The notes below the pieces were generated by a model. The model had not been told where the DNA came from. It was given only the letters and a program-made list of their open reading frames with translations, and searched no databases. The translations under genes were made by a program, and so were the position numbers. From an uncultured Gemmatimonadales bacterium (GTDB taxonomy: Bacteria > Gemmatimonadota > Gemmatimonadetes > Gemmatimonadales > Gemmatimonadaceae), in assembly GCA_963850905.1 (NCBI GenBank), contig CAWKMU010000003.1:800001-864000 (forward strand): a DNA stretch of 64,000 nt, in the 5' to 3' direction. The stretch's first letter is position 1, and every line of letters starts with the position of its first letter. Below are positions 1-64,000 of the stretch, one piece after another.

Positions 1-104
1 ACAACGCCCGACAGGAACGCGATACGCAGGGGCCACGCATGCGTCGCCCTCGGCTGCCGCACCCGCACATTCGATCTGGTTCGCACGGACTTCGATCCAA
101 ACAT
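1..104 (-). CDS. 5' part of a probable secreted/membrane protein running off the left edge
   Basis: GAGG RBS 8 nt before ATG at 104; reads MFGSKSVRTRSNVRVRQPRATHAWPLRIAFLSGV (basic n-region, then the start of a hydrophobic stretch); open to the window edge. Confidence 0.45.
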   Translation of the reverse strand, partial: MFGSKSVRTRSNVRVRQPRATHAWPLRIAFLSGV

Positions 105-334
105 CACACCATCCTCTTGCTGGCACCGGGGAAGGCCTCCCCGGTCGGGTACATCCGCATCAAGCGTCCCAAATAATACGTCGCGTGCAGGTCGTCGCTA
201 AAGCTGACACACGTTCGAGATGCGACAGGGCGAAGCCACCCACGCATTGATTCGCCCTCGCGACCCCGGGCCGTAAGTGCCCCACCGGTAAATGAACGGG
301 CCGGCGATCCGTTTTATGACAGACGTGCCAACTC

Positions 335-505
335 AACTGCGGGGCCAGGGGTTGGGGGGTCAGGGACCAGGAACAAATCGAAGGGCCAGTGGCTGCGCAC
401 CGCGACCGACCTTGGACCGGTAGGGGCGACGCAGTGCGTCGCCCGTCGTTGTCGTTGCGGTTGTCGTTCCCTGACCCCTGACGCCCGACCGCTGACCCCG
501 CCGTT
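335..505 (+). repeat. Composite heptamer-arm/GTAG-REP element, full copy
   Basis: AACTGCGGGG...CCCCGCCGTT ends; GGGGTCA-like and TGACCCC arms; core GTAGGGGCGACGCAGTGCGTCGCCC at 420-444. Confidence 0.9.
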
Positions 506-539
506 TGCTTTCCTGTCCTCCCCTCTTTCCTGTCCTCCC

Positions 540-1475
540 CTATTGATGCGCCAGCGCCGGCATGATCGACTGTACGGAGCTCAATCGCTCACCGAGCGCG
601 GCCGGCACCACCTGGCACGCCGCCACCGCCGCGGGTCTCGCATACCGCCGCAGCGCCTCGCGGGCGGGCCCGAGCACCAGGTCGCCCAGTACGACACCGA
701 GCGAGCCAAGCACGACAAGCTGGGGATTCAACACATCGACGAGCGTGGCCATCCCGGACCCCAACCACCGCGCGGACTCCGTGACCACCTCGACCGCGTC
801 AGGGTCGCCCGCCAGCGCCGCATCCACGATCGTGCGGATCTCGGGGGTGGTCGGCCAGCGCGCCGGGAACATGCGGTGCGCCAGCAGCGTCAGTCCCCGG
901 CCCGACGCGTACTCCTCCCACCCGCCGCCTGCCTTCACACGAGCGTCGTCCGGGGGAGCGACACGTAGCGTCGCCAGCTCACCCGCAGTCTCGCTCGCCC
1001 CCCGCAGGATCTTCCCGTGCACGATGATCCCGGCACCCATCCCGGTACCGTAAACCAGGAAAATCATGTGCTCGAGGCCCGCCCGGATGCGCCCAGCCCC
1101 AAACCAGAACTCGGCCAGCGCCCCCGCCTTGGCATCGTGGTCGAGATACACGGGCAGCCCCGGGAACCGGGCCTCGACCGCGTCCTTGAGTCTCAGATTA
1201 TGCCAGCCCGGGAGGTTGGGCGGATTGATGATCACCCCCTCGATTGCCCGAAGCGGTCCCGGCGAGACGATACTGATCGCCTTGGGCGTCCGACCCGCCG
1301 CACGGGCCGTCTGCAGCGTCTCATCGATCAACCCAGCAAGCGCGGGAAATGTGTCCGCGAACGGGCGCGCCCCCTCCGTCGGGTGGCTCACCCGCTGCAA
1401 GGTGTCGCCCGTCACCGTCGATTCTACGATCGCAGTCTTTGTCCCGCCGATGTCGACGCCAATGATCGTGTCCAT
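540..1475 (-). CDS. ROK family sugar kinase (glucokinase-like)
   Basis: N-terminal GVDIGGTK ATP-binding motif, DAKAGALAE, GTGMGAGII, GELA; no N-terminal HTH; lacks the Cys-rich Zn motif. Confidence 0.9.
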   Translation of the reverse strand: MDTIIGVDIGGTKTAIVESTVTGDTLQRVSHPTEGARPFADTFPALAGLIDETLQTARAAGRTPKAISIVSPGPLRAIEGVIINPPNLPGWHNLRLKDAVEARFPGLPVYLDHDAKAGALAEFWFGAGRIRAGLEHMIFLVYGTGMGAGIIVHGKILRGASETAGELATLRVAPPDDARVKAGGGWEEYASGRGLTLLAHRMFPARWPTTPEIRTIVDAALAGDPDAVEVVTESARWLGSGMATLVDVLNPQLVVLGSLGVVLGDLVLGPAREALRRYARPAAVAACQVVPAALGERLSSVQSIMPALAHQ

Positions 1476-1590
1476 AAATGATCGTCGATTGACTGTGGGA
1501 GCTGGCCGATTCGACGCCGTTCGTGGTGCCGTGGGCCGCGCAGGCGGCGTGGTGCCGCCCCTCTAAAGGCGAGCGGAGACCACGACGAAG

Positions 1591-4500
1591 CTAACGACGA
1601 CGGGTTGCGAACGGGCGCACGACACGGCGCTGGTTGGTGCGTACCGCGACAATCCCGGTCACGACACCCAGGAGGATCAGGACGCACCACGCGACGACGG
1701 TCTGCGTGGTGGGTCCCGGGCTGCGGAGGGGAGGGCGCGCGAGCGGATCGCCAACGACCGTAAACGCCGCCCAGTCTGCAGTTCGCACACCGCGCGCGAT
1801 CGCGTCGCGCTTCGCGGACTCGAGCGCGTCCCCCACCGGGAGACCGCGGGCCATCGCGGCGTAGAACGCGGCCACGATCGGCACAATCGCCCGGTCGCCC
1901 ACTCGCCACTGCGTCGCCACGACCGAGCGCGCTCCGGCAGCGAGCAGAGGCACGGTCAGCCCCTGCACCCCATCGCCGTCGATCACGACCCCGCCCGCGG
2001 TGCGGCACCCCGACAACACCACCAGATCGGCGTCGAGGCGCAGTGACGCCAGTTGCATCGGCGTCACGAAGCCGGATTCTCCACTCCCCGCCGCGAGCAC
2101 CAACGCGGTCCGCGCCACACTCCGCTCATCGACGAGCGCGTGAGTCGCGACATGAATCACGCGATACCCATCGAGTGGCGCATGCAGCAGGTACGCGGCG
2201 CTCGCCGCCTCTCGCAACCGGACGTCGGCGGACGGCGCGTACCGGGCCACGAGCCGCGCCTCCTCCGCGGACGCGCTGAGGCGCTCGAGGCCACCGTTCG
2301 AATCGGCCACGTCGCGATACGGATTGACCGATGTGCGCTCGGCACCCCCCGGCAGCACTGGAAACGCGGGATCCCCCAGCGCGAGCAGTCGTGGCGGCCG
2401 CCGATCCCCGCCGGCCGGGTGCGGTCGCCGCCAGAGAGCTCGCAGTACGGCGGCCGACGGAGCGATCGTGATCGCATACTTCGCCGCCAGCGGTTCTCCA
2501 TCCGAGGTGCGGAGCGCGTCGAAGGGAACACGATAGATCGGGCCGTCGGGCACGATGATGAGATGCGTCACGTCGGGTCCGAGCTCGCGCAGGGCGACAC
2601 CCAGAAGCGATCGGCCGATCGTGGTCGACAGCGCGACTGCATCATCGCCGCCCTCGAGCAACGCCACGAACCGCTCGATCGGGCCCAACAACGAGTCCGC
2701 ACTGGGAGCCGTGTACGCCTGCAACACCGCAGAACGCAGCCCAAGCGGCGACCGGACCGGAGACTGCGCGATGACGAACACGGTGGTGGGTGCACCATAG
2801 GCACCGGTGACGAATTCCACGAAGGCCGTATGGCGATCCGGCAGCACGGCCGCCACCGAGTCCGCCTCACCCTGTTCGCCAGTGGCGCGCGCGGCAACGT
2901 CCCCGCTCCGGGTCAGGCTGCCCGGCGGCTTCGCTGCCGCGTCCGACGACGTGTCCACCGCCGCGTCGCGCAGCGCGGCGAGGCGGACCAGCCGATTCGC
3001 CAGATCGCGCGCGCGACGTCGCTCGGCCAGCGCAAACGCGACCGACGGACGCTGCGCCGCCAGCACGGCAAGCACCGTCGCGGTCGCGGCGTCGCGGTCG
3101 TTCGCTTCGGTCGCTCCAACCTGAAAGACGTACGGCCGCAGCGCGCGGTCGGTGAGCGTGCCGCGCCAGGCGTCGAGCTCGTCCTCCGCGGCCGTCATCT
3201 CGAGATCCGTTCGGTCCAAGAGACCTTGGCGCGCTTCGGTCTCCGCCAGAAATGCCCGCGCGGCATATCGCATGACATGCTCCGCGGTATCGAGGGTCTG
3301 CAGGTACCGCGTGAAGGCCGCACCTGCAGCCGCTGGCCGATCCTCGGCGAGCGCGAGCCGGCCCCGATCGACATCCAGACTCGCGTACCACCGCGGTTGC
3401 CGACGCGCCCGAGATAACGCTTCCGCAGCCACCAGCGAGCGCTCGGCGGCCGGCAGATCGCCGGCACGAATATCGATCGCGACAAGGTCTCGCCACTCCT
3501 CGAACTCCGCCGGGTCCCCGATCTTGTGGTCGAAGTCGCGGGCTTGCTGCGCCAGATCGCGGGCGACCGACCACTGCCCCGCATCGACGGCGAGATCCGC
3601 GCGGTACGTGCGCACGAGCGCCCGCCCGCTCTCATCCTGCATCGTGTCGTACAGCGCCGTCGCGCGATCGAGGTAGGTCCCCGCACTCACGAGATCGTTG
3701 AGCAGGAGCGCCACGGACGCGAGGCCGACATTCGCAGACGCGAGCGCGTACAGATTGTGCGATGCATCCGCCTCGGCTTGCGCGGCGAGCACGTATTCCT
3801 TGTACGGCCCGATGTCGCCGCGGTTGTGGAAAATGTCTCCGTGGCGCATCAGCGTCTCGGCCAGCGTTGCGCGGTCGTGCACCCGACGCTCGATCCGCTC
3901 GACCGTGGTTAACACGACCGCGCTCGAGTCGTACGCAGCGCTCAACTCGAGGCCAAGCGCGAGGGCGCGTAGCGCACGCGCCTCCTCGCGCGGTTCACCG
4001 GCGCGGTGCGCGAGCACCGCGGCCGCCCGCGCGCGCGTGGCTGCGTCCGGATGGGACAGCACGGTGGCAAAGAGCGCCCGGCGCACGGCGATGGCAGCCT
4101 CGAGGTCGCTCACGTGGGGAGGGATCACGCGCGCCGCGGTATCGAGCAACGCGTTGCCGATGGAGATCCCGAGCTGCGCCGCGCGATTGACCGATCTCCC
4201 GACGAGCGCCTCGCTCTCCGCTGTGCGATCCGGGATCGAGCGAGCCATGACTCGGGCACGGACAAACGCACTGTCCGCGCGGGCCTGCAATCCCCGGGCG
4301 TCATACGACCAGCCGAGGCCCAACGCCGCGTAGACCGATACGGCATCGGCACCCGAGACACCCGCCTGGCGCGCGCTCGATGCGACTGGCATCAGCGCCG
4401 TCAGCGCCGCGTCGGCGTCATCGTATCGGTAGGTGAACCGCGCGATGGTCGCCAGGCCGAGTGCCGAGAGTCGGTCGCCCGGGTCTGCCGCGACCGCCTT

Positions 4501-4638
4501 CGCCCACCGCGCTTCCACAACGCTCGCACTATCCCCCTCGACCGCTCGCAGCGCATGCGCCACGACCGCGCGCGCTGAACTGTCAGCTCCGCCGGGCGGG
4601 ATCGCGATGAGGGCAGCCCCAATGGCGTGGAGGAGCAT
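1591..4638 (-). CDS. CHAT (caspase-like) domain protein with TPR-like helical region
   Basis: IIVPDGPIYRVPF, HVATHA (His), LVVLSGCRT (Cys), GARSVVATQWRVGD, WAAFTVVG; hydrophobic N-terminus; C-terminal TM segment with basic tail. Confidence 0.88.
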   Translation of the reverse strand: MLLHAIGAALIAIPPGGADSSARAVVAHALRAVEGDSASVVEARWAKAVAADPGDRLSALGLATIARFTYRYDDADAALTALMPVASSARQAGVSGADAVSVYAALGLGWSYDARGLQARADSAFVRARVMARSIPDRTAESEALVGRSVNRAAQLGISIGNALLDTAARVIPPHVSDLEAAIAVRRALFATVLSHPDAATRARAAAVLAHRAGEPREEARALRALALGLELSAAYDSSAVVLTTVERIERRVHDRATLAETLMRHGDIFHNRGDIGPYKEYVLAAQAEADASHNLYALASANVGLASVALLLNDLVSAGTYLDRATALYDTMQDESGRALVRTYRADLAVDAGQWSVARDLAQQARDFDHKIGDPAEFEEWRDLVAIDIRAGDLPAAERSLVAAEALSRARRQPRWYASLDVDRGRLALAEDRPAAAGAAFTRYLQTLDTAEHVMRYAARAFLAETEARQGLLDRTDLEMTAAEDELDAWRGTLTDRALRPYVFQVGATEANDRDAATATVLAVLAAQRPSVAFALAERRRARDLANRLVRLAALRDAAVDTSSDAAAKPPGSLTRSGDVAARATGEQGEADSVAAVLPDRHTAFVEFVTGAYGAPTTVFVIAQSPVRSPLGLRSAVLQAYTAPSADSLLGPIERFVALLEGGDDAVALSTTIGRSLLGVALRELGPDVTHLIIVPDGPIYRVPFDALRTSDGEPLAAKYAITIAPSAAVLRALWRRPHPAGGDRRPPRLLALGDPAFPVLPGGAERTSVNPYRDVADSNGGLERLSASAEEARLVARYAPSADVRLREAASAAYLLHAPLDGYRVIHVATHALVDERSVARTALVLAAGSGESGFVTPMQLASLRLDADLVVLSGCRTAGGVVIDGDGVQGLTVPLLAAGARSVVATQWRVGDRAIVPIVAAFYAAMARGLPVGDALESAKRDAIARGVRTADWAAFTVVGDPLARPPLRSPGPTTQTVVAWCVLILLGVVTGIVAVRTNQRRVVRPFATRRR

Positions 4639-4658
4639 GCAGGGAACTTAGGTGACCT

Positions 4659-4815
4659 GGGCCGGGACCAGGGGTCCGTGGGGCTCGGGTCGGGGAACAA
4701 ATCATAAAGCCGACCGCGCCCCGCGGCTGCCCCCGGACCGGTAGGGGCGACGCATTGCGTCGCCCGTCGTTGTCGCGGCGGGGGTTGCCGTTCCCCGAGC
4801 CCTGGCCCCCACCCC
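4659..4815 (+). repeat. Composite heptamer-arm/GTAG-REP element, diverged copy
   Basis: GGGAACAAATC, core GTAGGGGCGACGCATTGCGTCGCCC at 4741-4765, GTCGTTGTCG..GTTCCC right part; ends approximate. Confidence 0.85.
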
Positions 4816-6087
4816 TCAGTGCGTCACCACCGTCCCCATTTTCACCACCTCAAAATCACTCCCCTGGAGCTGCGTCATCGCGTGCAGCTCGTCGTCACTC
4901 CACCGCGGGTCGGGTGCGCCGCTGACGAAGAACGCGGAGCCGTTATCGGCCAGGAACATGCCGTATTTCTGCAGCGCTTTGAGAATGACCTGCACGTGGG
5001 CGGGGAATCCGGCGATGTTGACGCTCGCCTTGAGGCGCACGCGCATACCCATGGGCGGCAGGCTGCTACTCGTGTCGGAGCTCGCATAATGCCGAGCTGG
5101 AGCGACGTAGGCGTGCCGCGTGGTCGGGCAGGTGAAGCGCAGCGCATGCGTGATCGCGCCGTGTAGCACGACCTCGTCGTAGCGCACGAGGCCCGCCAGG
5201 ATTGGGAGCCCGGCGGCATCGGCCGATGTCCAGCCCGCAGGGCGCAGCGAGTCCGATGCGAGATTGAAGACCGCGCCGGATCCGGCAGTCCAACTGGCAC
5301 CACCGTTCACCGGCACCGCGTCAAACATCTCGTACAGCTTCCAATGGTCAATGTCGACGATGAGCACGTGCCGGTCGCCGGTCCCGCTCGGCCCACCTTC
5401 GATCGGCGCGTACGGCGGGATGGGATAGGGGCCGGGGTCGCTCTCAGAGGCATAGTTGAAGCTCACCGGCACGAGTGGCTGCGTGCCGTGGACCACCACG
5501 TACGGAATCCCGTTCGGCGCGCCGTCCCACACAGTACCAAAATCCGGATGCAACGGGCTCGAAGCGCCGCAGCTCGCAATGAGCGTGTTCGAGTTCGAGT
5601 CGACCGGCATCGCCGACACGTCGGCGTTCCAGGCGTTGTCAGCCGGAAAAAATTGCCGGCCGCCGAGGGAACCGCTGCCGTTCCCAAAAGCGACGAACGA
5701 CGCCCCCTGAGTTCCGACGGTCGCAGCCAATGCGTTGCCAATGAATGTCGTGTCGACGGTCCACTGGGTGCTCGCGTGCCCCTGGCCATCCGTCACGATC
5801 GTCGTGGGGCTCACGCCTCCCGATCCTGGCCCGGCTAGCCACGTCACGGTTACGCCGGAATCCGGATTGCCGCGGGCATCGGTGACGCGCACGATGATGG
5901 GGTTGGCGAGCGCGGTGCCGAGGGTGGCGGTCTGGCTATCCCCGCTGACCTTGGCAATCGAAATCCCCGATCCGCCGCCCGATCCCGACCCTGGCCCGGT
6001 TGACCCCGCGGGGCTGCCGCAGCCGAGTGCCAAAGCGATGACCGCCGCCAGCCATGTGCGGTCGGCAACCGTCTCGAGGGGTGACAT
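4816..6087 (-). CDS. Lipoprotein with bacterial Ig-like domain and a C-terminal domain of unknown function
   Basis: Lipobox LALGC; Ig-like motif KVSGDSQTATLGTALANPIIVRVTD; C-terminal DRHVLIVD...SADAAGLP...HALRF...YGMFLADNG. Confidence 0.75.
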   Translation of the reverse strand: MSPLETVADRTWLAAVIALALGCGSPAGSTGPGSGSGGGSGISIAKVSGDSQTATLGTALANPIIVRVTDARGNPDSGVTVTWLAGPGSGGVSPTTIVTDGQGHASTQWTVDTTFIGNALAATVGTQGASFVAFGNGSGSLGGRQFFPADNAWNADVSAMPVDSNSNTLIASCGASSPLHPDFGTVWDGAPNGIPYVVVHGTQPLVPVSFNYASESDPGPYPIPPYAPIEGGPSGTGDRHVLIVDIDHWKLYEMFDAVPVNGGASWTAGSGAVFNLASDSLRPAGWTSADAAGLPILAGLVRYDEVVLHGAITHALRFTCPTTRHAYVAPARHYASSDTSSSLPPMGMRVRLKASVNIAGFPAHVQVILKALQKYGMFLADNGSAFFVSGAPDPRWSDDELHAMTQLQGSDFEVVKMGTVVTH

Positions 6088-6263
6088 CGCGCCTCCGGCT
6101 AGATAGTGGATCTCGGCTAGCGGGGCGCGGCCCGGCGGCGCGTGGGCGAACTAGGCCGCCGAGCTCATGGTCTTCTTGTCCGACCTAGGCCGCTTCTGTC
6201 CATCTCGGCCCCGCTCTTCGGGCCGAGAGGTGGACGATCGAGAAAACGAGTCGTAACTCGTTG

Positions 6264-6554
6264 TCAGGCCGTCGCTTCCCCAGTTGTGGGGTCGATCACT
6301 CGCGTGACGCGATGGACGGCGTTCGCAGGAAATCCGCCGCGCTTCGCATGTTCGAGGATCGCATCGGCGTTCGCCGCATTGTAGACGCAGAACAGCTTGT
6401 CGCCCGTGACGTAGCTCTCGACCCACTGCACGTCCTTGCCCTCGGTGGTCATGTCGTGCAGCACCTTATTCGACGAGGCCGAGATGCCTTGCAACTCCTG
6501 CTGTGTCAGTTTGCCTGCACCGGCGAGCTCGCGCTCGATGACGAACTTGGGCAT
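6264..6554 (-). CDS. DUF4242 domain protein (96 aa)
   Basis: MPKFVIERE...WVESYVTGDKLFCVYNA...EHAKRGGFPAN pattern; start at internal ATG 6554. Confidence 0.85.
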   Translation of the reverse strand: MPKFVIERELAGAGKLTQQELQGISASSNKVLHDMTTEGKDVQWVESYVTGDKLFCVYNAANADAILEHAKRGGFPANAVHRVTRVIDPTTGEATA

Positions 6555-6725
6555 AGCGGGATCCCGGAATGGGGTGGTGAAGGAAGTGTGAAAAAGGTTG
6601 GTCAACCCTGGCCGATTGGCAACCCCCTTGTCGCTCGGGGACTCGCGCGCAAGTTCCCTTGCCATGAACGCGACAGCGGACCGCGCGCGCCACGTCCGTC
6701 CGACGCCCACTGGCGGCGCCCGGGC

Positions 6726-6872
6726 ATGACGCAGAACCCACCGAAGAGATCGCAAGCCGGGCCTCGATCCCGACGTCGGGTGCTCATCGTCGCCATGCTG
6801 CGCGACCCGCAACTATGGGTCCCTGTGATTGCGCTGGGCGTCGGGCTCCTCGTGCTCCAGTGGGTCCGCTGA
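6726..6872 (+). CDS. Small single-TM protein (48 aa) directly upstream of the sugar transporter
   Basis: MTQNPPKRSQAGPRSRRRVLIVAMLRDPQLWVPVIALGVGLLVLQWVR; its stop abuts the transporter ATG (TGA-ATG). Confidence 0.55.
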   Translation: MTQNPPKRSQAGPRSRRRVLIVAMLRDPQLWVPVIALGVGLLVLQWVR

Positions 6873-8156
6873 ATGGCCGTCGTGACAGTGGATGAGCCAG
6901 GGATAGACGCTCGAATCCGGCAACTCCATGCGGCCGGCGTGTGGTCAGGTCTCACCGCCGGCGTCTGGCTGGGAGCGGCGGAAGCCCCCACCAAACTCGT
7001 GGCCGCGGGCCTGTCGCCCATCCTCGTCTCGCTCTGCATGGTGCTGGGCGTGTTCCTCGGCCGCTGGAGCATCCCCGCACTCGTCCGCGGGATGGGGTAC
7101 GTCCGGGCTGACGTGCAACAGGCGCCGCATCTCATCGTCTGGGGAGTGCTCGGGGGGTGTCTGTGGGCGGTCGCGAACACGCTGACGGTGTTTGCCATTC
7201 GAGACGTGGGCCTCAGCGTCGCGTTCCCGCTGTGGAACATGAACAGCTTGATCGGGCTGCTGTGGGGTGTCGTCTTCTTCAATGAGTTGCGCGGGACGGC
7301 CCATGCACGACGGCTCGCCGTCATTGGCGGCGCGGTCCTGATGTGTGTCGCCGCGGCGGTCGTCGCTGCCGCCTCGACGGGCACGGTCGCCGGCGGTCAC
7401 GCCACGCGCGGTATCATCGCGGCTTTCACTGCCGCCCTGCTGTGGGGCACGATGTACATCCCCTATCGGAAGGCGTACATCACCGGCCTCAGCCCGCTGT
7501 CGTTCTTGACCTTCTTCACTGTGGGCGAGCTCGGGACAATGGCCCTCCTCGCGCACGGCGACTCCGGCGGGTGGGGCAGCCTGCTGCACACACTCGTGCG
7601 GGCACGTCCCGCGCTCCTGTGGTTGCTTCTGGGCGGCTTCGTCTGGGTGATCGGCGACCTATTCCAGCAGTATGCGGCGAAGTACGTCGGCATTAGCCGC
7701 GGCATCCCCCTTTCCAACACGAACCAGCTGTGGGGACTCTTGTGGGGCGTTCTGGTATTCGGTGAACTGCGCGCCGCACCTGTCGGCACCCTGATCCAGG
7801 TCGTGGGCGGTTCGCTCGTCATGGCCCTCGCAGCTGGCATGATCGCCCTGGCGAGCGCCGATCGAGGTGAGCTCCAGGCCTGGCAGGCCGCCGCCACGCG
7901 CGAGACGGCACGCTATGGTGTCGACGAGCGCTATGCCTTGCTTCGCCGTCTCGGACAGCCCGCGTTGGATCAGGTGAAGGACCGCAACTGGATCGATTGG
8001 GTCATCATCTCGGTCGCAACCGCAGCCTTCGTCGCCGCGGCCTTGGGCGCCGCCCGCCCACAGATCCCGTTCAACGCAGGCTGGGGGATGGTGTTGGTAG
8101 GGGTCCTGGTGGCCGCGGCCGTCGTGTCCGCGATTCGGCTCCGGGGCAGAGACTGA
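6873..8156 (+). CDS. GRP family (glucose/ribose porter, DMT superfamily) transporter
   Basis: About 10-12 TM helices with an internal repeat: GLSVAFPLWNMNSLIGLLWGVVFFNE / GISRGIPLSNTNQLWGLLWGVLVFGE. Confidence 0.8.
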   Translation: MAVVTVDEPGIDARIRQLHAAGVWSGLTAGVWLGAAEAPTKLVAAGLSPILVSLCMVLGVFLGRWSIPALVRGMGYVRADVQQAPHLIVWGVLGGCLWAVANTLTVFAIRDVGLSVAFPLWNMNSLIGLLWGVVFFNELRGTAHARRLAVIGGAVLMCVAAAVVAAASTGTVAGGHATRGIIAAFTAALLWGTMYIPYRKAYITGLSPLSFLTFFTVGELGTMALLAHGDSGGWGSLLHTLVRARPALLWLLLGGFVWVIGDLFQQYAAKYVGISRGIPLSNTNQLWGLLWGVLVFGELRAAPVGTLIQVVGGSLVMALAAGMIALASADRGELQAWQAAATRETARYGVDERYALLRRLGQPALDQVKDRNWIDWVIISVATAAFVAAALGAARPQIPFNAGWGMVLVGVLVAAAVVSAIRLRGRD

Positions 8157-8162
8157 AGGGCG

Positions 8163-8357
8163 AACGGCGGGGCAGGGGTCAGGGGCAGGGGTCAGGGGTC
8201 AGGGAACAATCGAAAGGCCGATCGCAGCGCACCGCGACCGGCCTCGGACCGGTAGGGGCGACGCATTGCGTCGCCCGTTGTTGCGTTGGGGTTGTCGTTC
8301 CCTGACCCCTGACCCTTATCCGCCGTTCCCCCGCCCCTGACCCCTAATCCCGCCGTT
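8163..8357 (+). repeat. Composite heptamer-arm/GTAG-REP element, full copy
   Basis: AACGGCGGGG, (GGGGTCA)n, inner hairpin, core 8252-8276, (TGACCCC)n, duplicated CGCCGTT end; between convergent genes. Confidence 0.92.
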
Positions 8358-8363
8358 TGCCGT

Positions 8364-8798
8364 TCACGGCAAACTGTCATTCACCGGGATGCTATCGTGC
8401 GGCATGGCCCCGCCGATCGAATCGAAGTGGGCGCGGATGCCACGAATCGTATCGACCGACGAGACGAACCCGGACTTGCCCTGACCAGTCGCCAACACGT
8501 CCAGGTAGTACGTCCCTGGCGCGGTCGCAGGCACCGCCGCGACATAGTCGTTCGAGGTATCGACGCCTTGAGGAAACGACCCGAGGTACCCCGCGGATCC
8601 GCCGGCAACCGCCTGCGCGCTATCGCCGTACGCGAGGATGTACACCGTGATGTTCACGGTGAACTTGGGGGCTCCAATGTGGCCATAGACGACCGCGTAT
8701 GGCGTCTGGCTCTGCGGACCGGACGGCGTCGTAGAGTCCAAGCACGCGACCGTTAGGGCCGCGGCCAGGATGCCAAGAGTTGTACAGAGACGATGCAT
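8364..8798 (-). CDS. Hypothetical lipoprotein
   Basis: MHRLCTTLGILAAALTVAC lipobox, then a beta-rich Ig-like sequence. Confidence 0.65.
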   Translation of the reverse strand: MHRLCTTLGILAAALTVACLDSTTPSGPQSQTPYAVVYGHIGAPKFTVNITVYILAYGDSAQAVAGGSAGYLGSFPQGVDTSNDYVAAVPATAPGTYYLDVLATGQGKSGFVSSVDTIRGIRAHFDSIGGAMPHDSIPVNDSLP

Positions 8799-8863
8799 TG
8801 AGCGAAACCAGCGAAGGTACCTCAACAGTAACGCGTGTGCGTTCGTCGGCCAAAGTCCACGGC

Positions 8864-9628
8864 TCATGGGTCGCTCCGCCGTCGCGGCCCTACGGGCTCG
8901 CCCGGCCCCCGGGCGTGAGGCATGGCCGGTGGCGCTTCGGGTGATGCGGCGGCGTGATTGCTCGAAAGGCCTGATGCAGGTGGCACGTTTGGACGATGCC
9001 TCGCGCGCGGGCCGGGTCGGTTGGGACGTTCGAGCGTGGCCGCCGCCACCCGGCGGTGGGGACCCAACAGCGCCTCGAGATCGGCCCGAAGCCAGTCCAG
9101 CAGCTGGCCCTCGCGGTGAATGGCCCAGTTGATGAGCGAACCGCCCGTCATGGCTTGGATGGCACGAGCGAGCTGCCCGACGTCGCTCGGCGCGAGCTCG
9201 CCGATCGAGATCGCCTCTCGCAGGAGGACCTCGTATCCGGCGAGCGAGCGCTGCGCTCCCGAGAGTGCGAGTGTATGGAACGCGGGATCGCTCAAATCGA
9301 TCTGGAGGAAGGCCAGGTGATTGGCGAGGGCTTCGGGAGATTCGACCTGCCGGGCCATGTCCGTCGCCGCCACCAGGAGCGCGTCAAGGGGCGTGCCCGT
9401 TGCGCGGCGGGCCGCGGCGAAGCAGTCGTCGATCGACGTGGCGCCATATTCAGCGAGTGCCAGCAAGAGGCCGCGCTTGGAGCCGAACCGCTGCAACAGC
9501 GTAGCGGGCGACAAGCCCACCTCCCGACCGACCTCTGTCAGCGTCAGTCGTCCGGGCCCGACCCGCGAAATCGCGCGAATCGCCCCTTCGAGGATCTCAG
9601 CGTCGGTAGCGGTGCGAGGCCTTGGCAT
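8864..9628 (-). CDS. TetR/AcrR family transcriptional regulator
   Basis: ILEGAIRAISRVG..LTLTEVGREVGLSPATLLQRFGSKRGLL HTH. Confidence 0.9.
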   Translation of the reverse strand: MPRPRTATDAEILEGAIRAISRVGPGRLTLTEVGREVGLSPATLLQRFGSKRGLLLALAEYGATSIDDCFAAARRATGTPLDALLVAATDMARQVESPEALANHLAFLQIDLSDPAFHTLALSGAQRSLAGYEVLLREAISIGELAPSDVGQLARAIQAMTGGSLINWAIHREGQLLDWLRADLEALLGPHRRVAAATLERPNRPGPRARHRPNVPPASGLSSNHAAASPEAPPAMPHARGPGEPVGPRRRSDP

Positions 9629-9657
9629 GAGCTAAGAGAAGGTAGCTAGTTGCCGTC

Positions 9658-9898
9658 ACCGCACGATCCAGCCGTAGACCGGTAGGGGCGACGCCCTGCG
9701 TCGCCGTGCCGCGACCGCACGATCTAGCCATGGACCGGTAGGGGCGACGCCTCGCGTCGCCCTCCGTACACGATCACGACATTCGGGGAAAACCACGATC
9801 CGGCCCTCGGCGGGTAGGGGCGACGCATGCGTCGCCCGTCTTGGGCGTACCGCGATCGTTGAGAGGTTAGACCGGTAGGGCGACCCACCGCGCGCCCG
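9658..9898 (+). repeat. Cluster of four same-orientation GTAG-REP cores
   Basis: Cores start at 9682, 9738, 9814 and 9875; the first two share the flank ACCGCACGATCYAGCCRTRGACCG. Confidence 0.88.
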
Positions 9899-9900
9899 TC

Positions 9901-9939
9901 CAAAAACAAGCGGGGCGCTTCTTGTGGAAGCGCCCCGCT
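9901..9939 (-). terminator. Rho-independent terminator of the cold-shock gene
   Basis: 13-bp stem AGCGGGGCGCTTC/GAAGCGCCCCGCT (9909-9939) followed on the - strand by TGTTTTT, about 50 nt after the csp stop. Confidence 0.8.
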
Positions 9940-9988
9940 CCTGCGTACGACCGTTGTTGTCGTACGTGTGGCTCGCTACGCGAACTGC

Positions 9989-10207
9989 TTAGCGGGCGCC
10001 GCCGGCTTTCGTCACGTTCTCGGCGGCCGGGCCCTTCTGACCCTGCACAATGTCGAACTCCACGACGTCACCCTCGGCCAGGGACTTGAAACCGGACCCC
10101 TGAATCGCGCTGTAATGCACGAAGCAGTCCTTCTGTCCGTTGTCCGGAGTGATGAACCCGAAGCCCTTCGCGTCGTTGAACCACTTCACTTTCCCGGTCG
10201 TGCGCAT
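9989..10207 (-). CDS. cspA: Cold-shock protein (CspA family, 72 aa)
   Basis: [15 protein letters not shown] (RNP-1), FVHYSAI (RNP-2), [16 protein letters not shown]. Confidence 0.95.
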
Positions 10208-10417
10208 TCCGAACTCCTGCAAATTGAGACCGCGCCAGGTCATCGGGACACCCCGAGCCCAGACAGCCTCTTGACTCGCGGGAACTCTGGGTCTCCCGCC
10301 TTGAACCCCAAGCCTTAGACGGATTCCGGGCTTGTAAGCGGCGAATATAGGTGCGCCAAGTCTTGGACGCAAGACTCGGCGAGACGCCGAATGACGGTCA
10401 AAAACTGCCGTCTGCCC

Positions 10418-10858
10418 CTACTCTGCCACACCGACGACAAAGTACTCCGTATCGCCCCAACACGTCGTCGGCACACCGCGGTGTTGCTGGTACGCCAGGG
10501 ACACGCGCTTGCCCATCGACTTCGTGATGACATCGGCAACCGAATCGCTGCGGACCGTAAAGTAGAAGATCTGCGGCATCGACCCCGGAAGGTTGGCCTG
10601 GGCCAGCTCCCCTTCCCACGTCGGGCAGATCCACCCTTTCTTCGCGAGCTTCTGCACGAACCCTGACCGCTCACCTCGTGAGTACACGAAGGACAGCGCG
10701 GACCAGGTGAAGAGCGCAAACACGGCTGCGGGGATGATGACGAGCACGAGCAGGGCGATGAGCCCCCAGTGGCGACGGTGGCGTTTGGGCGGGGCCGGCT
10801 GGGCCGATACATCCGCGGTGTTGATCGCGCGGGGCGGCATGTCGAGTGGGTCGGGCAT
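10418..10858 (-). CDS. Hypothetical single-TM membrane protein
   Basis: TM segment, then YSRGERSGFVQKLAKKGWICPTWEGEL...WGDTEYFV; start chosen at internal ATG. Confidence 0.7.
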   Translation of the reverse strand: MPDPLDMPPRAINTADVSAQPAPPKRHRRHWGLIALLVLVIIPAAVFALFTWSALSFVYSRGERSGFVQKLAKKGWICPTWEGELAQANLPGSMPQIFYFTVRSDSVADVITKSMGKRVSLAYQQHRGVPTTCWGDTEYFVVGVAE

Positions 10859-10990
10859 TGGCGGGAGATCGGGAAGGAGGGAGCGCCGACGCAACTCTCT
10901 GAACAAGCCCTGCGAGAGAGTCCGGTACGAGTGGCCGCCAACTGCAGGCTAGCCAGAATGATGCCAGCCCCTGGGCTGCCGAGCAATACG

Positions 10991-11195
10991 AGGGGCAAGG
11001 GGTCAGGTTTCAGGGGTCAGGTACCAGGGGAGAACCGTAGAGGCCGTGCCTGATATCCGGGCATGGTTGTATTTGATTTGACGGAAAGCGCAACTCCCGC
11101 GAACCCAGCACCGGACTGATGCTCGCTTCATCGCTGCCGATAGCTTTTGGTAGTCGGTGTTCCCTGACCCCTGGCCCCTGACCCCTGACCCCCGC
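10991..11195. repeat. Inverted heptamer arms (GGGGTCA/TGACCCC) enclosing unrelated interior sequence
   Basis: Arms match the family; the ~125-nt interior has no REP core or inner hairpin; divergent intergenic region upstream of ispG. Confidence 0.75.
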
Positions 11196-11199
11196 TCTT

Positions 11200-12424
11200 T
11201 TGCTCCTCCGCCGCACTACCGTCACCGCCGACGTCGGTGGCGTGCCCATCGGATCCGCGCACCCCATCGTGGTGCAGTCGATGACCAACACCGACACTGC
11301 CGACGCAGCGGGCACGGCAGAGCAGGTGGTGGCGCTGGCACGCGCGGGTTCGCAGCTCGTCCGGATCACGGTCAACAACGACGAGGCAGCGGCGGCGGTG
11401 CCCGAGATCGCGCAGCGCATCGCGGACGCAGGACAGCCGGTGCCGATCGTCGGAGACTTTCACTACAACGGCCACCTGCTACTCGCCAAGTACCCGGAGT
11501 GCGCGCGGGCGCTCGCGAAATACCGCATCAATCCCGGCAATGTCGGTGGGAAACGGCGGGACGAAAACTTTCGCGCCATCATCGAGATGGCGATGGCGAA
11601 CGGCAAGCCGGTCCGCATCGGCGTGAACTGGGGATCGCTCGATCAGGATCTGCTCACCACGCTGATGGACGAGAACGCGCGGCAGGCCGAGCCGCTCGAC
11701 GCGCGCGATGTGTACATCGAGGCCATGCTCCAGAGCGCGCTGCGGTCCGCCACCCTCGCCGAAGAGACAGGCCTCGGCCACGATCGCATCGTGATCTCCG
11801 CCAAGGTCTCGGTCGTTCGCGATCTCGTCGACGTGTACCGCCGCCTCGCCGCCCGGTGCGACTATCCGCTGCACCTCGGGCTGACCGAGGCAGGCCTTGG
11901 CACCAAAGGCGTCGTCGCGAGCACCGCCGGCCTCTCGATTCTGCTCGCCGAAGGCATCGGCGACACGATCCGTGTCTCACTGACACCCAAGCCCGGTGGC
12001 GACCGCACGGAAGAGGTGCTGGTCGCACAGCAAATCCTGCAGTCGCTCGGGACTGCGCAGCTTCGCCCCGCAGGTGACCGCGTGTCCCGGATGCGGGCGG
12101 ACGACGTCGACGTTCTTCCAGCACATGGCGGAAGACATCCAGACCTATCTGCGGGAGCAAATGCCCATCTGGCGAGCGAAATATCCAGGCGTCGCCGACA
12201 TGCGCGTCGCGGTCATGGGCTGCGTCGTCAACGGACCCGGCGAGTCGAAGCACGCGAACATCGGCATCTCGCTCCCCGGCACGTTCGAGGAACCCAAGGC
12301 GCCCGTCTACGTCGACGGCAAGCTCGCGGTCACGCTGCGTGGCGACAGCATCGTCCCCGAGTTTCTCGAGATTCTCGAGGACTACGTCGCCAAGCGGTAC
12401 GGAGCCGCTGAGGTCCAGAGCTAG
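11200..12424 (+). CDS. ispG: (E)-4-hydroxy-3-methylbut-2-enyl-diphosphate synthase, one frameshift (probable sequencing error)
   Basis: [50 protein letters not shown] and [13 protein letters not shown] lie in the +1 frame; removing one G at 12049-12051 gives [20 protein letters not shown] (span 1225 = 3n+1). Confidence 0.93.
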
Positions 12425-12429
12425 AGCTC

Positions 12430-12563
12430 AACGGCGGAGTCAGGACCCGGGACCAAATCGCCAGCCTGTCGCAAGCTCGCCGTTGACGCCGACATGTAGG
12501 GGCGGGCTTCAGCCCGCCCCTTTGTCGTTGCGGTTGTCGTCCCCTATCGCCTAATCCGCAGTT
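12430..12563 (+). repeat. Composite element with variant REP core
   Basis: AACGGCGG...CCGCAGTT ends; core GTAGGGGCGGGCTTCAGCCCGCCC at 12496-12519; family right part TTGTCGTTGCGGTTGTCGT. Confidence 0.85.
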
Positions 12564-12585
12564 ATGCCCCGCGCTGTTCAGCTCC

Positions 12586-13174
12586 TCACTGCAATGGCGC
12601 AGCCTGGATGACGTTGTAAGTCGCCTTCGCCGGAGTAGTCGCCCCAGCATTGGCGGAGTTCACTTGCTGCGTGGTCACCATGAGCTTCTCATATTTCATC
12701 GTCGCCGTGACGTTGGAGCTCAGCTGCAACTGGGTGACGGCCACGTTCTCCATCACCCACGTCATGATGTTCTGTTGGACCGCTGTCTGGATCGTGAACT
12801 TGGCCATCACGCAGCCGGTCGAATGCACAGCCTTGAAACACCGCGTTTGAAGCAAGTTGATCGTTCGGTGCGAACTGGATCTGCACGGTACCGCCAGTGT
12901 GTTGCACGGCCATACCACTCTGCCCAGTTCCAGCCGACGGATCGGTGAACGTCACGCTCGTCGCATTCCCCAGCGGCACCGCGGTCTGACCGACCCTGGT
13001 GTTCGGCATGAACGACGTGGCATACGCCCCGGTCCCCGCCGTCATCGCAATCGGCAGGGCCACGGGACGCTGAAGAGGTCGGGCGAGAGTGGGCGCCTGC
13101 GCGGCCAGCGTCGCTGCGGTGCCAAGAAGAATGATCCCGGTCATCCATGAGACCGAGAGCGGGCCTGAACGCAT
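12586..13174 (-). CDS. Secreted Hcp-like protein, one frameshift near 12822
   Basis: AGGAGG RBS; signal peptide ending TLAAQ; removing one base joins ...ASNAVFQGCA to STGCVMAKFTIQ...VMENVAVTQL...MKYEKL...ATYNV (span 589 = 3n+1). Confidence 0.55.
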
Positions 13175-13358
13175 TGTGCCTCCTATCGTAGTGAGTTGAG
13201 CGTGACCCCTTGCCGCTGCCCGGCTTGTCACGGGTGCAGAACCGTAACACTGCCAGTTACACGGCATGAGAGGGCGAACAGTCTCACACCGGCAACTTTG
13301 CCAGACGGCTCTCACCGCGCCCGGACCGCGCGGCGAGCGCGGCTCGAGTGCGCCATTC

Positions 13359-13895
13359 TCACGCTGTCGTGCACTGGTAGCCCGTGCTCACGAACGTCGC
13401 GCGAAAGCTGATCGTCGCGTTCCCCGACGAGGCGACTGGGGACCATTGGCTCAGCATCGCGTGATGCAGAAGGCACGTGGCCGACCGTCCGTTGGCAGCG
13501 ACGCTCGTCAACGTCAGTTCCATGGCTCGACCCGTTTGAGTGGCTTGCTGCACTCGTCTGAACGTTCCAGCCGCGGCGCCGGGGACGATCACGCTGAGTT
13601 GGCGGCCGTCGGACTGCGCTGCCATCCGATCGCCAACCGCGGGAGTCGTGCTCGCGCCCCACGACCACGACATCACGTTGACCGCGAGGGGCTGCGCGGC
13701 GCTCGACACATCGCCCCAACTGATGCTCAGCGTGGTGTGGGCCCCTGTCGCCGGGTCCACCATGGGCTGAACTGTGGCCGAGGTCCCTGGCGGCAGGGCC
13801 ATCGGGGCTCGGACCTGAGCCGCCACATCACGTCCCACCGACGGTACAAACACGACAACCAACGCAAGCATGAACAACGGCGGCCGGGCAGACAT
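13359..13895 (-). CDS. Secreted Hcp-like protein
   Basis: AGGAGG RBS; signal peptide ending VAAQ; VMSWSWGAS motif as in the Hcp N-terminal strand; LLHHAMLSQW and ISFRATFV strands. Confidence 0.6.
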   Translation of the reverse strand: MSARPPLFMLALVVVFVPSVGRDVAAQVRAPMALPPGTSATVQPMVDPATGAHTTLSISWGDVSSAAQPLAVNVMSWSWGASTTPAVGDRMAAQSDGRQLSVIVPGAAAGTFRRVQQATQTGRAMELTLTSVAANGRSATCLLHHAMLSQWSPVASSGNATISFRATFVSTGYQCTTA

Positions 13896-13993
13896 CGGTC
13901 CTCCTGCTGTCACGGGTTGAAAGCGGGTGGTCAATCAGTTACACGACCTGAGCGCGCGAAGACTCTCACGAACGCCCCGCCGTCTGCCGTCGG

Positions 13994-14434
13994 TTACCTG
14001 GATTCTGGGTCCCGAATCCCGAGGCGCGCCGCTTCTGCTCCTCGCACCAGGTCCAGTACGGCCTGCACGACATCCCCGACGGAAAACGGTCGCCGGATGA
14101 CGCGCGTCCACGACCCCGGCGGATCACCGTGAACCGCGGACGCGAGCAACACGACGGGGACCGCGCCATGGCGGCCGCGCAGCTCCGCGAGCACCGCGCC
14201 GGTCACCGCGTCCGGCGCGCGCTCGATGGCGCTCCAATCCACCACGAGCCCACGCACCGGACCACGACCGGGAGCGTGGGCAGGGTAGGCAAGGGCCCCG
14301 GCGAGGGTCCGGGTGCCAATGGCATCGTAGCCGGCTTCCCGCAACGCAGCCCGCACCAGCGCGCGCGGCCACTGGTCCGGCATGACGATGAGGATCCGCG
14401 GCGCGGAGGGCGGCAGGGCAGGGAGATCGCCCAC
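13994..14434 (-). CDS. Atypical stand-alone receiver-like protein
   Basis: RILIVMPD..RALVRAALREAGY...LVVD...VPVVLLAS...RRPF CheY-like pattern; start uncertain. Confidence 0.55.
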   Translation of the reverse strand: MGDLPALPPSAPRILIVMPDQWPRALVRAALREAGYDAIGTRTLAGALAYPAHAPGRGPVRGLVVDWSAIERAPDAVTGAVLAELRGRHGAVPVVLLASAVHGDPPGSWTRVIRRPFSVGDVVQAVLDLVRGAEAARLGIRDPESR

Positions 14435-14553
14435 GGCAGAGGACGGCGACGGTTGGATGGGCGGCAACCACGTGTGGCAACTGGCACGTTCACCGGTCAC
14501 CGGTACACTTTGTAGCGAGGAACGGGCCTCAGGCTCGCTACTGGAGAGGATCA

Positions 14554-16863
14554 ATGTCATCGACATCGATGGACCGGCGGGAGTTCTTGCAGGACCTCGC
14601 GGCCGGCGGGCTCGTGCTGGTCATCACCGCAACCGGCTGCCGCCGCTTCTCTGATCGCTACGCAGCGGGAGGCGCCCAGACCGGCGGGACGTCGGACCCT
14701 GCGTCCACTGCGCCATCCTTTGCCCCGGCCGTGTATCTCCGCATCGCCAATGACGGCGATGTCACCGCCATCGTCCACCGATCCGAGATGGGCCAGGGCT
14801 CGAAGACGACGCTGGCGATGATCCTCGCCGACGAGCTCGAAGCGGACTGGTCTCGCGTCCACGTCGAGCAGGCCCCGGGCGATGACAAACGCTACGGCAA
14901 TCAGGACACCGACGGCTCGTGGAGCATTCGCGGCTTCATGCAGCCATTCCGCGAGGCGGGGGCCACCGCGCGCACGATGCTGGAGCAGGCTGCCGCGCAG
15001 CAGTGGAACGTGCCGGTCGCCGATGTGCGAGCCAACCAGCACCATGTGATTCATACAGCCAGCGGGCGCTCGATCGACTACAAGGATCTCGTCGCCACGG
15101 CGCGCACACTCACCGCCCCGGCGAAGGAGCAGCTGCGACTCAAGCAGCCGTCTGAGTTCCGGTTGATCGGCAAGGGCGTCCCCATGGTCGATCTGACGGA
15201 CATGACGGTCGGACACGCGCGCTATGGCATCGACCAGCATTTGGCCGGGATGAAGTTCGCCGTCATTGCTCGGCCACCCGTGTATGGCGGCAGACTCACG
15301 CGCATCGACGATCGCGCGGCTCGTGCAGTGCCCGGCGTGGAGCGCATCGTGCGGATTCCCTTCACCGCGCCGCCGTCCGGGATGTCGCCACTGGGCGGCG
15401 TGGCCGTCGTCGCCAGCAACAGCTGGGCGGCCATCAAGGGACGCGACGCACTCAAGCTCACCTGGCGCGACGGCCCCAACGCCGCGTACACCAGCGCGAC
15501 ATACCGAACGGCGCTGGAGCGTTCAGTGCGCTCGGCCGGCAAGGTGGCCCGAACCCAGGGCAACGCGGCCGCTGCGCTCGAGCGTGCCGCGCAACGGCTC
15601 AGCGCCGAGTACTACATCCCCCACCTGGCGCATGCCTCGATGGAACCGCCCGCCGCGCTGGCGTCGGTGACCGCGGCGGGCTGCGAAGTGTGGGCGCCCT
15701 CGCAGTCGCCCCAAGGCGCGCGCGACGTGGTCGCGAAGGCGCTCGGCATGCCGGCCGACAAGGTCACCCTCCACGTCACGTTGCTGGGCGGCGCGTTCGG
15801 ACGAAAATCGATGCACGACTTCATCGTCGAGGCCGCGCTTCTCTCCCGCGCCGTCGGCGCACCCGTCAAGGTGCTGTGGACCCGCGAAGACGATCTGCAA
15901 CACGACTACTATCACGCCGTCGCGGTCGAGCGCCTCGAGGCCGGACTCGACGCCAACGGCAAGGTCGTCGCCTGGCTCCATCGGTCGGCACTGCCCGCGA
16001 TCAACTCGACGTTTCAGCAGAACGTGTTGTATCAGGATGAGGGCGAGCTCGGGATGGGCGTGACCGATTTCCCGTACGCGATCGCGAATCTGCGAGGGGA
16101 AGCGGGGCCGGCCACGGCACACACACGCATCGGATGGCTCCGGTCGGTCATCAACATTCCCCACGGCTTCGCGATCGCATCGTTCATCGACGAGCTCGCG
16201 CACGCGGCGCACCGCGACCCGAAGGACTTCATTCTCGACTTGCTCGGGCCCGACCACGTCGTCGACATGGCGCACGCCGGCATCACGGGTAAACCGTCGA
16301 ACTACAATGCGTCGTTCGAGGACTATCCGATCGATACGGCGCGATTCCGCGGCGTCGTGGAGCTCGCGGCGCAACAGTCGGGATGGGGTCAGCCACTGAG
16401 CGCAGGACAAGGCCGCGGCATCGCGGTCCACCGCAGCTTCCTGACCTACGTCGCGTCCGTCGTGCAGGTCGAGGTGCGTCCGGACGGTGCGATCACGATT
16501 CCACGTGTCGACGTCGCCGTCGATGCGGGCTTCGTCGCGCATCCCGAACGCGCGGTCTCACAGATCGAAGGCGCGACGATCATGGGATTGGGCAACGCGC
16601 TGCACAGCGAGATCACCTTCACCGGCGGTCGCACCGACCAGTCGAACTTCGATCGGTACCAGGTCCTTCGGATGGATGAAGCGCCCCACGAGATTCGCGT
16701 GCACCTCGTGCCAAGCACGGCCAAACCTGCCGGCATCGGCGAGCCCGGCCTGCCGCCCACGGCGCCCGCACTCTGCAACGCGATCTTCGCCGCCACGGGC
16801 CGCCGGATTCGCTCACTGCCGATTGCGGACCAGTTGAAGCCAGGCGCGATAGCGGAAAGCTGA
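14554..16863 (+). CDS. iorB: Xanthine dehydrogenase family molybdopterin-binding subunit (isoquinoline 1-oxidoreductase beta-like), Tat-exported
   Basis: DRREFL Tat motif; [38 protein letters not shown]. Confidence 0.9.
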
Positions 16864-17017
16864 ACGGCGGGATCGGGGATCAGGGGCCAGGGAACACATC
16901 GAGAAGACGGTCACGGTGCACTGCGACCGGCCTTGGACCGGTAGGGGCGACGCATTGCGTCGCCCGTTGTTGTCGTTGCGGTTGCCGTGCCTGACCCCTG
17001 ACCCTGACCCCGCAGTT
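16863..17017 (+). repeat. Composite heptamer-arm/GTAG-REP element, full copy overlapping the iorB stop
   Basis: TG|AACGGCGGG ... core 16941-16965 ... CCCCGCAGTT. Confidence 0.92.
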
Positions 17018-17066
17018 CAGTCGCCGCACCAAACGACTCGCCCCTGCACGTGGTATTGCTAGTACC

Positions 17067-17234
17067 ATGCTGCTTCCACTCCCCGCCCTGCGCCGCTTGC
17101 CGCCACGAACCGCGTGGCTCCTCGTGGCCGTCGACATCATTCAATACAGCGGCATCGCGCTCATCGCGGTCCCGCTCGCGATCGGCGCCTACCTCGTGGC
17201 GAGCGCGCGCGTCGCGCTCGGCGTGCAACGATGA
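17067..17234 (+). CDS. Small membrane protein (55 aa), not in the ORF track
   Basis: ATG 17067 to TGA 17234: MLLPLPALRRLPPRTAWLLVAVDIIQYSGIALIAVPLAIGAYLVASARVALGVQR; GC3-rich codons; followed by a degenerate REP. Confidence 0.5.
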   Translation: MLLPLPALRRLPPRTAWLLVAVDIIQYSGIALIAVPLAIGAYLVASARVALGVQR

Positions 17235-17245
17235 CCGCGCGCGGA

Positions 17246-17265
17246 GTAGGGGCGCATGCGTCGCC
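17246..17265 (+). repeat. Degenerate GTAG-REP core
   Basis: GTAGGGGCGCATGCGTCGCC (core with internal deletion). Confidence 0.6.
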
Positions 17266-17467
17266 TGCGCTTGTTGGGGCGACCGGACCGATGCGCGTGA
17301 CCCGCAAGCGGGTCGCGGCGTGGCCGACGAACTCCAACGGCCAGCCCGTGTATGGAGTAGTGAGGGGTAAGCGAACACACTCCCATCTGACGACTCGGAC
17401 TCTGACACCTCGACGCGGTACAGGTCGGTCTCCTCGTGCTCTCGACGGCTCAGCGCCTCGTACCACA

Positions 17468-18175
17468 CTGAGCGGCGAGCAGACGGACGAGCGGGACATC
17501 TCCGGCACGTCGGCAACGGAGAGCGACGCAGCGCTCGTCGCGCGCGTGCGTGCCGGAGACGTCGCGGCGTTTTCGGGACTGGTCAATCGGCACATGCGCA
17601 ACGCGTTCGGGATCGCGTATCATGTGTTGCAGCATCGCGAGGACGCGGAAGATGCCGTCCAGCAGGCCTTCATCGCGGCGCTGGCCCGATTGGACACGTT
17701 CGATGCGACCCGGCCGTTCGGTCCGTGGATCTCACGAGTGGTGCTGAACCATGCTCGCAGCGCACGACGCGCGCGCACCCGGTTGGTCCGTGGCTGGGTC
17801 GAGCCTGTCGAGACGATCGAGGCAGCGCCGTCGGCGGCGCCGGACCGCGCGGCCGAGCGCCGCGAGATCCGGGAACGTGTGCGAGAAGCACTCACGTTGT
17901 TGCCAGAGCGACAACGACTTGCCGTGCAGTTGATCGACATCGAGGGATATTCCCCGGCCGATGTCGCGGCCACGCTCGAGCTCTCGCCCGTGACCGTTCG
18001 GTGGCACCTGATGGCAGCCCGCCGCAAGCTGCGCCGCCTCCTGGCGTCGCTCGTCGGGCCTCAGCCTGAACCCGCTCCCGACGCAGAGGACGTAACATCC
18101 AACGAACAACCCCACAGTCCGACGAGCCAAGCGCAGGGCCGCTCCGTGCGCCGCCGGCCGGACTCCGAGAGGTGA
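17468..18175 (+). CDS. ECF RNA polymerase sigma-70 factor
   Basis: SDAALVARVRAGDVAAFSGLV, DAEDAVQQAF, FGPWISRV (region 2); LPERQR...EGYSPADVA..LELSPVTVRWHL..AR (region 4); start approximate. Confidence 0.88.
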   Translation: MSGEQTDERDISGTSATESDAALVARVRAGDVAAFSGLVNRHMRNAFGIAYHVLQHREDAEDAVQQAFIAALARLDTFDATRPFGPWISRVVLNHARSARRARTRLVRGWVEPVETIEAAPSAAPDRAAERREIRERVREALTLLPERQRLAVQLIDIEGYSPADVAATLELSPVTVRWHLMAARRKLRRLLASLVGPQPEPAPDAEDVTSNEQPHSPTSQAQGRSVRRRPDSER

Positions 18176-18181
18176 CCGTAT

Positions 18182-18667
18182 ATGCCAAACGATCGATCAC
18201 ACGACGCGCATGAGCAGCCGGTGACCGCCCGGATCGGCGAGGTGGACCCAGTCTCGACGCTGGTCCGGACGTACGCGAGCCGGCCACCATATAATGCCGT
18301 CGATTGGGATGCGGTCGCAGCGCGCATCGTCTCCGCGGCCGACGCGGAGCTCCAGCGCCGGCGCACACTCGCCGGACGCGCGGGCGTGCTGCGTTGGCGT
18401 GTGCGAGCGTGGTGGGAAATCACTGCCGGATGGGCACGCCCCGCGGTGGCGGCAGCGGTCGCGATGATCGCAGTGGCGACGGCGCTCGTGATCGCGAACC
18501 CCGCGGCGTCACCCATGACTGACAACGCGAGCACGGCCGAGATGACGGCCACGGCCGACGGTGCCGATGCGGTCATGCTTGGATCGCCGGCGACCGAAGC
18601 CGCGTTCACCGAGGCCGGTCCGATCACGCGCGATTCGCTGTTCTCGGCGGTGGTCGACGGACAATGA
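18182..18667 (+). CDS. Putative single-TM anti-sigma factor
   Basis: Directly after the ECF gene; cytoplasmic N-terminus, one TM segment, short C-terminus; ATGA overlap with the next gene. Confidence 0.6.
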   Translation: MPNDRSHDAHEQPVTARIGEVDPVSTLVRTYASRPPYNAVDWDAVAARIVSAADAELQRRRTLAGRAGVLRWRVRAWWEITAGWARPAVAAAVAMIAVATALVIANPAASPMTDNASTAEMTATADGADAVMLGSPATEAAFTEAGPITRDSLFSAVVDGQ

Positions 18668-19143
18668 CCAGTCCGCGCGGCCCTGAGGCCTCACCCCCTG
18701 CCGGCGCCCCGCGGCTCGTGGCCGCGCTCGTCGTCGCGCTCGCGCTCGTAACGGGACTCGTCCTGGGCGTCGCCGTGGACCGCGGGTTGCTGCTGCGTGG
18801 TCACGGCGGCCGCGCAGCCTTCGTCGGACGGGCACCCGGCGGCCGACCGGGCGCACCGCGTGATGTCGTCCGGCAACATATCGAATCGGAGCTCGCACTC
18901 ACGCCGGCGCAGAAGACGCAGGTCGACTCCATCCTCTCGCAGCAGATGGCCAAGCGCCGCGCGCTCGTTGACTCGATCGGCGTCCACATGCACGCCCTTA
19001 TGGACTCCACCCGCGCTGCCGTCGATCGCGTGCTGACGCCCGAGCAGCGCCAGAAGCTCGTCGCGATCCGAGCCCATCGTGACAGCCTCCGCGGCCCCGG
19101 TGGCCCCGGTCCCCGCGGGCGGTTCGGTGGACCGAAGGATTAG
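18664..19143 (+). CDS. Spy/CpxP/ZraP-like periplasmic helical protein
   Basis: Membrane anchor; LTPAQ and LTPEQ (LTxxQ) motifs. Confidence 0.75.
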   Translation: MTSPRGPEASPPAGAPRLVAALVVALALVTGLVLGVAVDRGLLLRGHGGRAAFVGRAPGGRPGAPRDVVRQHIESELALTPAQKTQVDSILSQQMAKRRALVDSIGVHMHALMDSTRAAVDRVLTPEQRQKLVAIRAHRDSLRGPGGPGPRGRFGGPKD

Positions 19144-19146
19144 AGA

Positions 19147-19314
19147 GGCCGGGATAGGGGTCAGGATCAGGGAACAAACACAGAGGCCGGTCACGATTCA
19201 CAGTGGCCGGCATTTGGACCGGTAGGGGCGACGCATTGCGTCGCCCGTCCTTGTCGTTGCGAGTTGTCGTTCCTGACCCCTGACCCCTGACCCCGGACCC
19301 CCGATCCCGCCGTT
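19147..19314 (+). repeat. Composite heptamer-arm/GTAG-REP element, full copy
   Basis: Core 19222-19246; inner hairpin GCCGGTCAC..GTGGCCGGC; (TGACCCC)3; between convergent genes. Confidence 0.9.
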
Positions 19315-19318
19315 GGCT

Positions 19319-19750
19319 TTACTGCGGATTTCCTCCACCACCGCCCTGCCCGCCCCCACCCTGCATCCGCGCCTGCATTGCGACGACGTTCTTGTCGAAG
19401 GCGCCCTGCTGGTCCGGTGTGAGAACGCCACGGAAGTCTGCGGTCTCTTTCTTCATGAGGTCGCGCATCTGCGGGCGGCTGCCCGGGCCTTGGGACCGCA
19501 GTTGCTGCATTTGTGGCTGATATGACGTTCGAATCGAGTCGACCGTTTTCTGCTGCGCGTCGCTCAGCGTGATCCCTTCGAACATCGCCGCCATCATGCG
19601 CCCGCGCCCCCCTCCGCCGCCTCCCATTCCCTGACCGGCTGGCGCTTGCGCCTGCGCGATGACGGGTAGTGCGGCCGCGACGGCAAGCGCAACGAGTGCT
19701 GACGTAACTACGGCCAGCAACGGGTCGGTCCGTCGGTGATTGAACAACAT
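19319..19750 (-). CDS. Spy/CpxP family periplasmic chaperone-like protein
   Basis: Signal peptide ending AQA; MFEGITLSDAQ and LTPDQ motifs; Gly-rich ends. Confidence 0.78.
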   Translation of the reverse strand: MLFNHRRTDPLLAVVTSALVALAVAAALPVIAQAQAPAGQGMGGGGGGRGRMMAAMFEGITLSDAQQKTVDSIRTSYQPQMQQLRSQGPGSRPQMRDLMKKETADFRGVLTPDQQGAFDKNVVAMQARMQGGGGQGGGGGNPQ

Positions 19751-20068
19751 CGGAAGCTCTCCAGGTCTGGTGGTCGATGCGGACAGGCACGGACCGTCGT
19801 GCCGACGTGCCCGACTTCGTGCCGACCCAATGTCTCCTGCTTATCCTTTCGCACGAGACCCCTTCGACGTTGGGGGGTTGTCGCGAATCCCAGCATCCGA
19901 CGCTCGAGCTCGGCAGCAGATCCCCTTCCCGAAAAACCGGACCTTGTCCGCTGCGTTGTTCGTTGTGGCGGGGCCCCAGCCCCGACCACCGGTCCCTCCA
20001 GGCCCGCCGGGTTGCAAGCCTTGGCACTCCGTGGTTAGTTGGGAAGCGGATATCGCGGAGGGTTGGGC

Positions 20069-20527
<459 letters not shown>

Positions 20528-20645
20528 CACGTACTGGAGCGCCACGAGGCTCGGATCGAGCGCATCACACGCGCGCCGGTCCCGTCGTCTCGCTCACCCG
20601 CCGCTCACCCCACCCCCCGCACCGCTCGCCCAGGAGCCGGTCCCC

Positions 20646-21023
20646 ATGGCACGTACGCTCCGCATCACGCTGCTGGCTCTCCGGCTGACCGGCCTCCTGT
20701 TGATCATCCTTGGCGCGCTCATCTGGACCGGCCGCGGCGATCTCGCGCAACCGCACGCAGCGCTGGGAGTGCTCTTCGTCCTGTCGCTCTGGTGCCTCGC
20801 GGCGCTCGGGTTCCGCGCGCGAGTTGGGGCGGGTCTCGCGTACCGCGCGGTTGTGTGGGGGTTCATCGTCCTCCTCTTCGGCATGCTGCAGACAGGCATG
20901 TGGCCCGGCCCACGGCACGTCTACATCCGCGTCCTGCACCTCATCATCGGCCTCGTCGCGATCGGGATCGGGGAGATGCTCGCGGCGCGGATCAAGCGCG
21001 CCCACGCGGGAACGCACGGATGA
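20646..21023 (+). CDS. Hypothetical 4-TM membrane protein
   Basis: Four hydrophobic helices with intramembrane His residues (PHAALG, VLHLIIG). Confidence 0.7.
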   Translation: MARTLRITLLALRLTGLLLIILGALIWTGRGDLAQPHAALGVLFVLSLWCLAALGFRARVGAGLAYRAVVWGFIVLLFGMLQTGMWPGPRHVYIRVLHLIIGLVAIGIGEMLAARIKRAHAGTHG

Positions 21024-21027
21024 CACC

Positions 21028-21242
21028 GAAGGGTCACGGATTTGGGTCAGGGAACAAATCGTAAAGCCGACCGCGCGCACCGTGGCTGGCCTTGGGCCGG
21101 TAGGGGCGACGCTGTGCGTCGCCCGTTGTTGTCGCGGCGGTTGGCAGTTGCGTGTTGTTTCCTTAAGCCCTGACCTCGCCGTTAAGCCTTACTTTGTGTG
21201 TACTTCCCTGATCCCTAGCCCCTGACAATTGACCCCGCCGTT
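21028..21242 (+). repeat. Composite heptamer-arm/GTAG-REP element with duplicated right end
   Basis: GGGAACAAATCG, core 21100-21124, two CGCCGTT ends (21183 and 21242). Confidence 0.85.
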
Positions 21243-21255
21243 GAGCTTTACAACC

Positions 21256-22023
21256 ATGTCCCCTTCCCAGTCAGACGAACCCGATCGCCGCAACTTCCTC
21301 GGCCAACTCGTAGTCGGTGCCGCTGCACTAGCCACGGCGTCATGCGGCAAGGCGCAACCTGTCGCGCAGGCGCCCGCGCCGGCGCGCCCTCAGAGCGCTG
21401 GCGCCACCACGGCGGCAGTCGCCACGGCCACACACAGCACACCGCCCGCGAAACAGAGTTGGGACCTGTCGTGGACCGAGCGATTGACCGGCGAGCACCG
21501 GCAAGTGTTCGACAGTCCCCAGATCGGTGATGGCACCGTCTTCCATCACGCCCGGATGTTCTACACCAATTTCGGAGAGGTCTACGACCTCAAGGACGCC
21601 GATCTCCGCGCCGTCATCGTGATTCGCCATCACGGGATCCCAATGGCGTTGGGCGATACCATCTGGGCGAAGTACGACTTCATCGGAAAGGACGAGAAGC
21701 TCAAGGACCCGACGACCGGCAAGTGGACCCAGCGCAACCCGTTCATGAATGCGAAGCCGGGCGACAAGTATTCAATGGTGTGGCCCGACGGCACCCTCGA
21801 TGCGCTCATCGGTCGCGGCGCCATTGTCCTCGCCTGCAACATGGCGCTCATGCACTTCTCGAGCACGATCGCCACTCGCACCAACCAACCGGTCGAAGCC
21901 GTGCAGAGCGAATGCAAGGCCGCGCTCGTCCCAGGCGTTACGCTCGTCCCCTCGGGTATCTTCGGCGTGATCCGCGCGGAAGAAGGGGGTTGTCACTACC
22001 TGCGGGCGACATCCATGGGGTGA
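21256..22023 (+). CDS. Tat-exported DsrE/DsrF-like protein
   Basis: DRRNFL Tat motif; VFDSP, VIVIRH, ACNMAL, LVPGVTLVPSG pattern. Confidence 0.65.
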   Translation: MSPSQSDEPDRRNFLGQLVVGAAALATASCGKAQPVAQAPAPARPQSAGATTAAVATATHSTPPAKQSWDLSWTERLTGEHRQVFDSPQIGDGTVFHHARMFYTNFGEVYDLKDADLRAVIVIRHHGIPMALGDTIWAKYDFIGKDEKLKDPTTGKWTQRNPFMNAKPGDKYSMVWPDGTLDALIGRGAIVLACNMALMHFSSTIATRTNQPVEAVQSECKAALVPGVTLVPSGIFGVIRAEEGGCHYLRATSMG

Positions 22024-22029
22024 CGGGCG

Positions 22030-24000
22030 CTATGCGCCCGTCGCGCCCGTGGTTCCCGTCAAAATCCCGTGCCTGACCCGCGCGGCCTTGGGCGACGCGG
22101 CAGGATCGGGTTCGACGCGGATCGTCGTCTCGCGCGCGGTGCGGATCGGCACGTCGAGCGTGAGCGTCTGTGGTGGCGCCGCCGGTGTGGACCTGGCCCC
22201 GCCACGGATCACCGACGCCGAGATCGTGGTGCCGCTGGCGCTCGCGTAGCGACGACGGAATGCCTCGAAGGATGAAGGGTCCTGGATCGCTACGTCCCCG
22301 AGTTGCGTGATGCGGTCGCCCGTCTTGATGCCAGCTGTGTCGGCCGCGCTGTGCGGCGCGACGTACATGACCCGGACACCTCCCTGAGAGTCGGGCGCCG
22401 TCGACACACCCAATCGCACCACCTGCATCGTGTCCTGCGCGGTCCGCAAGCCGGCGAGCGGAAGGATCGTGTCCCACGGGATCGGATCGCGTCCCTCGAT
22501 GAATCGCCGGCGGAGCTCCGCGATGGAGAAATGCATCGGGTGCGGGACGGCCGCGGCCGACACCGCGGACCACCAATCGGTCGCCGTATACCCGCGGTGT
22601 TGCTTGTACGTCGACTGGTAGAGCGACCGCATCACGTCGTCGAGCGAATGGCGGTCGTCACTCGCATCCCGAATCAGGATGTCGAGCATGAACCCAATGT
22701 TCGAGCCTTTAGGGTAATACAGCCCGCCCGACCCATCGGTCGGATCGATCCACGGCCGCAGTGACGCATCGGTCACCGCCGTGCGCGGCGCAGCGGCAAC
22801 CGACGTCATGGCACCGGCCATTGCGCTGAAGAACCCGGTCGAATCCACGATGCCGCTGCGAACGGTTCCCAGCGCCCCGTAGTAATCCGTGACGCCCTCG
22901 GACTCCCACAGCCACTCGGTGGGCTGCGCGTCGTCGTATCGGTACGGCACCATGTCGGCGGGACGGAGCCGCTTCACGTTCCACGCATGGAACATCTCGT
23001 GTGAGTAGAGACCCGGCAGCAGCGGGAGGTCCATCCAGTCGGGGCTGATCTCGTCGAGCTGTGAGTCCTGGTGCTCGAGGCCTCCGCCGTTGGGATGCGG
23101 GTCCGCCACCTGCAGCACCGTGTACGTGCTCCACGGCATGTCATGAAAGACGGCCGCGTGGGCGGGCGCGATCCGCGCGAGCCAGTCGAGCCACCGCGTC
23201 ATCCGCTGCCCCGTAATGAGCCCGGCCGGGTAACTCGCTGCGCGGACCCAATGGTCCTTGGGCCCGCCAGCGACCGCACTTACTGCAATGCTGTCGAGAT
23301 CGAAGTTGCCGACGAAAAACGGCATGTCGACGAGGTCGTGGTAGTTGGACGCCGTGAAGACGTGCACGACGTTGTAGTCGTGATGCATCCCGCCCGTGCG
23401 CCGCGTCGCGCTGGCGGTCATCCCGGTCGCGACCCGCCAAGTACTTGGTATCTCGATGTCCACCTCTGCCGGCCAATTGAACCCCTGACCCACCGGGTAC
23501 ATGAACAGGTTGGTCCCGTTGAAGAACGCGAAATCAGGACGGGTCCACGCAACCGCGCGATCGTTCGTGTCTGCGAGGTAGTCGAACCCGACGGTCACCG
23601 TGGCGCCAGGTTTGAGCCCATCGAGCTGCCAAGTCTGAAAGTCCAGCTGATGCCACTCGACCGGGCGATCGGCCGACGTCGGCGTGAAGCTCGAGAGCCG
23701 ACGCGCAAACCACAGCAGGGTATAGTGGCCCGGCGTCCAGGCAGGGAGCGCCAACACCACGGGTCCCGGCCCAGTCACGCGAAAATGCATCGCCACCTCG
23801 AGCGAGCGGGCAGCGGTCGTCCCGGAATCGACGGTCACCTCGTACGAGACACCGGTGATCGGAGCTGACTGTGCGAGATGCGCCGATCGCGTCATCGGCA
23901 TGCCCTGGCCAAGCGCACGCACGGGGGCGGCGCCGAGCCAGAGCGTTGCGACGAGCGCACCTGCACAGGTCGTGGAGGCAACGGAGAGTAAGCGAAGCAT
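22030..24000 (-). CDS. M61 family metallopeptidase with C-terminal PDZ domain
   Basis: LPAWTPGHY, GGLEH, HEMFHAWNVKRLRP, WESEGVTDYY, YYPKG; PDZ SAADTAGIKTGDRI; signal peptide. Confidence 0.9.
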   Translation of the reverse strand: MLRLLSVASTTCAGALVATLWLGAAPVRALGQGMPMTRSAHLAQSAPITGVSYEVTVDSGTTAARSLEVAMHFRVTGPGPVVLALPAWTPGHYTLLWFARRLSSFTPTSADRPVEWHQLDFQTWQLDGLKPGATVTVGFDYLADTNDRAVAWTRPDFAFFNGTNLFMYPVGQGFNWPAEVDIEIPSTWRVATGMTASATRRTGGMHHDYNVVHVFTASNYHDLVDMPFFVGNFDLDSIAVSAVAGGPKDHWVRAASYPAGLITGQRMTRWLDWLARIAPAHAAVFHDMPWSTYTVLQVADPHPNGGGLEHQDSQLDEISPDWMDLPLLPGLYSHEMFHAWNVKRLRPADMVPYRYDDAQPTEWLWESEGVTDYYGALGTVRSGIVDSTGFFSAMAGAMTSVAAAPRTAVTDASLRPWIDPTDGSGGLYYPKGSNIGFMLDILIRDASDDRHSLDDVMRSLYQSTYKQHRGYTATDWWSAVSAAAVPHPMHFSIAELRRRFIEGRDPIPWDTILPLAGLRTAQDTMQVVRLGVSTAPDSQGGVRVMYVAPHSAADTAGIKTGDRITQLGDVAIQDPSSFEAFRRRYASASGTTISASVIRGGARSTPAAPPQTLTLDVPIRTARETTIRVEPDPAASPKAARVRHGILTGTTGATGA

Positions 24001-24174
24001 CAGAGTCGGAAGGAGAGAGACGAAGGAGATACGTGACACGTGTGCGCCGAGCGAGACGGGTGACACCCGGTGCTTGGACACCGCGCGCCGCTCGAATGGC
24101 TAGTATGCAGGAGAAGCTGTGCCGAACGGAGCCCTCTGTCCACTCTCCGCGACGGGTCATCGCCGCGCACTGCG

Positions 24175-24567
24175 CTAGCGCCCTGGACCCCCCTCCCCGC
24201 GGTCCGAGTAGTACGCGTCGATGCACCAGTGCGTGATGTCACTCTCGAGCGTGAGCAGTGGCCGGCGGCAGGGAATATCCGTGTCGCGAATGAGGGCCTT
24301 CATGAAACCAACGGCTCGCTCGGGCGGAATCCCCCGGTCGCGCAAGTGGCCCACATACGCGTCGACCAGGCGGTGCAGCCGATCGGTCGCGTCGCGTTGC
24401 GCGGCGATCGCCTCGTCCGTGAACGGCTGATGGGTCCCATCGCAAACCGCTTCGACGAGCGCCGCCCGGATCTCCTGCGTGGGCGGCTCAGTCGGCTGCG
24501 TCGAGGGTTCGCGACGAGTTGGCGTGTCCGCCCGGCGATCGCCGGGAGGAACGGATTGATCAGCCAT
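24175..24567 (-). CDS. Hypothetical protein
   Basis: GAGGGG RBS; helical domain LHRLVDAYVGHLRDRGIPPERAVGFMK...WCIDAYY. Confidence 0.65.
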   Translation of the reverse strand: MADQSVPPGDRRADTPTRREPSTQPTEPPTQEIRAALVEAVCDGTHQPFTDEAIAAQRDATDRLHRLVDAYVGHLRDRGIPPERAVGFMKALIRDTDIPCRRPLLTLESDITHWCIDAYYSDRGEGGPGR

Positions 24568-24751
24568 CGCGAGCCCCCTCTGCAATCGCGGGGCCGAAGG
24601 CCGTCATCGGGCGACTAGGCAACGCCGAGCTCGACGATTCGCCGAAGGTAGGGGTGGACCGTTGACCCGTGACGGCGGTACAATCGGTAATGGCTTTGGC
24701 ACGTCCGGATCCGCGACTGCCATATGGCCGCGCGAAAAGCGCAGGCTGCAT

Positions 24752-26467
24752 GTGACGAACCCTTGGCCGTACCACGCGGCTGACAATTGGCGCGAGCGCG
24801 TCGAAGCCGCGCTCAGGGGCACGTTCGTGCTCGAGCGCGAGTTGCGCGCCGGGTCGACGAATCGCGTGTTCGTCGGCTCCGAAACGGCGCTGGGGCGGCG
24901 TGTCGTCATCAAGATGCTGACGCCAGGCGTACCCGGAGGTGAGCAGGAGGCCGAGTTCCGCCGCGAGGCGGTCACCGCCGCGCGCCTCCACCACCCGCAC
25001 ATCGTTCCGATCTTCACGATCGGCACAGTGCTCGGAGTGCCGTATTTCACCATGCCGTTCATTGACGGCGAGTCGCTCCGCTCGCGCCTCGATCGCGCCG
25101 GCGCCCTCCCGATCGACGCGGCCCTGCGCATCGTGCGCGAGATTGGCAGCGCGCTCGCGTTCGCTCACGAGCTCGACGTCGTCCACCGGGACGTCAAACC
25201 GGAAAACATCGTCCTCGAGCGTGGCACCGGACGCGCGCTCCTTGGCGACTTTGGCATCGCCTGCGCACTCGGCGATTCCAGACGCGTGACTCCCGCCGGG
25301 ATGACGGTCGGGACACCGGTCTACATGTCCCCCGAGCAGGTGGACGGCCTCGAGTTGGACGGCAGGTCGGACACATACAGCCTCGGCCTAGTCGCGTGGG
25401 AAATGCTCGTGGGCGTCCGACCGTGGAGCGGCACGTCACTCGACGACGTGATGTATCGCCAGAAGCACGTCGCGCTGCCACCCCTCGAGACATACGCGAG
25501 CGACGTGCCCAGGCGCGTCGTTGATGCGATCGAGCGCGCGCTCTGCAAAAATCGCGAGGAGCGCTGGCCATCGGTGGCCGACTTTCTGGAGGCGATCGAG
25601 CCCGCCGCGCAATCGGCATCGAGCCAAGCTGCCCCGTCGCGCCAGGCTGACGGGTTCCCGAGTGCGGAGTGGACACTCGCCACGCCGTGGGACGAGCGTG
25701 AGGACGTCACTGCCGCGGCGCCTGCCGATCCGGCAGCGGTACCGACGGTCGCCATGGCGGCCCGCCACGAGGCGCAGAGACCGAGCGGCGTCGCTGCGCG
25801 GCAGGAATTGCGCCCCGTCGCATTCCGAGAATCGCGTGCGCGCGACGCTGCGCAGGAACGCCGCCGACAGCGCGTCCGATGGATCACCGCGGCGTGCTGC
25901 GCCGGGATCGTCACCGCAGGCCTGGCCGCGGCGATGTCCGGTCATCACGGGATCGTGCGCTGGTCCTCGACGCGTGGTGACGTCGCAATGGACACGCCTG
26001 CCCAAGCGTCAGCAGACAGCGTGACGATCGACACCGTCGCAATGCCCGTTGCTGCAGCGGCCCTTGCGTCGCTCGAGCCCGTCACGCCCGCGCATTTCGA
26101 CGACTCGCTCGCGCTTCCTGCGCTGGCCACGCCGGCGTGGCACGTGACCGAAGCCCGCGCGCACGCGGCGCCGCGCGCGAGCGAACCAGGCCCGAGCCCA
26201 TACGACCCAGTCCGAGCGCGTGCGGCAACCGCGACGCTCTCGCTGCAGGCCTACCAGGCCGCCGTCGCAGGCGCCGCGCTGCTCCAGGCGCCGGCCGCTG
26301 TCGCACCGCTACAGGTCGGGAACGACACGAATACCCCCGCGACCGGTGTCCGAGTCGCCCCACACCGAGCGGCACCCAGCAACGCCGCAACGGGATCCCC
26401 GATCCAAGACTCTTCGTCCCCCGCCGTCGGCGTCCGCGTGCACACCCCTCCGCTCCGCACGCCATAG
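24752..26467 (+). CDS. Hanks-type Ser/Thr protein kinase with TM segment and low-complexity tail
   Basis: VVIK, HPHIVP, HRDVKPEN, DFG, GTPVYMSPEQ, DGRSDTYSLG intact; start uncertain. Confidence 0.9.
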   Translation: MTNPWPYHAADNWRERVEAALRGTFVLERELRAGSTNRVFVGSETALGRRVVIKMLTPGVPGGEQEAEFRREAVTAARLHHPHIVPIFTIGTVLGVPYFTMPFIDGESLRSRLDRAGALPIDAALRIVREIGSALAFAHELDVVHRDVKPENIVLERGTGRALLGDFGIACALGDSRRVTPAGMTVGTPVYMSPEQVDGLELDGRSDTYSLGLVAWEMLVGVRPWSGTSLDDVMYRQKHVALPPLETYASDVPRRVVDAIERALCKNREERWPSVADFLEAIEPAAQSASSQAAPSRQADGFPSAEWTLATPWDEREDVTAAAPADPAAVPTVAMAARHEAQRPSGVAARQELRPVAFRESRARDAAQERRRQRVRWITAACCAGIVTAGLAAAMSGHHGIVRWSSTRGDVAMDTPAQASADSVTIDTVAMPVAAAALASLEPVTPAHFDDSLALPALATPAWHVTEARAHAAPRASEPGPSPYDPVRARAATATLSLQAYQAAVAGAALLQAPAAVAPLQVGNDTNTPATGVRVAPHRAAPSNAATGSPIQDSSSPAVGVRVHTPPLRTP

Positions 26468-26509
26468 AGCTCGCGCTCCGAGACCCGGACAACCATTTGT
26501 GTACCGGTG

Positions 26510-26613
26510 TCTACTTTCTCCTCACTCCTTTCTACGCGTCCCGGAACGCGCGCGTCGTCTCCTTTCTCCTCACTCCTCTTTCCTCTCTACGCGTCCCGGA
26601 ACGCGCGCGTCGT
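26510..26613 (+). repeat. Tandem duplication of pyrimidine heptamers plus a GC-rich motif
   Basis: Two copies of CTTTCTCCTCACTCCT...TCTACGCGTCCCGGAACGCGCGCGTCGT (26514-26558, 26562-26613). Confidence 0.8.
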
Positions 26614-27112
26614 GACGGTCGGGGTGCGCATTGTGATGCTCGACCACGCAAGACCGCGCACTGTGCGCTTTGTCACCGCTGAGACCGCCCGTGCGGCCGA
26701 CATTGTGGGATGCGCAATCGCATCTCCGTTTCTCCAACGAGTCATGGACGAGGTGAAGCGTCAGCCACCGGGCGCCGCTGGCCTCGACGACTCCACCAAG
26801 CTCGAGACGGACGAGGGCCCGTTCCCCGCATTTGGTGTGACGCCCATCCAACCGTTGCAGCTGTTTGTCGAGATCGAGACCCTGAGAACCCTGGTGGCCG
26901 ACGCACTCGAGGCGCTGCGATGGAGCGAGACGCGGATCTGCACGAGCCCCGAGCGCACCGCCGCCTGGCAACGGGCCGTCGACCAACGACGCCGCTTCCT
27001 CACCTGGCTCACCGCACGAGGCCATGAGAAGGTCTTCCTCGCGATGTACCCGGAATACCTCCTCACGCACGAGCTGGATGAGGCGGACGGATCCGAAGAT
27101 CAACTCACCTGA
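26612..27112 (+). CDS. Hypothetical protein
   Basis: Globular-looking ORF filling the gap before the convergent gene; start chosen after the repeat. Confidence 0.5.
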   Translation: MTVGVRIVMLDHARPRTVRFVTAETARAADIVGCAIASPFLQRVMDEVKRQPPGAAGLDDSTKLETDEGPFPAFGVTPIQPLQLFVEIETLRTLVADALEALRWSETRICTSPERTAAWQRAVDQRRRFLTWLTARGHEKVFLAMYPEYLLTHELDEADGSEDQLT

Positions 27113-28085
27113 CGCCTGCGGCTTCCGCGAGGTAGTCGTTGTAGGAGTGGCGCGCCCACCCGGCGTAGTGCGTGTTCGAGTGGTTCGTTTCATCTAGCAC
27201 GGCCAGCATCGCGGGAAGCCGCTCGCCGTAGTCAGGCGTTCGCAGCGCGATGGCCATGACGCCCAGATCGGCCGCGTCCAACCCCTGATAGGCCATCTCC
27301 AGATATGCACGGCTCGCTTGTCGGAGCTTCTCCGCCTGTGCGTCCGCGGGCGTGCCGTCAGCGGGGCTACTGAGCTCGTACAACATCAGTGTGAACCGTG
27401 GAAGCGCCGACAGCAGCATCCGCCGATCTGCGACACTCCCCTTCAACAGCTTGTTCTGAATGTCGCCGTTGACCGTCAGGTGAGCGGGACCGGCCATCGC
27501 ACGCACGGCGCGATACGCCTCTGCCAGCCCCGGAAGAAACCGTAGATTGCCCGCTCCCTTGTTCTCCGGTCGTTGCTGCGGCTCGATGTCGAGGTGAATG
27601 CCGTCGAACCGCTGTGTGGCATGTTCGCGGTTGAACTGCACGATCGCCTGGACGTGCTCCAGAAGTTTGTCGCGCGGCTTGCCCGGCTCGTCCGCATCGG
27701 TGCTCGACAACAGCGCCTCGACACGCACGCCGGATCGATGCAGTACCTCGATTGCGTGCATGAGCTCGCTCTCCTCCGAGGGGAGGTCGCGACTGCCCAC
27801 CGAGACATAGACCTCGGTCACCGCGTTCGCCTGGCAAAAGTCCCGCAACGTCTCCGCCGCGCGCGGTGCGGCGAAGACAGATGCACTCTTCCAAACCCAG
27901 AGTCCATGGAGCGTGGCACCGGCTCCGGTCGTGCTCGGACGTGCCGCCAGCGTCGACAGGAGGATAATGTGTGTCAGCCATCGGACTCGGCGCCCTGGCG
28001 GCGTCAATCGCAGTTTCGGGGAACGCACGTCCACGATGCTAGGCCGGACGGCTCGGAGCGTCCAATACTTTGGGCGGATCAACAC
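27105..28085 (-). CDS. Secreted glycoside-hydrolase-like TIM-barrel protein
   Basis: Signal-like N-terminus; GLWVW, VYVS, FDGIHLDIEP motif; true start may be downstream. Confidence 0.6.
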   Translation of the reverse strand: MLIRPKYWTLRAVRPSIVDVRSPKLRLTPPGRRVRWLTHIILLSTLAARPSTTGAGATLHGLWVWKSASVFAAPRAAETLRDFCQANAVTEVYVSVGSRDLPSEESELMHAIEVLHRSGVRVEALLSSTDADEPGKPRDKLLEHVQAIVQFNREHATQRFDGIHLDIEPQQRPENKGAGNLRFLPGLAEAYRAVRAMAGPAHLTVNGDIQNKLLKGSVADRRMLLSALPRFTLMLYELSSPADGTPADAQAEKLRQASRAYLEMAYQGLDAADLGVMAIALRTPDYGERLPAMLAVLDETNHSNTHYAGWARHSYNDYLAEAAGVR

Positions 28086-28086
28086 G

Positions 28087-28101
28087 ATAGCGGCGCGCTA
28101 T
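28087..28101. promoter_or_regulatory. LysR-type recognition box
   Basis: Perfect dyad ATAG-N7-CTAT (T-N11-A) between the divergent genes; weaker ATCG-N7-CTAC at 28201-28215. Confidence 0.6.
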
Positions 28102-28229
28102 GACTGCGTGGCATCGCCGCATACCCGCCCCGCTGTCGTCGGCCATTCTTGACCACTAACCCCCAACGCCTGGCTCGTATACCTTGATCGCGAGCATCCG
28201 ATCGGCGCAGTCTACACGAGGATTGTGGC

Positions 28230-29324
28230 TTGGAGCTGCGTCACCTGCGCTACTTCGTCGCCGTTGCCGAGGAACGCCACGTCGGGCGCGCGGCCGGCCG
28301 CCTCAACGTCTCGCAACCGTCGCTGTCCGCTCAGATCCATGATCTCGAGCGCGAGCTGGGCGCACAGTTGTTCGAGCGCACACCGCGCGGCATGCAGTTG
28401 ACGCCGGCCGGCGAGAAGTTTCTGGCCCATGCGAGACGGACGCTTCGCGAAGCGGATCACGCCGTCGGTGCGGTCCGCGAGACGGACCACTCGGGGGATC
28501 GAGCCGAGTTGCGCGAGGCCCTGCAGACGTCGCTCGGCGCCAACTACACGATCGACCAACAGTTGGGGGGACGTAACTCGCGAGTGTTCGCCGCAACGGA
28601 GACCGCGCTGGCCCGGCGCGTCGTCGTCAAGGCGCTCCCGCGTGGACTCGCGGCCGGTGTCAGCGCAGAGCGATTCCGTCAGGAGGTGCAGTTCGCCGCG
28701 CGCCTGACTCATCCGCACATAGTTCCCGCCCTGGCGGCGGGCGGTGATGCCGAGCTGCTCTATTACACGATGCCATTCGTCGAAGGCGAGTCGCTCCGGA
28801 CTCGGTTGGGCCGCGAGCGGCAGCTACCCCTCGACGATGCGCTCACGATCGCGCGGGAAATCGCCGACGCGCTCGCGTACGCCCACGGCCAGTCCGTGGT
28901 GCACCGGGACATCACGCCGGACAACATCCTGCTCGCCGCCGGGCACGCACTCGTAACGAACTTCGGCATCGCGCGGGCCGTGAGCCGCGCGGGAGAGTCG
29001 GGCTTGACCGCGCCCGGCGTGATCCTGGGTACGCCGGCGTACATGTCGCCCGAGCAGGCTGGCGGAGCGCCCGACGTGGATGCCAGGAGCGATATCTACT
29101 CGTTGGCCGCGGTGTTGTTCGAGATGCTGGCGGGCGAGCCGCCCTTCACTGGCGCCACCGCGCAGGCCATCATCGCGAAACAACAGAGCACCGCGCCGCC
29201 ATCGCTCCAGTCGCGACGACCAAGCGTGCCCGAGCACATCGCGCGTGCGGTCGCACGAGGGCTCTCACCGATTCCGGCCGACCGGTTCCAGAGCGCGCGG
29301 GCATTTGCTGCGGCACTCGTGTGA
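28230..29324 (+). CDS. LysR-type HTH fused to a Ser/Thr (pseudo)kinase domain
   Basis: GAGGA RBS, TTG start; ELRHLRYFVAVAEE..RAA..LNVSQPSLS.QI..LE.ELG..LFERT (LysR HTH), then a kinase fold with HRDITPDN and NFG. Confidence 0.88.
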   Translation: MELRHLRYFVAVAEERHVGRAAGRLNVSQPSLSAQIHDLERELGAQLFERTPRGMQLTPAGEKFLAHARRTLREADHAVGAVRETDHSGDRAELREALQTSLGANYTIDQQLGGRNSRVFAATETALARRVVVKALPRGLAAGVSAERFRQEVQFAARLTHPHIVPALAAGGDAELLYYTMPFVEGESLRTRLGRERQLPLDDALTIAREIADALAYAHGQSVVHRDITPDNILLAAGHALVTNFGIARAVSRAGESGLTAPGVILGTPAYMSPEQAGGAPDVDARSDIYSLAAVLFEMLAGEPPFTGATAQAIIAKQQSTAPPSLQSRRPSVPEHIARAVARGLSPIPADRFQSARAFAAALV

Positions 29325-29378
29325 GCCTGGCGGCCGACGTCGAATGACGCCGCCGCGCCGATCGCGAGCGATCACCGA

Positions 29379-30614
29379 GTGAATCCAGGCTTTGCTCCGC
29401 GGAGCGCCGGACGCGCCGCGTTTGCGTTCATTTTCGTCACCGTCGCCCTCGACATGTTGGCGCTCGGCATCATCGTGCCGGTCCTGCCGACGCTCATCGT
29501 GTCGTTCGAGGGCGGATCGATCGCGCGGGCGTCGACCATCACCGGATGGTTCGGCTTTGCCTGGGCGCTGATGCAGTTCCTCTGCTCACCGACGATCGGC
29601 ACGCTCTCCGATCGCTTTGGGCGCCGACCGGTGATCCTGCTGTCGAACCTTGGTCTCGGGCTCGACTACCTCGTGATGGCCGTCGCGCCGTCGGTCGGCT
29701 GGCTGTTTCTCGGCCGAGTGCTGTCGGGCATCACCTCATCGAGCTACCCGACGGCAACAGCGTATGTGGCTGACGTGACCCCAGCCGACCAGCGCGCGGC
29801 GCGTTTCGGCATGCTCGGCGCAGCGTTCGGCCTCGGGTTCGTCATCGGGCCGGCCGTGGGCGGACTCCTCGGCGCTATCGATCTCCGCCTGCCGTTCTGG
29901 GTCGCCGCCGCGTTGAGTCTGGCGAATTTCGCCTACGGGTTTTTCATTCTGCCCGAGTCGCTCCCCCGAGAGCGGCGGGGCCGCGTGGAATGGCGCATGG
30001 CCCACCCGTTCGGAGCGATCGCGTTTCTCCGGTCGCGCGCCGCACTCCTGGGACTCGGCGTCGCCGCATTTCTCTATTACGTCGCCCACGAAGTGTTGCC
30101 GAGTCTCTACGTGCTGTACACCGAGTACCGATACACCTGGAACGAACGACAGATCGGGATTTCGCTCGCGGCCATCGGCGTGTGCACCACGATCGTGTCC
30201 GCCTTCCTCGTCGGCCCGGTCGTCGCGCGACTCGGCGAACGTCGCTCACTCGCGTTGGGATATGCGTGCATGACGACCGCCTTCTCCGTGTTCGCCATCG
30301 CGGCCGCGGGGAACGCGTTCCTCTGCGGGATCCCGTTCGTCTCGCTGAGTGGCATCGCCAGCCCATCGCTGCAGGCACTCGCAACCCGTCACGTCGACAG
30401 CACCGAGCAAGGCCAACTCCAAGGCGCGCTGAGCAGCCTGCGGGGCGTCGGCATGATGATCGGACCGCTGCTCTTCACCCAGACCTTCACCTGGTCCCTG
30501 CAACTCCCCCACCCATTCCCCGCCGCCCCCATGTGGCTCGCCGCCACATGCGTGGGTATTGCCGGATTTGCGGGATGGCTGGCGACCGCGCCACGGGCAG
30601 CGCAAGCGGTGTAG
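29379..30614 (+). CDS. TCR/Tet family MFS efflux transporter
   Basis: 12 TM; motif A GTLSDRFGRRP; LGRVLSG; antiporter motif GFVIGPAVGG. Confidence 0.9.
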   Translation: MNPGFAPRSAGRAAFAFIFVTVALDMLALGIIVPVLPTLIVSFEGGSIARASTITGWFGFAWALMQFLCSPTIGTLSDRFGRRPVILLSNLGLGLDYLVMAVAPSVGWLFLGRVLSGITSSSYPTATAYVADVTPADQRAARFGMLGAAFGLGFVIGPAVGGLLGAIDLRLPFWVAAALSLANFAYGFFILPESLPRERRGRVEWRMAHPFGAIAFLRSRAALLGLGVAAFLYYVAHEVLPSLYVLYTEYRYTWNERQIGISLAAIGVCTTIVSAFLVGPVVARLGERRSLALGYACMTTAFSVFAIAAAGNAFLCGIPFVSLSGIASPSLQALATRHVDSTEQGQLQGALSSLRGVGMMIGPLLFTQTFTWSLQLPHPFPAAPMWLAATCVGIAGFAGWLATAPRAAQAV

Positions 30615-30621
30615 CAAAAAC

Positions 30622-30787
30622 AACGGCGGGGTTAGGGGTCAGGGGTCAGGGGAACAGACCGAAAGGTCTGGTTCACTGTGCACAATGCCCGCCTTGGACC
30701 GGTAGGGGCGACGCATTGCGTCGCCCGTCGTTGTCGTTGCGGTTGTCGTTCCCTGACCCCTGACCCCTGACCCCTGACCCCGCCGTT
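30622..30787 (+). repeat. Composite heptamer-arm/GTAG-REP element, full copy
   Basis: AACGGCGGGG, core 30702-30726, (TGACCCC)4, GCCGTT; between convergent genes. Confidence 0.92.
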
Positions 30788-30797
30788 TTAGTCCCTA

Positions 30798-32531
30798 CTA
30801 CCTCACCAACTCCACCCGCCGGTTGCGCGCGCGACCAACCAGCGTCGAGTTCGAATCGACAGGCGATGCCGAGCCAAATCCGTTCGACGTCAGGCGCTTG
30901 GTCGCGATCTGAAAGCCGCTGATCAGCGTGTCCCGGACCGCTGCCGCACGACGCTTGGACAGCGCGAGGTTGTAGACATCGCCCCCGATGCTGTCAGTGT
31001 AGCCGTTGATCGCGAGCGTCCAGTCGGGATTCTTGTGCATGAGATCTGCGATCTCATGCAGCACAGGACCGGACTGCTTCTTGATCTTGGCCTGTGCGAA
31101 ATCGAAGTAGATCCCGTACACGAGGACCTTCCGGTCGCGCTTCAAAGCCTGCTCCATGCGCTGCTCGCTGGCGGCTGCACCTGCCCCACCACCGCCGCCG
31201 CTACCACTGCCACCGCCACCGCCACCGCCGCTACCGCCACTGCCGCCACCACCCGCGGCGCCGCCACTCCCTGCAGCGGCCGATCCGCCCGCGCCTGCGC
31301 CCGCGCCACCGCCTCCACCACCACCACCACCACCACCGCCGCCGCCACCGCCGCCCGAGCCGTTGCCCCCGGCCCCGCCGGCAGCGCCGCCACCAGCAGC
31401 CAGCCCAAGATCGCCACCACCTCCTCCACCGCCACCTCCTCCACCTGCACTGCCAGCGATTTCGACATCGGCATCAGCGATATGCACGACCTGGAGTTGT
31501 GTCGTATCGAGTTGCAGTATGCCTTTGACCGTCCGGAACCCGGTCTTGTTCGTGCCACGCAGCACCGAATCGGGCACCCCATCGAGCGTGGTGTCCTTCT
31601 GCAAATCCATCGTCCTCCAGGTGAGGACAATCGGATCTTTCGGATCATCGAGGATGAAGTACTCGCAGTCGACGTGGCGGATCTCGGCGCCGTTTCGCGC
31701 GATGGTTGGCGTTCTGATCGTATCGCACTGCGCATGCACGGCGGGCAGCACGACGGGCTGGTCATTCAAAATGACCGGAACGCCAACAGGATGCGGCTCG
31801 ACACGACGGATCCAGTGTCCGCGGTCCTCGAGGTCCCCAAAGTCCGGCATCATGACCCGCACATAGACCCTGTGTCCGGTCTTGATGGCGGCGAGGAGCC
31901 GTGCGGAGAAGGTGATGCCCGTCGTACCCGTATCGGTCTCGGGCGGCTCCGTCGTCGGTCTGGAAAGGAAGACTGGCGCGAAGCCACATGCGGTATCCTG
32001 ATCCGCTCGGAGGACGTTCCGTCGCGAGGCGGTCGGCGTCGGGACGGTTTTCTTGGCCAAGACGTCGTACTTGGGCACCATCGCCGACAGGTCGAGCGAC
32101 ACCAGATTCCCGGTGAGGTCAGTCACCGTCTTGACGGACTCGTAGTCCCCATCCGGCGTCGCGATGGCCGTTATCACGTTCAATCCGACACGCAATGGCA
32201 CGGTGTCGCCGACTGATGCGCGGCCGGGCGTCCACGGCTGCAGATTGGGCACGCTGTCAGGCTCAGTTTCATCGGCGAGGCACGCGTGCTGTATCGCAGA
32301 GACGCCGTCTGCTTCTGTCGCGCTTGGCAGGTCCTTGAATCCACTGTTGGACGATCCTCCCCCCGGTGCTGCCGCCGGCAGTGCGGCGAGCTGGGCGTCA
32401 GCACTCTGCTGTGGCGTCTTTCCCTGCTTGTGGCCACCGCACGCCAACATCGCCGAAAGGAGGATGTACGCGCAGGCGCCGCGGATGCGGAGATTCGTTC
32501 GGTCGGCGGTCGACTTCATCTGGCAGCACAT
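30798..32531 (-). CDS. OmpA-family lipoprotein with long poly-Gly linker
   Basis: Lipobox MLAC; C-terminal IYFDF, GYTD, YNLALSKRRAAAV, RARNRRVE; Gly/Ala/Ser run of about 90 aa. Confidence 0.85.
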   Translation of the reverse strand: MCCQMKSTADRTNLRIRGACAYILLSAMLACGGHKQGKTPQQSADAQLAALPAAAPGGGSSNSGFKDLPSATEADGVSAIQHACLADETEPDSVPNLQPWTPGRASVGDTVPLRVGLNVITAIATPDGDYESVKTVTDLTGNLVSLDLSAMVPKYDVLAKKTVPTPTASRRNVLRADQDTACGFAPVFLSRPTTEPPETDTGTTGITFSARLLAAIKTGHRVYVRVMMPDFGDLEDRGHWIRRVEPHPVGVPVILNDQPVVLPAVHAQCDTIRTPTIARNGAEIRHVDCEYFILDDPKDPIVLTWRTMDLQKDTTLDGVPDSVLRGTNKTGFRTVKGILQLDTTQLQVVHIADADVEIAGSAGGGGGGGGGGGDLGLAAGGGAAGGAGGNGSGGGGGGGGGGGGGGGGGAGAGAGGSAAAGSGGAAGGGGSGGSGGGGGGGSGSGGGGGAGAAASEQRMEQALKRDRKVLVYGIYFDFAQAKIKKQSGPVLHEIADLMHKNPDWTLAINGYTDSIGGDVYNLALSKRRAAAVRDTLISGFQIATKRLTSNGFGSASPVDSNSTLVGRARNRRVELVR

Positions 32532-32995
32532 GGCTTCCCTCTCGGACCCAGGAGGAGCGCTCGCACGCTGGACAGCCTTGTCGGGCCTCGACCTCGCGCG
32601 ATCTGCGCGCAAATGCGCTAGCGCCCGCTCCACCTAGCGCGTTTTCAGCGGCAAAAGCCAATACTTTGAGGCGAACGAGCCAATAGGATGTGTATATGGC
32701 CCCGGTACGCGGGGGCTGGACGCACCCGCCAGCTCGGAACGATCACCGTCTCACCTGGCACTCGGGACTCGACGGAATGGCGGCCGAGCCATGCCATGCG
32801 TACGTGGCACGGTGCTGCGATAGCGACGAAGGTATGTGGTGACAATCCCAACGGCCCTCCTGCGCAGCGATGGGCACGGGATTTCCTAAGGCGATGCGGT
32901 GCCCCACAGCGCGTCACGCCGGTTAGCATGCAGATGCAGGATGCAGATCCGTTCAGCCCGTCCGTCCCTTGTTCTCATTCGGTCGAGGATGGTCC

Positions 32996-33220
32996 ATGGA
33001 GCACTTTGCTGCAGGGCCCGTGTGCGACTGGTCGGGTGCCCGGCGCGAGCCCACCCCCGAGACCCGGTGTGGGGCGCCCGCCCGGGCGCTGGTGATGGTG
33101 GTCGACACCGGGAAGGACGCGATCGTCGACCAGCGCAACCTGTGCAACGATCACACGCGCGAAATGCGACAGGCCAACGATCGCCCCGGCCGTCGTGTCG
33201 ACATCTTCCCGCTCTCGTGA
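32996..33220 (+). CDS. Small Cys-containing hypothetical protein (74 aa)
   Basis: GAGGA RBS before ATG; C...C...CxxH arrangement. Confidence 0.45.
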   Translation: MEHFAAGPVCDWSGARREPTPETRCGAPARALVMVVDTGKDAIVDQRNLCNDHTREMRQANDRPGRRVDIFPLS

Positions 33221-33280
33221 ATGCGGCGTGACGATTCGTCAGCGTCGTTCCTGGATCCCGAGTTCCGGATCCTCGATGCG

Positions 33281-33724
33281 TTAGCGCCCGTTACGTCGCC
33301 TCTGGCGCGCCCCTGATGGCGCCGGGGTCGATCGCATCCCGATCATCACTTCAGTCGATTTGACCACGGCCACCGCCTCGACGCCCGGCGCGAGGCCGAG
33401 CCGGTCGGCCGACTGCCGCGTAATCACCGCGATGAGCTCCTGCGGAGCGATCGCCATCGCCACTTCGGCCATGAGGCCGTCGCTGACGACGGAGCGCACC
33501 CGACCCACGAGTTGATTCCGTGCGCTGAGATCGACCGCGGTGCGCGCGATCGCATCACTGCGCGGCTGACGCCCTCGCATCAAATGGCTGCGCTGAAAGA
33601 GCCATCGCCGGCCATGGCGGATCGCCGGGATCTGACCCTGCCGCGCGAGTAGCTGCACGCGTTTGACGTGCAAGTGCAGCAGCGCCGCGGCCTCCGCCGC
33701 CGTGAGCAAGTCCCTTCGAGGCAT
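33281..33724 (-). CDS. Excisionase-like HTH plus TOBE (Mop) domain protein, putative molybdate-responsive regulator
   Basis: LLTAAEAAALL...GQIPAIRHGRRWLF; SARNQLVG...AVIT..S...LGL..G...AVVKSTEV (TOBE). Confidence 0.85.
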   Translation of the reverse strand: MPRRDLLTAAEAAALLHLHVKRVQLLARQGQIPAIRHGRRWLFQRSHLMRGRQPRSDAIARTAVDLSARNQLVGRVRSVVSDGLMAEVAMAIAPQELIAVITRQSADRLGLAPGVEAVAVVKSTEVMIGMRSTPAPSGARQRRRNGR

Positions 33725-33751
33725 TCTCGTCCCGAGTCCCTGATCCCGCCG

Positions 33752-34729
33752 CTACGTCGGCAGTGATCGCCGATCTCTCCAGCACAGATACGCCACCACG
33801 CTGGCCACAATCGCAAATCCGGCGCCGAACTCCCCGATCGCGTAGTTCGTGAAAGGCGTGTGTCGCGTGAGCGGATCGAAGATCGCCTGGATGAAGAGGT
33901 TGTGACTCGCGTGCAGGAGCATGCACGGCCACACGCTCCCGGACTTGAGGCGCATCCAGGCGAAGAGCACGCCAATGCCCACGACGCCAACCGCGAAGCA
34001 GATCACCGAAAACCACACCGGATTGGCACCGTGATAGTCCGCACCGATGATGAGTGGCATATGCCACGCCGCCCAGATCGCACCGCTGATCAACCCCACC
34101 TTGGCGAATGAGGTCACCTTGGCCAGCTCCGGGACAAGGAATCCCCGCCAGCCCAGCTCTTCGCCGAGCGCTGACACGCAGCTTGGGATCAAGCCGACGG
34201 TGCCGACGACCAGGATGTACGTCAGCACTCCGCCAATCGACGCGCTCTGCACGCTGAGCGGCAGATGCAGTTGCGAGGCGATCCGGCCCATTGCGGCTGG
34301 AACGACGCCAAAGTCCCCGAGCCCCAACGCCCAGAGCGGCAGGTAAACGACCGACGCGTAGGCGATCGGGATCCAGTATCCGGCCCATCCGTACTTCGCC
34401 GCCGGCAGACGCCACCCGACCCCGCGGAGCGTGCGCTGAAACAGGAGTCGCGTCAGGATTCCCGCGGTGGCCGGGCACCACATCAGGTACAGCACGAGCG
34501 GCCGTCCGCGCGGATCCGCCAACGAGTGCTGCTGGATCATGATGCGCCAGAGGATCGCGCTCAATCCGGCGGTGAGCAGCACATAGGTCACAATTCCGAG
34601 GATCGTGCGTCGGCGCGCCTCGGCCGGCGTCATCGCGCCACGGCTCACGGTGGCCCGTGCCCCGGCTGTCGCGCCCGGCGCGACCGTCGTCGCGGCCAGC
34701 ACCGCTCCTGGTGTGATATCAGTAGGCAT
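33752..34729 (-). CDS. CPBP (CAAX/Abi) intramembrane glutamic endopeptidase
   Basis: GEELGWRGFL, WAAWH, HASHN motifs; multiple TM. Confidence 0.9.
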   Translation of the reverse strand: MPTDITPGAVLAATTVAPGATAGARATVSRGAMTPAEARRRTILGIVTYVLLTAGLSAILWRIMIQQHSLADPRGRPLVLYLMWCPATAGILTRLLFQRTLRGVGWRLPAAKYGWAGYWIPIAYASVVYLPLWALGLGDFGVVPAAMGRIASQLHLPLSVQSASIGGVLTYILVVGTVGLIPSCVSALGEELGWRGFLVPELAKVTSFAKVGLISGAIWAAWHMPLIIGADYHGANPVWFSVICFAVGVVGIGVLFAWMRLKSGSVWPCMLLHASHNLFIQAIFDPLTRHTPFTNYAIGEFGAGFAIVASVVAYLCWRDRRSLPT

Positions 34730-34886
34730 GGGTTCCCGTTGAAAAAGGGGACGTGATCGACGGGAAACTACCGCCGCGCGCTGCGATCGGTAGGACCAGG
34801 GAGCCCGGGTTCTATAGCAGGCCAACGAGGAGCCTCCGCCAGGACGAGGCATATCCCGCGTCGCCTGTCTACTTTCCACTTTCTGT

Positions 34887-36098
34887 GTGTCGACTCTCTC
34901 GGGCGCGCAAGCGCCCGCCGCCTCTAGCCCCCCGCTCTTGCACATCGACACCGAATTCGTGACTCGGACGCTGCGAGAGCTCGTCCAGATCAACTCCATC
35001 AACCCGACACTCGTGAGCGGTGCACCCGGCGAGTCGGCGATCGCCGAGTACGTCGCGCACGTGCTGCGCGGCCTCGGCCTCGAGGTCGGCGTCGTGGCCT
35101 CCACCCCCGGCCGGCCGAGCGTCGTCGGACGCTTGCGTGGGCGCGGCGGCGGACGGTCGTTGATGCTCAACGCTCACCAGGACACCGTCGGCGTTGACGG
35201 CATGCCCGAGCCGTTCTCCGGCGCCGTGCGCGACGGTCGGATGTACGGGCGCGGTACCTTCGATATGAAGGGCGGACTCGCAGCGAGCATCGGCGCCGTC
35301 AAGGCGTTGATCGATGCGGATGCGGTGCCGGCCGGCGACGTCATCGTGGCAGCCGTCGCCGACGAGGAACACTCGAGCATCGGCATGCAGGACGTGCTCG
35401 CGCACTACCGGGTCAATGGCGCGATCGTCACCGAGGCGACGGCGCTCGACCTGTGCGTGGCGCACAAAGGCTTCATCTGGGTCGAGATCGAGACGCTGGG
35501 CCGCGCCGCGCATGGAAGCCGGCCCGAGCTGGGCGTGGACGCCAACCTTCGGATGGGTCGCGTTCTATCGCGACTCGAACAACTCGAGCAGTCGCTGCGG
35601 CGACGGCCACCGCACGCACTACTCGGGAGTCCGTCGGTGCACGCGGCGACGCTGCAGGGCGGGACGGGTCTCAGCACGTACGCCGCATCGTGTAAGCTGG
35701 GCATCGAGCGCCGCACGATTCCCGGCGAGACGGCGGCGCAGGTCGACTCGGAGATGCGCGAGCTGATCGAGCCCCTCCAGGCCGCAGACCCGACGTTCCA
35801 TGCGACGGCGAAAACCCTTCTGGTTCGGGATTGGTTCGAGACGCCCTCCGGATCCGCGCTTGCGACGGCCGTCGACCGGGGCGTTCAGAGCTGCCTCGGA
35901 CGCTCACCGCGGCGAGTCGGCCAGTCGTGGTGGATGGATTCCGCGCTTCTCGGTGCCGCCGGCGCCGATACGGTGGTGATCGGTCCAGAAGGTGCCGGTG
36001 CCCACGCGGACGAGGAGTGGGTGGACCTGGACACCGTACACAACCTCACACGGATACTGGCCGAAACGGCGACGCTGTACTGCGGGAGCACCACATGA
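34887..36098 (+). CDS. ArgE/DapE family M20 deacylase
   Basis: NAHQDTV, GRGTFDMKGG, DEE, AHKG, GRAAHG, AHADEEWV. Confidence 0.9.
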   Translation: MSTLSGAQAPAASSPPLLHIDTEFVTRTLRELVQINSINPTLVSGAPGESAIAEYVAHVLRGLGLEVGVVASTPGRPSVVGRLRGRGGGRSLMLNAHQDTVGVDGMPEPFSGAVRDGRMYGRGTFDMKGGLAASIGAVKALIDADAVPAGDVIVAAVADEEHSSIGMQDVLAHYRVNGAIVTEATALDLCVAHKGFIWVEIETLGRAAHGSRPELGVDANLRMGRVLSRLEQLEQSLRRRPPHALLGSPSVHAATLQGGTGLSTYAASCKLGIERRTIPGETAAQVDSEMRELIEPLQAADPTFHATAKTLLVRDWFETPSGSALATAVDRGVQSCLGRSPRRVGQSWWMDSALLGAAGADTVVIGPEGAGAHADEEWVDLDTVHNLTRILAETATLYCGSTT

Positions 36099-37285
36099 CA
36101 TCACCGTCACGACCCCCCTCCCTCGACACCATCGCGGTGTGGGGCGGCGAGGAAGAGTCGCTCTGCCAAGGGGCCACCCAGGTCCCGGTCGTCCATAGTG
36201 TCGCGTTCGGATACCACGATCTCGATACGTGGAAGCAGGTCGCGTTGGGGGAAGCGCCCGGTCACATCTACAGCCGCAACACCAACCCGACGGTCCAGGC
36301 GTTCGAGCACAAGGTACGCTTGCTCGAAGGCGCAGAGGCGGCCACGAGCTTCGCGACCGGGATGGCCGCCATCAGCAATACGCTGTTCACCCTGCTCGCG
36401 CCGGGCGACCGCGTGGTGTCGATCAAGGACACCTACGGCGGCACGGCCAAGCTCTTCACCGAGTTTCTGCCGCGGTATCAGATCTGTACGACACTCTGCG
36501 AGACGGAAGATTACGACGCTATCGAACGTGCCGTGTCGACCGGCTGTCGTGTGCTCTACCTCGAGTCGCCAACCAATCCGACACTCAAGGTGATCGACAT
36601 CCAGCGTCTCGCGGCCGCGGCACATCGGGTCGGTGCGTTCGTCGTGGTCGACAACACCTTCGCCACACCAATCAATCAGAGCCCCCTGACGCTCGGCGCC
36701 GACATCGTGGTCCACAGCGCGACCAAGTTCCTCGGCGGCCACGCCGATGCGCTCGGCGGCGTCATCTGCGGCGGATCCGATCTCGTGCACCGCATCTATC
36801 ACTATCGCGAGATCACGGGCGCGACGCTGCACCCCTCGGCGGCATACTTGCTGTTGCGTGGACTGAAGACACTGCACCTGCGGATCCGTCAGCAAAACGC
36901 GAGCGCGCTCCGCATCGCCGAGCATCTGGCTCGACATCCGGCGGTGGGAGCGGTCTTCTATCCGGGTCTTGCCGCGCACCGACACCACGATGTGGCGGCG
37001 CGACAGATGCGCGGATACGGCGGTGTGCTGAGCTTCATGTTGACGGGTGGGTACGCGGCCGTCCGCACCTTCCTCCCAAAGCTCGAGCGGGCACACCTCG
37101 CGGCGAATCTCGGATCCGTGGAAACCGTCGCGGGTCCTCCAGCGACCACGAGCCACGTCGAGACCACGGCCGCCGAACGCGCGGCGCTCGGCATTCCAGA
37201 AGGTCTCGTCCGGTACTCGGTCGGCATCGAGGACCCCGAGGATCTCATTGCCGACCTGGATCAGGCCTTGGAGAGTGTACGCTGA
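36095..37285 (+). CDS. Cystathionine gamma-synthase/lyase family PLP enzyme
   Basis: YSRNTNPT, ESPTNP, DNTFATP, HSATKFLGGH, VRYSVGIED; ATGA overlap with the upstream gene. Confidence 0.92.
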   Translation: MTSPSRPPSLDTIAVWGGEEESLCQGATQVPVVHSVAFGYHDLDTWKQVALGEAPGHIYSRNTNPTVQAFEHKVRLLEGAEAATSFATGMAAISNTLFTLLAPGDRVVSIKDTYGGTAKLFTEFLPRYQICTTLCETEDYDAIERAVSTGCRVLYLESPTNPTLKVIDIQRLAAAAHRVGAFVVVDNTFATPINQSPLTLGADIVVHSATKFLGGHADALGGVICGGSDLVHRIYHYREITGATLHPSAAYLLLRGLKTLHLRIRQQNASALRIAEHLARHPAVGAVFYPGLAAHRHHDVAARQMRGYGGVLSFMLTGGYAAVRTFLPKLERAHLAANLGSVETVAGPPATTSHVETTAAERAALGIPEGLVRYSVGIEDPEDLIADLDQALESVR

Positions 37286-38445
37286 TGAGACGCGTGACCC
37301 GGTACCACACGTGGCGCGGAGTCCGCCCCGTTGCTGCCGCACTCGCACTCGGCGTCATGACACCGGGCGCACACACGACCACCGCACCGGTGCCGCCGGT
37401 CCGGCACGTGTTCGTGATCGTGCTGGAAAACCAGTCCTTCGAGGGCACGTTCGGAGCCCACGCGCCTGCGCCGTATCTGGGGCGGACGCTCCCCGCCCAG
37501 GGCGCGTTGCTGAAGAATTATTTCGGCATCGGGCACATGAGCCTCGACAACTATGTCGCATTGGTGAGCGGCCAGGCGCCGAACGAAGCCACGCAGCTCG
37601 ACTGCCCGATGTACGTCCCGTTTCAGCTGACGCAGCCCACACTCGACGCGGACGGGCAAGCGCTCGGCACAGGATGCCTGTACCCGCGCATGGTCCACAT
37701 GATCGGCGATCAGCTGGACGCTGCCGGATTCAGCTGGCGCGGATACATGGAGGATTTGGGACGAGATCCTGGGCGCGACGGCGGTGCGTGCGGACACCCG
37801 GCGATCGGCGCGGCTGATCCGACACAGACGGCGAAGCGTACACCGAATGATCAATACGCCATGTGGCACAACCCGTTCGTGTTCTTCCGAACGGTGGTCG
37901 ACGACCCGTCTCGCTGTACGTCGCACGTCGTTGGGCTCGAGCATTTGGCCACCGATCTGGCGACGACCGCCACGACGCCGAACTACGCTTTCATCACGCC
38001 AAATCTCTGCAATGACGCGCACGACGAGCCGTGCATGGATAACTCGCCAGGTGGTCTCATGCAGGCGGACCGGTTCCTTCGACACTGGGTGCCGATCATC
38101 ACGGGGTCGGCGGCGTTCAAGGCCAATGGCGTATTGATCATCACGTTCGACGAAGCCGCAAGCGCGACCGAGCCTGACACGTCGGCCGCCTGCTGCGGCG
38201 AGCGGGGACTACCCGGCGCCCCGAAGCCGCCAGGCGGCGACGGACCCGGCGGCGGTCGCGTCGGAGCCGTGATGCTGTCGCCGTTCATCCGGGGCGGCAC
38301 CGTGAGTACGACGCCGTACAACCACTATGCCTTGCTTCGCTGGGTAGAAGACGTCTTCGGGCTGCCGCACCTGGGCTACGCGGGCGCTCCGGGGCTCCGG
38401 GCTTTCGCGACGGACGTGTTCGGCAGCATCGCCCGCACGGACTGA
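37285..38445 (+). CDS. Secreted phosphoesterase (acid phosphatase/phospholipase C family)
   Basis: HVFVIVLEN, SLDNY, HNPF, FITPNLCNDAHD, ITFDE, YNHYALLR; TGATG overlap. Confidence 0.88.
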   Translation: MRRVTRYHTWRGVRPVAAALALGVMTPGAHTTTAPVPPVRHVFVIVLENQSFEGTFGAHAPAPYLGRTLPAQGALLKNYFGIGHMSLDNYVALVSGQAPNEATQLDCPMYVPFQLTQPTLDADGQALGTGCLYPRMVHMIGDQLDAAGFSWRGYMEDLGRDPGRDGGACGHPAIGAADPTQTAKRTPNDQYAMWHNPFVFFRTVVDDPSRCTSHVVGLEHLATDLATTATTPNYAFITPNLCNDAHDEPCMDNSPGGLMQADRFLRHWVPIITGSAAFKANGVLIITFDEAASATEPDTSAACCGERGLPGAPKPPGGDGPGGGRVGAVMLSPFIRGGTVSTTPYNHYALLRWVEDVFGLPHLGYAGAPGLRAFATDVFGSIARTD

Positions 38446-39890
38446 GAGACCTCCTCCAGCAGCGTATCGACGTCGGTCTCGGTCGCGCGAGGATTGACGA
38501 AACAGGCGCGCAGCCAGAAGTGGCCGCCAAGCATCGTGCTCGAGAGAAAAGCGCGGCCCCCGAGCTGCACTCGGCGGACCGCCGCGCGATTGACTGCGTC
38601 GATCTGATCGTCCGCGCCGCGCAACTCCCTGGGCACCGCCCGAAAGCACACGACGCTGAGCCCTTGAGGCTCCCAGAGCTCGAGGTCGTCGCGCTGCCGC
38701 ACGCGCTCGGCCAGATAGCGCGCGAGGCTGAGATCGTGCTCGATGAGGGCCCGGTATCCGTCGGTCCCGAAATAGCGCAGCGCCGCCCACACCTTGAGCG
38801 CGCGAAATGGGCGCGTTTGCTCGGTGCTGTACTCGCTCAGCCACGGTGGTCCCTGCACACCATGTCGGTCGTCATCGGTGCGCAGATACGGCGGCACCAG
38901 GCTGAAGGCGTCGCGCATGGCTTGCGCGTCCCTGACGAGCACGAGGCCGGCGTCCACCGGCACGTACAACCACTTGTGCGGATCGACTGCGACGCTGTCG
39001 GCGCGTGCGATCGGAGCGAGTGACGCGCGATACGCGCTCGTGAGCATCGCGGGCCCGCCGTATGCCGCATCGACGTGCAACCACACGTGGTGGCGTGCAC
39101 AAACATCGGCGATGACATCGAGGGGGTCGATCGCTCCGGTGTTCACTGTGCCGGCGCTCGCGATCACCGCCATGGGAACGTGCCCCGCCCCTGCGTCGGC
39201 GGTCAGCATCGCATCGAGCGCCGCGGGCATCATGCGGAGTGCGGCATCGGTCGGCACGATCCGGAGGTTGGCATGGCCGTGTCCCAGAAGCTCGACCGCC
39301 TTCTGGTGACAGCCATGACCCTCGGCGCTGCGGTAGACGACGGGTCGCAGCGGCCGGCCCTCGCGCCCCGCGGCCGCGACGCCCTCCGCGCGCACATCGC
39401 GGCCGTGACGGGCAAAGGCACTGTGCCGAGCCACAGCAAGTGCCGTGAGCGCCGCAGTCGACGCACCGCTCACCAGTACGCCGGTACTCGTGGCAGGGAA
39501 GGCTAGCAGCTGCTTGAACCACTCGAGAACCTGACGTTCGACCCAGACCGCGGCGTGGTTGCCGCCAGCGACGCTCGGATTCATGGCGGCCGCAAGTGCA
39601 TCGGCGAAGATCCCGAGCGGCACAGGCGGCGAGTTGACCCAGCCGTAGAATCGCGGATGTCCGTTTCCGAACGGATACGGGTCGACCTCGTGCACAAAGC
39701 GGTCGAGGATCGCATCGGCGCTCTCGCCCGCGGTGGGCAGCGGCGTGGCCACGAGCTCGCCCGCCAGCGACTCTGGAAACGGACGAAAGACCGGACGCTG
39801 CGGAAGCTCCGTGAGGTGCGCAGCGATCAAGTCGACGACACGGTAGCCGACGCGTCGGATTTCTTCGGATGACCAGGTGAAGGAGGGCAT
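38376..39890 (-). CDS. Group II PLP-dependent amino-acid decarboxylase
   Basis: HPRFYGW, AGTVNTGAIDP, WLHVDAAYGG, DPHKWL. Confidence 0.92.
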   Translation of the reverse strand: MPSFTWSSEEIRRVGYRVVDLIAAHLTELPQRPVFRPFPESLAGELVATPLPTAGESADAILDRFVHEVDPYPFGNGHPRFYGWVNSPPVPLGIFADALAAAMNPSVAGGNHAAVWVERQVLEWFKQLLAFPATSTGVLVSGASTAALTALAVARHSAFARHGRDVRAEGVAAAGREGRPLRPVVYRSAEGHGCHQKAVELLGHGHANLRIVPTDAALRMMPAALDAMLTADAGAGHVPMAVIASAGTVNTGAIDPLDVIADVCARHHVWLHVDAAYGGPAMLTSAYRASLAPIARADSVAVDPHKWLYVPVDAGLVLVRDAQAMRDAFSLVPPYLRTDDDRHGVQGPPWLSEYSTEQTRPFRALKVWAALRYFGTDGYRALIEHDLSLARYLAERVRQRDDLELWEPQGLSVVCFRAVPRELRGADDQIDAVNRAAVRRVQLGGRAFLSSTMLGGHFWLRACFVNPRATETDVDTLLEEVSQSVRAMLPNTSVAKARSPGAPA

Positions 39891-39899
39891 GGTGAGGGG

Positions 39900-40023
39900 C
39901 TAGACGTTGGACGTTAGACGCTAGGCGCTGGAACCAACCGGGGAGCCGGGTGCGGTGCACCGTGACCTGCCCACTATGTTAGTCTCCAGCGTCCAGCGTC
40001 CAGCGTCCAGCGTCTAGCGTCTA
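39900..40023 (+). repeat. Element with a different heptamer arm type (TAGACGY / GCGTCYA)
   Basis: Left TAGACGT-TGGACGT-TAGACGC-TAGGCGC; right CAGCGTC x4 plus TAGCGTC; interior GCCGGGTGCGGTGCACCGTGACCTGC resembles the family inner hairpin. Confidence 0.8.
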
Positions 40024-40878
40024 ATGTCTCTCTTCACCACCGTCGCTGACCTCTACATCTATCCGATCAAGTCGGCGCGCGGCATCTCGGTGTCGGCGCT
40101 CGAGTTCGACGCGCGTGGTGCGAGCGGCGATCGTCGGTGGATGCTCATCGACCGAGACGCTCAATTCCTGTCTCAGCGCCGCATCGCTCGGATGGCCTTG
40201 ATCCAGGTCGCGCTCGACGCGGACGCCCTGGTCGTCGATGCGCCCGGTATGCCGACGCTGACGCTCCCGCGCAACGGTCAACATCCGCCATCGGGGGAGC
40301 GATTGGTCGCGGGCCTCTTCGAGGACGCCGTTGCCGTGCAGCGCGTCGACGCGGAAGTCGACCGCTGGTTCACGACGTTCCTGCGCTACCCGTGCTCGCT
40401 GGTCACCATGCCTGATGACACCCAGCGGCAGGTCGACCTCACGTACGCTCCAGCCGGCCGGACGGTCGCCTTCGCTGATGCGTTCCCCGCGCTGGTGCTC
40501 GGCACCGGATCGATCGATCAGCTCAATCGGCGCCTAGCGGCGAAAGGAGAGCCGCCCGTTGGCGTCAATCGGTTTCGACCCAACATCCTCCTGTCGGTCG
40601 CGGTGCCGCACGCCGAGGACGACTGGTGTCGCCTCGAGGGCCCGCGGATCGCGTTCGACATCGTGAAGCCCTGCGCACGGTGCTCGATTCCCGCCGTCGA
40701 TCCCGACCGCGGCGTCAGGGGGAAGGAGCCAACCAGGACGCTCAGCGAATACCGGACCCGCGACGGCAAGGTGTTATTCGGCCAGAACGCCCTGCACACC
40801 CGGCCCGGCCGTCTCGAGCGTGGCGACCGATTGACGGTCACCTCCGCTGCGCGATGCGCGGAAAAAGTCAAGCAATAA
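40024..40878 (+). CDS. MOSC domain molybdoprotein (YcbX/mARC-like)
   Basis: IYPIKS, DRRWM, FADAFP, RFRPNI, KPCARC, FGQN. Confidence 0.92.
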   Translation: MSLFTTVADLYIYPIKSARGISVSALEFDARGASGDRRWMLIDRDAQFLSQRRIARMALIQVALDADALVVDAPGMPTLTLPRNGQHPPSGERLVAGLFEDAVAVQRVDAEVDRWFTTFLRYPCSLVTMPDDTQRQVDLTYAPAGRTVAFADAFPALVLGTGSIDQLNRRLAAKGEPPVGVNRFRPNILLSVAVPHAEDDWCRLEGPRIAFDIVKPCARCSIPAVDPDRGVRGKEPTRTLSEYRTRDGKVLFGQNALHTRPGRLERGDRLTVTSAARCAEKVKQ

Positions 40879-40985
40879 CTGCGGGGGTCAGGGGTCAGGG
40901 GTCAGGGAACAACACAGTTGGCAACTCGTAGTGCGCTCCGACTAGCCTATCGTTTTGTTCCCTGACCCCAGATCCCTGACCCCTG
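40877..40985 (+). repeat. Heptamer-arm element without REP core, overlapping the MOSC stop
   Basis: T|AACTGCGGGG, (GGGGTCA)3, GGGAACAA...TTGTTCCC, TGACCCC; unique interior. Confidence 0.85.
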
Positions 40986-41054
40986 TCTCTTAAGGACTGG
41001 ACAAGCGACACACACTTAGCCAACGTCCAGTCTCCCTCCAACAGGTAGAATCTC

Positions 41055-41591
41055 GTGCGAGCGCACACCTCAGCTCTGACCCTTGCCGTCGTTGCACTCC
41101 TGCCGAGCCTGGCTGCGGCTCAGTCTGCACCGCTTGCTGATGCCCTCCGGAAGCAAGAGGCAAACGCGGCCAAGAATCTGACCGCAGCGGCCGAGGAGTT
41201 TCCCGCCGACAAGTACGGGTATAAGCCCACCCCAGCGCAAATGAGTTTTGGAAAAATCGTCGTCCATCTCGCGCAGGGTAACGACTTTTTCTGCGGCACG
41301 ATCGCCGGCGTAAAGGCGCCCGAGCGGTCCAAGGTTGACTCAGCGGCAGCCAAGGACGCACTCGTCGGCCGGCTCAAGGAAACCTTTGACTTCTGCAACC
41401 AGGCGCTGGCCAACGTCGACGACTCGAAGCTGGGCGAGCAGCTGCCGTTCTTCGGCGGCCGCACCATGACGAGAGCCGAGATGGAGATGATTACCGCAGC
41501 AGATTGGCAGGACCATTACAGTCAGTCGGCTATCTACCTTCGATTGAATGGACTCCTGCCACCGACGGCTCAGAAGAAGCCTGCGGCGTAA
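41055..41591 (+). CDS. Secreted DinB family protein
   Basis: Signal peptide; AAEEFPADKYGYKPTP..MSFG...HLA; DHYSQ..IYLRLNGLLPP. Confidence 0.85.
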   Translation: MRAHTSALTLAVVALLPSLAAAQSAPLADALRKQEANAAKNLTAAAEEFPADKYGYKPTPAQMSFGKIVVHLAQGNDFFCGTIAGVKAPERSKVDSAAAKDALVGRLKETFDFCNQALANVDDSKLGEQLPFFGGRTMTRAEMEMITAADWQDHYSQSAIYLRLNGLLPPTAQKKPAA

Positions 41592-41697
41592 AGTCGGCAC
41601 CACGCGCGCCCTCGCGCGCTGACTGCAAGACATTGACTGATGAGGCCAGTCTCGGGATCGCGCGGGACTGGCCTCAGTGCGTCTTTGAAAAACACCG

Positions 41698-43104
41698 GTG
41701 CGGGACATTGCAGCGTCTAACGTCCAGCGTCTACATTCACCTGAAGTGTCTGTCTCACACGTGAGCGTCGCCGCCGGAGCGACTCGATTTCCGTCGCAGC
41801 GGTCCCGGCGCCCGACCGCGCGGGCAAGTCGAGTTGCCGGCCTCGTTGGCCTGTTGCTCGCGGCGCATGGCTGCAAGTCGAGCACCGCGCCCAACGCCAA
41901 CAACAGCGGGACACTGGTCATCACCGTCAAACCCACCAACGGCGCCACGCCGCTCGTCGTCGTCACCGGAGCAAGCGGTGACACGGCAGTCGTGACGAGG
42001 GTTGACACCACGCTCTTCGTCCCAGCCGGCACGTACACCGTCGCGAGCGCAAGCGCGGTCGTGGTGGGCCCGGTCACCACGGCCTTCTACGCCGGCACGG
42101 TGAAAGGCAGTCCGGCGACGCTCGCGACAGGCGGAAAGGCGGTCATCTCGATCACTTTTGCGCTGCGGCCCGGCTCTGGCCACCTCTGGGTAGTCGGTGG
42201 GCCGACCGGACACGCCGTGGCCGCCGCGTACGCGGGCGCCAACTTGGACAGCGGCGCTGCCACCGTCTCACTCGCTGTCGCTGGCCAATACGGCGCGTTC
42301 GATGCGGGCGGCAATCTGTGGGTTGCCGATTCGAGCACAAACACGCTCACGGGGTACTCCGCGGATCAACTCGCGGCGAGTGGCACGCCAACTCCCACGG
42401 TGACGATCACCAGCGCCGCGCTTCGGGGCCCCGTCGGCCTGGCCTTCGATCACACGGGCACGCTCTGGGTCTCGAACTTCGACGGGAACACGGTGGTGGG
42501 TTTCTTTACCAACCAACTGCGCGCCGGCGGCAACCAGAAACCGGCCGTTGTGATCAGCGGGATCGCATTCGACGGACCCGCTCGCATCCAGTTCGATACC
42601 GCGGGAAATCTGTGGGTACCCAATACGCTCACCAGCACCGTCGTGGCCATTGCGTCGTCCAGCCTGGCTGTGAGTGGCACGCCACTGCCAGCGGTCACGC
42701 TGACCTCGGACAGTGGATCACTCAACGGGCCGAGTGGCGTCGCATTCGACGCATCGGGCGATCTCTGGGTCGCGAACTCCGTCGGGAGCAGTCTCGTTGC
42801 CTTCAGCCCATCGGAGCTCGTGGCGAGCGGCCCGGCGGTTCCATTTGAGTTCCTGATTCCGCCGGCATCGACCGGCTCGCCGACCGCGATCGCCTTCGAC
42901 AACAGCGGCGACCTCTGGACCAATAGCACCACGGGCGGGGCCGTACTGGGCTACACAGGCGTCCAACTGGCCGTTGGTGATACCGTCCCACCCGCTGTGG
43001 TCGTGTCCGTCGCGAGTCCGCCTTCGACCCTCGCGTTCAACCCCGCGTCATCGAGCCTGCCCATCGCGGGTGGCGCCTTCGCCCGCATCCGGCGATCGCA
43101 TTAG
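41698..43104 (+). CDS. NHL-repeat beta-propeller lipoprotein
   Basis: Five or more P.G.AFD..G.LWV repeats; lipobox AHGC; start uncertain. Confidence 0.82.
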   Translation: MRDIAASNVQRLHSPEVSVSHVSVAAGATRFPSQRSRRPTARASRVAGLVGLLLAAHGCKSSTAPNANNSGTLVITVKPTNGATPLVVVTGASGDTAVVTRVDTTLFVPAGTYTVASASAVVVGPVTTAFYAGTVKGSPATLATGGKAVISITFALRPGSGHLWVVGGPTGHAVAAAYAGANLDSGAATVSLAVAGQYGAFDAGGNLWVADSSTNTLTGYSADQLAASGTPTPTVTITSAALRGPVGLAFDHTGTLWVSNFDGNTVVGFFTNQLRAGGNQKPAVVISGIAFDGPARIQFDTAGNLWVPNTLTSTVVAIASSSLAVSGTPLPAVTLTSDSGSLNGPSGVAFDASGDLWVANSVGSSLVAFSPSELVASGPAVPFEFLIPPASTGSPTAIAFDNSGDLWTNSTTGGAVLGYTGVQLAVGDTVPPAVVVSVASPPSTLAFNPASSSLPIAGGAFARIRRSH

Positions 43105-43148
43105 AACGCCACTATCACGCCGACCGCACGGAATCCGTGCATACACGG

Positions 43149-43329
43149 GTAGGGGCGACGCAATGCGTCGCCCTCTGGCTCCGTAAGGCCGGGTTCGATA
43201 GCCGCCGCCTGTCCATGTAATCCGGGGTTACTCGCTCCGTAGGGGCGACGCATGCGTCGCCCTTATTTCCGTAGGGCCGGGATCGGCGTCACCCCCTGCT
43301 TGTCCATGCAATCGGTGGTCATTCGCTCC
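43149..43329 (+). repeat. Two diverged ~90-nt tandem units, each starting with a GTAG-REP
   Basis: Cores at 43149 and 43239, each followed by TCCGTARGGCCGGG...TGTCCATGYAATC...TCGCTCC. Confidence 0.85.
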
Positions 43330-43458
43330 TAGTCGTATGGGGAAAAGCCCGACCCCCTGATCCCGAACGCCTAACCCTTGCCTCACCGGCCGTGCCCAAC
43401 AATCAGCGGGCCGCCACCGTAGTTTTTGAAGCGGAAGCCATATCCTACTGGAGCACTG

Positions 43459-44238
43459 ATGCGGATTAGACAGTCAATGAGCGCCATCGGCGTGCTCGCG
43501 GCGTTGGTCGCGGGCTGTTCGAACGGCGTCGACAACCTCAGTTCATCGACAGTGACGCTCGGTAACCCCGATAGCCTCACATACTTGCTGTTGCCGAGCC
43601 CGAGCTCGCCCGGCGTCCCGGCCGGGATCCTGCTCAAATGGGGCGCGGCGACCGATCCGAACGTGACCAACTACGTCGTGTTTGGCGCGGTTGTCGGCGG
43701 GGGTTGGGGGGAGGTCGCCGCTACCGGAGAGACGAGCTACTTCGTTCCTGGCACGCCTGCGAACGAGTATTACGTCGCGTCGTCGGACGCGAACGGGGAT
43801 GTCAGCAGCGGGACTTCCCCCATCACCGTCAACACCCAACAGGTGCTGCCGCCGCCTGACGGTCTGACGGCGGTGGCCATCGACTCCGGCGTCGAGCTCA
43901 CCTGGTCGGCGGATGCTCGGCTCAGTAACCCGTCCGAGTTCTCTTACTATCGCGTGTATTCCGAGCCCGCGGTCGTGACGAACAATACGGCGAACTGCCC
44001 CACGGGCGCGGCCGGCTTCGGCCTCGAGGGCTCGACCGTCTCCGAGGGGTACGTCGTCACGGGCCTGGCCAACGGCTCGACTTGGTGCTTCGGCGTAACG
44101 ACCATTGCCACGCTCGGCCAGGAAAGCGTGCTCACCGCCTGGGTCACCGCCTCGCCGACATCGGGTGGCGGAAGCTTTGACGTGACGTCGTCGCACATCA
44201 CGGTCGGGGTGCATAAGGCGAGCAAGGCGCGGCGGTAA
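43459..44238 (+). CDS. Fibronectin type III domain lipoprotein
   Basis: GGAG RBS; lipobox VAGC; PDGLTAVA..SGVELTW...YYRVY...VTGLANG..W.FGVT...GQES. Confidence 0.78.
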   Translation: MRIRQSMSAIGVLAALVAGCSNGVDNLSSSTVTLGNPDSLTYLLLPSPSSPGVPAGILLKWGAATDPNVTNYVVFGAVVGGGWGEVAATGETSYFVPGTPANEYYVASSDANGDVSSGTSPITVNTQQVLPPPDGLTAVAIDSGVELTWSADARLSNPSEFSYYRVYSEPAVVTNNTANCPTGAAGFGLEGSTVSEGYVVTGLANGSTWCFGVTTIATLGQESVLTAWVTASPTSGGGSFDVTSSHITVGVHKASKARR

Positions 44239-44243
44239 GGCGA

Positions 44244-44371
44244 AACGGCCGATTTGGGGTCTGGGGTACCCGCAACAAACCCAAAGGGCCAGTCACGGTG
44301 CGCTGTGACTGGCCCTCGCGTTTTGTCGCAGTCACCCCAGACCCCAGACCCCAAACCCCAGACCCCCGCTG
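44244..44371 (+). repeat. Element with CCCCAGA-type arms and inner hairpin, no REP core
   Basis: AACGG..TTTGGGGTCTGGGG; AGGGCCAGTCAC-GGTGCGCT-GTGACTGGCCCT; (CCCCARA)4. Confidence 0.85.
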
Positions 44372-44372
44372 C

Positions 44373-47300
44373 TCAGTCCCCGCGCACCTCCGCCTGCCCG
44401 GCCGCCTTCCGTTTCGCATTGAACGCGGCCAGCCCCTTGGTCTCGAGCGCGGTCCACCGCGCGAGCGCCGTCTGATAGTCTCCGCGCGCCTTGTCGCAAG
44501 CAGCGATCTCGCGCGCAGTAGGCGCGACATCGGCACCCTGCATCGCCATGGCGGCGGCCATCATCGCCGCGCTCGTGCTCGTGAGCGTTGGGGGACCCGG
44601 AGGTGCTGGGGGCCCGAAGCCAAAGCCGGGCTGCCGCCGCACCGGTACCGGGGCAACGGAATCGACCGCCGCTCGGAAGGTAGCGACGCCCTCTCCAGCG
44701 GCCCCATCGAGCTTGCCGATGAGCGCACGTGCCTGCAGGAACCTCGCGTGCGCCGCCAGCGCTCCGTCATACATCGCCTGTGACAGCGATGCGAGCTGTG
44801 CGAGGCCTGCGGCTGACGTCTTCACGCGCGGATCCAATCGCAGGACGAGCGGTTGCGTCATGCGCTTGCCGTCGACGGTCAGGCGCACGGTGTAGCGGCC
44901 CCGTGGCGCCCAGGGTGCGTTGACGAGCGGAAGCGTCCGGTGCGGCACCGCACCGACTGCCGCGTCTCCGCCCGCCGGACCATCGCTGTCGCCAGGAATC
45001 GGCGCGAAGTGGAGGTCCCAACTCAATCGGTGCATGCCCGGCTCCGTCGAGACGATCGTCGGCGGTGCCGGCCAGTAGAGCGGCAGACCGCAATCGCGCG
45101 CCGTCGGGGTCTGCTGGCACAGTCGATTGTACGCCGCCGAGTCGAGGGCGGGGTCGGGATGCCGCACCGGGTCAGCGCTCGAGTACGTGCGGACCACGCG
45201 CCCGGCCGAGTCCAGGATGTCGATGGTCACAGGCCCCGAGGGCGGGCTCGCCAGGTAGTAGTCGATGATTCGCGCCGGGCGGTGGATTCTCGCCTGCCGT
45301 GACCTCGGGCGGCCACGGCGTCGGATCGTTGGTGCCGAATCGGACGCGGACCGCGGTGACGGGCTTGAACAGATACGCCCCTGCGGCGGCGCGTGCTGCT
45401 GCCGCCTGGCGGAGCGGCGTCACGTCGTCGAGGATCCAGAATCCGCGACCATGCGTGCCGGCAACGAGATCGGAGCAGAGACAGGTGCTGTCGTCCTTCA
45501 CTTGCAGATCGCGCACCGAGATGGCCGGCATGTTGAGTCGCAGCGACTCCCAGTGATCGCCGTCGTCGAACGAGACCCACACCTGCGTATCGGTGGCGGC
45601 GTAGAGCAACCCCTTGCGCGGGTCTTCGCGAATGGAGTTGGCGACCGCGCCCGGCGCGATGCCGTTGTCGATCTCGGTCCACGTCTTGCCGCCGTCGTGC
45701 GTGCGCCAGAAGTGCGGGTTCATGTCGTCGAGGCGCAGCGTGTTGGCGGCGGCGTACGCCGTCATCGCATCGAAGTGGCCCGCATCCATGTTGAAGATGC
45801 GCGTCCACGGCTTGATGCCTGGCGGCGTGACGTTGGTCCACTTCGCGCCGCCGTCGGTGGTCACCTGGATGTTGCCGTCATCCGTGCCGGCCCAGAGCAC
45901 CCGCGCGCTCCTGGTCGACGGCGCGAGCGCGGTGATCGTACCCTGCGGGCGCCGGCTTCACATCGGCGGCGTACTTGCCCGCGTTGGCAGGAACGTCCCA
46001 GGTCTGCCGCGCGAGATCGCGGCTGATGCGCGTCCAGTGGTGGGCATGGTCGACGCTCTTCCACACGGCGTCCGAGGCGTAAAAGAGCACCGTCGGGTCG
46101 ATCGGCGACCAGGCGATCGGCATCGTGCGGACGTTGCGATTGTAGTTGACGGTCTTCGCGTTCGCGGTGCGAGGCGGAGTTCCACCGGTCATGTCGGGAC
46201 CGACGAACGTCGTCTGCCCGGTCTTGCGGTTGTAGAGCGACACGTTGTTGCGCATGCTGCCGTACACGAGGTCCGGGTCTTCGGGATCCGGCGCCGCTAT
46301 GCCGTACTCCTGGATGTCGACGGGATGCCAGTCGTGGAAGGTGATTTCGCCATCCATTGACCGGCTCTCGACGCACGCCGAGCCCGAGTCCTGCTGGCCG
46401 CTGCAGACGCGATAGGGGAACGCGTTGTCGGTGGTGACGTGATACATCGCGGCCGTCGGCTGCGTGTACCAGTTGCTCCACGATTCGCCGCGATTGGCGG
46501 AGACCACGCCGCCCTGGTCGCCACCACCAGCAGAATGTCGGGATTCCGAGGGTTGATCCAGGTCTTCTGGTAGTCGTCGCCGCCGGGCGCGCCGCGCACG
46601 GCGGACCAGGTCAGGCCCCGCATCTTCGGTCCGCCAGAACACGGTCGATCAGCTGTAGACGACGTTCTCGTTCTTCGGATCGACGGTGATCGTCGGGAGG
46701 TCGCCGCCGCCGATGCGGCCCAGCGGACGCGGATCGGGCTGTCGCGCATGGGCAGAGTCGGTGGCATTCGCATCGTGAATCGCGAGCCGCCAGTGTGCGC
46801 CGCCGTCGGTGGACTTGTAGAAGCCGATGACGCCCTGTGGACGTGGCGGACCACCTGCAGGCGCCGCTGCGGCGATCATCGCGTAGACCACCTGCGGGTT
46901 GCTGGCCGCGATGGTCAGGTTTGCCTGCATCACCCCGGCGGGCAGTCCGTCGGTCAGCTGCTTCCAGTTTGTTCCGCCATCGGTCGACTTGAAGATCCCG
47001 CCGCTCGTGCCGCCGAATGACCCGCCCTCGATGAAGCTCTGCTGCTGCTGCCACAGCGCGGCGTAGATGACGTTGGGATTACTCGGATCGATGTGGACGT
47101 CGTTGCCGCTCGTGTACTCGTCCTTGTACAGCACCTTCTGGAACGTCTTGCCGCCGTCGGTCGAGCGAAAGATGCCGCGCTCGGCGTTGGGTCCGTATGG
47201 ATGTCCCAGCGCCGCGACGAACAACCGGTTCGGATCAGACGCGTCGACGTCGATCATCGCGATCATCTGGCTGTCGTCGAGTCCGAGGTGGACCCACGTC

Positions 47301-47689
47301 TTGCCGCCGTCGGTCGACTTATACACGCCATCGCCGATCGCCAGATCGGGCCGAATGATCCCGCCACCCGTGCCGACGTAGATGATGTTCGGATCCGAGG
47401 GGGCCACCGCGATCGCGCCGATGGAGCCGGTCGGCTCATGGTCGAAAAGCGGCACCCAGTTGGCGCCGTAGTCAGTGGACCGCCAGACGCCGCCGTCGTC
47501 GAATCCGATGTAGAAGACGTTGGGCTGGCTCGCGACTCCAGCAAGCGCCCGCGCACGCCCCGCGCGCGGTGGCCCGATTTGCCGCCACCGCATGGCACCG
47601 TACAGGTCGGGAGTTTGTGCGGCGGCCACCGACGCGGTCACCGCAAGGGATCCAAGCGCCAGCACAGCGCGAGACACAAACGAGCGCAC
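44373..47689 (-). pseudogene. VPS10/BNR-repeat glycosyl hydrolase-like secreted protein (about 1100 aa) with four frameshifts and one in-frame TGA; may be intact in vivo
   Basis: WRQIGP.RAGR, many S/TxDGGxTW Asp-boxes, GTHGRGFWILDD; TGA at 46649-46651; indels near 46618 (+1), 46520 (-1), 45948 (+1), 45270 (+1); net +2 matches span 3317. Confidence 0.85.
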
Positions 47690-47776
47690 GTCAGAACCTC
47701 GATGAAGAATGGAGAGAAGATGAAATTGTGGTACGTGACAAGCATTCGGCGAGTGGGCGGGGAAACGACGGACGGT

Positions 47777-47943
47777 AACTGCGGGGCCAGGGGTGAGGGG
47801 CCAGGGACCCAATCGAAGGGTCAGTGACGGTGCACTGAGACCGGCCTCGGACCGGTAGGGGCGACGCATTGCGTCGCCCGTCGTTGCCGTGGCGTTTGGT
47901 CGTTGTTCTCGACCCCTGGTCCCTGATCTCTGACCCCACCGTT
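47777..47943 (+). repeat. Composite heptamer-arm/GTAG-REP element, full copy
   Basis: AACTGCGGGG, core 47855-47879, TGACCCCACCGTT. Confidence 0.9.
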
Positions 47944-47965
47944 GCCGTGTCCCTGCATTTGCCCC

Positions 47966-48595
47966 TCACCTCACCTCCCGCCCCCCACTCCGGTCGTCGG
48001 GAACGAATCGCCCCTGGGCAGGCATCCGCACGAGCGGCAGCGTCCTCGCGTTCAGCACGGTGTTGCGTGGCACGATGTGGTTCTGGACCAGGATGAACGC
48101 CGTGAGCGCATAGGTCTGATGCGGAGTGAGCGAACCGGGCGACGGGAAGGGCATGGCCCGGGCGATGTAGTCGTAGAGCGTCGTGGCGTACGGCCAGTAG
48201 TTGCCGACGGTCGCGACCGCCGTCGTATCCGTCGCAAATGGAAATGCATCGCCGGGAATCCGACCCACGAGAGCGGGTGCCGGGGGAATCGCGCCGTGTA
48301 CGCCGTCGGCGCCATGGCAGACCGCGCACTGCGTCGCGTAGATCGCCGCACCTTGGGCGGCCGTCCCACTGTCGTGCGGCAGTCCACGGCCCGACGCATC
48401 GACATCCGTGTTCCATCGGGCGATGTCGTCACTGCTCGCGGCTTCGCCGAATCCGAACCGCGCGGGCGCGGCATCAGTGGACCGCACGGCCGCCGAGGAC
48501 TGGCCACAAGCGGCGACGGCGCCGCTCACTGCGACGAGCAGCAACGCGCGGCGACGCACTCGGCCGCCGTTCGAGCGGCGCGCGCGATCAGACAC
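47966..48595 (-). CDS. soxD: SoxD-like monoheme cytochrome c lipoprotein
   Basis: CAVCH, GRGLP..SGT...GA.IY, TVGNYWPYATTLYDYIARAMP; GTG start overlaps the soxC stop. Confidence 0.82.
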   Translation of the reverse strand: MSDRARRSNGGRVRRRALLLVAVSGAVAACGQSSAAVRSTDAAPARFGFGEAASSDDIARWNTDVDASGRGLPHDSGTAAQGAAIYATQCAVCHGADGVHGAIPPAPALVGRIPGDAFPFATDTTAVATVGNYWPYATTLYDYIARAMPFPSPGSLTPHQTYALTAFILVQNHIVPRNTVLNARTLPLVRMPAQGRFVPDDRSGGREVR

Positions 48596-49862
48596 GGGCG
48601 GCAAAGGTGACGCGACCCGTCGCATCGACATCCCACGCGCGGATGCTGTTGAGATGGTAGTTCGTCCCGGGTCCACGCACGGCTCGCAGCTTGGCGAGGG
48701 TGGGCTGTACGTATCCCGTCTCATCTGTCGCGCGGCTCATGAGGGTCGTGGACTGCCCGCGCCACTCCCACAGGTGCCGGAAGCGCGCATGCGCCAGCGG
48801 AAGCACCGGCCCCTGCAACATTGCCGGCGTCCAGGTCGCGCCGCCGTCCGTGCTCACGTCGACACTGGTGATCCGTCCGCGGCCCGTCCACGCGATACCA
48901 CGGATCTCCCACCAGCCGCGGCCACTCAGCACGGTCGGGTAGGCGGGGAAGGTAATGATGGACTTCGCGTCCATGACGAAGCTGAACTGGCGTGCCTCGT
49001 CGCCGCGCAACGCATCCGTATAGCGGGAGGTTTCCTCGCGTGTCATGAACGGCGCATCGCCGACTTTGATCCGCCGCAACCACTTGATGTTGGTGTTACC
49101 CTCCCAGCCGGGAAGCACGAGGCGCACCGGAAATCCCTGCTCCGGTCGCAGCGGCTCGCCGTTCTGCGCATACGCGACGAGGGCGTCATTGAGAGCTTTC
49201 GACAGGGGGATGCTCCGCGTCATCAGCGCCGCGTCCCCGCCTTCCGCGAGCAGCCACCGGGCACCCGACTGGAGACCCACCTCGCGCAGCAGCGTGGCGA
49301 GTGGCACACCGGTCCATTCGCTCGTACTCGTGAGGCCGTCGATCTGCTGCGGCGTGGTCTGCGGCGACATCGCGCGATAGGCCGCGCGCCCGTTGCCAGA
49401 GCACTCGATGAAATAGATGTGGGACGCGGACGGAAATCGCTGCAGCTCGGCCAGGGTGAAGATGAGCGGACGGTCGACGAGTCCGTGAAGCAAGAGCCGG
49501 TACCGATCCGGATCGATCGCGGGGACGCCGGCATGATGACGCTCATAGTGCAAGTCGGACGGCGTGATGATCCCGTGCAGGTCCTGGAGGGGGGTAAATG
49601 ATTCTCCCGCCACCCTGCCCGCCGGCGCTCGCGCCAGATGGACCGATGGCGCGCGGGTCCCCACGGCACTCGTCCCGGGCCCGGGTGCACGCGTCGCCTC
49701 CGGCAGAGGAGGCGCGGGCGGAGCACCGACCGGCGTCCGCTCACCGAGCTCGGAGAGCACCTCGCCCGGCAACACTCGACTCAACGCCGCCGTCGCGGCG
49801 CCCAAGGCCCCTACGACCAGGGCCCGACGCGAGACCACCGGCTCTTCGTCAGGCTGTGCCAC
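48588..49862 (-). CDS. soxC: Sulfite-oxidase-family molybdoprotein (SoxC-like), Tat-exported
   Basis: SRRALV Tat motif; TPLQDLHGIITP..LHYERHHAG, FIECSGN, QNGEPLRPEQGFP, KWLRR, SRATDETGYVQP. Confidence 0.88.
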   Translation of the reverse strand: MAQPDEEPVVSRRALVVGALGAATAALSRVLPGEVLSELGERTPVGAPPAPPLPEATRAPGPGTSAVGTRAPSVHLARAPAGRVAGESFTPLQDLHGIITPSDLHYERHHAGVPAIDPDRYRLLLHGLVDRPLIFTLAELQRFPSASHIYFIECSGNGRAAYRAMSPQTTPQQIDGLTSTSEWTGVPLATLLREVGLQSGARWLLAEGGDAALMTRSIPLSKALNDALVAYAQNGEPLRPEQGFPVRLVLPGWEGNTNIKWLRRIKVGDAPFMTREETSRYTDALRGDEARQFSFVMDAKSIITFPAYPTVLSGRGWWEIRGIAWTGRGRITSVDVSTDGGATWTPAMLQGPVLPLAHARFRHLWEWRGQSTTLMSRATDETGYVQPTLAKLRAVRGPGTNYHLNSIRAWDVDATGRVTFAARV

Positions 49863-49901
49863 AACTCGAACCTATCATCCGTCCGGTCGCGGGTCGATGT
49901 C

Positions 49902-51107
49902 CTACACCAACACCCACACCGTCCTCGGGGATCTGAATTCGTACCCATACGGTTCACTCGGACGGGCGGGATCACCTCGCAGTTTCGGAAAGCGATCCAG
50001 CAACGTCTCCAACACCACCCGGACCTCCGCCCGCGCGAGTGATGCACCGAGACAGAAATGCTTGCCTGACCCAAACGAGACGTGGTCAGCCGCGTTGGCA
50101 CGGTGGAGGTTGAAGAGGTCGGGTGCCTCGAAGTACTCGGGGTCGCGGTTCGCCGCGCCCAGCATGCACTGGACGATGTCGCCCGCGGCGAGCGTGACAC
50201 CACCCAGCTCGACAGGGCGGGCCACGTGTCGCGTGCAAGACTGCACCGCCGGCTCCCAGCGCAACGCCTCCTCAATGGCGTGCGACAGCAGCGCGCGATC
50301 GGCACGAACGGCCTCGAGCGCATTGGGATGCCGCAGGAGCGACCACACGACATTCAGGATCGTCGACTCCGTCGTCTCAATGCCGCCGAAGAACACGATC
50401 AGCGCGTTCGCGACGATCTCATCATCGGTGAGGCGATCCGCGGTCTCGCGGCTCAACGTCCCGAGCAACGATGGGTCGCTGCCCGTCGCCATTTGGTGCA
50501 CGAGCGGCAAGACCGCGCCGCGAAACTCCTGCACCGCCGCATGGCCTCGTGCGCGGATCGTTGGATCCCAGGAAAAATTGGCGAGCGCCGCCGCGAACGC
50601 GTCGTACCATTCGCGAATCGGCGCATGCAGCTCGCGCGGGACGCCAAGCACGGTCGCGACCAGGTAGACGGCGAGCTCACTCGTGAGGGCCGCGCGCAAC
50701 TCGATCTCACGCCTGCTGGCAACCGCCTCGACGAGCTCGGTCACCTTGGCCTCGGTCAGCGGCACGCCGTGCTCCCTGACTGATCGGGCGTTGAACGGGG
50801 CGTTGCAGTGACTCTTGTATCGGCGATGCCGCTCGCCCTCAGCACTCAACATCTGCTCGCCGAAGGTGTCGCGAATGGTGGAATGCGGCGAGTCGGTGCG
50901 AAACAGGTCGGGCTCGCGAAGCACCTGCACGACATCCGCGCGTCGCGTCACGAACCACATCCGCGCCTCGTCGACCCACGAGACGGGCTCCAGCGCCCGC
51001 AGACGCGCCAGGATCGGGTAGGGATCGACCGCCAGGTCTTGCAGGTGGACGTGCTGGCCGGCCTGCCGACCAGTCCTTTCCGTGGACCCGGTTGCTCGTA
51101 TTTCCAC
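49902..51107 (-). CDS. Cytochrome P450
   Basis: GGIETT (I helix), EEALR (ExxR), ANRDP, FGSGKHFCLG heme-Cys. Confidence 0.95.
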   Translation of the reverse strand: MEIRATGSTERTGRQAGQHVHLQDLAVDPYPILARLRALEPVSWVDEARMWFVTRRADVVQVLREPDLFRTDSPHSTIRDTFGEQMLSAEGERHRRYKSHCNAPFNARSVREHGVPLTEAKVTELVEAVASRREIELRAALTSELAVYLVATVLGVPRELHAPIREWYDAFAAALANFSWDPTIRARGHAAVQEFRGAVLPLVHQMATGSDPSLLGTLSRETADRLTDDEIVANALIVFFGGIETTESTILNVVWSLLRHPNALEAVRADRALLSHAIEEALRWEPAVQSCTRHVARPVELGGVTLAAGDIVQCMLGAANRDPEYFEAPDLFNLHRANAADHVSFGSGKHFCLGASLARAEVRVVLETLLDRFPKLRGDPARPSEPYGYEFRSPRTVWVLV

Positions 51108-51165
51108 GGATGTAGAATCTCCAGAAACCCACGGAGCGCAAGCTGACCATCACACGTTCCTGCAG

Positions 51166-51205
51166 GTCCCCGACCCCTGACCCCTGATCCCTGACCCCCG
51201 TAGTT
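51166..51205 (+). repeat. Isolated right arm of the heptamer element
   Basis: CCCCGACCCCTGACCCCTGATCCCTGACCCCCGTAGTT. Confidence 0.7.
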
Positions 51206-51293
51206 CTTTGGTCGTGTACGAAATCTCGCGCCGGTGGGCGCGCTGGCCTGACTCTTTCAGGTTCACCTCGCCGATTCCATCGGGGCGGCAGCG

Positions 51294-52388
51294 ATGCGGG
51301 TGAAGGAGCCCAACGCGCATGGCCTGACGGCAGCACATGTGACGCCGGCGCAACACTTCGGTGAGGCGTCGACGGCCCCACATGTCGCGGCCTCAGCAAC
51401 CGACCGGCCTTTGTCGCTGCCGGAATTCCCCCAGGCTGTCTATCGAGGTAATGCGAGCTCGGTCGGCGTGGCATTCGGGATGGCAGTGGGGCCCGGCGAA
51501 GGACGCATGGCGCTCGACGCACTGGAAAGCGTCGCGACGTTCTTCCCCGACGCGAGCCGGTGGGTCCTCGACGATTGCACGTTCGATGGCACCTACGATC
51601 TCCTGGCGCGCTGGATCGCGACGAACGGCGGCCATCTGCTCCGCAACGCCATCCCGCACGGCTACCGCGGCATCGCCAGCTCGTTCTACGCGCTGCTCGC
51701 GGCGATCGCGCGCGAAGAGCCGAGCCTCGACATGGCGATCAAGATCGATCCCGACACGTGCCTGCTCGGCGGCGACCTGCTCGAGCGCATCCGCCGGCGA
51801 TTCACGGATCACGGGCCGGGCATCGTCGGCGCCTACCGGGTCGGCGCTGGGGGACGCCCCCGTGTCTTCGGCCACATCAGGCGGAACATGCTCGTCGATC
51901 TCTTGTTGCCGGTCGGGCCCCACAAGACTTGGCGCTCGCTGCGCGTCGGGTTGCCGTACTGGGCGCGCTTCCTGCCGAGCGCGAGACGCAACGGATATGT
52001 CTTCGGTGAGCACGTGCTCGGCGCACTCGCCGCCATCCACGGCGACACACTCCGCGCCCTCGCCAGGTCCGGGTTCCTCGCGGTGCCGCCGCGGTTCCGA
52101 GCGCTCACGGTCCAGATGGACGTGCTCCTCGGCCTCGGCGTGCGGTCGGTCGGGCACAGCCTGATCGATCTCGACAGCGCGCCCCCTGCGCCGGCGACTG
52201 TGTGGCTTCAGTTTCTTCCGCCGGTCCCCGTCAGTGCCGAATCGTTGGTCGAGCGCGGCATCCTCGCGGTGCATCCCGTGAAGGGCACGCCCGATGGCGA
52301 TGCGATGCGCGCCGTTTTCCGCCGCCACCGACACCCACGCCAGGATCGCCTGGCACCCACACCGCCCGCACCGGTCACGCTGACGTAG
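51294..52388 (+). CDS. Putative GT-A fold glycosyltransferase-like protein
   Basis: LESVATFFP, VLDDCTFDGTYD, KIDPD (DxD), AVHPVK; start uncertain; TAG stop lies inside a REP. Confidence 0.55.
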   Translation: MRVKEPNAHGLTAAHVTPAQHFGEASTAPHVAASATDRPLSLPEFPQAVYRGNASSVGVAFGMAVGPGEGRMALDALESVATFFPDASRWVLDDCTFDGTYDLLARWIATNGGHLLRNAIPHGYRGIASSFYALLAAIAREEPSLDMAIKIDPDTCLLGGDLLERIRRRFTDHGPGIVGAYRVGAGGRPRVFGHIRRNMLVDLLLPVGPHKTWRSLRVGLPYWARFLPSARRNGYVFGEHVLGALAAIHGDTLRALARSGFLAVPPRFRALTVQMDVLLGLGVRSVGHSLIDLDSAPPAPATVWLQFLPPVPVSAESLVERGILAVHPVKGTPDGDAMRAVFRRHRHPRQDRLAPTPPAPVTLT

Positions 52389-52474
52389 GGGCGACGCCAT
52401 GCGTCGCCCATGATTACGGCCGTCCGCGCTGTCTGGCCATACGCGGGTAGGGGCGGCGCAATGCGTCGCGGCCC
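52385..52474 (+). repeat. Two same-orientation GTAG-REP cores
   Basis: GTAGGGGCGACGCCATGCGTCGCCC at 52385-52409; degenerate core from 52447. Confidence 0.85.
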
Positions 52475-52650
52475 GCACCACATTCCTCCGCCCGGACAGG
52501 TTGACGCATTTCCGTCGCCCGGTCACCGGCACGTGATTGGCCTCTCGTTGACGCCGAGCGAGCTCAGCGCTAGTAGTTGAGCCCGTACGCGGATGTTTGC
52601 GCAAACGATTGCGAGACCACGATGGGCGGGGTTCGTCGAGAGACGGCACT

Positions 52651-55584
52651 ATGAAGCTGATTCGAATCACCTGTCTGATCGCGCTGACCGGGCGCGTCAC
52701 GGTCGTCCACGCGCAAGGGGCGACGGCGCATGAGCCATCCGCCCTGCGCGTCATGGGGCGAGTGATCGACGCAACAGCCACCGCACCGATCGCCGACGCA
52801 ACGATCAGCGTCAGCGGAACCACGATCGCGGCACACACGAATCGCGACGGTCAATTCGCGATCGCCGTGCCAACGGATGCCACGTCGTTCGTCGTTCGCC
52901 GCTCGGGGTTTCTCACGGCCCAGGTCCCAATCACTACTGGTAAAACCGATTACTCCATCATCCTCACCAAGGACGTCCTGCATTTCCAAACCGACGCGGT
53001 GAGTGGACTCGTGACGACCGTGTCATCCCAGAACGCCGCTGTTGCCATTGGCGGTGTAGTGACGCAGGACACGATACAACCTCCCCCGCCGCGTCTCGAA
53101 ACATTGATCGAAGGTGCGGTCCCGGGCGCGACGATCGAGTCCAGCACGAGCGATGCCCCTGGCGAGGGGATGCAGTTGCAGCTCCGGGGGCCTACGACCG
53201 TCTACGATGCCGCCTCCCCGCTCTACGTGATGGATGGTGTGTTGCTGATCAATCAGCTGGGCGCGAACCCGCTGGCCAACGGCGGCTTCCCAGAGGGCAA
53301 CGGGATCAATCGGATCGCCGACATCGACCCCGGTGACATCGCGCGCATCGAGATACTCAAGGGCGCGGCAGCCACGTCCATCTACGGCTCGAAGGCGGCC
53401 GCCGGCGCCGTGATCATCACGACCAAACGAGGGACGCACAGCGAACCGCACTGGGAGATCGACGGCCAAATTGGCCATTACTCCCTCGCGAATGAGGTTC
53501 CTGTTCGGCAGTTCCCGACGCTCCAGAGCGCGCAGGCGTGGTATCTCGGGGACGTGACACACGACTCGACCGCTCAGGCCACTGCCGCGGATGACGCGCT
53601 CATTCGCGGCATGTATGCCGGTCCGGAGAACTATCAGAGGCAGCTTTTCGGCAACACGCGGATGGCCTATCTGGGGAGCGTGAGTGCCAGCGGGATGCTG
53701 GGCGGCACACAGTACTATGTGTCCGCACTCTCGAAGTACGACAATGGCGTGTTGCTCAACACCGGCGATGACAAGCAGTCGGTGCGGGGCAACATCACGC
53801 AACACATCGGGTCCCGGTTCTTTGCCACGGCGAATCTGAATTACGTGAGCGACGTGACGCGCCAGGGATACGCGGCCGCGAACCCGTACGAGGTGATGAC
53901 GTACACGCCTGGGTTCGTGGCCCTCGACCAGCCGGATCCGAACGGCGCCTGGCCGCACAACCCCTTCGGCCCGTCAAACCCGTTTGCAGACGCGCTCGGG
54001 ATCTCGGCGCCGCTCAACACCAGCCGATTCATCGCTGGGGGTTCCATCGGGCTGACCGTTTGGCGCTCGACACACCAGAGTGTCGAGATCCAGGCCACGG
54101 GCGGCGCCGATCGTGCCGACCTGCACGACCGGCTGTTGGTGCCACCGAATCTAGAGTCGCAAGAGAGTCAAACGCTGCCCGGTCTGTCAGTCACGAACGT
54201 CGGCCGAATCAGCTACTCGAACTACGCTGGGCATCTCACGCATCATTACGCTGGCAACTGGATCGATGCGACCACGACAGTCGGATACGGTACGGACCGT
54301 GAGGCAAACACCAACCCGGTGACGATCGAGCAGAACCTGCTGACCGGGATCAATAGTCCGACGACTGGCACGGTGGAGAGCGAATTCTTCCAGGAGACGC
54401 ACACGCTTCAGCACGCCTACTACGCGCAGGAGCAGCTCATCACCCTCGCGTCGAAGCTCGCGCTCACTGCCGGTGTGACTGCCGAAAATTCGACCTTGAA
54501 CGGCAATACGAAGGAGTTTTACCCGTACCCGCGCTATTCCGCGTCCTACCGCATTCCGCACCCGTTCGCGATTGCGGACGAAGTCAAGTTCCGCGTCGCC
54601 TACGGAACGTCCGGCAACCTGGCACCGTACGGCGCGACGTTCGCGCCATATCAGCCGACGACTATCAGCGGTAGCAATGGCGTCTACCCCGGAGCGAGCG
54701 AGACACCGCAGTTCAAGCCGGAGGTCGAGCGCGAGACGGAGCTCGGTTTCGACATGCCCATGTTCCACGCTCGCGCACAGCTATCCGCCACCGTGTACCA
54801 GAAGCGGATTAGCGATCTCGTAGTCGAGTCGGCCGTCAACCAGCAGTTCGGGCCCGTCTTCTTCAACGGCGGCGCATTCAGCAACTACGGGGCCGAGCTC
54901 GAGGTACAGGCAACGCCGGTCCAGATGGCGAATGGCCTCACGTGGACCTCGACAACCACCTTCTATCGCAACTACAGCGTCGTCGACGCGCTGGCGACCG
55001 GCCAGTTCTTTACGGGACCGAACTATGGCCTGGGCGACAATCTCGTCGTCGTCGGTCGCTCGCTCACGGAGCTGGTCAATCCGAATCGAGCGGCGGCCAA
55101 TGGCTTGCCGCTGCAGGTGGGAGACATCATGCCAAGCTACGAGATGTCTCTTGGCAACGCCGTCAGCTTTCACAATGTCCGCATCTTCGCCCTCGCTGAC
55201 TGGAGCCGCGGCGGGACTGCCACTGACCTACTGGGGTACTATTTCGCTTTCAGCACCCTCACCGCGGACTCGGCGCTGGCGGCTCGACAACAAACGTCGC
55301 TCGAAGCGGGAGGGATGCCATTCACGGAGTCAGCGACATACTTCACCTTACGCCAGGTGGTCCTCACCTACTCGCTGCCGACTCGAGTCGTCGCTCGCGT
55401 GGGGTTCGGCCGGTTGACCAGCGTCCGCCTCAACCTCAGTGCCTACGACCTCTGGTCGACCTTCAGCTACAAGGGTCTGGATCCACAGGCAGGCGAGTTT
55501 GGCAACCTCTCCGCCGTCGGCTTCGAGCCGACACCGTACCCGCCGGCCCGCAGCTACTACCTCGGCGTCGCTGTCGGTATTTAA
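52651..55584 (+). CDS. SusC/RagA-type TonB-dependent outer membrane receptor
   Basis: N-terminal carboxypeptidase-regulatory-like domain; PLYVMDGV; DIARIEILKGAAATSIYGSKAAAGAVIITTKRG plug; YKGLDP and YPPARSY near the C-terminus. Confidence 0.9.
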   Translation: MKLIRITCLIALTGRVTVVHAQGATAHEPSALRVMGRVIDATATAPIADATISVSGTTIAAHTNRDGQFAIAVPTDATSFVVRRSGFLTAQVPITTGKTDYSIILTKDVLHFQTDAVSGLVTTVSSQNAAVAIGGVVTQDTIQPPPPRLETLIEGAVPGATIESSTSDAPGEGMQLQLRGPTTVYDAASPLYVMDGVLLINQLGANPLANGGFPEGNGINRIADIDPGDIARIEILKGAAATSIYGSKAAAGAVIITTKRGTHSEPHWEIDGQIGHYSLANEVPVRQFPTLQSAQAWYLGDVTHDSTAQATAADDALIRGMYAGPENYQRQLFGNTRMAYLGSVSASGMLGGTQYYVSALSKYDNGVLLNTGDDKQSVRGNITQHIGSRFFATANLNYVSDVTRQGYAAANPYEVMTYTPGFVALDQPDPNGAWPHNPFGPSNPFADALGISAPLNTSRFIAGGSIGLTVWRSTHQSVEIQATGGADRADLHDRLLVPPNLESQESQTLPGLSVTNVGRISYSNYAGHLTHHYAGNWIDATTTVGYGTDREANTNPVTIEQNLLTGINSPTTGTVESEFFQETHTLQHAYYAQEQLITLASKLALTAGVTAENSTLNGNTKEFYPYPRYSASYRIPHPFAIADEVKFRVAYGTSGNLAPYGATFAPYQPTTISGSNGVYPGASETPQFKPEVERETELGFDMPMFHARAQLSATVYQKRISDLVVESAVNQQFGPVFFNGGAFSNYGAELEVQATPVQMANGLTWTSTTTFYRNYSVVDALATGQFFTGPNYGLGDNLVVVGRSLTELVNPNRAAANGLPLQVGDIMPSYEMSLGNAVSFHNVRIFALADWSRGGTATDLLGYYFAFSTLTADSALAARQQTSLEAGGMPFTESATYFTLRQVVLTYSLPTRVVARVGFGRLTSVRLNLSAYDLWSTFSYKGLDPQAGEFGNLSAVGFEPTPYPPARSYYLGVAVGI

Positions 55585-55676
55585 GCCCGTCGCCGGTGCA
55601 AACGGACCGCGCGCCGGGGTCGCCGTCCGTGCCAGACGCACCACTTGGGACACCCACATGAACGATGCTCCGGCGG

Positions 55677-55700
55677 GTAGGGGCGACGCATGCGTCGCCC
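55677..55700 (+). repeat. Solitary GTAG-REP core
   Basis: GTAGGGGCGACGCATGCGTCGCCC. Confidence 0.85.
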
Positions 55701-55821
55701 TCCATCGCCGCCCGCACCACGTCCGCGTCGGGGCATCCGCAAGTCTTTGCCAAGTACTGTACGTCGCGGTAGCTTCTCCACTCCGTAGCCCGATTAGTCC
55801 TCCCCTGTAGACAGAAGTTCT

Positions 55822-56517
55822 ATGCAGACCTCTCCGACATCGCGCCACGGCCGTGGCCTCGCGCAGCCGGTGGCGAGGCTGTCCCGCCGATGGCTTCGCT
55901 GGATGGGCTCGATCGCAGGGCTGGCACTCGTGCTCGCGGCGACCCACCAGGCCGCGCGTGCGCAAGCCCCGACGAGCCGATACGACACGGCGGACGTGCA
56001 GTTCATGCAAGGCATGATCGCACACCATGCGCAGGCGCTGGCGATGGTCGCACTGATCCCCACACATACGAGCCGCCCCGAGCTGCAGATGATCGGTGAG
56101 CGCATCAAGATCTCTCAGACGGACGAGATCGCGCTCATGCAGCGCTGGCTGACCGACCATCATGATGTCGTGCCGACAGTGGATGCCGACAACGTCGCAC
56201 ACATGCCCGGAGCCGATATGCCCGGCATGCACATGTCAGGCGGGACGATGATGATGCCGGGCATGTTGACGCCGGAGCAGATGAGGCAGCTCGCCAATGC
56301 CAAGGACACGCAGTTCGACACGCTGTTTCTCGTGGGCATGATCCACCATCACGAAGGCGCGCTCGCGATGGTCAAGTCGCTCCTCGGCACGGCGGGCGCG
56401 GCGCAAGGACCCGACGTCTTCACCTTTGCGGCGGATGCGGACGCCGATCAGCGCGCAGAGATCAAACGCATGCAGGCCGTGCTGGCCACTATCAATACCC
56501 AAGGCCACAAGTCCTGA
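55822..56517 (+). CDS. DUF305 domain secreted protein
   Basis: DVQFMQGMIAHHAQA, MPGMLT, FL.GMIHHHEGA, QRAEIKRM; Met-rich loop. Confidence 0.9.
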   Translation: MQTSPTSRHGRGLAQPVARLSRRWLRWMGSIAGLALVLAATHQAARAQAPTSRYDTADVQFMQGMIAHHAQALAMVALIPTHTSRPELQMIGERIKISQTDEIALMQRWLTDHHDVVPTVDADNVAHMPGADMPGMHMSGGTMMMPGMLTPEQMRQLANAKDTQFDTLFLVGMIHHHEGALAMVKSLLGTAGAAQGPDVFTFAADADADQRAEIKRMQAVLATINTQGHKS

Positions 56518-56612
56518 CCGCTCCCGGTGCGGAGCATGTTGTACCGGTACGTGACAGGTCGAACGACATCACTAGCACTTCCACCACGAGATTCGAGAGG
56601 AGAGGCAGATCA

Positions 56613-58421
56613 ATGACTTGGCGTTCGCGCACACGATCGACGGGAGCGGTGATGCGACCGCTCGGCGTCGCCATTGGCGCGCTCACGTGCGCCGCAGTAG
56701 CCGGCGCGCAAATGGCAAACTCCAGTGACCCGCGGGTCGGCCTTGCGGGTGGCCACTGGATCGAAGCGGGTTCGGCCATCAGCAACCTGGACATGGTTGC
56801 ACACGTCGATCGGCCGACCGGATTCTCGAACCCGAGCAACCTGGGTGACTGGACCGTTATCAACTCCGATCTGGCCTTTAGTGGGAACTACATCTTCCAG
56901 GGCAACTTTCACGGGATTCAGATCTGGGACGTGTCGGATATCGGACATCCCACGCTGAAGACGACGGTCGTCTGCCCGGGCGGCCAGGGTGATCCGTCGA
57001 TCTATGGCAATTTGATGTTCGTGTCCGTCGAAACCGAGGACGGGCGCGTCGACTGCGGGACGCAGGGCGTCAAGGATTCAGTGAGCCCGGACCGATTCCG
57101 CGGTGTTCGGATTTTCGACATCAGCGACATCACGCACCCCAAGCAAATAGCGGCCGTGCAAACCTGTCGGGGCTCGCACACCCACACGCTCCTCCCCGAC
57201 CCGGTCGACAAGAACGTGCTCTACGTGTACGTGCAGGGGACCGCACCGGTCCGGCCGGGCGCCGAGCTCGCCGGATGCTCGGGCGGCACGGCGGAGCAGA
57301 ACCCGAACACGGCGCGATTCCGAATCGAAGTCATCAAGGTGCCCCTGAACGCACCGCAGGACGCCAAGGTCGTGGCCGAGCCACGCATCTTCGCCGATGC
57401 CAAGACCGGTGCGATCAATGGTCTGAACAAGGGGAGCGAGGGCGACTCGCTCAAAGGCGTGCAGGAGCAGGGGCTCACAGACCAGTGCCACGACATCACA
57501 GTGTATCCCGCGACCGGCCTGGCTGCCGGGGCATGCTCGGGCAACGGCATTTTGCTCGACATTCACAATCCTGCGGCGCCGAAGCGCATCGCGGAGGTCA
57601 GCGATCCGAACTTCGCGTACTTCCACTCGGCCACCTTCAGCAACGATGGCAAGGAAGTGATCTTCACGGACGAGTGGGGCGGTGGCGTTGCACCTCGCTG
57701 CCGGGCGAACGACCCGATCAAGTGGGGCGGTGATGCGATCTTCAGCGTGATGCCCGACAGGACGCTGAAGCTCGAAGGGTACTACAAGATGCCCGCGCCG
57801 CAGACCGCGACCGAGAATTGCGTCGCGCACAACGGATCGTTGATCCCGGTCCCGGGCCGCAACATCGCGGTGCAGGCGTGGTATCAGGGCGGGCTCTCCG
57901 TGTTCGACTTCACCGACCCGGCGCACGCGAAGGAGATCGCGTATTTCGACCGCGGCCCACTCGACGTCAACACGCTGTACCTCGCGGGCTACTGGTCGGC
58001 GTACTGGTACAATGGCCACATCTACGGCTCCGAGATCGCGCGTGGTCTCGACATCTTCGCGCTCAAGCCGAGCCAGTTCCTGTCGCAGAATGAGATCGAT
58101 GCGGCTGGGTTGGTGAAGTTCACGACGTCCAATCCGTCTGACCAGCAGAAGCTGATGTGGCCAGCGGCGTTCGTGGTCTCGCGTGCGTACCTGGATCAGC
58201 TCGAGCGCATGCAGGGCCTGTCCGGCGATCGGATCTCGTCGATCCGGGGTGATCTCGACAAAGCCGAGCAGATGCAGGGCGCCCAGCAAAAGAGCGCACT
58301 GGAGAAGCTCGCCAAGCGCGTCGACGGCGACGCGAAGGGCGCGCAGGACGCTGGGCGTGTGCGAGATCTCGCAGCGTCGATCAAGGGCCTGGCTGGCAAG
58401 GGTACCGCAAGCGGTGGATGA
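56613..58421 (+). CDS. LVIVD-repeat secreted beta-propeller protein
   Basis: NSDLAF, CPGGQGD, CRGSHTHT, CHDITV, FTDEWGGG, NCVAHNG, EIAYFDRGP. Confidence 0.85.
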   Translation: MTWRSRTRSTGAVMRPLGVAIGALTCAAVAGAQMANSSDPRVGLAGGHWIEAGSAISNLDMVAHVDRPTGFSNPSNLGDWTVINSDLAFSGNYIFQGNFHGIQIWDVSDIGHPTLKTTVVCPGGQGDPSIYGNLMFVSVETEDGRVDCGTQGVKDSVSPDRFRGVRIFDISDITHPKQIAAVQTCRGSHTHTLLPDPVDKNVLYVYVQGTAPVRPGAELAGCSGGTAEQNPNTARFRIEVIKVPLNAPQDAKVVAEPRIFADAKTGAINGLNKGSEGDSLKGVQEQGLTDQCHDITVYPATGLAAGACSGNGILLDIHNPAAPKRIAEVSDPNFAYFHSATFSNDGKEVIFTDEWGGGVAPRCRANDPIKWGGDAIFSVMPDRTLKLEGYYKMPAPQTATENCVAHNGSLIPVPGRNIAVQAWYQGGLSVFDFTDPAHAKEIAYFDRGPLDVNTLYLAGYWSAYWYNGHIYGSEIARGLDIFALKPSQFLSQNEIDAAGLVKFTTSNPSDQQKLMWPAAFVVSRAYLDQLERMQGLSGDRISSIRGDLDKAEQMQGAQQKSALEKLAKRVDGDAKGAQDAGRVRDLAASIKGLAGKGTASGG

Positions 58422-58431
58422 GTAGGACCTG

Positions 58432-58587
58432 AACGGCGGGATCAGGGGTCAGGAACAAATTCAAAGGCCGGTCACGGTGCACAGTGACCGGCCTTTGGAC
58501 CGGTAGGGGCGACGCATTGCGTCGCCCGTTGTTGTCGTTGCGGTTGTCGTTCGCCGACCCCAAACCCCAAACCCCAGACCCGCAGTT
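58432..58587 (+). repeat. Composite heptamer-arm/GTAG-REP element, full copy overlapping the RCC1-gene stop
   Basis: Perfect inner hairpin AAAGGCCGGTCAC..GTGACCGGCCTTT; core 58503-58527; left arm GGGGTCA type, right arm CCCCAAA/CCCCAGA type. Confidence 0.92.
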
Positions 58588-60086
58588 CAGCCTCCGCCCC
58601 CCATTCCCGGCACCGGCTGCGGCGAATCATACATCGAGTCCGCCGTCGCACTCAGTCCAAGTTGTTGAGCGGTGTTGCTGCCCCAACAGTACATCACGTT
58701 GTTCGTCGTATAGCCGCAGGTGGACGTGCCACCCGCCATGATCGTTTTGAACGTCAGCCCACCGACCACGATGGTCGGCGTGGCCCCGCTCGACGAGAAC
58801 GATCCCGACCCGAGGGCGCCGTGATCATTGGCGCCCCAGCAGTACGCCGCGCCCGACGCAGTCAGCCCGCACGCGTGCGGACCGAACATCGAGATCGCGG
58901 TGAAGGTGAGTCCGGACATCTGCACTGCGGTGGGGGTGTATTCCGTGCTGGTCGTTCCGTTGCCGTTGACTTCGGAGCCCCAACAGTAGACCGTGCCGCC
59001 GCTGGCCAAGCCGCAGACAGCGATCGTTCCGACTGCGAGTGAAGTAAAGACCTGGCCGCCCGCGACGAGTTTCGCCGAGTCGGTCCACGCCGGCGAGCTA
59101 CTGCCGATCCCCAACGCACCTTCGGAGTTGCTTCCCCAACAGTATGCTGCACCGGCCGTGCTGAGCGCGCACGCGTATTGAGACCCGGCGGCAACCGATT
59201 TGAAAGTCACTCCGCTCGGGACACTAACCTTGGCGGGCGCCCAGCGATGGACGGTATCGCCGGTGCCGTCAGCCCCCTGGCCGTTGGGTCCCCAGCAGTA
59301 CGCCACGCCGCTCGACATGCCGCAGCTATTGCCCCAGCCGACGCTGACCGAAGTGAAGGTCATGCCGCTACCGGCGCTGACCGGCGTCGTGTACGGGGAA
59401 CCGCCCGGGGCCGTTCCGTTTCCGAAGTTCCCGTAGCTCGGATCTCCCCAGCAGTACAGCGCGCCGCCGGTCGCGACACCACACGCTACAAAGATCCCGG
59501 CGCTGATCTGAGTGAAGGTGTGGTTGCCCGATACCGGGACCGGACCCGTGTGCGCGGTCGTTGTGCCATTGCCAAGCAAGCCACTGAGACTGTTACCCCA
59601 ACAAAACGCCGCACCCTGGCTCGTCAGCCCGCAGCTGGCGAACAGCCCAGCGGAGAGATTGGCTGCACCGTTCGCGAGCACGATGAAGGACGATCCGCTA
59701 AACGTGACGCTGTGACCGTTGATAGCAGCGCTCACCGTGTACGCACCGGGCAAGCCGCTCAGAACCGGCGAGAACTGGGCCTGACCGCTCGCGTTCGTCG
59801 TCGTGATGTTCTGCTGCTGCGATCCGCCAAACATCGTCGTCAACCATGACACCGAAGTGCCGGTGACCGACTGGCCCACCGAGTCCGTGACTTTGACCAC
59901 CAACGGCTTGGGGATCGTCGCCTCGTATGCGCCCGTTTGGCTGTCGCCGCTGACTTTTGCGATGTTGGTCGGAGTGCCGCCCGACGGCCCCGTCGCGCTG
60001 CCGCCGCTGCTCGAACCGCAGGCCACGACAATCGCTGTCGTGACAATGGCCAGGAACGCGTACAATCGCTGCTCGTGCCGCCGCAT
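58587..60086 (-). CDS. Ig-like plus RCC1-repeat lipoprotein
   Basis: Lipobox VVAC; KVSGDSQTG Ig motif; seven CG...G.AYCWG.N..G.LG repeats. Confidence 0.88.
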   Translation of the reverse strand: MRRHEQRLYAFLAIVTTAIVVACGSSSGGSATGPSGGTPTNIAKVSGDSQTGAYEATIPKPLVVKVTDSVGQSVTGTSVSWLTTMFGGSQQQNITTTNASGQAQFSPVLSGLPGAYTVSAAINGHSVTFSGSSFIVLANGAANLSAGLFASCGLTSQGAAFCWGNSLSGLLGNGTTTAHTGPVPVSGNHTFTQISAGIFVACGVATGGALYCWGDPSYGNFGNGTAPGGSPYTTPVSAGSGMTFTSVSVGWGNSCGMSSGVAYCWGPNGQGADGTGDTVHRWAPAKVSVPSGVTFKSVAAGSQYACALSTAGAAYCWGSNSEGALGIGSSSPAWTDSAKLVAGGQVFTSLAVGTIAVCGLASGGTVYCWGSEVNGNGTTSTEYTPTAVQMSGLTFTAISMFGPHACGLTASGAAYCWGANDHGALGSGSFSSSGATPTIVVGGLTFKTIMAGGTSTCGYTTNNVMYCWGSNTAQQLGLSATADSMYDSPQPVPGMGGGG

Positions 60087-60153
60087 TGGAATTCCCCGTT
60101 TGCTGTGCAAGCAGGACGAGCGGCGCGGGATGGGAGAAACGGTTGTGTGGCCG

Positions 60154-61101
60154 CTACCCGGCCTTCCGCAGCTCCACCGCCAATCCCCACGGATCCCGGG
60201 TCACATACCCATCGACGGATGGCACGACATCGGCCCCTGAGCGCCGCAGGTTCTCCGCTGCAGCAGCGACCGCCGCGTCGTCGGGAAGCAGGAGCTGCCA
60301 TCGCAGCAGCCCGGCGTCGTCAGCACCGGCCGGAGTCGTGTTCGCGGCAAACGTGTTCAGTGCGACGTGGTGATGGTATCCGCCGGCCGAGACGAACAAG
60401 ATGCCAGGGAAGGCGGTCCAATTCACTTTGCTGAATCCGAGCCCGGCGTGATAGAACGATTCCGCGCGCGGGAGGTCGCCGACGTAGAAGTGCATGTGGC
60501 CAATCGTCGTTCCCGCTGGCAGACCTGAGTACGGATGGGGCCCGCCTTCCCGGAGCACGGCGTCGATGTCGAGAGGTTCGGTCGGACCGACCAACTCGCC
60601 GGTCCCGTTCACGACCCATTCGCGGCGCGGTCGATCGCGGTAGACCTCGACGGTGATCCCGTCGGGATCGGTCAGATAGGTCGCCTCACTGAAGAAATGG
60701 TCGGCAGCATTGACGTGCGCCCGAACCGCTGCGGCGTGCCGGAGGAACCGCCCCAGATCGCCACGGCTCGGCAAGAGCACCGCAAAGTGGTAGATACCAA
60801 TGCGGCCCCGCGGTGGGATAGGCCGCACCGAGGCCTTCTCACGAAGTTCTAGCAGGGGGCGACCATCCGCGCGAGCGCCAAGCACCGCTGATCGTTGACC
60901 CGAGTCGTCGGACCGGCCGAGGACGTGAAAGCCGATCACGTCGCGGTAGAACGCCAGGGAGCGGTCGAGGTCTGCAATCTGGAGTGTGACACCCCCAATG
61001 TGCGTGTCATCGGGCAGTCGAAATCCGGGTGGGCGCACGCCGACGCGGTCGCTGCTGAGCGACGGATACGGGACCAGGAGGGCGTCGTCTGCTGCTCTCA
61101 C
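60154..61101 (-). CDS. VOC family protein (CatE-like two-domain dioxygenase/glyoxalase)
   Basis: L.IADLDRSLAFY, GIYHFAVLLP, DHFFSEATYL.DPDG..VEVY, IGHMH, AGGYHHHVALN. Confidence 0.85.
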   Translation of the reverse strand: MRAADDALLVPYPSLSSDRVGVRPPGFRLPDDTHIGGVTLQIADLDRSLAFYRDVIGFHVLGRSDDSGQRSAVLGARADGRPLLELREKASVRPIPPRGRIGIYHFAVLLPSRGDLGRFLRHAAAVRAHVNAADHFFSEATYLTDPDGITVEVYRDRPRREWVVNGTGELVGPTEPLDIDAVLREGGPHPYSGLPAGTTIGHMHFYVGDLPRAESFYHAGLGFSKVNWTAFPGILFVSAGGYHHHVALNTFAANTTPAGADDAGLLRWQLLLPDDAAVAAAAENLRRSGADVVPSVDGYVTRDPWGLAVELRKAG

Positions 61102-61114
61102 GATGCCACCGGAG

Positions 61115-62467
61115 TCAGGCGTTGCGTTGCTCCACTGCTCCGAGGAACACCTCACGCAGGCGACGCGCCACGAGCAGCTCCTCGCCATCTCGCAGCACGC
61201 GCGTACGCGCTGTCGCGTGCCAGACGGTCGTGCCGGGGTCCTGTGTGAGAATGACTTCGAGTTGCACGCGCGGAGATCCCTGCAAGAGCCGCTCACGCAG
61301 CGTCTCGCGTGTGAGCGGGATGTGCCGTTCGTCCCAGCGGAGATCAGCGTCCCCGAACCCCGCCGTGTTGAGCGCGTAGGTCGCGGTCAGTCCCGGCACG
61401 CCCTGCAGGCGAGCCACGATCCGTCGCGCGCGTTCGTTCCATCGCTCCGTCTCGGCCGCGTGGTCCTGTTGGACGAATCGCTCGAGCGCGACGATGAGCC
61501 CGACGATTTCCTCTTTGCCGACCTTCATGCCTCGACCCACATTGTCATTCGGGCTGGCATTGAGCCGGGCGGCCTCGATCAGCGAGCGTTTTCCGAGCAG
61601 GATGCCGGTGGCTTGCGGGCCACTAATGCACTTGCCACCGCTCAGCACGACGAGGTCCGCTCCGGCCGAGAGGAAGCGGTGGACGTTCCCCCACGGCGGG
61701 AGATCGGATGCCATGTCGATGAGGACCGGTACGCCCGCCTTGTTGCCGATCGCGATCAGCTCCTCCGGCTTGACGAGGTGTGCGTCGGGAGGCGGAGCCC
61801 GGTGGATCTCGAAGGGGGGCGCGAAGACGCCCTGTCGTTCGGCGATGCTCAAACCGGCGATCATTGCCGTCCGATCGCTGAGATGCGCTTCGAGGTCCTC
61901 GCGCGTCTTGGCTTCGACGATCGTCGCTCCAGCCGAGCGGTAGGCTCGATCGTAGTCGAATCGCTGGGCACTTTGGATCAGGCATTCGCACCGGGGCCAC
62001 GTGGGGTGCGGCAGCAACTCGGCCTTGTCCTTGTCCGTCCCTGTCAGACATGCCGCGGCGCCAAGGAGTAGCGCGGAGAACCCGCCACACGTGATCATCG
62101 CGGCCTCGGCGCCCAGAAGCTCCGCGGCGCGACGGCCGGCAGCGTCGTTGAGCTCGACCATGTCGACGAAATAGTCGTTCGCCTCGGTCATGGCCGAGAG
62201 CACTTCAGGCGGCATCCGACCGCCGCCGAGCCGCGAAATGTGCTCATGCGCGCCCAGATGCGGGCGCACGCCGAGCAGTCGGGTGTAGATGTTGTTGTCG
62301 AGGTCGCGTTGCGTGTTCGCAGCGCCTGGGGTCCGGACCGCCGCATTCGGCATTTCGCTGATGCTGCAGCCGGTCGCCGCTACGAGACCAGCGCTCGCCA
62401 ACCCGGCAGAAGCGAGCGCAGCCGAGCCAAGAAACTCGCGGCGATCAACCAGGATCCCTTCGGACAT
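61115..62467 (-). CDS. SelA/DgaE-like PLP-dependent enzyme with Tat signal
   Basis: DRREFL Tat motif; IYTRLLGVRP, GADLVVLSGGK (PLP Lys), GRGMKVGKEEIVG. Confidence 0.8.
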   Translation of the reverse strand: MSEGILVDRREFLGSAALASAGLASAGLVAATGCSISEMPNAAVRTPGAANTQRDLDNNIYTRLLGVRPHLGAHEHISRLGGGRMPPEVLSAMTEANDYFVDMVELNDAAGRRAAELLGAEAAMITCGGFSALLLGAAACLTGTDKDKAELLPHPTWPRCECLIQSAQRFDYDRAYRSAGATIVEAKTREDLEAHLSDRTAMIAGLSIAERQGVFAPPFEIHRAPPPDAHLVKPEELIAIGNKAGVPVLIDMASDLPPWGNVHRFLSAGADLVVLSGGKCISGPQATGILLGKRSLIEAARLNASPNDNVGRGMKVGKEEIVGLIVALERFVQQDHAAETERWNERARRIVARLQGVPGLTATYALNTAGFGDADLRWDERHIPLTRETLRERLLQGSPRVQLEVILTQDPGTTVWHATARTRVLRDGEELLVARRLREVFLGAVEQRNA

Positions 62468-62786
62468 GTTCACATTCCCTGCTGGGCGCCCCCCACTGCA
62501 GGCGCGTGGTGTTCCGATGCAACCGATAGCTTCCCGCCCCGTGAGAGGTAAGTCAACCCAAGCCTCTCTGTCTCCGAGGGTTACCGCCGTCGTGTCCACC
62601 CCAAACAGGTGTTACGCCCACGAGGGAGCGATCAACTCCTGCACCCCGGTAGAGACCCGGCATTGCGTGTGACACATGTCACAGCCCCGCAGTGCGCCCG
62701 ACGCTTTATTTGGGGCTCCCCGCACCACACGCGCGCGGTACATCGATCGGCCGCGCCCCTGTACCGTAACCCTGCGAGCCAACCGG

Positions 62787-63035
62787 ATGGGGAATCTGTT
62801 CAATAGCATGGAGTTCGTCTGGCGCAAACGCGCCGACGAGAGCGAAGAGCCCCAAGTCCCGCGCAACGTGTCGCGAGCCGAGCGCATCCGTCGCGAGCGC
62901 GTGGCCGCCCGCATGCGCCGCGACCCCGTATTCGCGGACTTCACCGCCGAAGCCCAAGACAAGCTGATTCGCGCCGCGCTGACGGACAGCTGGGATTCGG
63001 TCTTGCCCCGGCTACCGAGGATTGGGCCGGAGTAG
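62787..63035 (+). CDS. Small hypothetical protein (82 aa)
   Basis: ATG-initiated, GC3-rich ORF ending just before a repeat element. Confidence 0.5.
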   Translation: MGNLFNSMEFVWRKRADESEEPQVPRNVSRAERIRRERVAARMRRDPVFADFTAEAQDKLIRAALTDSWDSVLPRLPRIGPE

Positions 63036-63045
63036 CGGGACGGCA

Positions 63046-63158
63046 AACGGCGGGGTCGGGGATCAGGGATCAGGAGCAAATCGAAAGGCCAGTCGCCGTG
63101 AACTGCGACTGGCCTTCTGAGTTAGTTCCCCCGACCCCTGACACCTGACCCCGCCGTT
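63046..63158 (+). repeat. Heptamer-arm element with inner hairpin, no REP core, overlapping the msrA stop
   Basis: AACGGCGGGG...AAGGCCAGTCGC-CGTGAACT-GCGACTGGCCTT...CCCCGCCGTT. Confidence 0.88.
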
Positions 63159-63838
63159 CAGCCCTTGTACTCCACCCACAACCCCGGCCACTCGCTCTTG
63201 AGGTGCTCCACCTTCGGCTTGTCGTTGATAATGATGTACAGCGAGGCCGGGTGGTGCACGTAGTAATCCTGGTGATAGTCCTCGGCCGTGTAGAACGCCT
63301 TCAACGGCGAGACCTCCGTCACGATGCGAGCAGGGAACACGTTCGCTTTCGTTAGTTGGTCGACATACGCCTTGGCGATGCGTTCCTGCTCAGGCGATGA
63401 GAACCAGATCGCCGAGCGATATTGCGTGCCCACATCGGGGCCTTGCCGATTTAGTTGTGTCGGATCGTGGCCCACCGAGAAGAACACCTTCAGCAGCTGG
63501 CCATACGAGATTTGCGACGGATCGTACACGATCTGCACCGACTCAGCGTGGCCCGTCGCCCCGGTGCTGACCTCTTGATATGAGGGCGACACGGCGTCGC
63601 CGCCCGAGAATCCCGACGTCACTTTGATGACGCCCTTCACGTGTTCGAACACTGCCTGGATTCCCCAGAAGCACCCTCCGGACAGCACCGCGGTCTCCTT
63701 GCCCGCCGTGGGCGCCAACGGCGCATCGACGATGGGCTCGGGCACTCGGACCGCGGGCTCAGGGCCGCTCGTTAAGACGGTGGCCGAGGGAGTGAATGTC
63801 AATGAGGCAACAACCAGGCGTAGGATCGGAAGAAGCAT
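63158..63838 (-). CDS. msrA: Peptide methionine (S)-sulfoxide reductase with signal-like N-terminus
   Basis: GGCFWG, GHAESV, HDPTQLNRQGPDVGTQYRSAI, AEDYHQDY; GGAG RBS. Confidence 0.95.
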   Translation of the reverse strand: MLLPILRLVVASLTFTPSATVLTSGPEPAVRVPEPIVDAPLAPTAGKETAVLSGGCFWGIQAVFEHVKGVIKVTSGFSGGDAVSPSYQEVSTGATGHAESVQIVYDPSQISYGQLLKVFFSVGHDPTQLNRQGPDVGTQYRSAIWFSSPEQERIAKAYVDQLTKANVFPARIVTEVSPLKAFYTAEDYHQDYYVHHPASLYIIINDKPKVEHLKSEWPGLWVEYKG

Positions 63839-63899
63839 GGTACGCTCCTCTAAGGAGACGCTCTGTAGACGCTCTGTACGTAGCGAAAGATAGTGCGTT

Positions 63900-63987
63900 T
63901 GGGATCGGGGGTCCCCGGAGCAAATCGCGGCCGCTTACAATAACGTGTCTCTAACCGGGTTGCCTTTCCCGATCCCGAGTCCCGGCG
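63900..63987 (+). repeat. Degenerate heptamer-arm element
   Basis: GGGATCGGGG..GGAGCAAATCG...TTCCCGATCCCGAGTCCCG. Confidence 0.5.
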
Positions 63988-64000
63988 TCGCCCACCTTAT

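What the first reader, a model, noticed from the sequence alone, without database searches (positions are those of the whole stretch)
27..58527. Every REP core and composite element points the same way, regardless of gene orientation
Seen: about 21 GTAG cores at 16 separate loci (27, 420, 4741, 8252, 9682-9875, 12496, 16941, 17246, 19222, 21100, 30702, 43149/43239, 47855, 52385/52447, 55677, 58503) all read GTAG on the + strand (GCAG in the degenerate copy at 27). I found no reverse-complement core (...GTCGCCCCTAC). They lie between -/- genes, +/+ genes and convergent genes alike, and core-less copies (39900, 40877, 44244, 63046) keep the same asymmetry. With random orientation, 16 of 16 has probability 2 x 0.5^16, about 3e-5. 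Established: IS200/IS605 HUH transposases act on lagging-strand ssDNA and show replication-linked orientation bias; Chi and KOPS sites are also replichore-polarised. Inference: the element is inserted or selected relative to replication fork direction, not transcription.
Basis: partly seen in the sequence, partly recalled or inferred. Interest (0 to 1): 0.85.

Follow-up and report, generated by a model that had tools for sequence, protein, structure and literature searches.

The report
Strand-polarised REP repeats in Gemmatimonadales
Short mobile hairpin repeats (REPs) in this bacterium and its relatives sit almost all on one DNA strand of each chromosome arm, likely because their transposase delivers them at the replication fork on the strand opposite to the one related insertion sequences use, and their orientation flips about 1 Mb short of the predicted terminus.

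Summary
Confirmed, and larger than the window. In this Gemmatimonadales chromosome, single GTAG-REP loci read + in 143 of 150 cases on the left arm, whatever the flanking genes. They are mostly - just right of oriC, then + again (33 of 34) from about 2.3 Mb to dif at 3.365 Mb. Singlets found in only one of two sister species share the polarity (47 of 47). Congeners repeat it, two of them with a different REP family. Two RAYT-like genes flanked by cognate REPs lie on this arm. The orientation switch matches oriC but not dif. GC4 skew also reverses before dif, whereas gene orientation, KOPS-like words and substitution flux do not. Best reading: fork-coupled, strand-specific RAYT deposition, with the left fork often overshooting dif; both steps are inferred. 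Six literature searches found no report of REP strand polarity.

The parts
420..443 (+). REP family A core (A1, GGACCG-preceded) in a composite with heptamer arms; between -/- genes
4741..4764 (+). REP A1 core; between -/- genes
8252..8275 (+). REP A1 core in composite; convergent genes; composite absent at the orthologous G004 site
9682..9836 (+). Tandem array of three family-A cores (a degenerate fourth at 9875); between -/- genes
12496..12519 (+). REP family B singlet; convergent genes
16941..16964 (+). REP A1 core in composite; between +/+ genes
19222..19245 (+). REP A1 core in composite; convergent genes
21100..21123 (+). REP A1 core in composite; between +/+ genes; composite absent at the orthologous G004 site
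30611..30798 (+). Full composite: inverted heptamer arms (30611-30652, 30757-30798), inner hairpin and A1 core (30702-30725); the interior is inverted in place at the same site in G004
   Evidence: ssDNA fold -64.9 kcal/mol, z -9.45
43149..43261 (+). Two family-A cores in tandem; between +/+ genes
47855..47878 (+). REP A1 core in composite; between -/- genes
52385..52470 (+). Two family-A cores in tandem; between +/+ genes
55677..55699 (+). REP A2 core (CGGCGG-preceded); between +/+ genes
58503..58526 (+). REP A1 core in composite; convergent genes
26..49 (+). Degenerate family-A core (GCAG in place of GTAG)
17246..17265 (+). Degenerate family-A core with a shortened stem
40884..40983 (.). Core-less composite (heptamer arms plus hairpin); weak '-' call, not evidence of polarity
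44255..44346 (.). Core-less composite; orientation ambiguous
63052..63158 (.). Core-less composite; '+' call

Best explanation
These are GTAG-tagged REP singlets that are polarised by chromosome arm, with GTAG on the G-poor strand, likely because their RAYT (TnpA-REP) deposits new copies at the replication fork, predicted to do so by joining the cut REP strand into the newly made lagging strand. Shown: the polarity, its need for the GTAG core, its independence of gene strand, its presence in lineage-specific sites, the switch near oriC, and RAYT-like genes flanked by cognate REPs (C3:704 kb for family A, 875 kb for family B). Inferred: RAYT is the agent; the acceptor is a free 3'-OH of an Okazaki fragment (TnpA-REP's tyrosine-linked strand is resolved by an added attacking oligonucleotide in vitro, PMC8266576); and the + zone at 2.3-3.365 Mb arises because the fork leaving oriC on the dnaA-downstream side often runs past dif in this lineage.
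For: Strict singlets: left arm 143+/7- (p 4e-34); 0.98-2.30 Mb 11+/21-; 2.30-3.365 Mb 33+/1-. Left-arm contexts: ++ 32+/1-, -- 37+/2-, +- 53+/3-, -+ 11+/1-. Controls: core-less copies unpolarised; B doublets in 0.99-2.3 Mb have either arm on + (11 v 10 of 24, 3 unclear); background GTAG/CTAC in the 2.3-3.365 Mb zone is 1456/2482, against the REP direction. Lineage-specific left-arm singlets: G000-only 36 of 36 and G004-only 11 of 11 in the majority orientation. Congeners: G002 proximal right arm 41 of 53 (p 8e-5); G001 left arm 14 of 19; family C in G005 14 of 14 and G008 10 of 10 right of dnaA; contig C2 of G008 8 of 8 and of G005 7 of 7 on the G-poor strand. RAYT-like ORFs carry the HUH motif and a C-terminal Tyr, NF047646 E 2e-21 and 1e-18. 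For overshoot: coding-corrected GC4 skew falls from +0.044 (1.2-1.4 Mb) through zero (about 2.55 Mb) to -0.060 (3.2-3.4 Mb), with no step at dif; G004 repeats the + zone (16 of 18); G008's skew stays positive for about 0.3 Mb past its dif (3 windows).
Against: C/T versus G/A substitution flux between G000 and G004 at 2.3-3.365 Mb is +0.062 +/- 0.031, nearer the right arm (+0.119 +/- 0.024) than the left (-0.161 +/- 0.028). Gene strand, KOPS-like GGGNAGGG and the rRNA operon all switch or point toward dif, and PMC11237797 (section 9) concludes that replication ends at the gene-strand switch. G002 shows no + zone (5+/7-), its held left-arm ends are 7+/7-, and its 21 unlisted cores are only 12 forward / 9 reverse by subtraction. 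The proximal right arm is weakly polarised (G000 p 0.11; G004 9+/11-). Both RAYT ORFs fall below the NF047646 cut-off (76.4 and 67.4 v 80 bits). No common cleavage or target motif was evident by eye at filled/empty junctions. No experiment was run.
Confidence: 0.45

Rival explanations
1. Sink model: RAYT cuts REPs whose GTAG strand is exposed on the lagging-strand template (IS608-like chemistry), so those copies are excised or flipped and the unexposed orientation accumulates.
For: Gives the observed sign from known chemistry (TnpA-REP acts on REP, not iREP; PMC8266576 passages). Singlet:doublet ratio is 150:23 on the left arm v 32:32 on the proximal right arm. One doublet in G000 is a singlet in G004.
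Against: 0 of 47 lineage-specific singlets are in the exposed orientation. The ratio comes mostly from extra singlets: doublet-type loci are 18 in 0.97 Mb v 32 in 1.32 Mb. The one precise flip leaves G004's copy in the minority orientation. It still needs leftward forks in the 2.3-3.365 Mb zone.
Confidence: 0.22
2. Orientation is inherited from nearby donors by same-strand local copying, so polarity domains are self-propagating patches seeded from REPtrons, and the 2.3 Mb boundary is where two waves met rather than a fork-meeting point.
For: RAYT genes lie on the dense arm in G000, G001 and G004. A1 flank similarity falls with distance (Spearman -0.29, Mantel p 0.0005). Arm density is lineage-specific: G002 is rich on the other arm. 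It needs no head-on replication of the rRNA block.
Against: A2, A0 and B singlets show no distance effect, and the A1 effect is confounded by subfamily. The sign relative to skew is the same in G000, G001, G002, G004, G005 and G008 and in three REP families, which founder chance would not give. It does not explain the skew reversal before dif.
Confidence: 0.15
3. Selection: the singlets are polar signals for a host translocase or nuclease, like Chi or KOPS.
For: Strong polarity; independence of gene strand; switch near oriC.
Against: No switch at dif, where KOPS-like words do switch. High turnover: 36 G000-only v 17 shared single-orientation loci. The exact A core was found in only 4 of 10 genus genomes. 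Different stems in different congeners.
Confidence: 0.08
4. Transcription-driven bias, a recent inversion of the 2.3-3.365 Mb block, or an assembly artefact.
For: The second switch coincides with the start of the co-oriented gene block (fraction of coding bases on + rises from 0.51 to 0.77-0.98 at 2.30 Mb).
Against: No dependence on gene strand on the left arm, and -- and -+ contexts inside the block are 9 of 9 +. G004 is collinear in 18 of 20 sampled windows, and G002 has the same layout. G431, another genus, has the same dnaA/block orientation.
Confidence: 0.07

Closest known systems
REP/REPIN-RAYT (TnpA-REP) systems, short perfect-stem GTAG REPs (group 3 type; PMC8266576, PMC3333891, PMC3116915, PMC6006769)
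   Same: GTAG 5' of a short perfect hairpin; hundreds of mostly intergenic copies; inverted doublets and tandem arrays; an HUH-Y1 gene flanked by its own REP type.
   Different: Singlets are the majority (217 strict singlet loci of 291), include lineage-specific sites and are strand-polarised, whereas PMC3116915 treats singlets as decayed remnants. Many sit inside composites with heptamer-repeat arms. No arm polarity appears in the passages read.
IS200/IS605 (IS608, ISDra2) replication-linked orientation bias (PMC5027513, PMC3971601)
   Same: HUH-Y1 enzyme family, ssDNA hairpin substrate, orientation tied to chromosome arm rather than to transcription.
   Different: Opposite sign: the recognised (GTAG) strand lies on the leading-strand template. 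The elements are non-autonomous. The second switch is about 1 Mb from dif.
KOPS / Chi polarised motifs (recalled, not read here)
   Same: Strand bias that reverses near oriC.
   Different: No reversal at dif; mobile, high-turnover, family-variable hairpins rather than fixed octamers.
Gemmatimonadota high-strand-bias block at ter (PMC11237797)
   Same: The 2.3-3.45 Mb region is such a block: co-oriented genes, rRNA, and a strand switch near 3.35 Mb.
   Different: In the passages and section read, the paper counts repeats but not their orientation, and places termination at the gene-strand switch. Here REP polarity and GC4 skew reverse 0.8-1.1 Mb earlier.

Membership tests
REP (GTAG-tagged) | GTAG 0-2 nt 5' of a 7-20 bp GC-rich stem with a 2-5 nt loop | tested here: met
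   8-10 bp stems, mostly 2-4 nt loops; definition from PMC6006769 passage
REP (GTAG-tagged) | High copy number, extragenic | tested here: met
   416 cores at 291 loci; 10 of 150 left-arm singlets fall inside ORFs of my own gene caller
REP/RAYT | Cognate HUH-Y1 RAYT gene flanked by the same REP type | tested here: met
   C3:875 kb flanked by family B; C3:704 kb flanked by A1 arrays
REP/RAYT | NF047646 score above the curated cut-off | tested here: inconclusive
   Best family for both ORFs, but 76.4 and 67.4 bits v cut-off 80; IS200 model 27.8 and 22.5 bits
REP/RAYT | Strand-specific cleavage and strand transfer of single-stranded REP | not testable with these tools
   Needs biochemistry
REPIN (doublet as the replicative unit) | Most REPs occur as inverted doublets | tested here: not met
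   Singlets:doublets 150:23 on the left arm; equal only on the proximal right arm, 32:32
IS200/IS605-type orientation bias | Active strand on the lagging-strand template | tested here: not met
   GTAG on the G-poor strand, which is the leading-strand template, in 143 of 150 left-arm loci
KOPS/Chi-type polar motif | Polarity reverses at oriC and at dif | tested here: not met
   Reverses near oriC and at 1.95-2.34 Mb; dif is at 3.365 Mb

The most novel reading that the evidence does not exclude
RAYT transposases spread REP singlets by capturing Okazaki-fragment ends, which makes REP orientation a fossil record of fork direction; in this lineage that record shows lopsided replication, in which the fork leaving downstream of dnaA often passes dif and copies up to 1 Mb of core and rRNA genes head-on.
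Probability: 0.2. Interest if true: 0.9.

Novelty: new variant of a known kind. Interest (0 to 1): 0.7.

Why it matters
How RAYTs move REPs in living cells is open: the papers read offer in vitro cleavage and models only. A 95% strand bias with a defined sign, opposite to IS608, absent from core-less copies and doublets, and repeated with different REP families, is a sharp constraint that a simple insertion assay can test. The switch 1 Mb short of dif also questions where replication ends in Gemmatimonadota, whose terminus region holds the core and rRNA genes.

Tried and rejected
Misassembly at 2.3 Mb: rejected by G004 and G002 synteny. C4 as a separate replicon: rejected; it carries tRNAs and tmRNA and its ends overlap both ends of C3. 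Second origin: the double Bac_DnaA-domain gene at 2.846 Mb sits in a GTPase/methyltransferase/TPR gene cluster (read by eye, not scanned against families), and an origin near the C3 end would make C4 minus, whereas it is 31+/1-. Loss of DciA as the cause of asymmetry: found in 8 of 9 congeners, with a partial match in G000; PMC11551766 seen as abstract only. Recent inversion of the block: G431 has the same relative orientation. Outside control: 17 unrelated genomes gave at most 3 matches each, so uninformative; of 32 chosen Gemmatimonadales genomes the richest outside the genus (G164, G128, G250) are fragmented or mixed and were not oriented. Read-depth test of the terminus: 6 runs listed, all contigs, share at most 0.20, so nothing was laid. 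Junction analysis gave no consistent target motif (by eye). L006 in G002 is an IS200 TnpA, not a RAYT. Earlier scan notes: none returned. Supplements of the papers were not read and could hold REP orientation data.
Full report
OBSERVATION. GTAGGGGCG occurs 19 times on + and never on - in the window. A strict REP pattern gives 14 loci, all +, in -/- (4), +/+ (5) and convergent (5) contexts. The claim about core-less copies fails: a profile of their inner hairpin calls them 5+/4-/7 ambiguous in C3 0-0.98 Mb and 6+/7-/7 ambiguous in 0.98-2.3 Mb, while core-bearing composites in 0-0.98 Mb are 37 of 37 +.

HOST AND MAP. The window is G000:C3:800,001-864,000. The closest DnaA relatives (57-75% identity) are mostly labelled Gemmatimonadales or Gemmatimonadaceae. 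Three parS sites lie at 971.5 kb, dnaA (-) at 1.000 Mb and the cumulative skew minimum at 977 kb (parS motif recalled). One dif-like site lies at 3,365,188, single-copy in 10 of 10 genus genomes. Contig-end overlaps give a ring C3-C4-C3. G004 is collinear in 18 of 20 sampled windows; the other two had no collinear match. Genes were called with my own hexamer model, so contexts are approximate.

ANATOMY. There are 416 cores at 291 loci, in two families: A, and B with a different stem. They occur as singlets, same-strand arrays, inverted doublets, and composites whose heptamer-repeat arms fold into a long hairpin (-64.9 kcal/mol, z -9.45; the other strand -61). Each family has a RAYT-like gene flanked by its own REPs: B at C3:875 kb, 11 kb from the window, and A at 704 kb. 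Both match NF047646 best but fall under its cut-off.

GENOME-WIDE POLARITY. After setting aside doublets and loci with a detectable decayed partner, singlets are 143+/7- on the left arm, 11+/21- at 0.98-2.30 Mb and 33+/1- at 2.30-3.365 Mb. The filter missed some decayed B doublets that are visible by eye. A two-breakpoint fit on 193 single-orientation C3 loci puts the switches at 1.01-1.15 and 1.95-2.34 Mb: 156 of 163 + outside, 9 of 30 + inside. The zone boundary at 2.30 Mb is therefore post hoc. Flanking gene strand has no effect. B doublets have either arm on + (11 v 10 of 24). Density is 11.3 singlets per 100 kb on the ori-proximal left arm against 2.4 on the proximal right arm.

SIGN. On the left arm the fork moves leftward, so + is the leading-strand template and has the sequence of the new lagging strand. 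[quoted passage not shown]

ONGOING AND REPLICATED. Over 440 kb of G004's left arm (38 loci), singlets without a detected core in the other genome are 11 of 11 (G004) and 36 of 36 (G000) in the majority orientation. Shared singlets in G004 are 13 majority and 3 minority; 5 G004 loci and 7 G000 loci had no orthologous flanks. Some 'unique' sites may be decayed rather than empty, as seen at one site. The composite at window 30.6-30.8 kb is inverted in place in G004. G002 gives 41 of 53 on the proximal right arm and G001 14 of 19 on the left. G005 and G008, about 72% identical to G000 in sampled windows and inverted around oriC, carry another family (C): 14 of 14 and 10 of 10 singlets right of dnaA are on the G-poor strand, with almost none on the other arm, and their 0.7 Mb contigs are 7 of 7 and 8 of 8. 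These genomes are kin, not independent samples. The exact A core was found in 19 of 401 phylum genomes, often as full symmetric palindromes.

THE ANOMALOUS ZONE. Gene strand, KOPS-like words and the rRNA operon put the terminus near dif. This is the high-strand-bias block of PMC11237797 (abstract, passages and discussion read). Yet REPs at 2.3-3.365 Mb keep the left-arm sign in G000 and in G004 (16 of 18, many sites shared). For leftward forks there: GC4 skew declines smoothly and reverses at about 2.55 Mb, and the right arm's amplitude is at most 0.044 against 0.10 on the left. In G008, where the block lies on the dnaA-downstream arm, two block windows have strong normal skew (+0.158, +0.135), and skew stays positive for about 0.3 Mb past dif. 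G090 switches skew and gene strand between 2.95 and 3.35 of 4.6 Mb (12 windows). Against: substitution flux in the zone is +0.062 +/- 0.031, closer to the right arm than to the left; G002 is 5+/7- there and shows no dense, polarised left arm in what is held; head-on replication of rRNA genes would be costly (established knowledge). Skew and flux together suggest a broad mixed termination zone. The 33:1 REP ratio then needs the left fork to deposit more copies than the right, which the densities show in G000 but not in G002. This step stays unresolved.

MECHANISM. Polarity that needs the GTAG core, ignores transcription, flips near oriC and holds for new copies points to RAYT acting at the fork (inference). 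Deposition into the nascent lagging strand explains the sign and the lack of young copies in the other orientation; the strand-transfer assay shows the tyrosine-linked strand being resolved by an added oligonucleotide (PMC8266576 passage). A purge of exposed copies gives the same sign but predicts young opposite copies, and 0 of 47 were seen. Local same-strand copying may add to the arm density (Mantel p 0.0005 for A1 only, confounded).

NOVELTY. REP/RAYT systems and IS200/IS605 orientation bias are known. Six searches found no report of arm-polarised REP singlets. Seen as passages: PMC3116915, PMC3971601, PMC6006769, PMC3333891, PMC5027513, PMC8266576, PMC3025954; as abstract only: PMC11551766; no supplements. 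The library lacks most subscription papers, and the 2013 survey of GTAG-tagged repeats by Di Nocera and colleagues is recalled, not read. Verdict: real, a new variant of a known kind, interest 0.7.

Noticed in passing
window 30611-30798; L135 (G004 C1 near 2,437,300): The composite's interior is precisely inverted between its heptamer arms in G004, with the same flanking sequence.
   Followed up: partly
G008 C2 (L236-L239, L264-L266); G005 C2 (L243-L245): 0.7 Mb contigs with one-signed skew in 7 of 7 and 3 of 3 windows and poor synteny to G000: either part of an arm or a replicon copied in one direction; no end overlap was seen for G008.
   Followed up: partly
G090 C1:1,930,290; L247-L258: The dif-like match lies more than 1 Mb from where sampled skew and gene strand reverse (between 2.95 and 3.35 Mb).
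   Followed up: partly
L109 (G000 C3 near 234 kb): ORFs that read like recF and gyrB (by eye) flank the DciA match and lie about 0.77 Mb from dnaA; several frames there look broken, possibly assembly indels.
   Followed up: no
L156:6058-8112 (G000 C3:2.846 Mb): 684-aa protein with two Bac_DnaA domains in a cluster with TPR, small-GTPase-like and methyltransferase-like ORFs; similar second matches occur in many family genomes.
   Followed up: partly
G000 C3:243,122-243,779; L105: Tandem units of about 110 bp that carry a REP plus neighbouring host sequence: 4 cores in G000, 2 in G004.
   Followed up: no
G000 C3:3,195,717; L089 (G004 C1:14,861): The minority-orientation singlets of the anomalous zone in G000 and G004 lie on either side of the rRNA operon.
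   Followed up: no
G000 C3:3,127,737-3,127,833: tRNA-SeC called by ARAGORN.
   Followed up: no
window 31159-31455: Low-complexity CCN-rich repeat stretch inside an ORF region.
   Followed up: no

Follow-up and report, generated by a model that had tools for sequence, protein, structure and literature searches.

Composite elements, shells and free REPs in the window

The window, a stretch of 64,000 nucleotides from an uncultured Gemmatimonadales genome (G000; completeness 82%), carries a composite element, free copies of its REP, and heptamer-repeat shells. The composite is a mosaic of 135-215 nt in which one REP hairpin is nested in a fold-back of 7-base repeats, in the order heptamer arm, inner hairpin, GGACCG linker, GTAG REP, tail and opposite arm, and its single REP sits off-centre within the 135-215 nt fold-back. 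The original prediction listed ten copies with this REP core. All ten coordinates were recovered, with extents of 134-215 nt, and the core is found in nine; the exception is 12430-12563 (+ strand), a shell and tail that hold another REP (GTAGGGGCGGGCTTCAGCCCGCCC, linker GACAT), relatives of which flank a second RAYT gene (C3:875 kb). The AAC..GTT ends proposed for the family hold in part, with AAC at the start of 7 and GTT at the end of 9 of the ten listed copies.

The composites, all on the + strand, are 335-505 (arms, inner hairpin, GGACCG linker, REP with its GTAG at 420, and tail), 4659-~4815 (decayed ends; REP at 4741), 8163-8357 (REP at 8252), 16863-17017 (REP at 16941), which overlaps the last base of the upstream stop codon, 19147-19314 (REP at 19222), 21028-21242 (right arm doubled; REP at 21100), 30622-30787 (REP at 30702), 47777-47943 (REP at 47855) and 58432-58587 (REP at 58503); those at 8163, 19147, 30622 and 58432 are located between convergent genes. 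Free REPs, also on the + strand, include three in tandem without a shell at 9682-9837 (starts 9682, 9738 and 9814), two at 43149-43262 (starts 43149 and 43239), one at 52385 with a decayed copy at 52447 (52385-52470), and one with a CGGCGG linker at 55677-55700. Features with no strand assigned are a heptamer-arm shell with an unrelated interior (10991-11200), REP-less shells at 40877-40985 (variant hairpin), 44244-44370 and 63046-63158 (with hairpin), a solo right (C-rich) heptamer arm (51165-51210) and a small decayed shell at the window end (63900-63987). The modules had been said to occur apart as well, and we confirmed this for the shells at 10991, 40877, 44244 and 63046 and for each of these free REPs, the decayed copy aside.

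We found 16 REP matches in the window as compared to 0 in 30 order-3 Markov windows, and all 16 are on the + strand, a point absent from the original prediction. The copy at 30622 folds with a z-score of -10.9 as RNA and -11.6 as DNA (0 of 200 shuffles equal it). Genome-wide, G000 contains 72 composite cores and 291 REPs of the same type; 66 of the 72 cores are intergenic according to our own gene caller, which provided all gene contexts (intergenic, convergent, etc.) used here. Among 35 copies retrieved without using the REP (38 rows minus one with another REP type and two off register), GTAG is intact in 34, the stem is almost invariant, and linker plus REP contain 0.66 mismatches per 31 nt, as compared to a pairwise identity of 72-74% for hairpin plus tail. 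At a fixed place 5' of the linker, CC is found in 83 of 97 copies and CT in 54 of 97. The inner hairpin described earlier is present, but it is often mispaired in composites: out of 490 cells in 49 copies, 343 are consensus, 24 compensatory, 23 G-T, 56 A-C and 44 broken. The maximum identity between any two of the 72 cores is 93%, and since no pair reaches 97% there is no sign of very recent copying. The composite has terminal inverted repeats, is non-coding, and falls inside the MITE size range of 70-300 nt.

A cognate RAYT gene flanked by the same REP

The core had been assigned to the GTAG REPs of the RAYT class, and the genome contains a cognate gene flanked by it, 95 kb upstream of the window (C3:704426-705016). 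This gene encodes 197 aa with intact HuH (DHLH), WQ and YxxxNP motifs, and seven REP copies, in both orientations, lie within 1.5 kb of it. The protein scores 26.5 bits against PF01797 (cut-off 23) and 67.3 bits against the NCBIfam RAYT model (below its cut-off of 80); the best PDB match of its profile is TnpA-REP (4ER8, E 1e-4), and many of its homologues are named RayT. A genome search using PF01797 returned only the second RAYT, at C3:875 kb, which has the other REP type on its flanks, and it took tblastn to locate the cognate gene. These two are the only Y1 genes found in G000 (82% complete), and both are REP-flanked and without heptamer arms. Judging by motifs and length, the cognate RAYT looks group-4-like (TnpA-Y1 subclass 2.4) rather than group 2/3.

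We compared G000 with nine congeners (including G001, G002 and G004, the last of which is collinear with G000 and 92% identical to it) and with 31 more distant relatives. Three of the nine congeners, G001, G002 and G004, have a RAYT orthologue (55-58%), and exactly these three contain the linker and REP; the REP flanks the RAYT in these three genomes as well, and the orthologue in G001 has an in-frame stop. The linker-REP pattern was found in 0 of the 31 more distant relatives. The linker adjoining the RAYT is GGACCG in G000 and CGGCGG in G004, in each case the type that has expanded in that genome (GACCG/GGCGG linker counts of 70/52 in G000 and 10/104 in G004, in ~2 Mb of matching DNA).

Heptamer shells and turnover at orthologous sites

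Heptamer repeats are abundant in G000, with 1038 tandem pairs at period 7 as compared to 114 at period 8, and 115 arm pairs in the G-then-C order versus 13 in the reverse order. At least five heptamer unit families occur side by side and substitute for one another around hairpins that are related. Several local arm families lack a G-tract. The shell is a separate family that may hold this REP, other REPs or none, and the composite looks like a chimera in which a hairpin family with heptamer arms, independent in itself, has been combined with the REP that flanks the RAYT.

Among 578 resolved orthologous intergenic regions, G000 has a composite at 38, of which G004 has three; the other 35 are empty or occupied by another hairpin element in G004. 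Out of 18 composite sites resolved in both G004 and G001, 16 have no composite in either genome, so composites have been gained at empty or previously occupied sites. In the window, the site at 8163 is empty in G004 and G001 (flank gap of 2-3 nt versus 206) and the site at 21028 is near-empty in G004, while a sister hairpin with different heptamer arms takes the place of the composite at 16863 (in G004), 47777 (in G004 and G001) and 58432 (in G001). A different palindrome (19147) or other small shells (4659) are found in relatives. The composite at 335 is found in G004, not in G001, and the G004 composite at 30622 has its interior inverted. The shell at 10991 is conserved in G004 and G001 and is an older copy, the solo arm at 51165 is also present in both, and the shell at 63046 is the same in G004, with a related hairpin and other arms in G001 and G002.

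No target-site duplication is evident at the near-empty sites inspected (8163, 21028 and C3:244212), clean sites being few, and these sites share no common junction. A fixed C|T was not found at the outer ends of composites either (8 of 28 left ends), which together leaves end recognition unexplained. A 21-mer of the composite junction has 0 matches in IMG/VR. In four contig sets covering part of the window, no joint leaves out precisely one element, but their depth is too low for this to be informative.

Shells without a REP, from several heptamer families, turn over as well, which points to a process other than the RAYT that moves shells. The shell itself could therefore be the mobile unit, moved by another nuclease or by inter-shell recombination, with the REP as a passenger that the RAYT inserted once or keeps repaired. 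Consistent with this, 59 of the 115 shells have no REP and 15 have other REP types (mostly doublets), heptamer families take over one another's sites (154 sites are occupied by an element of some kind in G000 and G004 alike, 69 in just one of the two), and the arm unit GGGGTCAG fits the GGGGWSAS motif of TIRYT-flanking repeats (PMC3733652). We regard this explanation as unlikely: no gene in G000 is bracketed by paired arms (the 10 pairs more than 250 nt apart enclose either ordinary genes or none at all), a regular-expression search of G000 returned no TIRYT-like or GxxExxY motif, and it is the REP-bearing form that expanded in G000, whose RAYT carries the same linker.

Strand polarity of the REP copies

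The 225 REP loci of G000 are strongly polarised along the chromosome. Counted as +/-/both, they are 108/4/5 left of oriC, 28/0/0 on contig C4, 6/0/2 beyond dif, 4/14/5 right of oriC, and 36/4/8 from 2.2 Mb to dif. Left-arm polarity is 96%; the orientation flips at oriC and flips back ~1.1 Mb before dif, without a flip at dif, and the change-point lies at 2.26 Mb (+ in 5 of 29 loci versus 38 of 41). G004 shows a similar pattern (44/7/14 left and 4/11/4 right), the two genomes with polarity being close kin. No clear polarity is seen among the 23 REPs of G002.

After codon correction, four-fold skew stands at -0.10 on the left arm and +0.03 to +0.045 on the near part of the right arm, and crosses zero at 2.5-3.05 Mb, before dif; solo heptamer arms flip at ~2.7 Mb, and the polarity change-point precedes both. 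Between 2.2 and 3.3 Mb, rRNA direction, gene direction and KOPS-like octamers all point towards dif. A rearrangement or misassembly behind the second flip was rejected: the 2.0 Mb compared between the two genomes, on C1 of G004 outside 0-0.27, 1.07-1.47, 1.87-2.27 and >3.07 Mb, is collinear, and the gains specific to G000 from 2.25 Mb onwards are 7:1 in favour of +. Transcription was likewise rejected as the cause of polarity, since left-arm copies lie on the same strand in all four gene contexts.

This indifference to genes also bears on the two options of the original prediction, a non-autonomous mobile unit or a structured 3'-UTR RNA. A bidirectional terminator or mRNA stabiliser, selected and spread by gene conversion, would fit the enrichment between convergent genes (25 of 66 intergenic copies versus 435 of 2796 gaps; OR 3.3), the occupancy of sites by some hairpin that is conserved between species, the terminator-like scores that the REP-less hairpin at 44244 receives on both strands, wobble pairs that weakly favour the transcribed strand (74/71 vs 50/78, p = 0.052), and the 3'-UTR regulatory role reported for E. 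coli REPs (10.64898/2026.03.23.713779). We consider the RNA option very unlikely, given that orientation is identical after + genes, after - genes and between divergent genes, that Rfam at threshold has 0 matches in the window (sub-threshold look-alikes of miRNA hairpins only), that the composites at 30622 and 47777 are not called terminators, that A-C or broken cells of the inner hairpin outnumber compensatory ones by 100 to 24, that the arms have no overall excess of G-T over A-C (224 vs 251), and that a relative of 92% identity lacks the composite at 35 of the 38 sites. The mobile unit is the better of the two options, given the cognate RAYT and the orthologous sites that are empty or hold something else.

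Polarity could also arise after insertion. If insertion direction is random, a GTAG on the single-stranded lagging template would be cut by the RAYT in each round, and such copies would be excised, flipped between their inverted arms or counter-selected. The surviving orientation does keep GTAG off the lagging template, the strand that IS608 requires (PMC3971601); flipping of interiors is observed (the one at 30622 is inverted in G004, and three REP sites common to both genomes differ in orientation); and decay of the REP does not weaken the left-arm bias (142:6 for REPs with 0 mismatches, 39:0 for those with 2-3). Inverted doublets, which always have one REP exposed, nevertheless persist (20 of the 225 loci in G000 hold both orientations) and are common in G004, lineage-specific left-arm sites are already 51:0 in G000 and 16:1 in G004, and the stretch from 2.3 Mb to dif is explained no better, which makes such purging quite improbable in our view.

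Proposed origin and spread of the composite

The explanation we favour, and think somewhat probable, is that the composite is a directional mosaic with a single REP, and that the upstream RAYT likely copied it whole to ~70 intergenic sites, probably at replication forks. The left half of a heptamer-armed hairpin repeat would have been joined to the REP, tail and right arm by strand exchange at the shared GGCC|T immediately 5' of the linker. By analogy with E. coli TnpA-REP in vitro, the RAYT would bind the GTAG hairpin on single-stranded DNA and nick C|T sites. The GTAG strand would then be joined into, or survive on, the Okazaki-fragment strand (leading-strand template), the opposite of IS608. 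Copying at forks would account for the one-way copies in each stretch of the chromosome, and the second flip at ~2.3 Mb would mark a zone, well short of dif, where forks meet. If the element also terminates transcription or stabilises mRNA, that effect would be secondary. Several results count against this explanation: the unexplained end recognition, the absence of very recent copies, the RAYT score below the NCBIfam cut-off, the in-frame stop in the G001 orthologue, the lack of a flip at dif together with a polarity change-point ahead of those of skew and solo arms, the features between 2.2 and 3.3 Mb that point towards dif, the lack of clear polarity in G002, and the separate process that moves shells, which could have moved the composite too.

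A more specific version, which we put forward as doubtful, is that a group-4-like RAYT mobilises the whole single-REP fold-back, placing the GTAG strand on the nascent lagging strand, so that the copies form a fossil map of fork direction with the leftward fork of this lineage routinely overrunning dif and forks meeting ~1 Mb earlier. If true, the polarity would be opposite to that of IS608 and contrary to the view of singlets as dead remnants.

How RAYTs spread REPs in vivo is still an open question, and symmetric REPINs carry no direction and so cannot reveal the strand used. Here the strand rule becomes readable from a genome, thanks to ~290 directional copies, a match between RAYT and linker, and a collinear relative against which gains can be dated. 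The results suggest that single REPs can be mobile when an unrelated repeat supplies the fold-back, and that RAYTs outside groups 2/3 can drive large expansions; they may also point to asymmetric replication in Gemmatimonadales.

Comparison with known systems

The architecture, first described as unrecognised, is less unprecedented than it seemed: GTAG REPs within longer palindromes and GGGGWSAS inverted repeats have been described (PMC3733652), as have inverted pairs of G-rich heptamers near gene ends (PMC4692102). Like the E. coli REP/BIME elements and the TnpA-REP REPtron (PMC3333891, PMC8266576; PDB 4ER8), the system places GTAG on the 5' side of a GC-rich hairpin and has intergenic copies in the hundreds, a HUH/Y1 gene in single copy with the same REP in both orientations, adjacent tandem arrays and mosaic composites. 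Unlike them, the composite has one REP instead of a REP/iREP pair and holds it inside heptamer arms, its stem is perfect without the E. coli bulge, and its copies are strongly strand-polarised.

Pseudomonas REPINs (PMC3116915; 10.1101/2021.07.10.451892) are similarly RAYT-associated, with a conserved REP and variable neighbouring sequence, and one element type may be replaced by another at conserved sites (10.1101/2024.10.14.618302). However, REPINs are inverted doublets whose singlets were found to be decayed remnants, whereas composite singlets here show no more decay than inverted pairs (0.16 versus 0.33 mismatches, a partly circular comparison, as composites are defined by an intact linker and tail) and were gained at new sites. 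REPINs have also been linked to no RAYTs but those of groups 2 and 3, whereas the RAYT here looks like group 4. With TnpA-Y1 subclass 2.4 or Bertels group 4 (PMC6006769, PMC5581495), shared features include length (197 aa versus a median of 194), WQ and YIxxNP motifs, a variable HuH-Tyr insertion, a long REP with three basal G-C pairs, and double-foot REPs, which are present in both G000 and G004; the differences are DHLH instead of NH[IFV]H, and ~290 REPs instead of low-copy flanking 16-mers (14 per replicon).

The arms resemble the heptamer pairs of Xanthomonas (GGGAATC) and Nostoc (GGGGA(C/T)T) in their imperfect 7-mer arrays, inverted pairs, position near gene ends and variable unit number (PMC4692102), and the GGGGWSAS repeats in TIRYT TIRs in the unit sequence (PMC3733652), but here they carry REP cargo, belong to at least five coexisting unit families, and come with no TIRYT gene flanked by heptamer repeats in G000 (82% complete). 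The GTAG-15 dimers of Anabaena variabilis and GTAG-23 of Thermomicrobium roseum also place a GTAG REP regularly inside a second palindrome (same paper); those are dimers or small palindromes, unlike the single off-centre REP and the abundant REP-less fold-back described here. The text on Di Nocera's 24 GTAG families makes no mention of Gemmatimonadota. IS200/IS605 elements (IS608, ISDra2; PMC3971601) use a related Y1 enzyme and likewise show a bias in orientation that reverses at oriC, whereas the composite is non-autonomous, has the recognised strand on the leading instead of the lagging template, and shows no flip at dif. With its single REP, the composite is a variant of REP/BIME elements and not a REPIN, and it represents known selfish intergenic DNA in a variant form restricted to one lineage.

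Copies in the window and in the genome

The composite consists of heptamer arms, an inner hairpin, a linker, a single REP, a tail and a closing arm. All ten copies of the original prediction were found in place in the window, with measured lengths of 134-215 nt; the REP core assigned to all of them is present in nine (GGACCG-type linker followed by GTAGGGGCGACGCA-N-TGCGTCGCCC), and at 12430 the linker is GACAT and the REP belongs to a second type. The window contains 16 REP matches, all on the + strand (0 in 30 Markov-simulated windows), and copy 30622 folds with a z of about -11. An MFS transporter gene (29379-30614) that ends 8 nt before this copy resembles Tet(A)-family efflux pumps, at scores below all curated cut-offs of those families. 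Decayed REP-like palindromes absent from the original list lie at 17246-17264 and 26-49.

The window corresponds to C3:800001-864000 of the genome (G000; 4.49 Mb, 6 contigs, 82% complete), which contains 291 REP copies at 225 loci and 72 linker-REP-tail cores, including 47 with the full inner hairpin. Composites prefer convergent gaps (25/66 composites vs 435/2796 gaps, using gene calls from our own caller). The linker+REP 20-mer matches 29 loci across the GTDB collection, and three uncultured Gemmatimonadales congeners account for 26 of them; 12 of the phylum's 301 genomes contain the exact REP without linker, with more than 100 copies only in G000 and the congener G004. Both ends of contig C3 and the initial 45 kb of C4 have common repeated stretches, which suggest contig overlap or duplicated assembly. 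A tRNA-like gene at C3 ~520700-521030, nearly identical in G004, is apparently split by a ~250 nt insert, possibly an intron.

A candidate cognate RAYT

A RAYT gene flanked by the core, as sought in the original prediction, was identified by tblastn 95 kb upstream of the window (C3:704426-705016): the reading frame of this candidate cognate is intact (197 aa), and 7 copies of the composite-type REP lie within 1.5 kb of it. A PF01797 search gave a single RAYT, L001 (C3:875054-875545, 163 aa), which lies 11 kb beyond the end of the window. Its flanking REPs are of the GACAT-linker type; REPs of this type form tail-to-tail doublets, and many of the doublets sit within heptamer shells. The 197-aa protein passes PF01797 and scores 67.3 on the NCBIfam RAYT model, below the cut-off of 80; many of its homologues are named RayT, the best PDB match of its profile is 4ER8, and a single-sequence PDB search gave no significant match.

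G001, G002 and G004 have orthologues (55-58%), the one in G001 with a single in-frame stop, and these are precisely the three of nine congeners that carry linker+REP; the remaining six show weak or no match to the G000 query. The linker beside the RAYT gene varies between genomes and agrees with the expanded linker type of each. The distance between this gene and dnaA is 20 kb in G004 (L046, C1:2289648) and ~300 kb in G000 (C3:704426) and G001, so the REPtron (RAYT gene plus flanking REPs) has moved.

The heptamer shell and the origin of the composite

The shell, a fold-back of inverted heptamer arms with or without a REP inside, is a family separate from the REP. Tandem pairs of period 7 number 1038 in G000 vs 114 of period 8, in several unit families, and 115 arm pairs run G-rich-then-C-rich vs 13 in reverse order. 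Among these 115 shells, 41 hold a composite-type REP, 15 hold other REP types (mostly tail-to-tail doublets) and 59 hold none, a few of the latter being chance matches within genes. No gene bracketed by heptamer arms was found in G000. Because the outer flank of each REP in shell doublets resembles the composite tail, we read the composite as a chimera, which would combine the left half of a hairpin shell with a REP-tail-arm half. The join sits in a GGCC(C/T)T word common to the hairpin 3' arm and to the sequence flanking the REP next to the RAYT gene; E. coli TnpA-REP is described as a C|T-cleaving enzyme for which GGCC|T is a strong context (PMC3333891, PMC8266576).

Other heptamer families (AGCGTCC/AACGTCT, AGAAAGT/AGAAAGG, GACGGGT and GGGGTTT types) occur at window positions 39980-40030 and 41711-41733 and genome-wide. 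Four PF05635 four-helix-bundle genes cluster near the contig start (L147-L150, C3:13553-46430); of the two inspected, one has an AGAAAG-type arm directly upstream, and for the second the arm is implied by translation. The relatives G005, G008, G009 and G035 have no GGGGTCA array; abundant in them is the unit in reverse, of the GGGGACT type seen also in Nostoc.

Turnover at orthologous sites

G004 is collinear with G000 (gene flanks 92% identical, four-fold distance 0.20), and 578 of 736 orthologous intergenic regions tested were resolved. G000 has the composite at 38 of the 578; G004 has it at 3 of these 38, one inverted (window 30622), and carries one more that G000 lacks. Where the site could be resolved in G001 as well (18 cases), the composite is missing from both relatives in 16, which is read more simply as gain in G000. 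At 8163 the site is empty in G004 and G001 alike, an empty allele of the kind that the original prediction proposed to look for; at 16863, 47777 and 58432 one or both of these relatives carry a sister hairpin with different heptamer arms. Some element occupies the gap in both G000 and G004 at 154 sites and in only one at 69. A GGGCGC-N-GCGCCC palindrome family without GTAG, which competes for the same gaps, brackets AGAAAG-type arms in G004/G001 at sites matching 12430, 19147, 21028 and 44244.

Linker+REP is nearly invariant (0.66 mismatches per 31 nt across 35 copies located by flanks), and hairpins and tails are 72-74% alike. We found no fixed C|T at composite ends, no evident target duplication at inspected sites and no pair above 93% identity among the 72 cores, all of which argues against precise whole-unit transposition.

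Strand polarity and replication

The most valuable result on this family is its strand polarity. On C3, dnaA lies at 1.000 Mb, the skew minimum at 0.977 Mb, three parS-like sites at 0.972 Mb, and a dif-like site, single-copy in five of five genomes, at 3.365 Mb. At C3:2846145-2847758 (L014, L015) an open frame of 684 residues contains two Bac_DnaA domains; it is separate from the true dnaA at 1.0 Mb.

REP loci in G000 are +108/-4 left of oriC, +4/-14 right of it, +36/-4 from 2.2 Mb to dif, +6/0 beyond dif and +28/0 on C4; composites are +65/-3. The left-arm direction is identical across convergent, tandem and divergent gaps, and the GTAG strand there is the nascent lagging strand. On the right arm the change-point fits best at 2.26 Mb (0/2000 permutations as good), and the polarity does not flip at dif, which is its main puzzle. 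G004 gives +44/-7 left, +4/-11 near right, then +4/-4 and +8/-1 toward the terminus; the 23 copies of G002 show no clear bias. Bias is much smaller (61/40) for the second REP type, which occurs mostly as doublets.

Codon-corrected four-fold skew (GC and TA) on C3 is close to -0.10 along the left arm and no more than +0.03 to +0.045 along the right, crossing zero at 2.5-3.05 Mb (0.3-0.85 Mb before the dif-like site), and solo heptamer arms, C-rich on + along the left replichore, flip near 2.7 Mb. Together these suggest that forks often meet before dif; counter to this, gene, rRNA and KOPS-like directions between 2.2 Mb and dif point to dif. The 16S gene (3.19 Mb) and the block of strongly co-oriented genes are close to dif, away from oriC, and with the skew asymmetry may indicate asymmetric replication. 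The mechanism of the strand polarity is one that we infer.

The original prediction also considered a structured 3'-UTR RNA. Arm wobble leans weakly to the transcribed strand (p = 0.052), with 224 G-T vs 251 A-C arm mismatches overall; in a terminator scan one REP-less hairpin scores in both directions and neither of two scanned composites does. Rfam has no match at threshold, and an RNA effect leaves turnover and polarity unexplained. The element may still have a secondary role in the 3' UTR, like the one that E. coli REPs are reported to have (10.64898/2026.03.23.713779).

Comparison with known systems

The composite is REP/BIME-type selfish DNA with a candidate enzyme, the RAYT, identified. 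It works like a REPIN, yet is not itself one; turnover at the same gaps in G000 and G004 resembles the REPIN overwriting described in 10.1101/2024.10.14.618302. Published accounts describe GTAG REPs within longer palindromes and GGGGWSAS inverted repeats (PMC3733652), inverted heptamer pairs (PMC4692102) and heptamer direct repeats (PMC4679880), and REP singlets are regarded as decayed remnants (PMC3116915).

By features, the 197-aa RAYT would fit subclass 2.4/group 4 as outlined in PMC6006769: length, motifs, HuH-Tyr insertion, a REP with three basal G-C pairs and double-foot copies are alike, and the HuH (DHLH in G000) differs. Two published accounts tie abundant REPs to RAYT groups 2 and 3 only (PMC5581495, 10.1101/2021.07.10.451892).

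A literature search of mainly open-access main texts gave no account of single REPs with strand polarity, nor any of REPs in Gemmatimonadota. A partial precedent for the polarity is SBW25, where tandem REP arrays are described as oppositely oriented on the two chromosome halves (PMC3116915). IS200/IS608, as described in PMC3971601, requires the lagging-strand template; for the REP GTAG strand on the left arm here it is the reverse.

Follow-up and report, generated by a model that had tools for sequence, protein, structure and literature searches.

The 64,000 nt stretch of DNA analysed here (the window), from an uncultured Gemmatimonadales bacterium, carries a gene (28230–29324, + strand) in which a LysR-type helix-turn-helix (HTH) with its linker helix is fused to a Hanks-type pseudokinase. 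The favoured reading, to which we assign a probability of about 0.4 on the basis of sequence comparisons and structure models, is that the fusion activates a regulon of about 20 promoters, and that the pseudokinase replaces the effector domain of LysR-type transcriptional regulators (LTTRs) as the switch, thrown by phosphorylation of T260 in its activation loop.

The reading frame begins with TTG and encodes 364 aa without an internal stop, in agreement with the initial annotation. Pfam places HTH_1 at residues 3–62 (E 6e-26) and Pkinase at residues 106–318 (E 4e-37), the latter standing where an LTTR has its LysR_substrate domain (PF03466), which Pfam did not find in the fusion; the NCBIfam LTTR models all scored far below their cut-offs. 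The winged HTH (residues 1–62) and linker helix (about 59–84) are encoded by 28230–28481 (+) and belong to the BenM/CatM/CbnR subfamily, close to the BenM/CatM/HcaR likeness that had been proposed for them: the closest solved structures are 7w06, BenM-DBD, CbnR and CatM, the AlphaFold2 (AF2) model has the linker helix at residues 59–84, and the alignment with BenM extends to residue 83. The recognition region of the HTH (Q29-P30-S31-L32-S33) is unchanged in 17 of 17 sequences. For the remainder of the protein (28500–29324, +), the best Foldseek matches of the AF2 model (mean pLDDT 74) are PknB, PknA and Stk1.

The same HTH_1 plus Pkinase architecture was found in 16 clusters of 61–96% identity, one of which contains the window's own protein. 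The catalytic-loop change of lysine to threonine (T229; 28914–28916, +), the replacement of DFG by NF (N244; 28959–28961, +) and T260 (29007–29009, +) are present in all 42 distinct family sequences, and T229 and N244 are unchanged in the 23 rows of the alignment. Ten pairwise comparisons gave dN/dS values of 0.04–0.14, with the HTH under the strongest selection (0–0.07) and the kinase domain at 0.05–0.15. The sequences thus establish a conserved family with purifying selection on both domains, so that the two substitutions are neither base-call errors nor signs of a chimeric junction, and the fusion is not a singleton drifting free of constraint. Across the junction itself (near 28480–28510), one Logan contig covers 28278–28526 with zero differences, and may derive from the source sample; the matching Logan contigs are short and none covers the whole stretch. 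No RNA sample was listed among the holders of the sequence, a result that has no bearing on its expression. No catalytically intact LysR-kinase fusion was seen among the best 120 matches of one search or the best 150 of another; in the latter, with a cut-off of about 355 bits, only P0023 covers both domains, and more distant fusions could rank beneath both sets. A search of the ESM Atlas returned only ordinary kinase clusters. In a quick kinase tree, the family forms one side of a branch with support 99, nested among kinases of Gemmatimonadota type.

The kinase motifs read as first reported (LGGRNSRV, VVVK134, E152, HRDITPDN, TNFG and YMSPEQ). The fold, the beta3 (VAIK) lysine K134 (present in 22 of 22 family sequences), the alphaC glutamate E152, H225-R226-D227 of the HRD motif and the catalytic-loop asparagine N232 are kept, with K134, E152, D227 and N232 invariant or nearly so, while the DFG aspartate, the catalytic-loop lysine and the GxGxxG loop are altered. 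By sequence, a pseudokinase is defined as lacking at least one of the VAIK lysine, the HRD aspartate and the DFG aspartate (PMC13519141), and the domain meets this definition through loss of the last; it is apparently dead. Within its otherwise variable activation loop, T260, P262 and G263 are invariant, as are R226, R249 and R148-F149 elsewhere in the domain, and the P+1-loop residue T268 drifts (19 of 23). All 89 background kinases have the equivalent of T260, and the family shows no variation at 81 of its 264 kinase columns, so the conservation of T260 may reflect inherited structure.

Between the fusion and a divergent gene lies a perfect ATAG-N7-CTAT dyad (28087–28101), recovered by motif scan and centred at −65 relative to the start predicted for the divergent transcript (site 1, RBS). 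Site 2 (ABS; 28065–28079, − strand), an imperfect T-N11-A with a GTAT end and an A-run, lies 22 bp away, an offset shared by dyads across the genome, and abuts the −35 box. For the divergent gene, a sigma-70-type promoter is predicted at 28036–28064 (−), with −35 TGGACG (28059–28064) and −10 TAGCAT (28036–28041) separated by 17 nt; it matches the consensus at 8 of 12 positions, and a generic promoter scan with a threshold of 9 of 12 returned nothing. The LTTR-style layout (T-N11-A near −65, second site at −35, divergent target) is therefore present, with the start predicted from the −10 box rather than mapped, and the fusion is very probably a one-component regulator that acts at this dyad and on the divergent gene. 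A LysR box in the region shared with the divergent gene had been described in the initial annotation; the dyad and the divergent layout stand, and the description proves too narrow, the box being one of about 21 in the genome.

The divergent gene (27105–28028, −) encodes a predicted target with a signal-peptide-like N-terminus and a DGIHLDIE motif, modelled as a GH18-like TIM barrel. It has 1852 relatives and no Pfam or NCBIfam match, and its model (pLDDT 85) retrieves mixed TIM barrels including GH18 by Foldseek, with no single assignment. Translation probably starts at 28028 or 28007 rather than 28085, because the longer reading would cross the gene's own promoter. Among three other genomes, it adjoins the fusion only in L003. 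The dyad at this locus is present with an altered spacer in L003 and L004 and missing upstream of the fusion gene in L005 and L006, so autoregulation is not universal. Upstream regions of the fusion gene vary among relatives. On the other side, an MFS transporter of DHA1 type (29379–30614, +) is probably co-transcribed with the regulator. The reported 54 nt spacing holds, and the protein is Tet-like, with a score of 319 bits where the Tet(A/B/C) cut-off is 475. Present in L004 and L005, it carries no box and is absent from L003, and was rejected as a boxed target or fixed partner.

Genome-wide, ATAG-N7-CTAT occurs 19 times against an expectation of 3.7, and 20 other spacings give 0–7 occurrences. 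In 18 of the 19, a BenM-type second site follows at +22 bp, and then −35 and −10 boxes. A position weight matrix (PWM) finds 21 sites in the genome, and five shuffled matrices find none. The −10 box was left out of the search pattern, and 18 of the 21 sites still show it at columns 61–62 (chance expectation, about 2.5% each). The dyad accordingly falls at −65, where PMC4834489 also puts it. These predicted promoters clearly share the LTTR activator layout. The gene after the box has a hydrophobic N-terminus in 18 of 21 cases (background, 38%); the predicted regulon of the fusion comprises about 20 promoters, mostly for exported or membrane proteins. A second, weaker box in the window (32658–32697, −; 25 bits by PWM) precedes a predicted target with an OmpA domain and lipoprotein-like character (30798–32633, −; Pfam OmpA at residues 509–605), and is also found in L003 (27.8), L004 (23.2) and L005 (22.0). 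A link of the small secreted targets to type VI secretion was sought, and gave one Hcp match under the cut-off (E 0.008) and none above it in G000. No third site downstream of the two is conserved across the regulon sites, which gives no indication of the classic sliding-dimer switch.

From this geometry we strongly infer that a linker-helix dimer would bind site 1 at −65 and that a second dimer on site 2 (−43) would recruit RNA polymerase to the weak −35 box. The tetramer interface of LTTRs is located in the ligand domain (PMC11495319); since the fusion has lost this domain, its pseudokinase probably supplies both the contact between dimers and the switch. Given these steps, there is an even chance that one of the host's active Ser/Thr kinases, roughly 30 in number, throws the switch by phosphorylating T260. 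Once phosphorylated, T260 would engage R226, R249 and the alphaC residue Arg148, and the dead kinase would close and pair as in MLKL, where an upstream kinase phosphorylates the activation loop and a dimer of dimers forms (PMC13519141). In a published model, the arginine of the RF motif is able to bind activation-loop phosphothreonines (bioRxiv 2025.01.12.632604). In that role the domain would amount to a receiver of Ser/Thr type. The wider proposal is tentative, and somewhat less probable than the reading it extends: a dead Ser/Thr kinase domain may have been repurposed as phospho-receiver and oligomerisation switch, a Ser/Thr counterpart of the response regulator, carrying signals of the expanded Gemmatimonadota kinome straight to a secretome regulon by an MLKL-like logic that bacteria reached independently.

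The same regulator and regulon could instead be governed by a nucleotide or other small ligand, bound in the adenine pocket without metal, the pseudokinase then being a true replacement effector domain. The pocket residues are retained (V/L119, V132, K134, E152, gatekeeper M181, P182 and L234), EphB6 binds nucleotide independently of cations (PMC7586955), and ligand sensing would preserve the ligand-driven logic of LTTRs. However, the Gly-loop is one residue short in 41 of 41 family sequences, the longer form being found in 74 of 75 background kinases, and its sequence is freely variable (GRD, DRD, RPG, SAG); two phosphate contacts, negative or positive, are lost. ATP occupancy would also convey little of use to a regulon of exported proteins, and sensing of this kind is unlikely, though it fares best of the alternatives.

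Slightly less probable again is that a protein partner, such as an active membrane kinase pairing through its cytoplasmic domain, holds or releases the pseudokinase without phosphorylating it. About 35 related kinase domains are encoded by the host, the majority followed by a long C-terminal tail, and the family has its own invariant residues on the N-lobe and substrate-side surfaces (Q111, R138, Q151, A167, P262 and F297). Against it, no kinase travels with the fusion gene, and the joint invariance of T260, R226 and R249 would go unexplained by a partner alone. Neither synteny, nor the neighbourhood of the boxes, nor co-occurrence of the kinase genes examined identified a partner kinase. The initial annotation had pointed to a similar intact kinase at 24752; there is a kinase there, at 43% identity against up to 54% for other paralogues, with a Gly-loop (RAGSTNRV) that is itself non-canonical. 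A dedicated partnership with it was rejected because the same synteny exists in G343, which has neither fusion nor box. For the kinase divergent to the site at C3:274007, G407 alone gave a close match, and the proximity of boxes to kinase genes does not clearly exceed that of random positions (2 of 20 within 5 kb, against 7%).

It is improbable that the pseudokinase serves solely as a constitutive oligomerisation scaffold, with the amount of regulator controlling the regulon. Two conserved sites with no third, together with the differing upstream regions of the fusion gene, would suit such an arrangement, but the selection on the kinase domain and the retention of RF, HRD and T260 over a divergence of 61–96% identity argue against it.

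Equally improbable is that the boxes serve some other regulator, absent from the assemblies, and that the fusion has a different DNA target or none. The genomes that carry the box are those that carry the fusion gene: 2 of 401 in the phylum and 4 of 10 in the genus. These four form one recA clade (support 99), so that the co-occurrence counts as one event, and the genomes are 67–93% complete, so that another clade-specific regulator could be missed. The regulon evidence comes only from the clade of close relatives (84–96% identity, the more distant family members standing at 61–77%), and within it the box is retained before orthologous genes at 7 of 8 sites in G401, 9 of 9 in G278 and 2 of 2 in G402. 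The only other LTTR common to all four genomes has orthologues of 67–85% identity in genomes without the box. In G278 (93% complete, nine boxes), the PF00126 matches are only the fusion, this shared CysL/CbbR-like LTTR and a ModE-like HTH. The boxes have LTTR-type geometry, one lies directly upstream of the fusion in divergent position in both the window and L003, and the HTH of the fusion is the domain under strongest selection.

Weak or non-canonical catalysis (autophosphorylation, ATPase activity or phosphorylation of RNA polymerase) is very improbable: the near-invariance of K134, E152, D227 and N232 and reports of low activity in some pseudokinases (PMC13519141) would allow it, but the DFG aspartate, the catalytic-loop lysine and the Gly-loop are all changed and T268 drifts.

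BenM, CatM and CbnR share with the fusion the HTH and linker helix and the divergent layout with T-N11-A at −65 (PMC4834489 and PMC6628147), and the BenM and CatM promoters (PMC6628147), those of the subfamily to which the fusion HTH belongs, share the GTAT half-site, A-run and −35 position of site 2. Unlike them, the fusion has no periplasmic-binding-protein effector domain, its box is ATAG-N7-CTAT rather than ATAC-N7-GTAT, no third site is conserved, and its targets are some 20 scattered genes for exported proteins instead of a catabolic operon. With PknB-type Hanks kinases it has in common the fold, gatekeeper Met, RF motif, HRD and first activation-loop Thr; it differs in the changes to DFG (NF) and catalytic-loop K (T), in deletion of the Gly-loop Met, in having no C-terminal tail or membrane anchor, and in its N-terminal DNA-binding domain. 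Ser/Thr signalling is linked to transcription in PknK-type kinase/MalT-LuxR fusions and in the AfsK/AfsR and PknH/EmbR pairs. Those kinases are active and N-terminal or on a separate chain, the regulators are not LysR, and in none of them does a dead kinase receive the phosphate.

Like the pseudokinases of the bSTK atlas (ActPs1-3, CP1, DYD, DLHK and GLW), the family is a conserved bacterial one. In the main text of that source, all seven atlas families have lost the VAIK lysine in some or all members and six have lost the HRD aspartate, whereas the fusion family retains both; by their descriptions there, the invariant lysine sets it apart from ActPs1-3, DLHK and GLW, and CP1 and DYD, likewise compared by description, have lost it only in part. 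The atlas main text mentions neither LysR, HTH, DNA-binding nor Gemmatimonad. STK40/SgK495 also keeps HRD and the beta3 lysine with DFG replaced by T-NF (PMC7586955), but is a eukaryotic COP1 scaffold without a DNA-binding domain. By analogy only, MLKL likewise has an effector module at its N-terminus, joined by a helical linker to a pseudokinase at its C-terminus; its output is membrane lysis rather than transcription, and the switch in the fusion is a proposal. No precedent for a LysR-HTH/pseudokinase fusion was found in the literature searched, and the text of a 2024 review of LTTR exceptions does not contain the terms 'kinase' or 'phosphorylat'.

What defines LTTRs is a ligand-binding domain with a second role in building the tetramer. 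The fusion swaps in a pseudokinase and keeps the two-site geometry at about 20 predicted promoters, so it appears that an unrelated fold is able to drive the DNA-binding head of an LTTR. The fusion would thus be a natural experiment on the requirements of LTTR activation, and a lead for modular biosensors. A bacterial pseudokinase also gains a concrete and testable output, in the form of predicted binding sites and targets, and this may open a first way of learning what is controlled by the roughly 35 kinases of these soil Gemmatimonadales.

A single open reading frame at 28230–29324 (+) encodes a 364 aa protein (hereafter, the fusion) in which Pfam places HTH_1 at residues 3–62 and Pkinase at residues 106–318, with no match to a LysR effector domain. 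This bears out the initial annotation, which described a LysR HTH and a kinase fold in one frame, and the motifs it listed are present as described. An AF2 model built from 23 sequences, with a mean pLDDT of 74, has a winged HTH followed by a linker helix (59–84), and a short joint of low confidence connects these to a kinase with two lobes. The nearest solved structures to residues 1–90 are 7w06, BenM, CbnR and CatM, and the top structural matches of the kinase part are PknB, PknA and Stk1.

The fusion belongs to a family that is real, conserved and under selection. A protein search returned 16 HTH_1 + Pkinase clusters (61–96% identity), one including the window's own protein, and six further members that were short-called or partial. 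The Lys to Thr and DFG to NFG changes (T229 and N244) are invariant in a 23-row alignment, and when 20 cluster members were joined to the alignment set, giving 42 distinct sequences (35 of them including the HTH), both residues and T260 were found in all 42. The Gly-loop is one residue short in 41/41 family sequences, a gap also visible in the alignment against PknB, and longer in 74 of 75 measurable background kinases; the background set comprised 90 kinases picked for HRDxK and DFG, and is 100% at those positions by construction. Purifying selection is evident from dN/dS values of 0.04–0.14 (10 pairs, five genes; HTH 0–0.07, kinase 0.05–0.15), and the family lies on one side of a branch (support 99) in a quickly built tree covering 89 kinase domains. 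It is also rare: the exact motif pattern was found in 2/401 genomes of the phylum, in three more GTDB genomes titled uncultured Gemmatimonadales (one being the locus of G278, discussed below) and in one metagenome contig. No LysR–kinase fusion with intact catalytic motifs occurred among the best 120 matches of one search or the best 150 of another. The nearest active relatives include a compact family of stand-alone kinases of about 283 aa (P0031, P0035 and others; DFGIC/DFGIG) without a tail, and none of the host kinases placed in the kinase tree groups with it. Proteins of about 635 aa with two LTTR units in tandem (P0266–P0271; P0267 is a 398 aa partial, and one of the proteins is labelled Gemmatimonadota) also deviate from the standard LTTR arrangement.

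The dyad reported between the fusion and the divergent gene (27105–28028, −) is real (28087–28101) and, like the 54 nt gap before the MFS gene (29379–30614, +), is placed as originally stated, but it is not a lone box. ATAG-N7-CTAT occurs 19 times in the host genome against 3.7 expected (Poisson 2e-8), and 20 other spacings of the ATAG/CTAT dyad occur 0–7 times each. Comparison of upstream regions shows the dyad kept and its spacer changed in the window and in two related loci, L003 and L004. The window and L003 additionally have a second T-N11-A site at a distance of 22 bp from the dyad, after which come −35-like and −10-like hexamers. The second element has an identical offset at 18 of the 19 dyads, the spacers being unrelated to one another. 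A matrix made from these dyads finds 21 sites at ≥16 bits (five column-shuffled matrices, 0), including one at 32658–32697, before the OmpA-domain gene (30798–32633, −). A −10 box that the matrix does not cover emerges unprompted downstream of it (A in 17/21 at column 62, T in 17/21 at column 66; 18/21 with YAnnnT at column 61 or 62), and its position would put the dyad (site 1) at about −65 and the second element (site 2) at about −43 from the predicted start. The usual LTTR primary site is at −65 (PMC4834489), and site 2 of BenM overlaps the −35 and carries an A-run and the half-site GTAT (PMC6628147). No third conserved site was seen at the 21 sites. At G000:C3:3469581–3469694 in the host, two boxes stand back to back between divergent genes, and the same pair is found in G278 (C3:276227–276340).

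The exact composite box (both sites) occurs 17 times in the host (G000), and 9, 8 and 2 times in three other genomes with the fusion gene (G278, G401 and G402), with none for a reversed control; a looser pattern gave 15, 9, 9 and 5, and none in the box-less G343. In the 401-genome sample, the two genomes that have the fusion gene also have the box, which occurs in 0/399 others, and at genus level both are in the same 4/10 genomes. These four genomes (67–93% complete) form one recA clade (support 99), so the co-occurrence counts as one event rather than as a statistical test. The box stays before orthologous genes at 7/8 sites in G401 (dS from the host about 1), 9/9 in G278 and 2/2 in G402. The only other LTTR common to the four genomes, which we take to be CysL/CbbR-like, has orthologues of 67–85% identity in box-less genomes (G084, G334 and G343). 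Taken together, the co-occurrence, the orthologous boxes, the subfamily match and the fact that one box lies in the divergent position argue that the fusion is the cognate regulator of the boxes, with a probability of about 0.85. Five box-less genomes contain DNA matching the target gene for a PCYCGC protein, and another target tested, L079, gave no match in three of these. The host's sole LTTR besides the fusion, L015 (C3:2192787, minus), has a frame of about 161 aa in which homology ends after about 120–150 residues (relatives, 300–330 aa), through either a frameshift or an assembly error.

A hydrophobic N-terminal stretch is present in 18 of the 21 first genes behind boxes against 38% of 3053 genes (binomial 1e-5; a hydropathy heuristic rather than a signal-peptide predictor, with crudely called background genes). 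By eye, 16 targets have signal or lipoprotein peptides, four are membrane proteins and one is neither. Most have no family assignment; those with a name comprise two intramembrane proteases of PrsW type, an Lcl_C protein, a DUF4412 protein, the PCYCGC protein, an MFS protein and the OmpA-domain protein. Taken as a set, the targets suggest a programme for the cell surface and for secretion. The two proteases (L070 and L077) are paralogues, 62% identical, and a relay to ECF sigma factors is possible; L077 homology stops near residue 290, possibly by frameshift. Five targets (L073, L074, L078, L082 and L084) are small signal-peptide proteins; in several the signal peptide is followed by a shared short motif with two cysteines. 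Hcp-like snippets in them gave one Pfam match, below cut-off, and for the rest the resemblance was judged by eye. The sole target without the hydrophobic stretch, L076 (G000:C4:670042–671154), has no Pfam match; by eye, its C-terminus resembles a fibre-type intramolecular chaperone domain.

Neither the MFS nor the intact kinase at 24752 is a fixed part of the fusion system. L004 and L005 (a further related locus) have the MFS gene, and L003 lacks it. The kinase said to be similar in sequence is present, but it is only 43% identical to the pseudokinase, other paralogues reaching 54%, and it is syntenic in all four loci and in G343, which at that place lacks the fusion, divergent, MFS and OmpA genes. 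Both the window and L003 have the divergent gene beside the fusion. Its protein begins with what resembles a signal peptide and falls into no Pfam family, and its predicted structure is a TIM barrel whose structural matches are mixed and include GH18. The protein has 1852 relatives (about 67% identity) in a large, unnamed and highly conserved family (nearest Atlas clusters mostly Acidobacteriota), yet it is found in just 2/401 genomes of the phylum, suggesting lateral acquisition of the gene. The gene is gone from upstream of the fusion in L004 and L005, apparently by separate deletions, one stopping about 12 bp short of the dyad and leaving it orphaned, the other removing it. In L005 the OmpA gene is missing as well, but a weak box is retained at that place. 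The interval separating the MFS gene from the OmpA gene (30615–30797) contains a palindromic dispersed repeat of about 170 nt with three short direct repeats per arm; this REP- or MITE-like element has 45 matches of at least 100 nt and 317 pieces in the host, and is also in G402.

LTTRs form dimers via the linker helix and tetramers chiefly via ligand domains (PMC11495319). The fusion retains the linker helix without a ligand domain, yet the two sites at its promoters are still spaced by two turns, from which we infer that the pseudokinase most likely provides the contact between dimers. The features lost (DFG-Asp, catalytic-loop Lys, Gly-loop and, partly, T268, 19/23) appear to be those serving catalysis, and those kept (T260, which aligns with the first activation-loop Thr of PknB, R226, R249 and the RF motif R148-F149) those serving an activation-loop switch; the role of R249 is assumed from PKA. 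The RF-motif Arg contacts activation-loop phosphothreonines in a model from the bSTK atlas (bioRxiv 10.1101/2025.01.12.632604). With this pattern of loss and retention, and about 35 related kinase domains in the host, the favoured switch is trans-phosphorylation: another kinase would phosphorylate T260, and this would drive assembly of a dimer of dimers in the manner of MLKL (PMC13519141). The argument is moderate, since T260 is universal among background kinases and 81/264 kinase columns are invariant in the family. Less probable alternatives are that the pseudokinase senses a nucleotide, is controlled by binding a partner, acts as a constitutive scaffold or keeps some residual catalysis.

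In its predicted working mode the fusion is like BenM-type activators; it departs from LTTRs in the effector domain and from active kinases in three motifs. PknK, AfsK/AfsR and PknH/EmbR offer further comparisons. It does not match the pattern described for pseudokinase families in the main text of the atlas (bioRxiv 10.1101/2025.01.12.632604), where the terms LysR, HTH and Gemmatimonad do not appear. Among the papers listed by searches of the openly accessible literature, none dealt with a LysR–kinase fusion, and the family is apparently undescribed so far. A phospho-receiver role for the pseudokinase is a tentative reading, at somewhat less than even odds; if true, the fusion would be categorically new, and the predicted regulon makes it directly testable.
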